Positions 1 to 13,551 of a stretch of DNA of 13,551 nucleotides are shown piece after piece (the first letter of the stretch is position 1; the number at the start of each line of letters is the position of its first letter). The position numbers and the translations under genes are program-made. A model generated the notes under the pieces. That model did no database searches and was not told where the DNA came from. It saw only the letters and a list, made by a program, of their open reading frames with translations. This stretch comes from a virus. The stretch lies in the IMG/VR virus record IMGVR_UViG_3300012949_000081; one strand, 5' to 3'.

Positions 1-121
1 GTCCAGCTTTAAGGCTTTTGCTGCTAAAATCATGTATCCAATAGCCGCCGCGTTTGTCATACCGTCCATGTTTTCACTCCTTTTTTACTTTAATGTTTAC
101 TTGCATTTTATTATAATATTA
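1..121. repeat. Terminal direct repeat copy A (circularisation overlap)
   Basis: Base-for-base identical to 13431-13551. Contains the first 69 nt of the 54-aa ORF plus its RBS and the conserved box. Confidence 0.95.
87..101 (-). promoter_or_regulatory. Conserved box ACTTTAATGTTTACT (copy 1; duplicated at 13517-13531)
   Basis: 15-mer identical to 964-978 and 14/15 identical to 7559-7573. Lies between the predicted -10 (110-115) and the RBS of the 54-aa ORF. Confidence 0.6.
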
Positions 122-139
122 TTACCTGTTTAGTGTCAA
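110..139 (-). promoter_or_regulatory. Sigma-70/SigA-like promoter of the par-rep operon
   Basis: Minus strand reads TTGACA (139-134), then a 17-18 nt spacer, then TTATAAT (116-110). Sits immediately downstream of the terminator at 142-182. Confidence 0.5.
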
Positions 140-141
140 GT

Positions 142-182
142 AAAAAATAAGGCGGTCAAGGTTTAATTATCCCTGGCCGCCT
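142..182 (-). terminator. Rho-independent terminator after the 107-aa gene
   Basis: Minus-strand hairpin AGGCGGCCAGGG / CCTTGACCGCCT (150-182, one mismatch and one wobble), followed by TATTTTTT (149-142). Confidence 0.6.
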
Positions 183-188
183 GTTTCT

Positions 189-512
189 TTAATATCCTCT
201 TTTTAGCCGCCGCATTATAACGCTTGGCGCGTCCAGCTGCGTTTTATAAGTTATCATGCGTACGTCTGTATTGTAGTCTTTAGCAAGGCCTATTTTCTTA
301 AATTCTTCAAGGACTGTCATAATACCGGCCGCCGCTTCTGTTATGTCTGTGGCTTCTGGATATACAAAGTATTTGCCTTCCGCATATACCACAACGGCAT
401 ATGTAGAAAATGGGTTATCCGGCTCTATCGGAAAGGCAAATATAGTACCGCCCAACTGTTCCCTTATGGCTTTGGCTGTTTCAATGGCTTGTTGCTTTGT
501 CTGTTTCTTCAT
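189..512 (-). CDS. Hypothetical protein (107 aa from the ATG at 512; the track ORF extends to 533)
   Basis: Long ORF on the coding strand. RBS GGGGGA lies 9 nt upstream of the ATG at 512 (MKKQTKQQ...). No motif I recognise. Overlaps the upstream gene by 32 nt. Confidence 0.6.
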   Translation of the reverse strand: MKKQTKQQAIETAKAIREQLGGTIFAFPIEPDNPFSTYAVVVYAEGKYFVYPEATDITEAAAGIMTVLEEFKKIGLAKDYNTDVRMITYKTQLDAPSVIMRRLKRGY

Positions 513-927
513 TTCTCTTTTCCCCCGTTTCAATAGCCCTTTTTAATATTTCTTGGGTTGCAATGATATAATCAAAGGCCATATCTACAAAGTTAAATAT
601 CAAGTCATACTCCAAAAACCATTTATAAGACTGTTTCCCATGCTCTTTTTCTTTTTCGTCGTCCTGGTTCTGGCTCGGTACCTGGCTGCCCCATCTTATA
701 GCTGCTCTCGGGTCTGGCTTATCTGCAAAGCCATACTCTTGTGTCCAATAGCTTAACAAGGTATCAGCCTTTTCTAACTTAATAAGAGCGTCCTCAATGG
801 CTGTACGCGTTTCAAACAATTCATGTTTTAAGGCTTTTTCCGTAACGTTTGCTGCCGTTACTTCGTTTACCCCGTTTATACCGCTTACAACGTTTATCAT
901 GCTTACTGCGTTTACCATTTTGTTCAT
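481..927 (-). CDS. Hypothetical 148-aa protein with an N-terminal x-[V/I]-[N/S] tripeptide repeat
   Basis: ORF on the coding strand with a weak RBS (GTGGGG, 7 nt before the ATG). The first ~27 codons are encoded by the 9-bp phased array at 847-918. No recognisable domain. Confidence 0.55.
   Translation of the reverse strand: MNKMVNAVSMINVVSGINGVNEVTAANVTEKALKHELFETRTAIEDALIKLEKADTLLSYWTQEYGFADKPDPRAAIRWGSQVPSQNQDDEKEKEHGKQSYKWFLEYDLIFNFVDMAFDYIIATQEILKRAIETGEKRNEETDKATSH
847..918. repeat. Eight tandem 9-bp units with G[C/T]TTA[C/T] core (plus-strand orientation)
   Basis: Units: gtttgctgc, cgttacttc, gtttacccc, gtttatacc, gcttacaac, gtttatcat, gcttactgc, gtttaccat, starting at 847, 856, 865, 874, 883, 892, 901 and 910. 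The last six are strong and the first two degenerate. Confidence 0.8.
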
Positions 928-963
928 GTAAATACCCCACTTTCTAAAATGTTTTTTGGTGAT

Positions 964-978
964 ACTTTAATGTTTACT
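964..978 (-). promoter_or_regulatory. Conserved box ACTTTAATGTTTACT (copy 2)
   Basis: Identical 15-mer to 87-101. Lies 37 nt upstream of the ATG at 927 and downstream of the predicted -10. Flanked by GGTGA/TCACC inverted repeats. Confidence 0.6.
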
Positions 979-991
979 CACCGTTTAATGA

Positions 992-1022
992 TATATTACA
1001 CCATGATTATTATATTTGTCAA
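992..1022 (-). promoter_or_regulatory. Sigma-70-like promoter of the 148-aa/107-aa cassette
   Basis: Minus strand reads TTGACA (1022-1017), an 18-nt spacer, then TAATAT (998-993), with TG immediately upstream of the -10. Confidence 0.45.
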
Positions 1023-1032
1023 GTAGTTTTTT

Positions 1033-1059
1033 GTAAATAAAATAAACATAGTAAACATA
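1033..1059. repeat. Three tandem 9-bp units gtaaataaa / ataaacata / gtaaacata
   Basis: Same [G/A]TAAA[C/T] core and 9-bp phase as the large arrays. Sits between terminator 1068-1095 and promoter 992-1022. Confidence 0.5.
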
Positions 1060-1067
1060 AAAAGTCG

Positions 1068-1095
1068 AAAAAAGAAAAACGGCCAATATGGCCGC
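1068..1095 (-). terminator. Rho-independent terminator after the head-closure gene
   Basis: Minus-strand hairpin CGGCCA-TAT-TGGCCG (1094-1080), followed by TTTTTCTTTTTT (1079-1068). Confidence 0.6.
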
Positions 1096-1121
1096 TCTTG
1101 TATTATAACTGTGGGCTTATA

Positions 1122-1466
1122 TCAATGTATCGGCGGCTTGTCTTCATAGCCACCTGTTGCATATATTTTTATGTCGCCCTTGTAGCCTTCAAAGGTATCA
1201 ATCCGGATAATGTTAAAATATCGGTTCTTGTATTTAATAATCATGTCTGTTGTTATATCGTTGCGCCAATTTATTATAAATAACATTTCTTCCTCGGCTT
1301 GTACGGCTTTGGCTGCATAATATTCCCTGGCCGATAAATGCCTTACATAAGCCCACAACTTACCTTCATGTATCGGCGTCCATTCATAGCGTGGCATATT
1401 GCCCGGTTCTGCAACGTTGCGGCCTTCTAAAATCTCAATTTTCTTATCCTTAAGCAATTTACCCAT
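1122..1466 (-). CDS. Phage head-closure / head-tail joining protein (SPP1 gp16 / HK97 gp10-like)
   Basis: Size and sequence pattern are typical of the head-tail joining family (WAYVRHLSAREYYAAKAVQAEEEMLFIINWRNDIT...YFNIIRID). RBS AAGGAG lies 8 nt before the ATG at 1466. The track start at 1490 lies inside the terL 3' end and has no RBS. Confidence 0.7.
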   Translation of the reverse strand: MGKLLKDKKIEILEGRNVAEPGNMPRYEWTPIHEGKLWAYVRHLSAREYYAAKAVQAEEEMLFIINWRNDITTDMIIKYKNRYFNIIRIDTFEGYKGDIKIYATGGYEDKPPIH

Positions 1467-1479
1467 CTTATCAACTCCT

Positions 1480-3123
1480 TTATAAAGCATTTAAAAACTC
1501 GTTATAATGCTCATATAAGCCCACATAGGCGTTTAATAGGCTTGCTGTACCATCTATACGCATTTTTGCGCTCTGCGCCTTTATGGGTACAATATTGCCG
1601 TTTCTGTCGGTCTGTACGCCGGTATTGGTTAAGCACCATTTGAGAATAGGGTTGTTATTATAATTTATCTTCTTGGCCTGGAGATCCGCTCCCAACATCT
1701 GCATAGGTAAGCTTAAGGTCTTGGCTCCCTGTATGCAGCGCACCATCTTAAAGCCGTAATTCTCCATTTCTTCAACCCAATACTTGGCGCTATAACTGTC
1801 GTAATATATCCATAAAGGCGTTATGCCCTTCTCGTTTACCATCTCCAAAAACCAGGCCGTAACGTCGCCGTAATTGATTGAATTGCCGTTACAAAGTCTT
1901 ATTAAGCCCTGTTCAAGCCATTTATCGTATGGTATTTTTTCCTCTGTTACGCGCTTCTCAAAGTTATCCCGCGGCAGCCAATACATTTGATATACAAAGC
2001 GTTCCTCTGTTTCTTTGTCCATCATCAAGAGCGTTGCGCAAGTTAAGTCTGTGGTAATACTTAAATCAGCGCCGCCTATGGCATAGCAATTCTTAAACCT
2101 GGCAATGTCAAAGGTTTTCTCATTGTTTATATCATCAAAGGAAAGCCATGCGCTGCTAATGGTATCTCTTATATTGAAGTCCTTTACCAATATGCCGTTA
2201 AGGTCTTTCGGGCTGTTCTTGGCTCTCTCAACCTTGTTCATAAGGTCGTCCAGCTTCTTAATCGTGCCTAAACCCGGATTTGCTTTTTCCCAGGCCTTCG
2301 GGTCTTTCCATTCTTCCCGGTTATCCAGCTCATAGATTATGGGTAAAAATGTATCGTCCTGGAATGTACCATCAACAACGTTGCAGGCGTAAGAATACAT
2401 ATCATCAAATATGCACTCTCTGACGGTTCCGGCCGTTGTAATCATTACAAGTAAAGGCTGCCGTCTGGCGCTCTGGCTTTGTTTCATAACTTCGTAAAGG
2501 TTCCGGTCTTTTATGCTGTGCAGCTCGTCAATGATAACACAATGAGCATTTAGGCCGTCCAGGGTATCGCTGTTCTTTCCTAAAGGCTGAAATTTGCTCA
2601 TAGTCAAAGGAAAATATAAATCACTCTTGCGCTTCTTTATGTACCGGTTAATATCCGGACTTTGCTTTACCATGTTATGGGTTTCATCAAACACAATGCG
2701 CGCCTGGTCTTTCTTTGTGGCCACACTGTAAACTTCTGCGCCTGGCTCATTGTCTGCAATCATCATATAAAGAGCAATACCGGCAAGCATGGTACTTTTA
2801 CCATTCTTACGGCCTACCATGAACAACGTTTCCCGGTACTTTCTTAAGCCTGTTTCCTCATGGACAAACCCAAATAAGGCGGATATATAAGCCTTCTGGA
2901 ATAGTTCCAGCTTAACTGGCTTTCCCGCCCATTCGCCTTTAGAGTGCTTACAGAATTGTTCTATAAAGCGTATAGGCTTGGTTGCACGGCTCTCGTCGAA
3001 TATATACCCGCCCTTTGGGTTCTTTATGTCATCAACAAGCTTCTCGTACTGCTTCCTTACCCTTGTGGAAACAATACAAGAGCCGTTGCAAATTTCGTTA
3101 TAATACTGCTCAATGTAATTCAC
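1480..3123 (-). CDS. terL: Terminase large subunit
   Basis: Walker A GRKNGKST, Walker B VIIDELH, and the nuclease-domain aspartate motif GGADLSITTD. 547 aa. GTG start preceded by AAGGCGGTGA. Confidence 0.95.
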   Translation of the reverse strand: MNYIEQYYNEICNGSCIVSTRVRKQYEKLVDDIKNPKGGYIFDESRATKPIRFIEQFCKHSKGEWAGKPVKLELFQKAYISALFGFVHEETGLRKYRETLFMVGRKNGKSTMLAGIALYMMIADNEPGAEVYSVATKKDQARIVFDETHNMVKQSPDINRYIKKRKSDLYFPLTMSKFQPLGKNSDTLDGLNAHCVIIDELHSIKDRNLYEVMKQSQSARRQPLLVMITTAGTVRECIFDDMYSYACNVVDGTFQDDTFLPIIYELDNREEWKDPKAWEKANPGLGTIKKLDDLMNKVERAKNSPKDLNGILVKDFNIRDTISSAWLSFDDINNEKTFDIARFKNCYAIGGADLSITTDLTCATLLMMDKETEERFVYQMYWLPRDNFEKRVTEEKIPYDKWLEQGLIRLCNGNSINYGDVTAWFLEMVNEKGITPLWIYYDSYSAKYWVEEMENYGFKMVRCIQGAKTLSLPMQMLGADLQAKKINYNNNPILKWCLTNTGVQTDRNGNIVPIKAQSAKMRIDGTASLLNAYVGLYEHYNEFLNAL

Positions 3124-3135
3124 CGTATCACCGCC

Positions 3136-3486
3136 TTAATTAGCTTTTATAAACTCGTATAAGGCGTTTTCTTTAACCTCTGGCATTGCAGCTTTAGGCA
3201 ATAGGTCTGTAAGCTGTTTATAAAGCAGGCTGTATCTTTGTACTGTGGTATTATAGGCCTTCAATGCCGGGCTTTCTCTCATAAATTCCTGTTTACCCTG
3301 CTTGAATAGCTCAACGGTTCCATGTTCTTCAATCTGTTCCTTAAGGTCATTGAGCGTTTTATACATGAATAGCAGCTCATTTATGAGCTTTTCACCTATC
3401 GCCTTCCTATCTTCCGGTATCTGCTTCAATATCTTGTTAAGTTGTCGTTTGGTTTTCAAAAATTCTTTATCTTGGCTTAAATCCAT
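3136..3486 (-). CDS. terS: Terminase small subunit (P27-like family)
   Basis: 116-aa helical protein immediately upstream of terL and downstream of an HNH gene. Sequence resembles P27-family small terminases (ALKAYNTTVQRYSLLYKQL). Confidence 0.75.
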   Translation of the reverse strand: MDLSQDKEFLKTKRQLNKILKQIPEDRKAIGEKLINELLFMYKTLNDLKEQIEEHGTVELFKQGKQEFMRESPALKAYNTTVQRYSLLYKQLTDLLPKAAMPEVKENALYEFIKAN

Positions 3487-3516
3487 CTATTTCACCGCCT
3501 TATTACTTGCTGTTTA

Positions 3517-3528
3517 TTTAATGTTTAC
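3517..3528 (-). promoter_or_regulatory. Conserved box TTTAATGTTTAC (copy 3, 12-nt core only)
   Basis: Core identical to the other three boxes. Lies 31 nt upstream of the terS ATG. No convincing -35/-10 seen upstream. Confidence 0.45.
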
Positions 3529-3548
3529 CCCTCCCTCGTATATGTCCT

Positions 3549-3604
3549 GGAGAGAGGAAAAGAAAGGTACCCGCGCCGGTTACGCGCCCCGCGAAAAATT
3601 TTTC
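3549..3604. other. Candidate cos / terminase recognition region
   Basis: Lies in the HNH-terS intergenic region. Contains a 19-nt pure-purine run (3549-3567) and a locally very GC-rich segment (3566-3593) with CGCGCC repeated 11 bp apart (3572, 3583). Also has the perfect 12-bp palindrome GAAAAATTTTTC (3593-3604). Confidence 0.35.
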
Positions 3605-3899
3605 AAGGCCGGGGGGATTTGATTAAATTTCCGTTGCTGTCGAAGGCCAAACCTTCTGCACAAACTTCCGCGCTGCTGTGTTCTTTGTTATGGCAATCCT
3701 GGCATAATGCTTCAAGGTTACTCCAATTCAAGGTTATATTGACGTCATGTATGTTTTGCGGCGTTATATAAGTTTTATGGTGGACTATGCGCGCCGGTTT
3801 CCCACAACGTTCACATATATAATGCTTACTTGCCATGTATGCCGCTTGTGTATCTCTCCAGGCCTTGCTATTATAGAAGTCCTTTGCATAGTCCTTCAT
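3603..3899 (-). CDS. HNH endonuclease (packaging-associated)
   Basis: Zinc/HNH motifs CERCG...IVHHK...LEALCQDCHNKEH. 98 aa, directly upstream of cos/terS as in HK97-like cos phages. Confidence 0.9.
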   Translation of the reverse strand: MKDYAKDFYNSKAWRDTQAAYMASKHYICERCGKPARIVHHKTYITPQNIHDVNITLNWSNLEALCQDCHNKEHSSAEVCAEGLAFDSNGNLIKSPRP

Positions 3900-3903
3900 A
3901 ACC

Positions 3904-4176
3904 TCAACCCCTGGCCTTTACGGTAAGAGCTTTAAGCAAACTGTCAATAGTCCTTTGCAGCTTCTCGCTGTCTGTCTGCTCTGCGTTATACCACAACTGC
4001 AATATAAACTTTGCTGCTGTCTTGGCTAATGGCTCCTGCTCCTGTTGTTCCTTTGTCATGCCGGTTGTTACTTCAATGTATCCTGGTATAGCTTCAAGCA
4101 AAGAAGCAATTATAATGTCGTTGTCGTAGCCGTCTAACCTTAAAAACTCTCTGGCTTCTGATATATTTAAAATCAT
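3904..4176 (-). CDS. gp6-like head-tail connector (adaptor) protein
   Basis: 90 aa. N-terminus ISEAREFLRLDGYDNDIIIASLLEAIPGYIE is typical of the gp6-like connector family. Located just after the capsid gene. Confidence 0.75.
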   Translation of the reverse strand: MILNISEAREFLRLDGYDNDIIIASLLEAIPGYIEVTTGMTKEQQEQEPLAKTAAKFILQLWYNAEQTDSEKLQRTIDSLLKALTVKARG

Positions 4177-4201
4177 GTTATCACCCCTTTATTTAAGTAA
4201 A

Positions 4202-4226
4202 GGGTATTGGCATTAACCCAATACCC
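4202..4226 (-). terminator. Perfect 9-bp stem hairpin after the capsid gene (possible attenuator)
   Basis: GGGTATTGG, 7-nt loop, CCAATACCC. On the minus strand it is followed by TTTACTTAAAT, only a partial U-tract. Confidence 0.35.
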
Positions 4227-4249
4227 CCTACTCCAATCAATAGGCCTTA

Positions 4250-5491
4250 TTATTCAGCTGCTTCATGCAGCTTTACAAAGGCCTCGGTAACTATCGGCTT
4301 ACAGTCAGCTATTGCCAAAGCTCTGTAATCAATCAAGCCGCTTCTAAAGCTGCTTTCCCTGGATACTTCGATTACAATACCTTCTGCAAGGTTGTAGCCC
4401 ATGTAATTGAAGTTACCCAGGTAAATATCACCGTCGGCAATATTATCATCAATTACAACCTCGCGGCCTAAAATGTAGCCTATGCTTTCGTTCTTCGGGT
4501 CAGCTATGAATATAGGCCGTTTATTCTGGTCTACAACGCCGTAAACGTGAGTGTAAAGGGTTGCGTTATTCATAGCCCATTTAGCGCCCTGGCTGTATCC
4601 TCTCTTAAGCAATGCCATTGTAGCCACAAAGTCTTTATATTCCGGCTTGGATCCGTTGGCATATTCAACGGCGTTTTTGTTATCTCCAGTTGCTGTCCAG
4701 GTAATGCTTTCAAGGCCTGTTCCCTGTCCTTCACCGGTACCGTTAACCAAAGCGTCGGCAATACATTCCATAACGCAAGCGTTCAGCTCGTCAATAAGGT
4801 ATTGCTCAAAGGCGTCAATGCTCATTCTCTTTGCAGCTGCGCTGATAGAGAATACTTTGAGAATTTCATATCCGTTAAAGGATACGGTTGCAACGGTGTT
4901 CTTTTCGCTTTCAACCTTTGCGCCTTCTGTATGCCAACTTGCTTTGTTGGCCGGTGTTCCTACGGGTACGGCTATCTTTGTGGGTAAATTAAAGCTTCTG
5001 CATACTGAAATCAAGCCGCCCATCTTACGCGCCTTGCTTATAACTTCGTTCAAGGTCGTTGTCGGCAATACTGCGGCTGCACTCGTTACGGTGTTAAACT
5101 GGTCTGCCCTTCTTTCGGCCTTTACAATGTCCATAGCGCGCTTAAAGGCTGCTTCCTCAACGGAAGTAAGCTCTTTGCCTAAAAGCTGTTTGAAAAATGC
5201 GCTCCTGTATTCTGCGCTTGCGAATATGTCGCCCTCTCTGGCTTCATAGCTGCCATTGTTTACAAAGCTTGCGCCGGTAATAGGGTTAAACTGCTGTCCG
5301 GGTTTCTGGCTTCTCTGTTCAATGTTTTCCTTTGCCTGCTTCAAGCCTTCCAGTTCGATATTAAGGCTTGCAATGTCGGCGTTCGGGTCTGTATCCACAA
5401 CCTGTTTGATTTCCTTTGCTCTTTTCTCGATTTCCTCAATAGAGCTGTTCATGTAATGGTTAAATGCTTCTGCAATATTCTTAAACTTCAT
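4250..5491 (-). CDS. Major capsid protein, HK97 fold, with N-terminal delta (scaffold) domain
   Basis: 413 aa. Coiled-coil N-terminus (about 100 aa) followed by an HK97-family-like body. Directly follows the prohead protease. Confidence 0.9.
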   Translation of the reverse strand: MKFKNIAEAFNHYMNSSIEEIEKRAKEIKQVVDTDPNADIASLNIELEGLKQAKENIEQRSQKPGQQFNPITGASFVNNGSYEAREGDIFASAEYRSAFFKQLLGKELTSVEEAAFKRAMDIVKAERRADQFNTVTSAAAVLPTTTLNEVISKARKMGGLISVCRSFNLPTKIAVPVGTPANKASWHTEGAKVESEKNTVATVSFNGYEILKVFSISAAAKRMSIDAFEQYLIDELNACVMECIADALVNGTGEGQGTGLESITWTATGDNKNAVEYANGSKPEYKDFVATMALLKRGYSQGAKWAMNNATLYTHVYGVVDQNKRPIFIADPKNESIGYILGREVVIDDNIADGDIYLGNFNYMGYNLAEGIVIEVSRESSFRSGLIDYRALAIADCKPIVTEAFVKLHEAAE

Positions 5492-5497
5492 AGTAAT

Positions 5498-6067
5498 TCA
5501 TACCCCTTTCATCAATATTTGGTTAATTCTGATTTTTGCGGCCGCTCTTAAAGGGTCGTCTTTTATTCCCTTCATGGCCGCCCTGGCTTCAACGCTTGTT
5601 TGCGGATACGCCGGGAATGGTACTATTGAAATCTCATAGATTTTCTCAATTTTGAGAATTTCCCGCGTATTCGTGGCTGCGTCGTATCTGTCGCCGCCTT
5701 CCGGTACCTTAAAAGCAAAGCTCATGCCGGTTAAATCGCCGCGTTTTACTGCCGTATAAACGCTTTTGGCTTCCTCTGTATCCGGCAACTTTGCAACCAT
5801 CTTAAGGCCTGCCGCATCCTTAATCAGCTGCATTGTTTTAGGCGTCCTTGCTAAAGGTACCTTGCTTAAATCATGGTTGTATAAAAGTCTTGTGTCGCTT
5901 ATGTCTGCTTCGTCTAAAGCTCCACTTCTGATAATTTCGATATACTGCCCTGCCGGGTCGTTTATCGTTGTGGGCTGGTCGTAAACAATCGGCCTGCCCT
6001 CTAATATAAGGCCGCCTTCGCCTGCCGGTTCTGCGGCTCTTATTTCGCAAACCCTAATTTCCTTCAT
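5498..6067 (-). CDS. HK97-family prohead maturation protease
   Basis: 189 aa. Motifs LEGRPIVYDQP, YNHD (His) and GMSFAF (Ser). ATGA overlap with the portal stop. Confidence 0.9.
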   Translation of the reverse strand: MKEIRVCEIRAAEPAGEGGLILEGRPIVYDQPTTINDPAGQYIEIIRSGALDEADISDTRLLYNHDLSKVPLARTPKTMQLIKDAAGLKMVAKLPDTEEAKSVYTAVKRGDLTGMSFAFKVPEGGDRYDAATNTREILKIEKIYEISIVPFPAYPQTSVEARAAMKGIKDDPLRAAAKIRINQILMKGV

Positions 6068-7266
6068 TCTTCCACCTCTTTCAGCTGGTACTTATTTGCC
6101 TTTGCTGCGTCCACAACATTCAATGTCTGTAATCTCTTGTCGCCGTCCTCGACGCTTGGCAAATTCAATATTTCTAATGCCTGGTTTACGGTTAATAAGC
6201 CGTAAGGCATAAGCTCTTTAATCAAGTTTACTTTTGTTCCGTTGCTGCTGAATTGCAGGCGGCCGCTTTCAAATATGATTGAATTGCCAAAGGCCTGCTC
6301 TCTCTCATTAAATAGCTTCCTGGTAAATTCAAGACTTAACTGTACGGCTATTGGCTCAATAGTGCTTTCATAAAATGCCGCCCACTGATCTTCTGTATAG
6401 CTGCTGTTTACAATGGCTTCTGATATGCCTAAATAATCATATATTTTGGTCTTTATGGCCTGTATCTGCTTATCGTCTATTGTGGCCGGTTTAAGCTCAA
6501 TGGGCACATACTCCATTTTTTGGTCTGTTGCTACAACGCCGCCGTTATTGGCTATCTGCAAGTAATCATTTATAAACCTTTCCTTTTCCTCTTTAAGCTT
6601 CTCCGGCGCCATTATCTGCGTAAATTTCAGTATGCCGCGTATGTTCGCACTGCTCTTAATACCGTTTACTATGCCCTCATTCTGCGTATGGGCTAATTCT
6701 AACGCCGGTATAAGCGCTGTGTTCGGGTCTCCCAATAAATCGTTGTCGTTGAAATTGCGGCGTAAATGGATTATGTCTGAATAAGGTAATGTAACCTCTT
6801 TGCCGCTTGCGAATTGAAATCGGCAATATAAATCACCTGTGGTATCTGCTAAAAACTCAACGTGTAAAGCTCTTAACGGATATATGCCGGTAAGCTGTCC
6901 TCTCTCGTCCCTCTGGAGAAAAGCAAAGGCATTGTTATATAGATAATAATGGGTTACCATCTTATAGAGCATATCAAAGGCGCTCATATATGGGTTTGGC
7001 TGTACCTGCAATAACCGGTTTATTTTGCTGTTTTTGGCTTGTTCTCTGCGGTCTGCGTATTGTATAACATGGCTTCCTTTAAGTTTGGCCGCGTTCCTGG
7101 CTATTGCGTCAACCGCTCCCCGGTAAATGTCATTACTGTATGCGTCGCCATTCCAGGCTGTAAATATTGCCGTCTGGCCATTCATTATGTCGGCTCTGTC
7201 CTGCTCTGTCCGTTTCTGTGGTTTTCCCTTGAATATCCTTTGAAAAATGTTAATTGTTCTCACCAC
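6064..7266 (-). CDS. Portal protein, HK97 family
   Basis: 400 aa, positioned before the protease and capsid genes, with sequence character of HK97-type portals. The start is GTG (7266 or 7263) and overlaps the stop of the 83-aa ORF, so the exact start is uncertain. Confidence 0.9.
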   Translation of the reverse strand: MVRTINIFQRIFKGKPQKRTEQDRADIMNGQTAIFTAWNGDAYSNDIYRGAVDAIARNAAKLKGSHVIQYADRREQAKNSKINRLLQVQPNPYMSAFDMLYKMVTHYYLYNNAFAFLQRDERGQLTGIYPLRALHVEFLADTTGDLYCRFQFASGKEVTLPYSDIIHLRRNFNDNDLLGDPNTALIPALELAHTQNEGIVNGIKSSANIRGILKFTQIMAPEKLKEEKERFINDYLQIANNGGVVATDQKMEYVPIELKPATIDDKQIQAIKTKIYDYLGISEAIVNSSYTEDQWAAFYESTIEPIAVQLSLEFTRKLFNEREQAFGNSIIFESGRLQFSSNGTKVNLIKELMPYGLLTVNQALEILNLPSVEDGDKRLQTLNVVDAAKANKYQLKEVEE

Positions 7267-7511
7267 CGTTCTTCATTCGTGAAGCCTGCCGCCCTTTCAC
7301 ATTCCTTTATGGCCTTTACAAGGTTGCTTTCCATCTTCTCCTTAAGTTCTGGCGCATAAACCGAATAATGGGTTATGTATCGCTCATTAAGGTAAACAAT
7401 ATCATCATTTACCCACACTGGAATAAATCCAGGTCTTGGCGGCGCTTCGTCGCATGATAATACATTTTGAAGTTTTTGCCCGTCTGTAAATTTAATGGTC
7501 TTATATACCAT
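7260..7511 (-). CDS. Hypothetical 83-aa protein, first gene of the head operon
   Basis: ORF on the coding strand with RBS GGGGAG. Translationally coupled to the portal gene. No recognised motif. Confidence 0.55.
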   Translation of the reverse strand: MVYKTIKFTDGQKLQNVLSCDEAPPRPGFIPVWVNDDIVYLNERYITHYSVYAPELKEKMESNLVKAIKECERAAGFTNEERW

Positions 7512-7548
7512 GTTCTCCCCTGCTTACTGTTACATTTTTACATCTATC

Positions 7549-7577
7549 ATTATAGCATACTTTAATGTTTACGTCAA
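7549..7577 (-). promoter_or_regulatory. Near-consensus promoter of the head operon with the conserved box (7559-7573) in its spacer
   Basis: Minus strand reads TTGACG (7577-7572), exactly 17 nt, then TATAAT (7554-7549). The spacer contains GTAAACATTAAAGT. A second TATAAT at 7587-7582 lies 9 nt upstream of the box, the same spacing as at 110-115 versus 87-101. Confidence 0.6.
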
Positions 7578-7624
7578 GTTTATTATATGATTATCAGAAT
7601 TACTTTGTTTATTGTTTTTACTTG

Positions 7625-7651
7625 GTAAACATAGTAATAAAAATAAACGCA
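7625..7651. repeat. Three tandem 9-bp units gtaaacata / gtaataaaa / ataaacgca
   Basis: Same core and phase as 1033-1059 (shared AAACATAGTAA). Partly overlaps the terminator U-tract. Confidence 0.4.
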
Positions 7652-7671
7652 AGGCGTCTTTATGCCCTGCG
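7634..7671 (-). terminator. Rho-independent terminator
   Basis: Minus-strand hairpin CGCAGGGC-ATAAAGAC-GCCTTGCG (7671-7648, one G-U pair), followed by TTTATTTTTATT. Confidence 0.6.
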
Positions 7672-7725
7672 TTCCTGTTTTGAATTTCACATATCTTATC
7701 TTGTGTTAAACTGGCTAATATGCCG
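7640..7725 (-). ncRNA. Candidate small RNA of about 85 nt (orphan promoter to terminator)
   Basis: An extended -10 promoter at 7732-7740 fires toward the terminator at 7634-7671. There is no RBS-preceded ORF between them. Confidence 0.3.
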
Positions 7726-7731
7726 CAATCC

Positions 7732-7764
7732 ATTATAACATAGGCTTTTTAACAATTTTGTTAA
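7732..7764 (-). promoter_or_regulatory. Extended -10 promoter (TGTTATAAT) with an upstream 16-bp palindrome
   Basis: Minus strand reads TGTTATAAT (7740-7732). The palindrome TTAACAA-nn-TTGTTAA at 7749-7764 covers the -35 region. No good -35 hexamer. Confidence 0.35.
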
Positions 7765-7785
7765 AATGGGTTTAACATACCCCCA

Positions 7786-8325
7786 TTATGTTAAATTGAG
7801 ATTTTTTAATTTATCCTCATGCGTTCTTATAGCGTTCCGTATCCTCTCCTTTGCCCCTGGCTCTTTCTCTTTCTCATAAGCCGCCTTAAGTCTGTTTAAC
7901 CGCTCCTGTACTTCGTTGCGTTCAATCTCTATGGCCGCCGGTTCTCCTAAAACGCCGTAAATGGTCTGTAAATTCGCCTTATTTGCCTCATAAAAGAGCT
8001 TATCCCCGGTCATAAGGCTTATACATTCAATAGCCTTCAATAAGAGCTTATAAATGGGTTCTCCGGCCTGTACGCCCTTATTTATATCTGCTCTTAATTG
8101 CCCCGCTTTCTTTATATTGTCCTGTTGTTCTTTATAGGTTGCCGTTAAACGCTCTAAAAGGCCTTCTATGACGTCATTTTTATTCGTTAATGTTTTTATA
8201 TTACCCCTTGCCTTTTCGTCGCTTGTAGGCCGTTTTTGCACGTCATTTTTAAGCAACTTTTCAATTTCTGCCTGTGTTGCCTGGTTCTGCTCTATTGCGT
8301 ACCGCTTTAACGCTTCTAAAGCCAT
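7786..8325 (-). CDS. Hypothetical 179-aa, predominantly helical/coiled-coil protein
   Basis: ORF on the coding strand. RBS AAGGAAG overlaps the primase-helicase stop. Charged, heptad-like composition with no recognised motif. Confidence 0.6.
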   Translation of the reverse strand: MALEALKRYAIEQNQATQAEIEKLLKNDVQKRPTSDEKARGNIKTLTNKNDVIEGLLERLTATYKEQQDNIKKAGQLRADINKGVQAGEPIYKLLLKAIECISLMTGDKLFYEANKANLQTIYGVLGEPAAIEIERNEVQERLNRLKAAYEKEKEPGAKERIRNAIRTHEDKLKNLNLT

Positions 8326-8329
8326 CTAA

Positions 8330-10246
8330 TCACTTCCTTTTACCGTTGCCTTTGGGAATGTCGAAATCCTCGGCAACTTTATAAAGGTTATCTGGCTCAA
8401 ACAAGTCAAAGCGCGGGTCATACTTAAATCCACACGAATAAGAGCTTATGCCGTACCGGTTTTTAAGGCATACAAGTTCAATTTCTCGCGGTATGGCTTT
8501 CTTTGCCTGGCGTACTTTCTCCCGTTTCTCTTTTATTTTCTTCTCCTGGTTGAATAGGTCGTCATTAAGTATTTGCAGCTGCAAACCCCAAACAACGTCG
8601 GCCGTATATTCAATACCGCCGCTTTCCTTAAAGCTCTCAAAGTCAATAGGTGTTAAATAATTCTGCCGGTTTATGCTGCTTACAACGAATAAAACTAAAT
8701 CATTCTCGCTTTGCAGCTTTTTAAGCCCTCTTATAATGTTGTCTATTTTTTCTTTATCGGTCTGGCGCGGATCCGTCGGCGGTATAATCTGCAAATAGTC
8801 AACTATAACAACCGGCTTTACTTTGAAGGCTTCTATATAGGCTTTTGTGTACTCAATAATAGAATAAACATTGACGTCAAAGTTACATTCAATAATGCTG
8901 ATATGGTCGGCTATCTTGTTATATTCTTCGGCGGCTGCTATTACTTCCGGGGTAAGTTTGCCGCCCCTTATTTTAATGGCGCTTACGGCCTTGTCCTTGT
9001 TCATTTTGGCCGTTATCCTGCTTAAGCTCTTGGTTACCATTTCAAGCCTGCTCTGCTCCAGGCTGAAAAATAATACATGGTCGCCCATAGCCGCCAACTG
9101 GTCGCCAATCTGATGAACAAAGGTTGTTTTTCCTAAACTGCTTATTGCACCCACAACATACAGGCCTGGATATAAGCCGCCGGTTAATTCGTCCAGGTTA
9201 TCAAAGCCGGTTTTGCGGTCTTTGAAGCTCTTAAACTTCTCAATGTCCTTTATGAAAACATCTTCTAAATACTGGCTTACAATGTTTTTGCTAAAATCTA
9301 TTTGCGGCGTCTGTTCATTCTGGTATAATGTTTCTGTGTTACTATTTTGTTCGGTAATACTTTTATTAACGGCTCCTTGCGTTGCTGCGCTTGGGGCTAT
9401 CCTTTCATATGGGGTAAAATTATTTAAGGCCTTTTTGATTGTCATATTGCCGTATGTATCCGGGCCATGTCTTTTATCCCATTTTTCCGGTCTGTATAAA
9501 GCTGATTGTCTGAATAACGCGTCCATTCGGTAAGCGTTGCCATTTGTCCAGTATGCTAATAAATTGCATAGTGCTAAATCTGCTTCGGACTGTGAAGGAT
9601 AGCCGCTTATATCTCCGTTCCATAACGCCCGGAATATATGGCCGTTCTTTGCACTCATGGCCTTATTTATAAGTTCGCTGTCCGATAGGTCAAGGTCGGC
9701 CGGCTGCCTTGTGGTTTTTGGCTCCTCTCTTTTCAAATATTTTTCGTGAACGGCCGCCGCCTGGGCTGTCCGCTCCTGTACTTCCTTTGGCTCCCCTAAT
9801 ACATTACCGGTCATTGTAAAAAATCGGCCTTCTGAATACATTTCAATATTTCCTTTACGCCTGTCCTTTGGCGGTATCGTGCCTTTGCAAATAATGTGTA
9901 CGCCGGTACCGCTTGGGCTGTATTCTGTGTAACTGTCCAAAGTTTTTATAATGTCCTCGGCTTCCGGTGTAAGCTTCCCATCTTTAACAACGCCGTCCAG
10001 GTCTACGCCAAAAATACCGTTTGCAAACTCAAAGCCTATGCCATCAAAGCCGTACTTGCCGACGGCCTTAACCGCCGTTTGGTAATCGCTCCAGGTTGTC
10101 GGGTCGTTTGCCTTTGCGTTATAGCCGGTTTTTGGGTCTTTCGGTATTTTGTCATATTTGCCCTTTTTCTCGTTGTACTCCAACTTAAAGCAAACCCATT
10201 GCTTAAGCTGCTTCAAGCTGGCCGGAATGTTTTTGTATTGCTCCAT
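8330..10246 (-). CDS. Bifunctional primase-polymerase (PrimPol) fused to a DnaB-like helicase domain
   Basis: N-terminal PrimPol motifs GVDLDG, SPSGTGVHIICKG and IEMYSEGRFFTMTG. Central primase C-terminal-like helical region SQSEADLALCNLLAYWT...LFRQSALYRPEKWDK. C-terminal DnaB_C-like Walker A GAISSLGKTT, then FFSLEQS, then Walker B VVIVDYLQ. Confidence 0.9.
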   Translation of the reverse strand: MEQYKNIPASLKQLKQWVCFKLEYNEKKGKYDKIPKDPKTGYNAKANDPTTWSDYQTAVKAVGKYGFDGIGFEFANGIFGVDLDGVVKDGKLTPEAEDIIKTLDSYTEYSPSGTGVHIICKGTIPPKDRRKGNIEMYSEGRFFTMTGNVLGEPKEVQERTAQAAAVHEKYLKREEPKTTRQPADLDLSDSELINKAMSAKNGHIFRALWNGDISGYPSQSEADLALCNLLAYWTNGNAYRMDALFRQSALYRPEKWDKRHGPDTYGNMTIKKALNNFTPYERIAPSAATQGAVNKSITEQNSNTETLYQNEQTPQIDFSKNIVSQYLEDVFIKDIEKFKSFKDRKTGFDNLDELTGGLYPGLYVVGAISSLGKTTFVHQIGDQLAAMGDHVLFFSLEQSRLEMVTKSLSRITAKMNKDKAVSAIKIRGGKLTPEVIAAAEEYNKIADHISIIECNFDVNVYSIIEYTKAYIEAFKVKPVVIVDYLQIIPPTDPRQTDKEKIDNIIRGLKKLQSENDLVLFVVSSINRQNYLTPIDFESFKESGGIEYTADVVWGLQLQILNDDLFNQEKKIKEKREKVRQAKKAIPREIELVCLKNRYGISSYSCGFKYDPRFDLFEPDNLYKVAEDFDIPKGNGKRK

Positions 10247-10312
10247 TTTCTCATCTCCCTTTTTGTATCCACATGGGGTATATTTCTTTATTCTTTAAGC
10301 CCATAATATTAA

Positions 10313-10349
10313 GGCGGCGCGGCGGCGTCAAACAAGCCGCTGCCGCCGC
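10313..10349. other. GC-only imperfect hairpin in the origin region
   Basis: GGCGGCGCGGCGGC, loop gtcaaacaa, GCCGCTGCCGCCGC: about 8 bp of G/C pairing with one wobble. No adjacent U-tract on either strand, so it is not a typical terminator. Confidence 0.4.
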
Positions 10350-10380
10350 TATAAAGCTTATATAGCTTATAAAGCTTATA
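10350..10380. repeat. AT-rich segment with three 9-bp phased GCTTAT units
   Basis: GCTTAT at 10356, 10365 and 10374 (ataaagctta tatagcttat aaagcttata). The core fits the G[C/T]TTA[C/T] consensus of the 847-918 array. Possible DNA-unwinding element. Confidence 0.5.
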
Positions 10381-10447
10381 CAATTTTACGGCAAACTCTG
10401 GAAGGCTTGTCTTTACTGGGTTTAATGGCATTTTTTACTCTTTTTAT

Positions 10448-10535
10448 CGTTACCACTTTCTGCCCCATGCGTTACCACTTTCTGCCCCATGCGTTACCAC
10501 TTTCTGCCCCATGCGTTACCACTTTCTGCCCCATG
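10448..10535. repeat. Four perfect tandem 22-bp iterons (cgttaccactttctgccccatg): candidate replication origin
   Basis: Identical units at 10448, 10470, 10492 and 10514. They abut the stop codon (10537-10539) of the 459-aa gene and lie upstream of the primase-helicase gene. Confidence 0.8.
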
Positions 10536-10536
10536 C

Positions 10537-11916
10537 TTATAATCTAATGGTAACACTATAAATTTCTTGGCCGCGTTTATTTTCACAATAACCGGCAATA
10601 AATTTTTCTTGCTTCCAGTAGTCTAATATCCGTCTTATTTGTTCACGTATTTTTGCTTTTTTCTTCCTTAAAGCTCCAGGACTTGCTGCTTTAATTTCAA
10701 GCTGCTTGTATAAGGTATCATACACAACGGTTTTACTCATATTGCTGTTGCTGTTTTTCATGGAAAGGATACGGCGGTATAGATAGCCTTGAAGCGTTAT
10801 GATTTCCTCTGTCTTATTGATAGGCGTATTGAGCAATTTAATATCAAACCGGCCTATCTGGTTCTTTTTGCTGGCGTATTCATATAAAACCGGCTCTCTT
10901 AAAATATGCAAACATTCAAGAACATTACCGTTTAATGTTGCTGTAACTCTTTCACCGCTTATAAGGCTTCCGTCATATTTGAAGCTTTCAAAGCCGTAAG
11001 CTTTGGCTTCCTCGCTTGCGTCAATAATGACGCGGCTATATAAGCATTTTGTTATGCTCTCACTAATAGCTTCGGCTTGTTTTTTTTCAAGGTAAGCGTC
11101 CGGGTTTCCTGTCATTACCTGGTATATCATTTGCGGCGTTATGTACTCATTGCCCCCATCAACATATAATGTTATAATGGCGTCATGTACTTCCCTATCA
11201 TAAGGGGTAAGCTCTTTACGTCCTTTTATCTGTACGGCTCCGTTAAGTTTTTCATAGTCAATGCTGGCAATGGTTGTAATCTGTTTTTTACTTTTCCTTT
11301 GGTTTTCCATTGCTAAACTATGAAGTTCAGGGCCCATAATTTGGCCGGTAAAAGCATAGTAACTTACTTTGTCTGTTGATGTTATGAAATTATCCGGGTA
11401 CTTGGTACGGACTGAATTTTCAATAATTCTTTCTAACTCTTTAGGCTCTTGTATGCTTTGCTTAAAACTGGCTGAAAACTTTTCAAGTAAGGCCGGCAAT
11501 TCTTTTTCTAAATACCGCCTAAATCTTAAGGTTTTTTCTCTGATGAATTGGCTTGAATAGTCTTTATAGTCCGGCCATACTTTGGCTTTTTGTTCGTCGG
11601 TTGCTTTCGGATCCATGAAGGCATTAACAAACTCAATATAATAATTTATCTGTTCTTCCAGTACCTTTATGGGGTTTTCCTGGAAGGCTTGCATAAACTC
11701 TTTCCATTCAGCTATTGCTTCCTCGTTTTGACGGTCTAATGCTTCCTCTGAAGGAAAGCCATCTTTTTCAAAGTAAGCTTCACGCGCTGCCGCGACTTCT
11801 GGCGTAAACATAGGCGGCGCTTTTTTCTTATAAGCTTCAAGCTCCGCTTCCATTTCTGCCGTCCAGGGGTACCGTCTGCATATATCTTTAATCTTTTTAT
11901 TCTCCACCTGCTTCAC
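10537..11916 (-). CDS. Putative iteron-binding replication initiator (459 aa); function assigned by position only
   Basis: Long ORF with a GTG start (11916, or 11907 with better RBS spacing). The C-terminal half has a winged-helix-like character (TPYDREVHDAIITLYVDGGNEYITPQMIYQVM; LRKKKAKIREQIRRILDYWKQEKFIAGY). Iterons lie immediately 3' of the gene. Confidence 0.45.
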   Translation of the reverse strand: MKQVENKKIKDICRRYPWTAEMEAELEAYKKKAPPMFTPEVAAAREAYFEKDGFPSEEALDRQNEEAIAEWKEFMQAFQENPIKVLEEQINYYIEFVNAFMDPKATDEQKAKVWPDYKDYSSQFIREKTLRFRRYLEKELPALLEKFSASFKQSIQEPKELERIIENSVRTKYPDNFITSTDKVSYYAFTGQIMGPELHSLAMENQRKSKKQITTIASIDYEKLNGAVQIKGRKELTPYDREVHDAIITLYVDGGNEYITPQMIYQVMTGNPDAYLEKKQAEAISESITKCLYSRVIIDASEEAKAYGFESFKYDGSLISGERVTATLNGNVLECLHILREPVLYEYASKKNQIGRFDIKLLNTPINKTEEIITLQGYLYRRILSMKNSNSNMSKTVVYDTLYKQLEIKAASPGALRKKKAKIREQIRRILDYWKQEKFIAGYCENKRGQEIYSVTIRL

Positions 11917-11931
11917 CTTCCTTTCACTTTT

Positions 11932-12003
11932 GTAAACACAATAAGCAATGTAAACAAGGTAACCACAGTAAACATTGTAAACTGTGTAAACATGGTAAAC
12001 ATT
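11932..12003. repeat. Eight tandem 9-bp units with [G/A]TAA[A/G/C]C core: candidate centromere/operator array
   Basis: Units: gtaaacaca, ataagcaat, gtaaacaag, gtaaccaca, gtaaacatt, gtaaactgt, gtaaacatg, gtaaacatt, starting at 11932, 11941, 11950, 11959, 11968, 11977, 11986 and 11995. Orientation is opposite to the 847-918 array. Confidence 0.85.
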
Positions 12004-12203
12004 TATTTATCCTTACCCTTGTCATTGTCAATGCCTAAAAGGTACTCTCTCATAGCTTCCTCTGTAACATACCAGCGCGTACCAAACTTACGGGCTTTTA
12101 TGCGGCCTTCTTTGAAAAACTTTCTTATGCTCTGCGGCGTCATATCAAAGATTTTGGCTATTTCCTGCACATCGTAAAATTTGATGTCGCCTATCTGCTT
12201 CAT
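12003..12203 (-). CDS. Excisionase/AlpA-type (MerR-like) helix-turn-helix DNA-binding protein
   Basis: 66 aa. YDVQEIAKIFDMTPQSIRKFFKEGRIKARKFGTRWYV matches the excisionase-family HTH pattern. The start overlaps the RHH gene stop (TAATG). Confidence 0.75.
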   Translation of the reverse strand: MKQIGDIKFYDVQEIAKIFDMTPQSIRKFFKEGRIKARKFGTRWYVTEEAMREYLLGIDNDKGKDK

Positions 12204-12535
12204 TACTTATCCTTCCTTTCTATAATCTCTTTACCGTCCAAAAACTCGGCAATCATTTTGTTTACAACGTCCTTCAAGGTTTCTCTTTCGGTGTATGCGT
12301 AATCTTTGAGTTTTTCTAATAAATCTTCTCTTACAATGAAGGTTGCGCGCGTGTAGCCTTCCCTTAAACCTTCCTGGCTTGTCTTTTCATATTCCCGGTA
12401 TATAGTGCGCGGCCTTCCCATGTTACTTCTGGGTACCTGTGGTAACCCTTGTTCCTCTTGTTGTTCCGGCTCCGGTTGTTCAAAAAACTTGCTTACCGCT
12501 TGGTCGCCTAAACCTTCAATTTTCTTCTTACTCAT
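12203..12535 (-). CDS. Ribbon-helix-helix protein, probable ParA partner (ParG/omega-like centromere binder)
   Basis: 110 aa. Disordered acidic/basic N-terminus, then a strand-helix-helix pattern RATFIVREDLLEKLKDYAYTERETLKDVVNKMIAEFL. Immediately downstream of parA. Confidence 0.65.
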   Translation of the reverse strand: MSKKKIEGLGDQAVSKFFEQPEPEQQEEQGLPQVPRSNMGRPRTIYREYEKTSQEGLREGYTRATFIVREDLLEKLKDYAYTERETLKDVVNKMIAEFLDGKEIIERKDK

Positions 12536-12540
12536 GTTTT

Positions 12541-13293
12541 TTACTTACCTCCCTTAATAATTTCAGCTGTCAAAGCATTATAGCCCGCGGCCGTCGGTGA
12601 TACTGGCGCATAGGTTAAAATATCCGTCTGATTTGCCTGGGCTTCTCTTGTCGCCACACTTGCCCTTATAAAGGTTTGAAATACTTTTGTATTCATTCGC
12701 TTTGCTGCGGCCTTTGCCGCTTTTTCAAACTCTCTGCTTAAAAGGGTTCTGTTGTTATGCTGCGTAAACAATAAGCCTTCAATTTTTAGGCCTGGGTTAC
12801 TATGACGCCTTACGGCTTCTATGGTAGAATATAATTGGCTTAACCCTTGCAGGCTTAATACGTCTGCTGATAATGGAATAATAACGCTGTCGGCAGCTGT
12901 TAAGGCGTTTATGGTTAATATCCCTAATGACGGCGGGGTATCAATCAAAACATAATCATAGCCGTTCTTAACGGCTTCTACTTTGTTCCTTAATAGCTCC
13001 GGCCGCTTAATTTCCATATCGGCACCGCTCAAAAGAATGTTGGCCGGTATAATATGGCCGCTCTTGGTTTGCTGCAAAGCGTTTTTAATGCTTACCTTGT
13101 CGTTCAATACTTCATATACTGTGGGCTTATTTACGCTATCTGCGCCGGCAATAAAAGATAAATTGCCTTGCGGATCCAGGTCAATCATTAAAACCCTATA
13201 TTCCTTATAGGTCAATGACGCGGCCACATTATGGGCTGTTGTCGTCTTGCCTACGCCGCCCTTTTGGTTGGCTATTGCTATAACCCTGGGCAT
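12541..13293 (-). CDS. parA: ParA/Soj-family partition ATPase
   Basis: Deviant Walker A IANQKGGVGKTTT at the N-terminus, then LMIDLDPQGN, then Walker B VLIDTPPSLG. 250 aa. Confidence 0.95.
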   Translation of the reverse strand: MPRVIAIANQKGGVGKTTTAHNVAASLTYKEYRVLMIDLDPQGNLSFIAGADSVNKPTVYEVLNDKVSIKNALQQTKSGHIIPANILLSGADMEIKRPELLRNKVEAVKNGYDYVLIDTPPSLGILTINALTAADSVIIPLSADVLSLQGLSQLYSTIEAVRRHSNPGLKIEGLLFTQHNNRTLLSREFEKAAKAAAKRMNTKVFQTFIRASVATREAQANQTDILTYAPVSPTAAGYNALTAEIIKGGK

Positions 13294-13334
13294 GGTTCCA
13301 CCCCTTTCTAATCTTTTTCTGTTAAAACGCCATC

Positions 13335-13499
13335 TTAATAAAAGCTGTTATATGCTTCTTCCGCTTCTTCCTCGGTTCTCATGTCCATAAAATACTTCAT
13401 GTTGCTTTCCAGCTGCTTTATGGTTTCCTTGTCCAGCTTTAAGGCTTTTGCTGCTAAAATCATGTATCCAATAGCCGCCGCGTTTGTCATACCGTCCAT
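13335..13499 (-). CDS. Hypothetical 54-aa protein, first gene of the par operon (not in the ORF track)
   Basis: My translation: MDGMTNAAAIGYMILAAKALKLDKETIKQLESNMKYFMDMRTEEEAEEAYNSFY. Strong RBS (AAAGGAGTGAAAAC-ATG). Stop TAA at 13335-13337, 41 nt upstream of the parA start. Below the track length cutoff. Confidence 0.45.
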   Translation of the reverse strand: MDGMTNAAAIGYMILAAKALKLDKETIKQLESNMKYFMDMRTEEEAEEAYNSFY

Positions 13500-13551
13500 G
13501 TTTTCACTCCTTTTTTACTTTAATGTTTACTTGCATTTTATTATAATATTA
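13431..13551. repeat. Terminal direct repeat copy B (circularisation overlap)
   Basis: Identical to 1-121. The repeat boundary at 13431 falls inside the ORF 13335-13499, so it is not a natural element end. Confidence 0.95.

Follow-up and report, generated by a model that had tools for sequence, protein, structure and literature searches.

The window analysed here (the whole stretch of 13,551 nucleotides) raises the question of how a molecule that encodes phage heads and the means to fill them, and neither tails, lysis functions nor an integrase, could be maintained and spread. We think, with a probability of roughly three in four, that it is a phage satellite which forms its own capsids and is carried on a plasmid (a "satellite-plasmid"), and that it corresponds in Bacillota to the "capsid-forming phage-inducible satellite-plasmids" (cf-PISP) described from Vibrio crassostreae (preprint 2025, Nat Commun 2026; PMC13230959). 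The first-pass annotation had already proposed a head-only module on a plasmid backbone, and those parts of the proposal that could be tested (circularity, gene content and replicon) held up; helper dependence, a small capsid and inducibility would follow from the same reading.

The first 121 bases (1..121, no strand) are identical to positions 13431-13551, which reproduces the exact overlap reported earlier, of the kind that assemblers leave when a unit (here 13,430 bp) is circular or concatemeric. The junction is crossed intact by the p54 gene and its promoter, and gene order is unchanged in relatives linearised or broken at other points. A 97.6%-identical variant (L001) was found circular by independent assembly with a different pipeline (30-bp overlap), overlapping ends also occur in L012, L016, L025, L082, L128, L134 and L135, and the circle recurs across many unrelated samples. 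Circular assembly alone fits a plasmid, a replicating form or a concatemer alike. As to whether the window might be a misassembly or a piece of a larger prophage, no contig above 20 kb carrying an exact match to its capsid protein was found, and the circle closes in several independent assemblies. One relative (L094) continues through an IS21-like element into 18 kb or more of other DNA, a junction that could be a cointegrate or an integrated form. Every credible gene is on one strand, as noted before, namely the minus strand, and our recount gives 18 of them rather than 17; coordinates below refer to this strand unless stated otherwise. Two further open reading frames were rejected as spurious: 7569-7733 overlies a terminator and promoter, and 10309-10431 overlies origin repeats. 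About 20 relatives share this architecture without a large integrase, the complete or near-complete ones clustering at 12.7-14.7 kb.

The backbone begins with a promoter-like site, P_par (TTGACA-18-TATAAT, 12/12; 110..139), which would drive a p54-parA-RHH-HTH17 operon. Its first gene, p54 (13335..13499 from ORF calls; on the circle 69..1 plus 13430..13335), encodes a conserved 54-aa protein (86-100% identity in relatives) with no assigned function. Next comes the ParA partition gene that had been recognised from the letters alone (12541..13293), a small Walker-type ATPase of 250 aa that has a KGGVGKT motif and lacks an N-terminal HTH (AAA_31 2e-56; phrog_164 9e-61; NCBIfam ParA_partition 6e-33). 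The following 110-aa protein (12203..12535) is a candidate centromere- or operator-binding partner. An invariant GRPR motif lies in its disordered N-terminus, and its C-terminal part is a strand-helix-helix, in which AF2 predicts helices at 70-83 and 87-99. It gave no match in Pfam, PDB or Foldseek; an Arc-like PHROG match (phrog_3180, 4.7e-4) and an hhalign alignment in register with CopG and ParG (P ~1e-3, probability ~20%) hint that it may be RHH-like, so that the RHH protein of the first-pass annotation survives as a tentative resemblance, weakly supported. The operon also holds a 66-aa HTH_17 protein of AlpA/excisionase/MerR type (12003..12203; PF12728 1.9e-10 and PHROG excisionase/regulator families), probably a transcriptional regulator, whose homologues occupy the equivalent place in integrase-type relatives.

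The 459-aa protein encoded at 10537..11916, previously left unassigned, can now be given a probable role. It has no sequence-level family match (searches including Pfam, PHROGs and NCBIfam). Its helical N-terminus is variable, and its dual winged-helix C-terminus (approximately residues 210-459) is conserved. Its predicted fold (an AF2 model from a 30-sequence alignment, pLDDT 75) resembles iteron-binding initiators: the top 13 Foldseek PDB matches, each with a probability of at least 0.97, belong without exception to RctB (domains 2-3), RepE54, Pi or Rep. We therefore call it Rep. It is always adjoined by iterons, here four perfect tandem 22-bp repeats found by direct-repeat detection (10448..10535, no strand; CGTTACCACTTTCTGCCCCATG on the plus strand), which all relatives have at the same position with the same period and copy number, and whose sequence tracks Rep divergence. 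The rest of the origin, which is also the promoter region of the primase-helicase (10303..10380), contains 3.4 copies of a 9-bp repeat (TATAAGCTT; 10350-10380) conserved in most relatives, a GC-rich hairpin and a promoter-like site (TTGACG-17-TATTAT, 10331..10303). Then comes a 638-aa fusion of a primase-polymerase and a DnaB-type helicase (8330..10246; NrS1-1_pol-like_HBD 2.4e-26, DnaB_C 2.5e-29, phrog_1829 6e-102), always followed by u179 (7786..8325), a conserved helical protein of unassigned function (dN/dS 0.18; no family match in searches including Pfam, PHROGs and NCBIfam). The iteron origin with a primase-helicase proposed at first reading is confirmed in its elements. Related Rep and primase-helicase genes are present on head-less circular plasmids (L153, L154) and MAG contigs (L098-L100), with remote relatives on a cultured Anaerotruncus plasmid, and the backbone is a real plasmid replicon.

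The heptamer TGTTTAC occurs 20 times where 2.4 are expected. Directly upstream of the rep ribosome-binding site, eight 9-bp repeats (ATGTTTACN, coding strand; 11930..12003) form an array that has equivalents in relatives and is a candidate centromere or rep operator. A region at 963..1099 combines a terminator-like hairpin (1099..1075), three 9-bp TGTTTAC-type repeats (~1058-1032) and the promoter P_u148 (1037..1009). Of the two accessory genes, neither with an assigned function, u148 (481..927; dN/dS 0.35) has its first ~21 codons coinciding with eight inverted 9-bp GTAAAC repeats (864-918), and u114 (189..533; dN/dS 0.05-0.11) probably starts at an internal ATG; its product would then have 107 aa, the length called in L001. 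At 7549..7674 a terminator-like hairpin (7674..7645) precedes the late promoter (TTGACG-17-TGnTATAAT, 7577..7549), which looks strong and constitutive. A conserved 12-mer box, GTAAACATTAAA, is found at P_par (89-100), at P_u148 (966-977), in the late promoter spacer (7561-7572) and upstream of terS (3517-3528); this distribution suggests that maintenance of the plasmid and production of capsids are linked through one element-encoded regulator, either the HTH_17 protein or the RHH-like one. No Stl- or cI-type repressor was recognised, and with a constitutive-looking late promoter the term "phage-inducible" would apply here only tentatively.

The late operon opens with u83 (7260..7511, from ORF calls), small and of unassigned function, and contains the full head and packaging set announced by the first reading. 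The portal (6064..7266; PF04860 2e-60, phrog_12 2e-76) is followed by a prohead serine protease of the S78 family (5498..6067; PF04586, Peptidase_S78, 4e-33) and an HK97-fold major capsid protein, MCP (4250..5491; PF05065, Phage_capsid, 6e-33 over residues 140-408; phrog_10 2e-50). The capsid-domain match leaves out an N-terminal extension of ~130-140 aa, which by analogy would be an HK97-style delta-domain. Then come the gp6-like head-tail adaptor Ad1 (3904..4176; phrog_40 3.5e-8) and a packaging-associated HNH endonuclease (3603..3899; PF01844 9e-10 and PHROG HNH families), separated from TerS by an intergenic region (3487..3602) with a GC-rich segment and the terS-proximal GTAAACATTAAA box; this region may be a cos site or serve in the control of packaging. 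Family support for TerS (3136..3486) is weak, Terminase_4 at 2.7e-3 being below cut-off, and its assignment relies on phrog_2343 (3e-6), phrog_1066 (1e-32) and a fitting position between HNH and TerL. The set ends with TerL itself (1480..3123; TerL_ATPase 1e-37, TerL_nuclease 3e-33, phrog_9 3.5e-166) and the head closure protein Hc1 (1122..1490; PF05521, Phage_HCP, 6e-15; phrog_25), the tail-docking end of the connector.

Could this module be dead cargo on a plasmid, left over when a phage-plasmid decayed and was deprived of the genes for tails and lysis? Homologues of TerL and portal do exist in PLSDB on phage-plasmids of at least 31 kb from Bacillus and Clostridioides (identity at most 53% and 41%, respectively), and a sister clade has ~90%-identical head modules both with and without adjacent tail genes. 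We nevertheless think this scenario improbable. The head and packaging genes are all intact and under strong purifying selection across lineages with saturated dS (for every gene of the element dN/dS is 0.03-0.35, with dS 0.6-1.9), architecture and size (12.7-14.7 kb) persist over MCP identities of 51-95%, and neither pseudogenes nor tail fragments are present.

The absence of tail, lysis and integrase genes, on which the earlier reading insisted, was corroborated: no family match to tail, tape-measure, baseplate, endolysin, holin or integrase was obtained in Pfam, PHROGs, NCBIfam or PADLOC, none of the coding-strand proteins has a transmembrane-like segment, and tail, lysis and large integrase genes are lacking in the ~20 relatives too. 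That one of the six small proteins without annotation has a very unusual lysis or recombination function is a remote possibility. These absences bear on a second alternative, namely that an ordinary integrative cf-PICI or small prophage was sampled during induction as an excised, replicating circle. Induced islands also assemble as circles, the HTH_17 gene is excisionase-like, and close head homologues are found in integrated islands; but no att-type repeat accompanies the missing integrase, either in the element or in its ~20 relatives, the ParA operon and Rep/iteron replicon stand where the int-repressor module would be, and the circle recurs in many unrelated samples. We regard this explanation as quite improbable.

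No more probable, in our opinion, is a tail-less vehicle, GTA-like or consisting of a capsid only, that spreads autonomously and dispenses with helper tails, or a capsid with a role other than transfer. It could be argued from the spontaneous release of tail-less capsids by cf-PICIs, from the constitutive appearance of the late promoter and from the fact that no helper was identified. Against it, purifying selection maintains the two proteins that would join the head to a tail, Ad1 and Hc1, and the element encodes no receptor-binding or lysis function. Of the head genes Hc1 also diversifies fastest, as a need to keep up with changing tails would predict: none of the others diverges or recombines as much. 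Its identity is 29-61% in most relatives where TerL has 73-96%, and it forms a recombination patch relative to L001, from which the window differs mainly in Hc1 and in Rep with its iterons. Finally, a chimera of plasmid and prophage fragments, conceivable for a metagenomic contig with a typical k-mer-sized overlap of 121 bp, is very improbable given the same junctions across assemblers, samples and breakpoints at 51% to 99% identity.

Returning to the satellite-plasmid, we propose that it is passed on in two ways. Vertically, Rep would bind the four iterons and, with the dedicated primase-helicase, replicate the 13.4-kb circle, which ParA, its small DNA-binding partner and the 9-bp TGTTTAC repeat arrays would partition. 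Horizontally, to judge from gene content and from those cf-PICIs that have been studied by experiment, the single late operon (from u83 and portal to Hc1) would produce a small HK97-type procapsid, probably T=4; HNH, TerS and TerL would cut the DNA at a cos-type site and package it in unit lengths; the heads would be closed by Ad1 and Hc1; and a co-resident or environmental siphovirus would supply tails, and release by lysis. The size of the members matches the T=4 capsids of the cf-PICI EcCIEDL933, which hold 15.5 kb.

How does this compare with known systems? The cf-PICIs (EcCIEDL933, KpCIDSM30104 and those of Firmicutes) are also within 10-18 kb, also lack tail and lysis genes, and also have an AlpA-like HTH, a primase-type replication gene and a variable adaptor/connector part, adaptor and connector setting tail specificity. 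However, of 969 detected, 966 were in chromosomes, and they carry an integrase or recombinase, in whose place our element has ParA, Rep, iterons and primase-helicase, much as first suggested. The head module is common to chromosomally embedded, cf-PICI-like islands with tyrosine or serine integrases and the replication genes to head-less plasmids, hence our description of a "cf-PICI head module on a plasmid backbone". Phage-plasmids (P1, N15, and those of 31-55 kb from Bacillus and C. difficile) likewise unite plasmid partition and replication with phage structural genes, but encode complete virions and lysis and exceed our element in size by a factor of at least 2-3. Capsid-less satellites (the P4 plasmid form, the inovirus satellite pDolos, Marinitoga pMP1) can persist as plasmids, but use helper capsids or filament coats instead of their own capsid and terminase. 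For the replicon, the iteron theta plasmids (F RepE, R6K Pi, pPS10 RepA) and Vibrio chromosome 2 (RctB) offer the same tandem winged-helix initiator next to direct 22-bp iterons and an A/T-rich repeat region, but our Rep has no detectable sequence similarity to Rep_3 families and the replicon includes its own primase-helicase. Type Ib partition systems (TP228 ParFG, pSM19035 delta/omega) share the small ParA followed by a small DNA-binding protein (the repeat-binding protein being putative here) and short repeat arrays at several promoters, which we take to be comparable to the omega heptad arrays.

The closest parallel is the cf-PISP TG54, also a small extrachromosomal circle (15.8 kb versus 13.4 kb). 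Both have a cf-PICI-type capsid, portal, protease, adaptor, closure protein, HNH and terminases, both have parA and a rep gene and lack tails and integrase, and for both the proposal is inheritance as a plasmid together with transfer in capsids that they make themselves and that receive tails from a helper. They differ in host phylum (Bacillota/Clostridia versus Vibrio) and, TG54 being compared by description, in the dual winged-helix Rep, the four 22-bp iterons and the primase-helicase; neither a ProQ/FinO-like nor a Stl-like regulator was detected in the window, which also lacks a small tyrosine recombinase (some relatives have one between HNH and TerS). Our nearest head modules are those of Firmicutes integrative islands (61-67% MCP identity), which makes an origin independent of the cf-PISP likely. 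The concept of a satellite-plasmid is thus already published, from a study that found nothing outside Vibrio (PMC13230959); what is added here is another phylum and another replicon, and a lifestyle described so far only in Vibrio is most likely that of an unrelated and widespread lineage of anaerobic Firmicutes (Clostridia) as well.

The element in the window is best read as a plasmid-maintained, head-only satellite that depends on a helper, a reading to which we would give a probability of about 0.75. The first-pass annotation had already proposed a plasmid-maintained satellite that builds its own capsid, and this interpretation is supported by the circle, the head-only gene set and the ParA/Rep replicon described here; helper dependence, capsid size and inducibility are what we infer for it.

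The 13,551-bp window (GC 41.9%) begins and ends with the same 121 bases, giving a unit of 13,430 bp. GC skew and AT skew keep a constant sign over the whole window and the credible ORFs all lie on the minus strand. The exact end overlap, the circle of 13,430 bp and the one-strand gene layout that were initially described are thus confirmed. The circle is also seen in L001, a 13,473-bp variant that aligns over the whole window at 97.6% identity; it stems from another run in Logan, its ends overlap by 30 bp (k-1), and it is an independent circular assembly from another pipeline. Relatives drawn from IMG/VR and metagenomes likewise close on themselves, with end overlaps of 127 bp (L012), 99 bp (L016), 43 bp (L128), 23 bp (L134), 90 bp (L135), 658 bp at 93% identity (L025) and 177 bp at 99% identity (L082). 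Contigs with their breaks inside the primase-helicase gene, in parA, or after the head-closure gene (Hc1) reveal one common circular gene order. The exact window capsid protein is present in 10 public contigs, each of 20 kb or less. Since independent circular assemblies agree, and the common order holds across differing breakpoints, a chimeric misassembly of the window is effectively excluded. At the level of assemblies the element is a small extrachromosomal circle, as in the capsid-forming satellite-plasmids (cf-PISPs) of Vibrio, a description that covers a resting plasmid and a replicative form alike.

The initial gene description was correct; its count of 17 was not, as we count 18 credible genes. 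Along the direction of transcription, HMM searches give p54, ParA (AAA_31, 2e-56), proteins of 110 aa and 66 aa (the latter an HTH_17 protein of the AlpA/excisionase type), one of 459 aa that matched no family in these searches and a primase-polymerase/DnaB-helicase fusion, followed by u179, u83, portal, S78 protease, HK97 capsid (MCP), the gp6-like adaptor Ad1, HNH, TerS, TerL, Hc1, u148 and u114 (p54 and the u-proteins being small proteins of unassigned function). With Pfam, PHROGs, NCBIfam and PADLOC, no window ORF was recognised as a tail, tape-measure, baseplate, endolysin, holin or recombinase gene; PADLOC likewise detected no defence genes, and u179 had no match in PDB or family searches. 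Rfam and tRNA scans of the window gave no match, so that there is no tRNA-type att clue. Two minus-strand ORFs were set aside as spurious, one (7569-7733) covering the u179 terminator and the late promoter, the other (10309-10431) encoding a KLYKLYKLY peptide that is a translated 9-bp origin repeat; hydrophobic plus-strand ORFs were rejected as holins, being an antisense artefact of the T-rich strand.

Phage-inducible chromosomal islands that form capsids (cf-PICIs) are, by published criteria, elements of 10-18 kb that have an integrase or recombinase, modules for replication and for regulation, and eight packaging genes, and that lack genes for lysis or tails. All of this is found in the window except the integrase and chromosomal residence: the 13,430-bp unit falls within the range of ~10-18 kb, the eight packaging genes were all found by Pfam or PHROGs (with weaker support for TerS), the primase-helicase and the HTH_17 protein represent replication and regulation (no Stl-like repressor was found in the window), and for a lysis or tail module there is no match in four HMM libraries and no transmembrane-like stretch in any coding-strand protein. 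HMM searches found no recombinase domain in any window ORF, and tblastn with tyrosine integrase and serine recombinase representatives was negative in all ParA-type relatives. Where cf-PICIs carry an integrase and reside in a chromosome, the window element has neither; its topology is circular and it has a ParA/Rep backbone instead. A phage-plasmid would bring a complete virion, with a tail, and lysis functions, and these the window lacks. What it does have is the combination described for cf-PISPs, that is, a cf-PICI-type head module without tail genes or integrase, together with the plasmid maintenance genes parA (by HMMs) and rep (by predicted fold and adjoining iterons).

When relatives were gathered with the capsid and Rep as probes, one head-only string, portal-protease-MCP-Ad1-HNH-TerS-TerL-Hc1, was found on three backbones: (a) the ParA/Rep type, as in the window; (b) islands that combine a tyrosine integrase with a divergent repressor and a primase, which is the classic cf-PICI layout and includes several cases from isolate genomes; and (c) islands whose recombinase is a large serine recombinase. 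Types (b) and (c) have MCPs that are 57-68% identical to that of the window. A type (b) island (L102/L103) lies inside a 90-kb chromosomal contig and is directly followed by thiamine-transport and pilus genes. Many relatives carry, between HNH and TerS, a tyrosine recombinase of ~181 aa reduced to its catalytic domain (7598-8143 in L082; also in L083, L093, L124 and L128-L134, and likewise in the integrase-type L020, L023, L028, L031 and L032), which could serve multimer resolution or a packaging-linked function; it is absent from the window.

The 459-aa protein, which the first-pass annotation passed over, is on its predicted fold the Rep initiator. An AF2 model from a 30-sequence alignment (mean pLDDT 75) is well defined over the C-terminal 250 residues, and the best 13 PDB matches found by Foldseek (E 7e-5 to 2e-2, probability >=0.97) are all iteron-binding tandem winged-helix initiators, namely RctB domains 2-3, RepE54, Pi and a Rep-DUE complex, those to RctB, RepE54 and Pi having E 7e-5 to 5e-4 and probability 1.0. 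It is because of this unanimity that we make the assignment; the fold search resolved what searches of Pfam, PHROGs, NCBIfam and PDB at the sequence level left without a match. The N-terminal ~150 residues are highly variable in the family and the C-terminal dual winged-helix part is conserved (window 10537-11916 versus L001 2478-3962); the start differs between gene callers (438, 459 or 494 aa).

Abutting the stop codon of this gene are four perfect 22-bp direct repeats (10448-10535), and beyond them an A-rich stretch, 3.4 copies of the 9-bp repeat TATAAGCTT, a GC hairpin and the start of the primase-helicase. Iteron-type theta replicons have tandem direct repeats of ~17-22 bp beside the initiator gene, as seen here, and an initiator with two winged-helix domains, as the predicted fold (pLDDT 75) indicates. 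About four 22-bp repeats occupy the equivalent place in every ParA-type relative. The iteron core GGGG.A.AA.TGGTAAC is common to relatives with a Rep of at least 59% identity, and three with more divergent Reps (L013, L083, L086) have unrelated 22-mers, so that the iterons appear to shift with Rep divergence in the pattern expected of co-evolving Rep-iteron pairs. This covariation is the basis on which we regard iteron binding by Rep, and autonomous replication, as putative functions.

One could imagine two separate replicons, with Rep for a plasmid mode and the primase-helicase for a lytic mode. We disfavour this, as both genes co-occur on head-less plasmids: related Rep (34-65% identical) and primase-helicase genes are found without head genes on circular contigs of 9.7 kb (L153, 127-bp overlap) and 15.3 kb (L154, 123-bp overlap), and on Oscillospiraceae and Fretibacterium MAG contigs (L098-L100). 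Because the pair occurs in this way without head genes, Rep and the primase-helicase behave as one plasmid replicon serving different cargoes. These head-less contigs appear to represent an uncharacterised family of plasmid replicons in anaerobes, and cultured Anaerotruncus colihominis has a remote Rep homologue on a complete plasmid of 52 kb.

As for partition, the 250-aa ParA is a small Walker ATPase without an N-terminal HTH (the AAA_31 match begins at residue 3), as in type Ib ParA proteins, which have no N-terminal DNA-binding domain. Its 110-aa partner, initially called RHH, may be RHH-like, and we now word this call more tentatively. The protein's GRPR motif is invariant and its C-terminus is a strand-helix-helix (helix-helix in the AF2 model). 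It has a weak PHROG match to Arc-like proteins (4.7e-4) and aligns in register with CopG and ParG at an hhalign probability of 17-23%; a Pfam scan of 12 homologues, a profile search of PDB and a Foldseek search with the AF2 model gave no support. Candidate centromere repeats are present as strongly enriched 9-bp arrays of TGTTTAC, a heptamer with 20 copies in the window against 2.4 expected. Eight copies with a 9-bp period lie directly upstream of rep (11930-12003), three lie upstream of the u148 promoter-like site P_u148 (1032-1058), and eight inverted (GTAAAC) copies lie within the first codons of u148 (864-918, in a region noted to 927). Around P_u148 and upstream of rep the arrays occur in opposite orientations. 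That at 864-918 covers the first ~21 codons of the u148 ORF, where it encodes a repetitive VN/VS peptide, and for this reason the true start of u148 may lie downstream of the annotated one.

A consensus scan of the coding strand places strong sigma-70-like promoters upstream of p54 (12/12), the primase-helicase, u83 and u148, that of u83 being an extended -10 promoter for the late operon (u83/portal to Hc1); hairpin and T-run terminators follow u179 and Hc1. A 12-mer, GTAAACATTAAA, occurs in four exact copies against 0.24 expected, all in coding orientation: just downstream of the -10 of the partition promoter P_par (89-100, equivalent to 13519-13530), downstream of P_u148 (966-977), in the HNH-TerS intergenic region upstream of terS (3517-3528), and inside the spacer of the late promoter (7561-7572). 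Close ParA-type relatives keep it exactly, even L025 with its saturated synonymous sites, and integrase-type relatives and head-less plasmids lack it. We propose it as a candidate global operator. Joint control of the partition, accessory and capsid operons probably lies with one DNA-binding protein that the element encodes, and a single operator of this kind would tie the three together. Such shared control would resemble that by omega of pSM19035.

Comparison of the window with L012, L016 and L025 (dS 0.6 to >1.9) gives dN/dS of 0.03-0.35 in every window gene, the unassigned ones included, and suggests that the element is functional and not decaying. The 335 differences that separate the window from L001 cluster in two patches, the remaining ~10 kb being almost identical. 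The first patch (800-1400) spans Hc1 and its downstream intergenic region, and the second (10400-12000) spans Rep, the iterons and the 9-bp array. Hc1 is also the most divergent head protein in the family, with 29-61% identity in most relatives whose TerL is 73-96% identical. In cf-PICIs the adaptor and connector proteins are variable and decide which phage tails can be used; by analogy, swapping of Hc1, as a tail-docking protein, would fit a tail-dependent lifestyle and affect helper range. Swapping of Rep and iterons by recombination would affect incompatibility, and is what plasmid incompatibility would favour.

Whole-element megablast against INPHARED phages and PLSDB plasmids gave no match, and the best MCP match in a cultured phage is 32% identical. 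Among the PLSDB matches listed, TerL or portal homologues are found only on phage-plasmids or large plasmids of at least 31 kb, and no Vibrio record is among them. Rep homologues number at least 429, the longest contigs being repeatedly of 13.3-14.6 kb, and dozens of contigs of 13-14 kb come from bioreactor, fermentation, sediment and gut metagenomes. The named sources include Eubacterium aggregans, Oscillospiraceae MAGs, 'Firmicutes bacterium' and metagenomes from fermentation, bioreactors, sediment and the human gut, and from these we consider an anaerobic member of Clostridia the most likely host. The sole link to a named host species is a 5.97-kb contig of Eubacterium aggregans (L097, NCBI GCA_051648865.1), in which HTH_17, Rep (75% identical) and the primase-helicase have an HTH_3 and a DUF6291 protein upstream of them in the place of ParA and its RHH-like partner.

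The closest Hc1 homologues identified no helper phage; the matches were the integrated head-only islands L102/L103 and an ambiguous island-plus-tail contig (L104, ENA ERZ18534058, 33 kb). In this contig (640-19510), and in L037, L041 and L045, tail genes directly follow the head-only module. In L104 the module ends with Hc1 and an integrase, followed by two BppU_N proteins, a gp17 tail completion protein, a major tail protein and a tape measure; in L041 a sigma factor and u106 close it, and the head genes are ~90% identical to those of the tail-less L047. These four may be satellites that integrated next to or within helper prophages, or else recent transitions between phage and satellite. In L094 (1-8000 of a 34-kb contig from an ENA fermentation metagenome) and L095, the ParA-Rep-primase-portal backbone carries an IS21-like insertion (rve and AAA_22), which in one assembly links it to genes for sigma/anti-sigma and RelA_SpoT and to no less than 18 kb of further DNA, the contig ending inside the portal gene. 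The join in L094 may represent a cointegrate, integration of the element or a misjoin mediated by the IS.

As to the capsid, the initial suggestion that several genomes are packaged per T=7 head stands as an alternative. Complete or near-complete family members are of 12.7-14.7 kb, and the cf-PICI EcCIEDL933 (15.5 kb) forms T=4 capsids of 47.5 nm and packages from cos ends; by analogy, a T=4-sized head with unit-length cos packaging would be the economical expectation.

The element is no new category, as the cf-PISP concept is already published. A plasmid review of 2025 counted one plasmid satellite, an inovirus satellite, and SatelliteFinder places 966/969 cf-PICIs in chromosomes. The study of Vibrio crassostreae (bioRxiv October 2025; Nat Commun April 2026; PMC13230959) described TG54, a 15.8-kb extrachromosomal circle with parA, repA and a cf-PICI head module, without tails or integrase, and named it a cf-PISP; its authors propose the same lifestyle as our first-pass annotation had inferred, and found relatives within Vibrio only. 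We lean mildly towards seeing in the present family an independently evolved, widespread satellite-plasmid lineage of anaerobic Bacillota (digester, fermentation, gut), in which an iteron plasmid received a head module of the cf-PICI kind, Rep/iterons and Hc1 are swapped, and one 12-mer operator links the operons. If this is true, the plasmid-satellite lifestyle is a recurrent evolutionary solution and not a Vibrio curiosity. After the first reports of 2025-26, limited to Vibrio, a second, apparently unrelated lineage is seen here in Clostridia-type anaerobes. This suggests that combining a plasmid with a capsid-forming satellite is a general strategy, which integrase-based satellite finders and plasmid typers both tend to miss, and such elements may explain some of the small circles called "viral" and of the plasmids called "non-mobilizable" in anaerobic microbiomes. 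The family also supplies testable material, in a compact Rep-iteron-primase replicon and a candidate global operator, and its genomes that are identical except for natural swaps of Hc1 and Rep could serve studies of tail specificity and incompatibility.

An origin independent of the Vibrio cf-PISP is likely, TG54 being compared here by its description only. The head module of the Vibrio element also holds a small tyrosine recombinase, a feature shared by many relatives of the window element but not by the window itself. Finally, in contrast to TG54, the window element probably has its host in another phylum, uses a different replicon, has a head module nearest to those of Firmicutes islands, and is part of a large uncultured family.

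Follow-up and report, generated by a model that had tools for sequence, protein, structure and literature searches.

RHH-type ParB proteins bind repeats that overlap promoters and in this way regulate several operons (PMC9499535). Omega reads 7-bp repeats with one dimer per repeat, the repeats being direct or inverted, and its short non- or pseudo-palindromic sites lie over several promoters and serve as operators and as centromere (PMC9499535). In the omega/delta system of pSM19035/inc18, omega is a small RHH protein whose N-terminus is flexible, and its gene neighbors that of a short Walker ParA. ParG of TP228, which works with ParF in a type Ib system, is an RHH protein that binds the centromere; its N-terminal tail is disordered, and it autoregulates its par operon via promoter-overlapping repeats (parH and O_F). 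In SaPIs (Stl) and in Gram-negative PICIs and cf-PICIs (AlpA), a single element-encoded DNA-binding protein gates the replication and the packaging/capsid modules. The element described here has features in common with all of these. It encodes a small putative RHH protein with a predicted disordered N-terminus beside a short ParA, its counterpart to the omega sites is a set of hexamer arrays together with boxes at four or more promoters, and one protein of its own may gate replication as well as head and packaging genes.

The window, that is, the whole 13,551-nt stretch of DNA that was analyzed, comes from IMGVR_UViG_3300012949_000081, a plasmid-like, capsid-encoding circular element. Positions 1-121 are identical to 13431-13551, a 121-bp assembly overlap that closes the sequence into a 13,430-bp circle. 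PHROGs matches revealed a cf-PICI-like head/packaging module (portal, protease, major capsid, adaptor, HNH, terS, terL, and head closure), while no tail or lysis genes were found among the 18 minus-strand ORFs; this is the gene content of a capsid-forming satellite, with head and terminase genes of its own. Maintenance appears to be plasmid-like, given the ParA, the circular 13.4-kb contig, and the circular relatives. A chromosomal island with integrase and att sites was considered and rejected, because no integrase was found within the window, the contig is circular and carries ParA, and the relatives are circular too. The family of circular, plasmid-like, capsid-forming elements spans 13-14.6 kb, and the relatives come from metagenomes of anaerobic digesters, rumen, and gut. 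The ParA is of the kind found in type Ib partition systems: it matches AAA_31 (E = 2e-56) and the ParA-like phrog_164, and its CbiA/ParA matches span the whole protein from residue 3.

A minus-strand box, GTAAACATTAAA, is present in exactly four copies in the 13,430-bp circle, each 5' of the first gene of a unit (Table 1). ACTTTAATGTTTACT lies at 87-101 and 964-978, ACTTTAATGTTTACG at 7559-7573, and the 12-mer TTTAATGTTTAC at 3517-3528. The exact 12-mer has five matches in the linear window, all five on the minus strand, compared to 0.00 expected from 200 dinucleotide shuffles; when up to two mismatches were allowed, 14 matches were found against 3.7 expected. A first-pass annotation of this DNA had given these coordinates and sequences and their common orientation correctly, except that its separate copy at 13517-13531 is, through the 1-121 overlap, the copy at 87-101, which leaves four distinct copies rather than five. 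It had also placed the boxes 18-48 nt from the start codons, consistent with the measured gaps of 17, 36, 30, and 47 nt. Box A, the closest, stands 17 nt 5' of the ATG of the first gene in the ParA-RHH-HTH(-Rep) unit, which encodes 54 aa. Each box is made up of a core, GTWWAC (here GTAAAC), which is a pseudo-palindromic hexamer, and a conserved A/T-rich flank, ATTAAAGT; family-wide, the flank is variable (consensus, GTAAACATnAAAnnA). Box C adjoins a putative cos site.

Table 1. Boxes, promoter-like sites, hexamer arrays, and cassette genes in the window.
Feature	Coordinates	Strand	Remarks
Box A, GTAAACATTAAAGT	87..100 (= 13517-13530)	-	9 nt 3' of P_A -10; conserved in relatives
P_A, promoter-like TTGACA-18-TATAAT	110..139	-	12/12 matches; -35 and -10 invariant in 10 relatives
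Box B, GTAAACATTAAAGT	964..977	-	15 nt 3' of P_B -10; 36 nt 5' of 148-aa gene
Two overlapping promoter-like sites of unit B	993..1037	-	TTTACA-17-TATAAT (11/12) and TTGACA-18-TAATAT (10/12)
Inverted 9-bp-phased GTAAAT / ATAAAC / GTAAAC, then degenerate reverse box ATAAAAAGT	1033..1065	+	Between terL-unit terminator and P_B
Box C, GTAAACATTAAATA	3515..3528	-	30 nt 5' of terS
Box D, GTAAACATTAAAGT	7559..7572	-	47 nt 5' of 83-aa gene opening the portal-protease-capsid unit
P_D2, promoter-like TTGACG-17-TATAAT	within 7549..7611	-	11/12 with TG; box D in spacer; conserved in relatives
P_D1, promoter-like TAAACA-18-TATAAT	7611->7582	-	Box D 9 nt after P_D1 -10
Three inverted 9-bp-phased units, GTAAAC, GTAATA, ATAAAC	7625..7648	+	5' of D promoters
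Array of eight GTAAAC-like hexamers, 9-bp phase	11932..12003	+	Between HTH_17 stop codon and 459-aa gene start; candidate centromere (parS)
HTH_17 protein, 66 aa	12003..12203	-	Start overlaps RHH stop by 1 nt; always adjacent to RHH gene; possible co-factor or rival reader
RHH protein, 110 aa	12203..12535	-	Disordered N-terminus with invariant GRP motif, strand (TRATFIV), two helices; proposed reader of box and arrays
ParA, 250 aa	12541..13293	-	Short Walker type without N-terminal DNA-binding domain; partner expected for an RHH centromere-binding protein

The promoters of boxed units A, B, and D are near consensus (10-12/12 matches), and their boxes overlap these promoter-like sites in the manner of omega operators, as do boxes in relatives, including at the RHH gene's own promoter. 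Promoters this strong (12/12, 11/12 with TG, and 11/12) need a repressor, not an activator. Box C had no scoring sigma-70-like promoter in the scan, only a weak -10-like ATATAC 9 nt upstream, and a fifth promoter-like site, before the primase-helicase gene (10331->10303), is without a box. The proposal that a box precedes every gene block thus stands for the four blocks named in the first-pass annotation but not for the primase-helicase site. Its TTGACG-17-TATAAT promoter at D is conserved in relatives, and its TATAAT 9 nt 5' of boxes A and D is present in the window; in relatives, however, the hexamer 5' of box D is only a weak -10-like one (TAAAAT, CAAAAT, or TAGAAT).

Relatives were gathered via the 459-aa protein at 30-99% identity. 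A motif scan of related elements had been suggested, and it found the box kept at the same places, upstream of the same units, in approximately 40 of them, with diverging flanks. What varies among relatives is the position and orientation of the box with respect to near-consensus sigma-A-type promoters. It follows the -10 by 6-9 nt at the A sites and in L152, L155, and L196, and by 15 nt at B; it sits inside the -35/-10 spacer at D and also directly 5' of the RHH gene in L154, L150, and L155; boxes flank one promoter on both sides in L155, L150, and L196; and the box is inverted within the spacer in L160 and L075. Such varied placement and orientation fits a protein operator and is at odds with either an RNA leader or a promoter for an alternative sigma.

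The same hexamer also forms arrays (Table 1), and the reverse box that ends one of them is exact in L004 and L007. Family-wide, neighboring hexamers that point in the same direction are spaced at 9, 18, 27, and 36 bp in 29, 17, 7, and 3 cases, respectively, and those that point in opposite directions in 9, 5, 0, and 5 cases. Because the 9-bp phase is kept in either orientation, the reader should be two-fold symmetric with a site of about 6 bp, as expected for an RHH beta-ribbon.

The box and the arrays accompany a ParA-RHH-HTH_17 cassette on three different replicon backbones and across 34-50% GC, so that phased short repeats are co-inherited with the RHH protein, as in partition cassettes. 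The mean density of intergenic GTAAACA is 4.4 per kb where this RHH is present versus 0.64 per kb in loci without it (Mann-Whitney p = 8e-8, uncorrected for phylogeny), and its typical coding density is 0.2-0.9 per kb. In L189 and L190, whose Rep is 64-65% identical but which have an unrelated RHH and no HTH, intergenic GTAAACA occurs 0 times and once, respectively. Conversely, L194-196, without Rep459 or capsid homologues, and L197-199, whose Rep is only 28% identical, share the cassette, and the box or hexamers are found at their promoters. L191 runs counter to the pattern, having an RHH with R-x-T-x-I yet no intergenic GTAAAC; its ParA is truncated, and it may be a decayed element. The RHH and HTH_17 proteins are never apart in these data and are once fused (P0096), and co-occurrence therefore cannot separate them as reader.

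The RHH gene directly follows that of the short ParA, the gene order of partition cassettes. In an AlphaFold model of the protein (mean pLDDT 68), residues 1-55 are disordered, 61-69 are extended, and 70-83 and 87-99 form helices. Of the nine Foldseek matches listed, six are RHH proteins, among them the closest with small domains, but E values exceed 1 and no match is significant; examples are CopG, ORF56, the PutA DNA-binding domain, MatP, and CdbA. Arc-like repressors in PHROGs matched at E values of 5e-4 to 7e-3, and PDB HMM matches to RHH proteins were weak (E 0.3-0.8). Statistically, the fold support for an RHH protein is thus weak. No Pfam family, Omega_Repress included, matched at E <= 0.01, and no ParG homology was detectable. 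Lacking sequence homology to omega and ParG, the protein is described here as working like omega, not as a member of its family. Across 31 RHH homologues, G40-R41-P42, R63, and T65 are invariant, and none of the 31 has an altered R63 or T65. The variants TRYTVIL and TRWTVVV differ at alternate strand positions only, and the box is unchanged in L193.

Judged from sequence, a small partition/repressor protein of the element itself most likely docks at the box. On balance, we think its reader is probably an omega/ParG-like RHH centromere-binding protein that is also a global repressor. The first-pass annotation had one element- or helper-encoded protein switching the whole element. Its element-encoded version agrees with the co-occurrence of the box with the cassette and its loss where the cassette is replaced, and of its two candidates the RHH protein as an omega-like repressor is the better supported, by the phasing in either direction, the invariant R63, T65, and GRP, the gene's place after ParA, and the boxed RHH promoter in relatives. 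We infer that the box would be a DNA operator, read by a dimer of the 110-aa protein, with which the translationally coupled 66-aa HTH_17 protein may act together. The same RHH protein would coat the 9-bp-phased arrays (candidate centromeres) and would also occupy the single boxes over the transcription start or core of strong sigma-A-type promoters at A, B, and D and at the start of unit C. In this way, the units for partition/replication, accessory functions, head, and terminase would be repressed together, in the manner of omega (pSM19035) and ParG (TP228), and repression could be lifted by a helper-induced antirepressor or by titration of RHH by the arrays as copy number rises. Box C, without a recognizable promoter, and the unboxed primase-helicase site count against a global repressor. 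In addition, the 14-15 bp conserved in the subfamily exceed the roughly 6-8 bp that an RHH dimer reads, and the flank must therefore have another reader.

That other reader could be the 66-aa protein, which matches HTH_17 (E = 2e-10) and excisionase families. Excisionase-type proteins can bind phased direct repeats, and it is conceivable, if unlikely, that this excisionase/MerR-like protein rather than RHH reads box and arrays, whether to repress or to activate, or, in a composite variant, that RHH takes GTAAAC and HTH the ATTAAAGT flank. Its gene always follows that of RHH: in the window the two overlap at the RHH stop, and in P0096 they are fused. L189, L190, and L165, none of which has the box, also lack this gene. 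Flank and HTH are both variable family-wide, and one RHH dimer explains only 6-7 bp of the 14. However, the hexamer stays fixed although the predicted DNA contacts of the HTH protein vary (recognition helix and wing are 22-38% identical between subfamilies), HTH group and flank sequence show no clean covariation, and a phase kept on inversion is hard to fit with an asymmetric monomer in head-to-tail filaments. A role as AlpA-like activator, proposed earlier, is not supported: the protein has no match to Phage_AlpA (Pfam), the boxes lie over promoter core or start, and the boxed promoters are near consensus already, which makes activation unnecessary. Less probable still is a host- or helper-phage-encoded regulator that recognizes the box and switches the element from outside. 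Satellites are commonly controlled by helper products, and box C, without a strong promoter of its own, could depend on such a factor; the motif, however, follows the RHH-HTH cassette across backbones and 34-50% GC and is gone when the cassette is swapped. An exact-match scan of viral contigs yielded, among the matches listed, no large phage contig with several boxes, which is weak evidence against the helper part of the earlier proposal; the multi-box contigs listed (<=1 mismatch) were family fragments (L020, L075, L103, and L112) and one unclassified 1.9-kb contig (L094).

The two remaining readings we consider very improbable, and to a like degree. One, raised earlier as an RNA-level leader, would have the box act as RNA, a shared 5' leader for a translational repressor, processing enzyme, or sRNA. 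Transcripts from A, B, C, and P_D1 would have the box at about +2 to +22, near the Shine-Dalgarno, but in relatives the box is found in inverted orientation, 5' of the -35, and within spacers, the conserved D promoter leaves it outside the transcript, the same hexamer builds orientation-mixed arrays, and there is no Rfam match. The other would make the box a promoter element, either a -10/-35 for an alternative or helper sigma or a site where a Q/AlpA-type factor loads at a sigma-dependent pause. One hexamer in the box, TAAAGT, resembles a -10, and box D lies between -35 and -10, like a QBE or ABE (PMC9371919). Against this, the distance and orientation to canonical hexamers are not fixed, and at several A sites the box abuts the Shine-Dalgarno (GTAAACATTAAATAaaGGAGG in L002, L020, and L193), where transcripts starting 7 nt downstream would lose the ribosome site. 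The structurally characterized AlpA antiterminator of P. aeruginosa, moreover, has eight helices (PMC9371919) and is unlike, and much larger than, the 66-aa HTH.

Parts of these readings can be joined, although we regard the combination as doubtful. The RHH ParB would be both partition protein and master repressor of the head and packaging operons, with long cooperative arrays and single boxes forming an affinity hierarchy; a replication burst or a helper antirepressor would titrate RHH off, so that all units fire at once, and the 14-nt box would be a composite operator for two proteins, with HTH_17 on its A/T-rich flank.

The omega/ParG-like RHH repressor that we prefer would differ from its models in several ways. 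The unit register is 9 bp here, compared to contiguous 7-bp heptads in omega, and most promoters carry one strong 14-nt box, against 7-10 heptads in omega; phage head and terminase operons would belong to the regulon, and an HTH_17 partner gene is always attached. ParG repeats, in contrast, are ACTC tetramer boxes with 4-bp spacers, and ParG is known to regulate its own operon only. Unlike SaPIs and PICIs, the element has no Stl-like or CI-like repressor and no integrase and appears to be maintained in a plasmid-like way; its proposed regulator is a partition protein, its small HTH is HTH_17 rather than Phage_AlpA, and activation is not indicated. If the proposal is true, the box defines the complete regulon of an uncharacterized, widespread family of plasmid-maintained, capsid-encoding satellite-like elements, in which plasmid segregation and the silencing of virion genes would be wired via one small protein. 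The 14-nt motif, the 9-bp-phased GTWWAC, and a single 110-aa protein would then offer a handle for finding such elements and engineering their induction, and the omega/ParG paradigm would extend from plasmid housekeeping to phage morphogenesis.

A conserved box had been described in the first-pass annotation as lying upstream of every block of genes in the window, and on re-examination this observation was confirmed with minor corrections. The box sequences and coordinates were correct, and all copies do share one orientation: every exact match to the 12-mer GTAAACATTAAA is on the minus strand, compared to 0.00 matches expected in shuffles. The gaps from the box to the first start codon are 17, 36, 30 and 47 nt, unit by unit. 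Also as described, one copy (box D) lies in the 17-nt spacer of a TTGACG/TATAAT promoter. One claim that needed correction was that of universality, as the box precedes four unit starts (boxes A to D, named for their units), but a promoter-like site 5' of the primase-helicase gene (10331->10303) is without one. When the whole window was scanned for sigma-70-like sites, the top three on the minus strand were exactly those adjoining boxes A, D and B (P_A, P_D and P_B), and no promoter scored at box C.

Window positions 1-121 are identical to 13431-13551, giving a circular sequence of 13,430 bp, and the minus strand carries all of its plausible genes. Given that we found no integrase, tail or lysis genes in the window and that independent relatives are circles of 13.2 to 14.7 kb (terminal overlaps of 99, 90, 43 and 23 bp), the element looks to be a satellite-like replicon that forms capsids and is maintained as a plasmid. 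A megablast comparison of the whole circle with INPHARED phages and PLSDB plasmids returned no match, and the element family is apparently undescribed. The two proteins of unit B (148 and 114 aa) had no significant family match, the 114-aa protein giving a sub-threshold match to DUF7126. The opening genes of units A and B differ among relatives, which suggests a box-controlled place for accessory cargo.

Features of the element, with window coordinates where available.
Feature	Content or sequence	Window coordinates	Remarks
Box, exact 12-mer	GTAAACATTAAA	89-100, 966-977, 3517-3528, 7561-7572	13519-13530 repeats 89-100 in the terminal overlap
Unit A, in transcription order	54-aa gene, ParA (250 aa), 110-aa protein with Arc-like/RHH matches, 66-aa HTH_17, 9-bp-phased GTAAAC array, 459-aa family-specific protein		
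RHH gene	110-aa protein	12203-12535	
Origin region and next unit	four 22-bp iterons, origin-like region, primase-helicase (PrimPol/NrS-1-like HBD + DnaB_C), 179-aa gene, terminator		
Unit D	83-aa gene, portal, prohead protease, major capsid, head-tail adaptor, HNH		
Unit C	terS, terL, head-closure protein, terminator		
Unit B	148-aa and 114-aa genes, function unassigned	481-927 and 189-533	
P_A	TTGACA-18-TATAAT, 12/12		box A begins 9 nt past -10
P_D	TTGACG-17-TATAAT, 11/12 with TG		spacer filled by box D
P_B	TTTACA-17-TATAAT, 11/12, and TTGACA-18-TAATAT, 10/12		box B begins 15 nt past the latter
Hexamer array	eight units	11932-12003	
Shorter hexamer arrays	inverted		upstream of B and D promoters
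Origin-like region		10300-10535	between 459-aa and primase-helicase genes
Iterons	four 22-bp copies of CATGGGGCAGAAAGTGGTAACG (minus strand)	within 10300-10535	
Phased units	three 9-bp-phased TATAAGCTTTAT	10351-10380	
Putative cos site		3557-3571	between HNH and terS

Relatives retrieved with the 459-aa protein (Rep459) spanned 30 to 99% identity and came from 10 viral loci, 59 metagenomic loci and 3 genomic ones. The close subfamily retains the box at its equivalents of all four sites (A to D); while the flanks drift, three blocks in its alignments never change: the -35, the -10 and AAGTAAACATTA(A/G)A. Distant subfamilies retain GTAAACA(T) and vary in the second half of the box, with examples such as GTAAACATGATAAT, GTAAACATAAAAAG and GTAAACACTAAAAT; the consensus of 82 unique isolated sites is GTAAACATnAAAnnA. 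Among the matches listed in an exact-box scan of IMG/VR, most were single, chance-like occurrences in unrelated contigs, and the others were fragments of the family; a box-bearing helper phage would still be compatible with this listing.

An RNA-level leader had been proposed as an alternative, on the grounds that the box may be transcribed. In relatives the box does lie 6 to 9 nt or 15 nt past the -10, but it also occurs in promoter spacers, among them the spacer of a promoter just 5' of the RHH gene in L154, L150 and L155. Elsewhere it brackets a single promoter, as in L155 and L150 and at the L196 integrase promoter. Inverted copies lie within the -35/spacer region (L160 and L075) and beside the terminator of the terL unit, 5' of P_B; the latter copy is exact in L004 and L007, and the window has a degenerate version of it at 1051-1065. 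These placements speak against a leader, as does an Rfam search in which the box matched no family. At several A sites the box directly abuts the Shine-Dalgarno sequence and therefore is not the -10 or -35 of the promoter expressing that gene, which ruled out reading it as an alternative-sigma element. Judged by these placements, the box is most probably a DNA site, neither an RNA nor a promoter element. Sites placed on the core or start of promoters close to consensus form the classical repression layout.

The core hexamer of the box, GTAAAC in the window, is pseudo-palindromic (GT..AC). Neighbouring GTAAAC/GTTTAC hexamers at 9, 18, 27 and 36 bp numbered 29, 17, 7 and 3 in the same orientation and 9, 5, 0 and 5 in opposed orientation. 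Since multiples of 9 bp recur in both orientations, the phase is set by the symmetric hexamer, which argues for a reader that would be two-fold symmetric and occupy one major-groove site, like an RHH beta-ribbon.

Which protein reads the box could be addressed by comparing loci. Intergenic GTAAACA averaged 4.4/kb in loci encoding the RHH versus 0.64/kb in loci without it (Mann-Whitney p = 8e-8, a value that ignores phylogeny), the typical coding density being 0.2 to 0.9/kb. Rep459 was also considered as the binder. In L189 and L190 the Rep is 64 to 65% identical to that of the window, above several box-bearing relatives, yet these loci encode an unrelated RHH and no HTH_17, and their intergenic GTAAACA counts are 0 and 1. 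Conversely, the ~9.7-kb element of L194-196, an integrase-encoding Toprim-DnaB replicon, has no Rep459 or capsid homologue; its sole common parts with the window are ParA (42%), RHH (60%), HTH (52 to 56%) and a 104-aa protein, and it carries phased hexamers and GTAAACATTAAAC boxes flanking its integrase promoter. Hexamers are likewise present in L197-199, where the Rep is just 28% identical and the primase is different. Taken together, these loci exclude Rep459 as the reader and tie the box to the RHH-HTH pair. The conserved partner motif of Rep459 is the 22-bp iteron, whose core AAAGTGGTAAC is conserved across the family.

Two of these loci have further features of their own. Near its promoters for ParA and the RHH, L189 (4939-6178) repeats a TTATGRTTATAT-like motif of its own, consistent with a regulator swapped along with its sites. 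The 19.7-kb contig L194 holds two tandem copies of the ~9.7-kb element (tyrosine recombinase, Toprim-DnaB, DUF6075 and others), and this element bears an alternating, 9-bp-phased GTTTAC/GTAAAC array inside its primase gene.

Within the pair, G40-R41-P42, R63 and T65 of the RHH are invariant in 31 homologues. Its predicted structure has a disordered N-terminus, an extended segment (61-69) and helices at 70-83 and 87-99; among structural neighbours with small domains, the closest are RHH proteins (CopG, ORF56, the PutA DNA-binding domain, MatP and CdbA), none of them significant, and matches to PDB profiles were weak. The G-R-P motif (residues 38-44) sits in the disordered tail with nothing else conserved beside it, and resembles an AT-hook core, or could be the arginine region that stimulates ParA. 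The strand variants TRYTVIL and TRWTVVV change at alternate positions only. L193, with TRYTVIL, has an unchanged box, which fits a change on the non-contact strand face alone and so does not discriminate. The L131-type RHH has TRWTVVV and a partner HTH 90% identical to that of the window; a search of viral contigs for its relatives found none, and L192, the sole contig encoding it, has no intergenic DNA. The recognition helix and wing of HTH_17 differ strongly between subfamilies with a common hexamer, and we found no clean covariation of HTH subgroup with box flank across relatives. Joint action of the two proteins is possible: in the window their genes have a 1-nt overlap, and P0096 (150 aa, on a 12.5-kb contig) is a natural RHH-HTH_17 fusion, which suggests that they work together.

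The first-pass annotation had named two candidate readers, the AlpA-like HTH as activator and the RHH as omega-like repressor. The AlpA analogy was not upheld: HTH_17 is the sole match, the promoters with boxes are strong, and the AlpA antiterminator that has been characterised is another protein, larger than the 66-aa HTH and dependent on a fixed promoter geometry. The repressor role of the RHH was retained as somewhat probable. We consider it likely from the comparative sequence evidence that the box is a DNA operator of the element's RHH-HTH module. The site may be composite, with the RHH on the hexamer and the HTH or the G-R-P arm on the A/T flank, which would account for the conservation of 14 to 15 nt in the window's subfamily, not 6 to 7. 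Through the box the RHH partition/repressor, perhaps with its HTH partner, would co-repress the four units, a reading to which we give slightly better than even confidence.

Other features were noted in passing. The origin-like region also contains an inverted repeat rich in GC, and its promoter-like TTGACG-17-TATTAT has no box. The putative cos site is further represented by the ends of L160 and by L158:999-1183; the ends of L160, a linear contig, flank the 11-nt CGGCGTGTGGA, which the circular relative L158 contains, and the window counterpart of this core, ACCGGCGCGGGTACC, is ~29 nt upstream of box C. In one subfamily (L010, L152, L153, L154 and L155) the 10-mer GA(A/G)CCCACAG, which could be a Chi-like or host-specific signal, occurs 8 to 14 times per ~13 kb on both strands, also inside genes; the related CTGTGGGCTTAT has 4 copies in the window (1109, 1347, 1515 and 13119) versus 0.05 expected.

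The layout of RHH and boxes is similar to that of ParG of TP228. It also works like that of omega of pSM19035, an RHH ParB encoded next to a short ParA, which binds as one dimer per short repeat, direct or inverted, at repeats that overlap several promoters and double as centromere (PMC9499535). By sequence the RHH is not a member of the omega or ParG families. Omega reads contiguous heptads, whereas the window's family uses a 9-bp register. Unlike in both systems, a promoter in this family mostly bears a single strong box, the RHH always comes with an HTH_17 partner, and the inferred regulon takes in the head and terminase operons. The element would appear to use regulation of a known kind in variant form, within an apparently undescribed element family.

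Follow-up and report, generated by a model that had tools for sequence, protein, structure and literature searches.

A 9-bp repeat array at the probably translated start of a gene in a capsid-forming plasmid: candidate docking sites for a small partition protein

The window analysed here, a stretch of 13,551 nt of viral DNA, carries on its minus strand eight 9-bp units of the form NNN-[G/A]TAA[A/G]C in strict 9-bp phase (array 1, 847-918), which coincide with codons 4-27 of a gene for a 148-amino acid protein (481-927, minus strand). Judged from sequence, these units most likely serve as binding sites of the small partition/repressor protein that the element encodes, and the array is probably also translated. 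The reading that we favour, with fair though not strong confidence, draws on sequence comparison and structure prediction. It holds that array 1 would be occupied by dimers of a ribbon-helix-helix (RHH) ParB-like protein, acting as a centromere, as would a second array (array 2), and as operator of promoter P1, and that it would have expanded in frame into the translated 5' end of the gene. It is the placement of the array in a gene that is unusual; the plasmid-segregation signal itself is familiar.

The ends of the window form an exact 121-bp terminal direct repeat (1-121 = 13431-13551), so that the element is a circle of 13,430 bp, and its junction is spanned by an independent contig (L006). 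It is a capsid-forming satellite-plasmid with a ParA / candidate RHH ParB / HTH_17 module. Megablast of the whole window against phage and plasmid collections gave no match, an Rfam search of the window returned no family, and no match for the 148-, 114-, 54- and 459-amino acid proteins was found in Pfam, PHROG or NCBIfam.

From its ATG at 927 the gene runs, on the minus strand, ATGAACAAA ATGGTAAAC GCAGTAAGC ATGATAAAC GTTGTAAGC GGTATAAAC GGGGTAAAC GAAGTAACG GCAGCAAAC, with the translation MNK MVN AVS MIN VVS GIN GVN EVT AAN. This is exactly the tripeptide reading given in a first-pass annotation of the DNA, which also placed the in-frame ATGs correctly (927, 918 and 900). The start codon group (ATG AAC AAA, MNK; 919-927, minus strand) can be taken as a degenerate, weak ninth unit (AACAAA), and its start is kept in relatives. 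The hexamer cores of the eight units lie at 910-915, 901-906, 892-897, 883-888, 874-879, 865-870, 856-861 and 847-852; six of the eight are exact matches to [GA]TAA[AG]C, and GTAACG and GCAAAC are each one base off. A four-unit comb (RTAARC-N3 ×4, at most one mismatch) matched the window eight times, always in array 1 or array 2, and found nothing in any of 200 dinucleotide shuffles, which confirms the earlier claim of phased units at 847-918 that are the reverse complement of those at 11932-12003. TRF reported a period of 9 at both arrays, and exact GTAAAC was observed 29 times in the window versus 7.4 expected; a PWM scan of the window at low threshold gave too many background clusters for use. 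Given the peptide, codon choice in array 1 is biased to the motif (P ~0.002 to 5e-6, a statistic inflated, as are those on spacers below, by the common ancestry of the compared arrays), and synonymous resampling of the array 1 peptide produced at least seven motif units in 0.18% of trials.

Array 2 (11932-12003, plus strand) consists of eight GTAAAC-NNN units, GTAAACACA ATAAGCAAT GTAAACAAG GTAACCACA GTAAACATT GTAAACTGT GTAAACATG GTAAACATT, located between the HTH_17 stop and the start of the gene for the 459-amino acid putative Rep, antisense to the genes. The two arrays are the only runs of at least four contiguous units on the circle. They are inverted relative to each other, and the distance of about 2.3 kb proposed for them agrees with the ~2.27 kb measured across the junction defined by the terminal repeat. 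The idea that they bracket the par operon holds as geometry; the count of two further genes does not, since three small genes (148, 114 and 54 amino acids) lie between array 1 and parA. Bracketing by two arrays is also an incomplete description, because the GTAAAC site set, which is found family-wide, comprises the two long arrays, a 3-unit mini-array and a 15-mer, GTAAACATTAAAGTA, at three promoters. The mini-array (GTAAATAAA ATAAACATA GTAAACATA; 1033-1056, plus strand) is inverted with respect to array 1 and directly upstream of the -35 element of P1, and it occupies the same place in the window and in L003, L004, L005, L009, L010 and L021. P1 itself (993-1022, minus strand; TTGACA, 18-nt spacer, TAATAT) is a consensus match only. 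Directly downstream of its -10 element lies a 15-mer copy (963-977, minus strand), a candidate operator in the P1 leader that is kept in relatives. Around this copy a hairpin can be drawn (GGTGA / TCACC; 958-982, minus strand) whose stem covaries among relatives, with compensatory double changes in 4 of its 5 pairs across 4 sequences. An intrinsic terminator (1075-1099, minus strand), which ends the upstream packaging operon, marks the upstream edge of this control region.

The 15-mer is present in three exact, distinct copies, and at up to 3 mismatches 8 matches were found versus 1.06 expected. The second exact copy (100-86) follows promoter P2 (86-139 including the 15-mer, minus strand; a perfect TTGACA-18-TATAAT at 139-110), upstream of the 54-amino acid gene and parA. 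The third (7558-7572, minus strand) sits between the -35 (TTGACG) and -10 (TATAAT) of P3, the promoter of the portal/capsid operon, and has an orthologous site in L003 and L010. A degenerate 9-bp phased run (7580-7625) was observed upstream of the P3 15-mer, and a near-copy of the 15-mer is found upstream of terS (3514-3528).

The par module starts with a small deviant Walker A ATPase, ParA (12541-13293, minus strand; Pfam AAA_31 2e-56, CbiA, ParA; NCBIfam ParA_partition 6e-33, below the curated cut-off). Its N-terminus is MPRVIAIANQKGGVGKTT, and its 250 amino acids agree with the type Ib size of ~200-250 without an N-terminal HTH domain. Five nucleotides after parA begins the gene for a 110-amino acid candidate centromere-binding protein (12203-12535, minus strand), whose disordered N-terminal tail contains an invariant GRPRT motif and whose C-terminal part is predicted to adopt an RHH fold (strand TRATFIV, helices 70-83 and 87-99). 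In the AF2 model residues 1-60 are disordered and are followed by the strand region and two helices (pLDDT ~88-91). The top Foldseek matches are all RHH proteins (CopG, ORF56, Arc, AmrZ), with a TM-score normalised to target length of up to 0.84 and an E of ~1, which is not significant; Arc-like PHROG matches are weak (E 5e-4 to 1e-3), and Pfam and NCBIfam gave no match. In the strand, T62, R63, T65 and I67 are invariant across the family, A64 and F66 are kept in at least 90% of sequences and V68 is variable. Between distant relatives both the repeat motif and the strand are invariant, so that covariation is uninformative apart from the case of standalone RHH homologues described below. The third gene encodes a 66-amino acid excisionase-type HTH_17 protein (12003-12203, minus strand). 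Its start overlaps the RHH stop (TAATG), which suggests translational coupling to the RHH gene; it co-occurs with ParA-RHH in every ParA-containing relative locus, and an RHH-HTH_17 fusion is annotated in one relative (P0117). A short-repeat centromere beside the par operon, as a rule overlapping the promoter of that operon, is typical of type Ib and has its counterpart in the two 8-unit arrays that flank the operon, in the mini-array and 15-mer at P1 and in the 15-mer at P2, a layout common to relatives.

Among relatives the number of array 1 units varies: it is 8 in the window, L001, L002, L006, L007 and L021, 7 in L004 and 3 in L003, the array is degenerate in L005, L009 and L010, and there are no units in L020, L019, L011 and the chromosomal L012, where the core protein exists without the array. 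Homologues without 9-bp periodicity, which had been expected to speak against the first-pass interpretation, thus do occur (L019, L020, L011, L012); they weaken the case that the protein needs the repeat, and leave a function of the DNA itself unaffected. Non-coding arrays of 9-bp GTAAAC units are present in most of the 40-odd related loci. Most loci also have an array at the array 2 position, and its orientation flips between clades, so that inversion of the arrays as such is unlikely to be essential; a functional requirement for inverted orientation was therefore rejected as unsupported. Long arrays are not obligatory for the family either, since L019, a complete relative, has a par module and no array of at least 4 units. 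Inside arrays some units are flipped in register (GTTTAC, GTATAC), as expected of a two-fold symmetric dimer on each unit. Standalone 65-amino acid RHH homologues, with parA absent within the 4-7 kb examined per locus, have GTTTACcctGTAAAC immediately before the ribosome-binding site of their own gene.

In one clade (L014, L015, L035, L022 and L023) a 9-bp array of 6-9 in-frame [G/A]TAAT units fills the first codons of the HTH_17 gene (10 units in comb counts, which begin just upstream of the ATG). The frame, N|GT AAT NNN, yields S/G/D-N-x and differs from that used in the 148-amino acid gene. HTH_17 proteins are 61-80 amino acids long, and many of the lengths (66, 69, 72, 75, 78) differ by multiples of 3 amino acids. 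Relatives that lack the array have their HTH_17 ATG in the same TAATG overlap with the RHH stop as this clade does. The cores of these embedded arrays are GTAAT, not GTAAAC, which we count against the favoured reading.

Is array 1 really translated? The first-pass annotation had offered two options, an array overprinted on a real coding 5' end or an artefactual N-terminus. The latter, in which translation would start downstream of the array and leave it in a long leader, as a regulatory or centromere element that codes for nothing, we consider improbable. In its favour, the Shine-Dalgarno (SD)-like sequence of the window, GTGGGG (935-940, minus strand; 7 nt upstream of ATG 927), is weak, and array-free homologues indicate that the core protein does not need the array. 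The open frame itself is weak coding evidence, because in NNNGTAAAC two of the three frames are open of necessity, and indels of 9 bp are frame-neutral. However, all array-bearing relatives have an SD and ATG (MNK/MNM) directly upstream of the array, with a strong AAAGGAG 5-9 nt before the same ATG, whereas none of the candidate starts downstream is preceded by a ribosome-binding site. The sole downstream start candidate, the TTG of codon 36, is replaced by TTA in L009 and by CTA in L021, and the stretch that links the array to the conserved core, including the codons before this TTG, displays synonymous changes among relatives. Spacer triplets are codon-like in coding arrays only: those starting with G make up 13/23 in coding versus 3/100 in non-coding arrays, and those starting with T 0/23 versus 28/100 (Fisher p = 4e-9, inflated by common ancestry as noted); in-frame stop triplets occur in the non-coding arrays. 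The unchanged position of the HTH_17 TAATG overlap points in the same direction. An artefactual N-terminus is thus disfavoured, and overprinting is supported, as far as sequence can tell, by the kept SD and ATG, downstream synonymous changes and codon-like spacers on the side of translation, and by the codon bias and the motif copies in non-coding arrays on the side of a second function. A converse explanation, in which the repeat is a functional x-V-N tail of the protein or a neutral, slippage-prone low-complexity region with only an incidental likeness to the other array, seems to us very improbable. Slippage commonly yields tripeptide repeats with copy-number variation, and the peptide repeat is visible in several homologues; yet the same hexamer in the same 9-bp phase recurs in the family's non-coding arrays and promoter sites, the variable amino acid is encoded by the spacer while the conserved part corresponds to the DNA core, and the same kind of array is found in a different gene, in a different frame and with a different peptide. 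The tail is moreover of low model confidence (residues 1-25, array-encoded, pLDDT <50; mean 64 for the whole protein, which is low, the remainder being a simple, long helical hairpin) and absent from many homologues.

As to which protein occupies the units, the 66-amino acid HTH_17 protein might bind the arrays, alone or together with the RHH protein, as a lambda Xis-like head-to-tail filament, leaving only the 15-mers to the RHH protein, or the reverse. Xis-type proteins do bind tandem direct repeats, the HTH_17 gene adjoins array 2 here, as it does in most related loci of ParA-RHH-HTH type, one clade has its array inside the HTH_17 gene itself, and the two domains are annotated as fused in P0117. 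We nevertheless regard this alternative as unlikely, since the flipped in-register units and the pseudo-palindromic core are easier to reconcile with a symmetric dimer than with a winged helix bound as a monomer. Where standalone RHH homologues have no HTH_17 gene next to them, their own leader carries the pair GTTTAC-N3-GTAAAC, although two such contigs encode HTH_17 ~0.7 kb away. In two documented type Ib systems, pCXC100 and pSM19035, the centromere binders are RHH proteins (PMC3074162, PMC9499535). A role of the arrays as iterons for replication, or as recognition sites (cos/pac) for packaging, appears hardly credible. Array 2 is directly upstream of the putative rep gene, the 15-mer near-copy precedes terS, and HTH_17 is weakly similar to small-terminase N-terminal domains (phrog_57). 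Against this, four perfect 22-bp iterons are found directly after rep (10448-10536), separate from the 9-bp units, and relatives have such a set too; Rep-binding iterons are direct repeats of ~17-22 bp at the origin by rep, whereas the 9-bp units are unlike them in sequence and spread over promoters. GTAAAC sites track promoters and the par module, and a 9.7-kb relative (L016/L017) has them in the absence of packaging genes. Rep iterons and packaging sites were rejected on these grounds.

Under the favoured reading, each 9-bp unit would be bound by one dimer of the 110-amino acid RHH protein, recognising the pseudo-palindromic core GTWWAC, and adjacent dimers would bind cooperatively. Arrays 1 and 2 would both be centromeres (parS-like sites) of a type Ib-style ParA/RHH partition system. 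Array 1 would in addition form one side of a ~200-bp control region around P1, the other parts of which would be the mini-array and the 15-mer after the -10 element; because these sites surround P1, the bound protein would be expected also to repress or roadblock this promoter. With a unit of 9 bp, i.e. three codons, the array could have expanded in frame into the gene start, and its translation product may be an x-[V/I]-[N/S] tail that is disordered, varies in length and can be dispensed with. A bolder, adaptive version, which we think rather unlikely, is that arrays are positioned in the first codons of the 148-amino acid gene and of HTH_17 so that initiation of transcription and translation and occupancy by ParB control each other. 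Segregation, copy number and the capsid switch would then be coupled via one RHH protein; array length, evolving fast, would serve as a tuning knob and reset incompatibility as well, and the peptide tails may modulate the proteins. This version draws on the position of array 2 just before rep and on the 15-mer at packaging promoters.

Among known systems, the type Ib plasmid pCXC100 of Leifsonia xyli has a centromere of about nine unspaced, non-palindromic 9-bp direct repeats, bound cooperatively by one dimer per repeat (PMC3074162). Both arrays of the present element likewise consist of eight unspaced, non-palindromic direct repeats with a period of exactly 9, and the proteins are alike in kind: a small Walker ParA and a small ParB with a C-terminal RHH (predicted here) and a flexible N-terminus. 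Homology to the pCXC100 ParB was not detected: a phmmer search of all PDB chains with the 110-amino acid protein found nothing at E up to 10, although the C-terminal domain of that ParB (PMC3074162) should be among them. The motifs differ, and pCXC100 has a single non-coding centromere upstream of par, whereas the present element has two long arrays, one of them inside a coding region, plus short sites and a third par gene, HTH_17. In pSM19035 (inc18; omega as ParB, delta as ParA, parS), the RHH protein omega is both centromere-binding protein and global repressor; the arrays it binds consist of 7-10 contiguous repeats of 7 bp, which may have either orientation. They overlap three promoters and serve as parS, and at least 4 contiguous repeats are needed for ParA activation (PMC9499535). 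The likeness, several contiguous short-repeat arrays, direct or inverted, that overlap promoters, is architectural only. The units here are of 9 bp with a GTAAAC core rather than WATCACW heptads, no sequence match to omega was found among PDB chains, omega/parS arrays are upstream of genes and untranslated, and a single-site operator like the 15-mer is not described there.

ParR of the type II systems of R1 and pB171 is an RHH protein that binds two tandem iteron blocks flanking the par core promoter, so that centromere and operator are one region. These systems differ from the present element in their actin-like motor, ParM instead of ParA, and in their iterons, which are of 11 bp in R1; neither iteron block is coding, and the two share one orientation. 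MetJ met-boxes and CopG/Arc operators are tandem short boxes with pseudo-palindromic cores, each bound by a symmetric RHH dimer with cooperative contacts; these sites number 2-5 boxes and are purely transcriptional, without a partition role. A centromere site within a translated gene is known from Bacillus subtilis, where a parS lies inside the spo0J/parB coding sequence. That site, a single 16-bp palindrome for an HTH/CTPase ParB, is unlike array 1 in that it is not tandem and has neither a peptide repeat nor copy-number variation. A literature search for translated RHH centromere arrays found no precedent among the papers covered, which does not prove that none exists.

If confirmed, array 1 would be a clear natural case of a bacterial centromere/operator array and a coding sequence on the same bases; within one family of elements it would have originated at least twice, using two genes and as many frames, with unit-number polymorphism. 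The 9-bp, three-codon period would allow an array bound by protein to extend into a gene and leave that gene intact. This would account simply for some of the tripeptide repeats at the N-termini of small proteins from mobile elements and call for caution in annotation. The system is compact and testable, comprising three proteins, a single hexamer and arrays of 0-10 units, and it could address the question, already posed for omega/parS, of how many contiguous RHH sites separate a centromere from an operator.

As regards the host element rather than the array, the closest match is the satellite-plasmids of Vibrio. These too are small circular elements (~13-16 kb) with capsid, portal, protease, head-tail adaptor, HNH and terminase genes, parA and rep, and no tail genes. 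They have been reported in Vibrio only, unlike the present family, whose replication and par modules differ from theirs; the family points to satellite-plasmids outside Vibrio, in which one candidate operator would be common to all promoters. Its members come from bioreactor and fermentation metagenomes, and distant homologues are found in Desulfitobacteriia MAGs.

Starting at its ATG (927), the 5' end of the 148-aa gene (481-927, minus strand) runs ATGAACAAA ATGGTAAAC GCAGTAAGC ATGATAAAC GTTGTAAGC GGTATAAAC GGGGTAAAC GAAGTAACG GCAGCAAAC. After one degenerate unit come eight NNN-[G/A]TAA[A/G]C units with a period of exactly 9 bp and cores at 847-915 (array 1), and the translation is MNK MVN AVS MIN VVS GIN GVN EVT AAN. 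Re-reading of the sequence confirmed the first-pass observation of this array, its coordinates, peptide and in-frame ATGs all being correct. Array 2, at 11932-12003 on the plus strand, consists of eight GTAAAC-NNN units. TRF called a period of 9 at both arrays, and a four-unit comb allowing at most one mismatch matched only these two places in the window (0 of 200 dinucleotide shuffles). Positions 1-121 recur exactly at 13431-13551, a terminal direct repeat of 121 bp, which makes the molecule a circle of 13,430 bp with the arrays ~2.27 kb apart across the junction; contig L006 spans that junction.

Two alternatives had been proposed for array 1: that a DNA array is overprinted on a translated 5' end, or that the annotated N-terminus is an artefact and the array regulatory. 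For the 148-aa protein there are 21 homologues from metagenomes, with N-termini of unequal length. Counted at the DNA level, eight units are present in the window, L001, L002, L006, L007 and L021, seven in L004/L032 and three in L003; units are degenerate in L005, L009 and L010 and absent from L020, L019, L011 and the chromosomal locus L012. An artefactual N-terminus is unlikely: in all array-bearing relatives an ATG (MNK/MNM) with a Shine-Dalgarno sequence, in most cases AAAGGAG, stands directly 5' of the array, differences in the codons from the array to the conserved core (VTE.ALKHE) are synonymous, and the TTG at codon 36, the sole other candidate start nearby, is not kept in relatives. 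In the protein model, residues 1-25 have pLDDT <50 and the remainder is a helical hairpin. When codons were resampled synonymously with the peptide fixed and the codon usage of the element, at least seven motif-like units arose in 0.18% of cases, and the probability of the exact codon set of array 1 given its peptide is ~5e-6; the 3-nt spacers of coding arrays begin with G in 13/23 and with T in 0/23 cases (GC 0.51), as against 3/100 and 28/100 in non-coding arrays (GC 0.19, stop triplets present; Fisher p = 4e-9), and both kinds of statistic are inflated by shared ancestry although their direction agrees. They point the same way, towards an array core kept by DNA function and spacers kept by coding. 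Dual use, as a DNA array and as a translated 5' end, is on these comparisons the best-supported reading and a reasonably probable one.

A comparable arrangement recurs in another clade, in the first codons of the gene for HTH_17, an excisionase-type protein (L014 10040-10099, L015 10289-10348, L035 4220-4279, L022 5395-5472 and L023 2246-2323). These 9-bp arrays contain 6-9 in-frame [G/A]TAAT units (comb counts reach 10 since counting begins just 5' of the ATG), with GTAAT rather than GTAAAC cores, and begin right behind the ATG, which overlaps the stop codon of the gene for the predicted ribbon-helix-helix (RHH) protein. Their frame, N|GT AAT NNN, differs from that of array 1, and the encoded repeats are S/G/D-N-x. 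The lengths of HTH_17 homologues span 61-80 aa, and for many (66, 69, 72, 75 and 78 aa) the differences are multiples of three residues. That similar arrays occupy a second gene in a second frame, and encode a different peptide, argues strongly that selection on the array acts at the DNA level.

Further GTAAAC sites form a set with array 1. One is a mini-array of three units, GTAAATAAA ATAAACATA GTAAACATA (1033-1056), inverted relative to array 1, which lies directly upstream of the -35 of P1, the consensus-matched promoter of the 148-aa gene, and holds the same position in all close relatives examined. Three distinct minus-strand sites in the window match the 15-mer GTAAACATTAAAGTA exactly. 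Two directly follow a -10, that of P1 (963-977) and that of P2, the perfect-consensus promoter of the 54-aa gene and parA (86-100 = 13516-13530); the third (7558-7572) falls between the -35 and -10 of P3, the promoter of the portal operon. Ahead of terS there is a near-copy (3514-3528, minus strand). Orthologous sites are kept in L003, L004, L010 and L020, and in L019 as GTAAACATTAATTA. The 15-mer looks like a single operator governing the whole element. In the P1 leader (958-982, minus strand) it sits inside an inverted repeat of 5-7 bp, which varies in sequence among relatives while complementarity is kept (GGTGA/TCACC, GATAGG/CCTATC, GGCAAGT/ACTTGTC, CGGTAA/TTACCG), with compensatory changes in 4/5 pairs across 4 sequences. 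The enclosing repeat is absent from the 15-mers at P2 and P3. It may form an RNA or DNA hairpin with the operator shown in the loop.

Near-identical relatives carry a ~520-bp deletion (L001 about 2887-2925 and L002/L008 about 2304-2340, against window 189-675), by which the 148-aa gene loses its 3' part and the 114-aa gene most of its length. They retain P1 with the array, and the par module, which suggests that these two genes are dispensable, unlike the control region.

The candidate binder is the 110-aa ParB-like protein, the putative RHH protein encoded 5 nt after ParA. It has weak Arc-like PHROG matches; in its AF2 model the first 60 residues are disordered and are followed by one strand and two helices, and the best Foldseek matches of the model are CopG, ORF56, Arc, AmrZ and MatP (E about 1). 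Among 36 family members the strand TRATFIV hardly varies, a parallel to the invariance of GTAAAC. The GRPRT motif is also largely invariant in these members (G40, R41 and P42 invariant, T44 in ≥90%). Located in the disordered N-terminal tail (residues 40-44; window 12386-12400, minus strand), it resembles the AT-hook core (GRP) and could be a minor-groove contact or a ParA-activating arginine. Standalone 65-aa RHH homologues (L038-L042), whose protein has this TRATFIV strand too, have GTTTACcctGTAAAC directly 5' of their own ribosome-binding site (e.g. L042 3946-3960), with no parA within the 4-7 kb of DNA covered per locus. Further down, 170-450 bp past the RHH gene, these loci carry a GC-rich repeat of 28-31 nt, GGCAAACCCCACGCGCGCGAGCTGCA, in 3-4 copies at a spacing of 59-73 bp (e.g. 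L042 4365-4527), and the spacers contain small hairpins. The region may be an origin, or the repeats a different repeat system.

Some units are flipped yet in register within arrays (GTTTAC, GTATAC), so that the core is a pseudo-palindrome, GTWWAC, as would be expected if each unit were bound by a single symmetric dimer. HTH_17 remains a rival or partner candidate for binding the arrays: it always accompanies ParA-RHH, and one relative encodes a 150-aa protein (P0117) annotated as an RHH + HTH_17 fusion. The trio, with a 3-unit GTAAAC array, is also found on L016/L017, a 9.7-kb tyrosine-recombinase plasmid-like element without capsid genes. The trio is thus a portable module.

Omega of pSM19035 binds arrays, each of 7-10 contiguous heptads in either orientation, which overlap three promoters and constitute parS; ParA activation needs at least four contiguous repeats, three being bound without activation (PMC9499535). 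By analogy, both eight-unit arrays would be centromeres, and the mini-array and 15-mers operators. No sequence homology was found to omega or to ParB of pCXC100 (type Ib, 9-bp repeats), and the likeness is therefore one of design, not of family membership. The first-pass annotation had noted that two inverted arrays bracket the par operon. The geometry holds, but has no special status: the downstream array is oriented differently in different clades, and the complete relative L019 (14.1 kb) lacks a long array. L019 has the ParA-RHH-HTH_17 module and its 15-mer-like site at three promoters, and no 9-bp array of at least four units was found across the whole locus; either short sites would be enough for partition, or its centromere would be of an unrecognised kind. 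No description of a translated RHH centromere array was found in the literature searched. The present elements offer a clean, recurrent case of a proposed centromere array and coding DNA sharing sequence, in a little-known satellite-plasmid family.

Every gene of the window is on the minus strand. In order, these are the primase-helicase, 179-aa and 83-aa genes without assigned function, portal, prohead protease, major capsid protein, a 90-aa protein, HNH, small and large terminase and head-completion protein, followed by a terminator (1099-1075, minus strand); then P1 with the array-bearing 148-aa gene and the 114-aa gene; P2 with the 54-aa gene, ParA (250 aa), the 110-aa protein and HTH_17 (66 aa); and finally array 2, a 459-aa putative Rep and four perfect 22-bp iterons. 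Neither tail genes nor an integrase were found among them. This gene content (capsid, portal, protease, HNH, TerS, TerL, head completion, primase-helicase, Rep/iterons, ParA) resembles that of the recently described capsid-forming satellite-plasmids (cf-PISP), so far reported in Vibrio only (PMC13230959), whereas the present element comes from bioreactor and fermentation metagenomes; dozens of relatives of 12-14.6 kb occur in bioreactor, fermentation and other metagenomes. The putative origin (10310-10536, minus strand) lies directly 3' of the rep stop: the iterons (10448-10536) are followed by three 9-bp phased TATAAGCTT units (10350-10380), whose core ATAAGC resembles the array motif, and a GC-rich hairpin at about 10310-10345 ends the region. 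L014 and L015 share this layout, with 22-bp iterons (four and two, respectively) followed by three copies of CTATAAGTA.

Follow-up and report, generated by a model that had tools for sequence, protein, structure and literature searches.

The window, by which is meant the whole 13,551-nucleotide stretch of viral DNA analysed here, begins and ends with the same sequence. Positions 1-121 and 13431-13551 are identical over 121 bp, from which a circular genome of 13,430 bp follows; relatives of the element assemble at 13-14.7 kb. All of the genes in the window lie on the minus strand and, in the direction of transcription, the genes for ParA, an RHH protein and an HTH protein are followed by an array of short repeats, the rep gene, a set of 22-bp repeats and a primase-helicase gene. 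The other genes encode a portal, a prohead protease, a capsid protein, an HNH protein, a putative TerS, TerL and a head-completion protein, the terS assignment being one of position beside terL only, with no family match. Genes for tail proteins or an integrase are absent from among the window's genes, and a megablast search of the whole window against phage and plasmid collections returned no match. Read here from its genes, the element is a capsid-forming satellite-plasmid (cf-PISP-like), for which the host hints are Eubacterium aggregans, Desulfosporosinus, Peptococcales and, in the relative L021, Bacillus ectoiniformans. The features around the junction of the par genes and rep are as follows.

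12541..13293, minus strand: ParA, 250 aa, Walker-type (Pfam AAA_31 over residues 3-171, E 2e-56)
12203..12535, minus strand: RHH protein, 110 aa, proposed from its predicted fold and from homologues beside ParA to be a centromere-binding protein and global repressor
12003..12203, minus strand: HTH_17 protein (Xis/AlpA-like), 66 aa (HTH_17, E 2e-10)
11932..12003, core GTAAACA on the plus strand (TGTTTAC on the gene strand): main array of eight contiguous 9-bp units, a candidate centromere and roadblock operator
10537..11916, minus strand: Rep-like initiator, 459 aa, with tandem winged-helix domains in its C-terminal part
10448..10536, directly 3' of the rep stop codon: four perfect 22-bp iterons, a putative origin

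An earlier, sequence-only reading of this DNA had described eight phased 9-bp units of GTAAAC type at the main array, and this description was borne out by reading of the sequence, by Tandem Repeats Finder, by a pattern scan and by comparison with shuffled sequence. On the plus strand the units run GTAAACACA, ATAAGCAAT, GTAAACAAG, GTAACCACA, GTAAACATT, GTAAACTGT, GTAAACATG and GTAAACATT. Tandem Repeats Finder reports a period of 9 and 8.2 copies over 11930-12003, and the pattern [GA]TAA[AGC]C matches at steps of exactly 9 bp from 11932 and 11941 through to 11995. The longest phased run in the window is eight, against one in 443 and two in 57 of 500 dinucleotide-preserving shuffles. This is an arrangement of uninterrupted direct repeats with a 9-nt period, of the type found in pCXC100. 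The final unit stops at 12003, which is the first plus-strand base of the HTH gene stop codon (12003-12005, TAA on the minus strand), in agreement with the 1-nt overlap that had been claimed. In the direction of transcription the array begins at the last base of this stop codon, and about 6 nt separate its end from the next gene's ribosome-binding site. The distance of 15 nt that had been given between the array and the 459-aa gene stands for the longest ORF, which starts at GTG 11916, and does not stand for the other starts. GTG 11907 is better placed after the ribosome-binding site AAGGAAGG and is likely to be the true start, and the JGI call for rep (P0125, 438 aa) would start at 11853, such that the gap is 15-78 nt according to which start is true. 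A consensus scan detected neither a promoter nor a terminator within the array and rep is therefore assumed to be read through from two promoters, P1 and P2, which are described below. An RNA-level element at the array was considered and rejected: the window contains no Rfam family and folding of the array transcript (z = -1.5) was no better than that of shuffles.

The labels that had been given to the ParA, RHH and HTH genes hold. ParA carries the Walker A motif KGGVGKT at residues 11-17, also matches CbiA and, in PHROG, matches the ParA-like partition proteins. It lacks the N-terminal HTH domain of type Ia proteins and has the size of type Ib. The RHH gene begins 6 nt after parA and encodes a protein whose N-terminal tail is basic and which has a GRP motif, the strand TRATFIV and two helices. 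In an AF2 model residues 1-60 are disordered and are followed by a strand or extended segment (62-69) and helices at 70-82 and 87-99 with pLDDT of 88-95. The top Foldseek matches of this very small domain, all with E > 1, are all RHH proteins (CopG, ORF56, ParD, Arc and AmrZ), and weak Arc-like matches were found in PHROG (E 5e-4 to 7e-3). On the model, then, this would be a small RHH-fold protein with a flexible N-terminal tail encoded 3' of parA, as is characteristic of type Ib modules. The protein matched no Pfam or NCBIfam family and gave no tblastn match to phages, and a profile of the family (35 members) searched against all PDB chain sequences recovered only 2kel (E 0.4) and a DnaA fragment (E 1.1). 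Structures have been reported for ParG, omega and the ParB of pCXC100 (PMC3074162) and, assuming that their chains are present in the PDB set, the family shows no detectable sequence similarity to any of the three. Within the strand, T62, R63, T65 and I67 do not vary among family members. The N-terminus is also conserved (M-x-K-K-...-L-G-...-P/A-L, with MSKKNFTGGLNSLLG in plasmid homologues), and we take it to resemble the ParA-stimulating N-terminal peptides of ParB proteins. A further motif, GRP(R/K)T at residues 40-42, is like the core of an AT-hook. It is invariant in the Firmicutes family and also occurs in the homologue from Tenacibaculum, is missing from those of the Flavobacterium plasmid pA5BP1 and of Lawsonia, and could contact the AT-rich minor groove between units. 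The HTH gene is translationally coupled to the RHH gene, its start codon overlapping the preceding stop codon, and is the conserved third gene of the module in the Firmicutes lineage, where it always accompanies the RHH gene. The two are fused in a 150-aa protein, P0096 (6613-7065), of L017, a temperate phage with an integrase and a holin; a search of this phage for arrays revealed no GTAAAC arrays, and it has no ParA.

The 459-aa protein matched no Pfam or NCBIfam family and a sequence search of the PDB was uninformative. Its structural model has two winged-helix-like domains, for which Foldseek returned RctB domains 2-3 (E 1e-4), RepE54 (E 2e-4) and Pi (E 2e-3), each with a probability of 1.00. 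These structural matches, together with the iterons behind the gene, justify the label of initiator proposed in the sequence-only reading, since the predicted fold is RepE/Pi/RctB-like and a tandem winged-helix fold adjacent to direct iterons is the pattern of an iteron-type Rep. All relatives have about four iteron copies, in which the GTGGTAACG core is conserved and the rest is specific to the lineage. At 10310-10380, after the iterons and ahead of the primase gene, lie a GC-rich hairpin, GGCGGCGCGGCGGCG...GCCGCTGCCGCCGC, and then 3.4 copies of the 9-bp repeat TATAAAGCT. The latter element (TATAAGCTT x3.4) is kept in nearly all relatives, and hairpin and repeat together could serve in origin unwinding or primase loading.

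Evidence that the main array is under constraint comes from comparison with related elements. Ten IMG/VR relatives of the 459-aa gene were taken for this purpose and further relatives (L011 onward) were retrieved via the RHH protein. It had been suggested that such a comparison should look for conservation of the 9-bp phase rather than of exact sequence, and this is what was seen: phase and place are kept and the sequence details turn over. Close relatives do not lose the array, which is present in all eight same-lineage relatives covering the HTH-rep junction (L001-L005 and L007-L009) as 6-9 units with identical place, 9-bp register and core. The flanking bases and the orientation of units vary, and in some of these relatives the end units are inverted. 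Units of both orientations also occur in phase inside single arrays, in relatives of the window, in distant loci and in pA5BP1. The relative L010 (60% identity) has only 6 nt at the HTH-rep junction; a phased run of 5 units separates its parA from its RHH gene, and its promoters have GTAAAC boxes. Among more distant elements, ParA-RHH-HTH modules with 9-bp GTAAAC-type arrays 3' of the HTH gene were found in L011-13, L014-16, L019, L021 and L022, the array following the HTH gene directly in L011-13, L019 and L022 and with one gene in between in L014-16 and L021. In L019, a Desulfosporosinus MAG, there are 12.9 units downstream and 6-7 units upstream of parA. Arrays are also present in L014-16, which are 9.7-kb circles without capsid genes. 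The L014 contig (19,702 bp) is a head-to-tail dimer of such a circular element and encodes a tyrosine recombinase, a primase-helicase, the ParA-RHH-HTH trio and DUF6075, with four 22-bp iterons and no capsid genes; the par module is accordingly common to satellite-plasmids and plain small plasmids. Arrays similar to that of the window adjoin every ParA and RHH pair recovered, and it is without exception next to the par genes that the largest contiguous array is found. When 96 units from 14 arrays are tallied, the consensus is (A/T)-G-T-A-A-A-C-A-T, with conservation from the G to the final T of 78, 98, 96, 96, 76, 84, 72 and 54%, such that core positions 2-4 (T, A, A) are 96-98% conserved.

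These comparisons bear on the possibility that the repeats are auxiliary origin elements for Rep or a host factor, or else neutral tandem DNA generated by slippage. The array does adjoin rep, about 1.4 kb from the iterons, and the unit GGTAACCAC is loosely like the iteron core GTGGTAAC. However, the iterons are 22 bp long and vary between lineages whereas the 9-bp core is constant, and arrays are found with non-homologous downstream genes. The array of L019, L014 and L021 is followed by a gene that is not homologous to rep, which indicates that the array belongs to the par module and not to the initiator. Rep or a host factor as the reader of the array was rejected on these grounds. Neutral slippage was likewise rejected, in that the units differ among themselves yet retain the core, which points to selection on the core and not to recent slippage. 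Taken together, an origin element or slippage product at this position would be most improbable.

The sequence-only reading had named either the RHH protein or the HTH protein as the likely binder of the array. Of these the RHH protein (12203-12535) is, on the comparative sequence evidence, most likely the reader, and the HTH protein is not. A tblastn search of complete plasmids in PLSDB found RHH homologues in Tenacibaculum finnmarkense (NZ_CP116302.1), in Flavobacterium sp. (pA5BP1, NZ_MN657160.1) and in Lawsonia, in all of which the RHH gene is directly 3' of the ParA gene and the encoded protein retains the strand TRATFIV. In the Lawsonia plasmid the gene that comes next after the RHH gene carries an integrase annotation. 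A Pfam scan of the neighbouring genes detected no HTH_17 on the plasmids of Tenacibaculum and Flavobacterium, and in both of these 9-bp phased GTAAAC/GTAATA/GTTTAC arrays precede parA and also separate it from the RHH gene. In pA5BP1, on which a literature search found nothing, the upstream array reads AGTAATACT AGTTTACTT AGTAATATA AGTAAACTA GTATTACTA AGTAAACAT and that between the genes AGTAAACAC AGTAATTAA AGTAAACAA AGATTACTA AGTAAACAT. The occurrence of such arrays with ParA and RHH genes and without an HTH gene favours the RHH protein as reader, as does the fact that the strand residues of the family are invariant and the repeat core equally constant. L010 provides a third argument, since it retains GTAAAC sites and an RHH protein 51% identical to that of the window although its HTH protein no longer gives a BLAST match. 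Finally, the occurrence of both unit orientations in phase fits reading of GT(A/T)(A/T)AC by a two-fold symmetric dimer.

The alternative, that the 66-aa HTH_17 protein polymerises on the repeats, alone or with the RHH protein, as an architectural or activator element, was initially prompted by L010 seeming to have lost both the array and HTH similarity. It was rejected once the 5-unit array of L010 had been found and the HTH-less plasmids were seen to favour the RHH protein. The HTH gene does end inside the array, is conserved with it throughout the Firmicutes lineage and is found fused to the RHH gene in P0096, and direct-repeat arrays are bound by Xis-type proteins (PMC7498355). The sites of such Xis-type or RDF proteins are spaced one helical turn apart (PMC7498355). 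The array of the window has a spacing of 9 bp and units of mixed orientation occur within such phased arrays, an arrangement ill suited to a monomeric winged helix. Moreover, similar arrays exist on Bacteroidota plasmids that have no HTH_17 gene, and L010 retains sites with an HTH sequence that is not detectably similar. Reading of the array by the HTH protein is thus quite unlikely, although a joint or alternative role for a protein that always occurs with the RHH protein in Firmicutes, and is fused to it in L017, may be envisaged.

If the RHH protein does read the 9-bp units then the distribution of related sites in the rest of the genome is of interest. The following promoters, boxes and secondary arrays were found.

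110..139, minus strand: promoter P2, TTGACA-18-TATAAT, 12/12 matches
89..100, minus strand: box GTAAACATTAAA, 9 nt downstream of the P2 -10 hexamer
993..1022, minus strand: promoter P1, TTGACA-18-TAATAT, kept in L002, L005, L007 and L009
1037..1009, minus strand: overlapping alternative to P1, TTTACA-17-TATAAT
966..977, minus strand: box GTAAACATTAAA, downstream of the P1 -10 hexamer
1033..1059: three 9-bp phased units GTAAAT, ATAAAC and GTAAAC on the plus strand, 5' of or overlapping the P1 -35 hexamer
865..918: six 9-bp phased units GTAAAC/GTAAGC/ATAAAC on the minus strand, in the 5' end of ORF 481-927 (148 aa)
7549..7577, minus strand: promoter P3 of the capsid/packaging operon, TTGACG-17-TATAAT with a TG extension, kept in L001 and L003
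7561-7572, minus strand: box GTAAACATTAAA, within the P3 spacer
7589..7630: five degenerate 9-bp phased units GTTTAC, GTAAAA, ATAAAC, GTAATT and ATAATC on the minus strand
3517..3528, minus strand: box GTAAACATTAAA upstream of terS, then ATAAAC and GTAATA at 11-bp steps

P2 is positioned upstream of a 54-aa gene and parA, across the circular junction, and the copy of its box at 13519-13530 is the same site doubled by the assembly overlap. The 12-mer GTAAACATTAAA, an extended form of the array core, occurs in exactly four copies in the unique genome as against 0.24 expected. All four are intergenic and on the gene strand, at P1, P2 and P3 and upstream of terS, and most related loci, the distant L014, L019 and L021 among them, have the box next to promoters. 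Phased units, three to five in each case, precede P1 and P3, those before P3 lying between a terminator (7674..7645) and the -35 hexamer. Strong intrinsic terminators lie on the minus strand at 7645-7674 and 1075-1099, with phased units and a promoter after each (P3 and P1, respectively), and these two terminators split the circle into two units whose control regions match, an early one for par, rep and primase and a late one for capsid and packaging. Upstream of terS no promoter was detected in the 3495-3528 region, and the copies there (GTAAAC, ATAAAC and GTAATA, minus strand) have a spacing of 11 bp and not 9. Phased units are also found within coding sequence. Those at 865-918, which are present only in the window and in L009, encode a Val-Asn-X tripeptide repeat (VNA-VSM-INV-VSG-ING-VNE), a similar in-frame array occupies the 5' end of the HTH gene in L011-13 (L011 8289-8328), and in L014 alternating GTTTAC/GTAAAC units at 9-bp steps lie inside the primase gene (2998-3030).

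The recurrence of the array core at all three strong promoters and upstream of terS suggests an omega-like protein that would combine the roles of centromere binder and global repressor, and strengthens the analogy with omega that had been drawn in the sequence-only reading. A partition-site motif at several promoters of the replicon (four copies against 0.24 expected) is the pattern associated with omega, the repression itself being predicted. The same sites could be explained if the array were solely a transcriptional operator or roadblock, through which the RHH protein sets the level of par-operon transcription that reaches rep and primase, with partition, if any, using the promoter-proximal sites. 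The array takes up all of the space from the HTH stop codon to the rep ribosome-binding site, where neither a promoter nor a terminator was detected, its core lies at the operator positions of P1, P2 and P3, and the arrays of pA5BP1 are placed both upstream of and within the par operon, all of which would be expected of an operator. Against an exclusively regulatory role, the array follows the par module but precedes non-Rep genes in L019, L014 and L021, the largest contiguous array keeps its place beside the par genes in every case, and the conserved neighbour, a ParA ATPase, needs a centromere. In addition, the two roles coexist in omega, ParG and the ParB of pCXC100. Sequence alone does not separate a regulatory-only role from that of a centromere, and on this balance we consider an operator without a centromere function to be unlikely, if still a serious alternative.

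The reading that we prefer is that the array is the main binding array, or centromere, of a type Ib-like partition module, read by the RHH protein and acting also as an operator. To this we attach a rough probability of 0.62. It is consistent with every computational test that was applied to the candidate centromere/operator of the sequence-only reading, namely conservation of position and phase, the predicted fold of the initiator and the boxes at promoters. Counting against it are the downstream position of the main array, which departs from the classic type Ib layout, the lack of detectable similarity of the RHH family to ParG, omega or the ParB of pCXC100, the Foldseek E-values above 1, and phage L017, in which RHH and HTH are fused and neither ParA nor arrays occur. 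The analysis computed the array, its conservation, the predicted protein folds and the co-occurrence of RHH gene and array; binding and its stoichiometry, stimulation of ParA, repression and the roadblock are what we infer from them. According to the model, RHH dimers would read the pseudo-symmetric hexamer GT(A/T)(A/T)AC with one dimer on each 9-bp unit, so that approximately eight dimers would cooperatively cover 72 bp. As 9 bp is less than a helical turn, neighbouring dimers would be offset by about -50 degrees and would wrap the DNA roughly once per eight units. The basic N-terminal tails of the bound RHH proteins would then recruit and stimulate ParA-ATP, leading to segregation of the 13.4-kb episome. 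The same protein would be expected to bind GTAAACATTAAA and the short phased runs at P1, P2, P3 and upstream of terS, and binding at the promoters would repress both its own operon and the capsid operon in the manner of omega. Because the array lies within the par-rep transcript and has neither promoter nor terminator of its own, the coated array would probably also throttle read-through into rep.

A more far-reaching proposal may be made tentatively, although we regard it as rather doubtful. In this, the one RHH protein would be the master switch of a Firmicutes satellite-plasmid, segregating the element by way of the 8-unit array and, by way of the GTAAACATTAAA boxes, silencing its replication genes and its capsid/packaging genes (P3 and upstream of terS), with the constantly linked HTH_17 protein as a derepressor responsive to a helper phage. 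If this were true, the partition complex and a lysogeny-type repressor would be one molecule, in a class of element that has been reported only from Vibrio. Short of this, the preferred reading of the array as centromere and operator would provide a likely centromere/operator code (GTAAACA core, 9-bp register) for a widespread family of ParA partners, recovered from Firmicutes elements, Bacteroidota plasmids and, less clearly, Lawsonia plasmids, the members of which are now labelled 'hypothetical protein'. The motif can serve for the annotation of partition sites and promoters in such elements. This reading also suggests a way in which a satellite-plasmid that encodes a capsid but no tail could couple inheritance, copy control and late-gene silencing via one protein.

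By analogy, the closest known system is that of pCXC100 from Leifsonia xyli, a type Ib system in which the RHH protein ParB binds nine uninterrupted 9-nt repeats with one dimer on each (PMC3074162); the 9-bp period of the window array is therefore not unusual. In both cases the partner of a small Walker ParA is a small protein, encoded after it, whose N-terminal tail is disordered and whose C-terminal domain is of RHH type, and the array is uninterrupted, with about nine 9-nt direct repeats in the pCXC100 centromere and eight units in the window. There is no detectable sequence similarity between the two systems and the repeat sequence differs. The pCXC100 site is upstream of parA whereas the main array of the window is downstream of the operon, its units can flip and there is an additional HTH_17 gene. 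Classic type Ib centromeres are likewise located upstream of the operon and overlap the promoter (PMC3074162). In the window the main array lies downstream of the par genes, and P1 and P2, upstream of parA, are accompanied by single boxes and 3-unit runs of the same core; in L019 and pA5BP1 parA is preceded by full arrays. A short-repeat array adjoining the operon is present in both the Firmicutes elements and the Bacteroidota plasmids, its role as a centromere being that of a candidate. As 9-bp RHH centromeres are already known from pCXC100, the window is a further, unannotated type Ib example and not a new principle, and would represent a second independent lineage for this centromere architecture.

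A similar comparison can be made with ParG and parH of TP228, for which degenerate short boxes with AT-rich spacers as the centromere, and autoregulation of the operon by the same protein, are described (PMC3130281). ParF/ParG shares with the window its type Ib character and an RHH centromere-binding protein with a flexible tail. ParG reads tetramer boxes and parH is upstream of the operon, in contrast to the 9-bp units and downstream main array of the window, and there is no sequence similarity. In functional terms it is omega of pSM19035/inc18 that is, again by analogy, the closest known system. Omega is an RHH protein with a flexible N-terminal tail that acts both as the partner of a ParA and as a global repressor, with arrays at several promoters, and its repeat units, the heptads WATCACW, occur in both orientations. 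The window differs in having 9-bp GTAAACA units in place of 7-bp heptads and no sequence similarity to omega, and here the regulated set would include a phage capsid/packaging operon.

The more unusual feature is the host element itself, a Firmicutes counterpart of the capsid-forming satellite-plasmids that have been reported from Vibrio only (PMC13230959). Like these, the element of the window is a small circular episome with parA, rep, capsid, portal, protease, HNH and terminase genes, and both are without tail genes and without an integrase. They differ in that the window and its relatives have Firmicutes-type hosts and in that a partition site was not described for the Vibrio satellite-plasmids (PMC13230959). 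In the Firmicutes elements, one RHH protein may join segregation, replication and the control of capsid genes.
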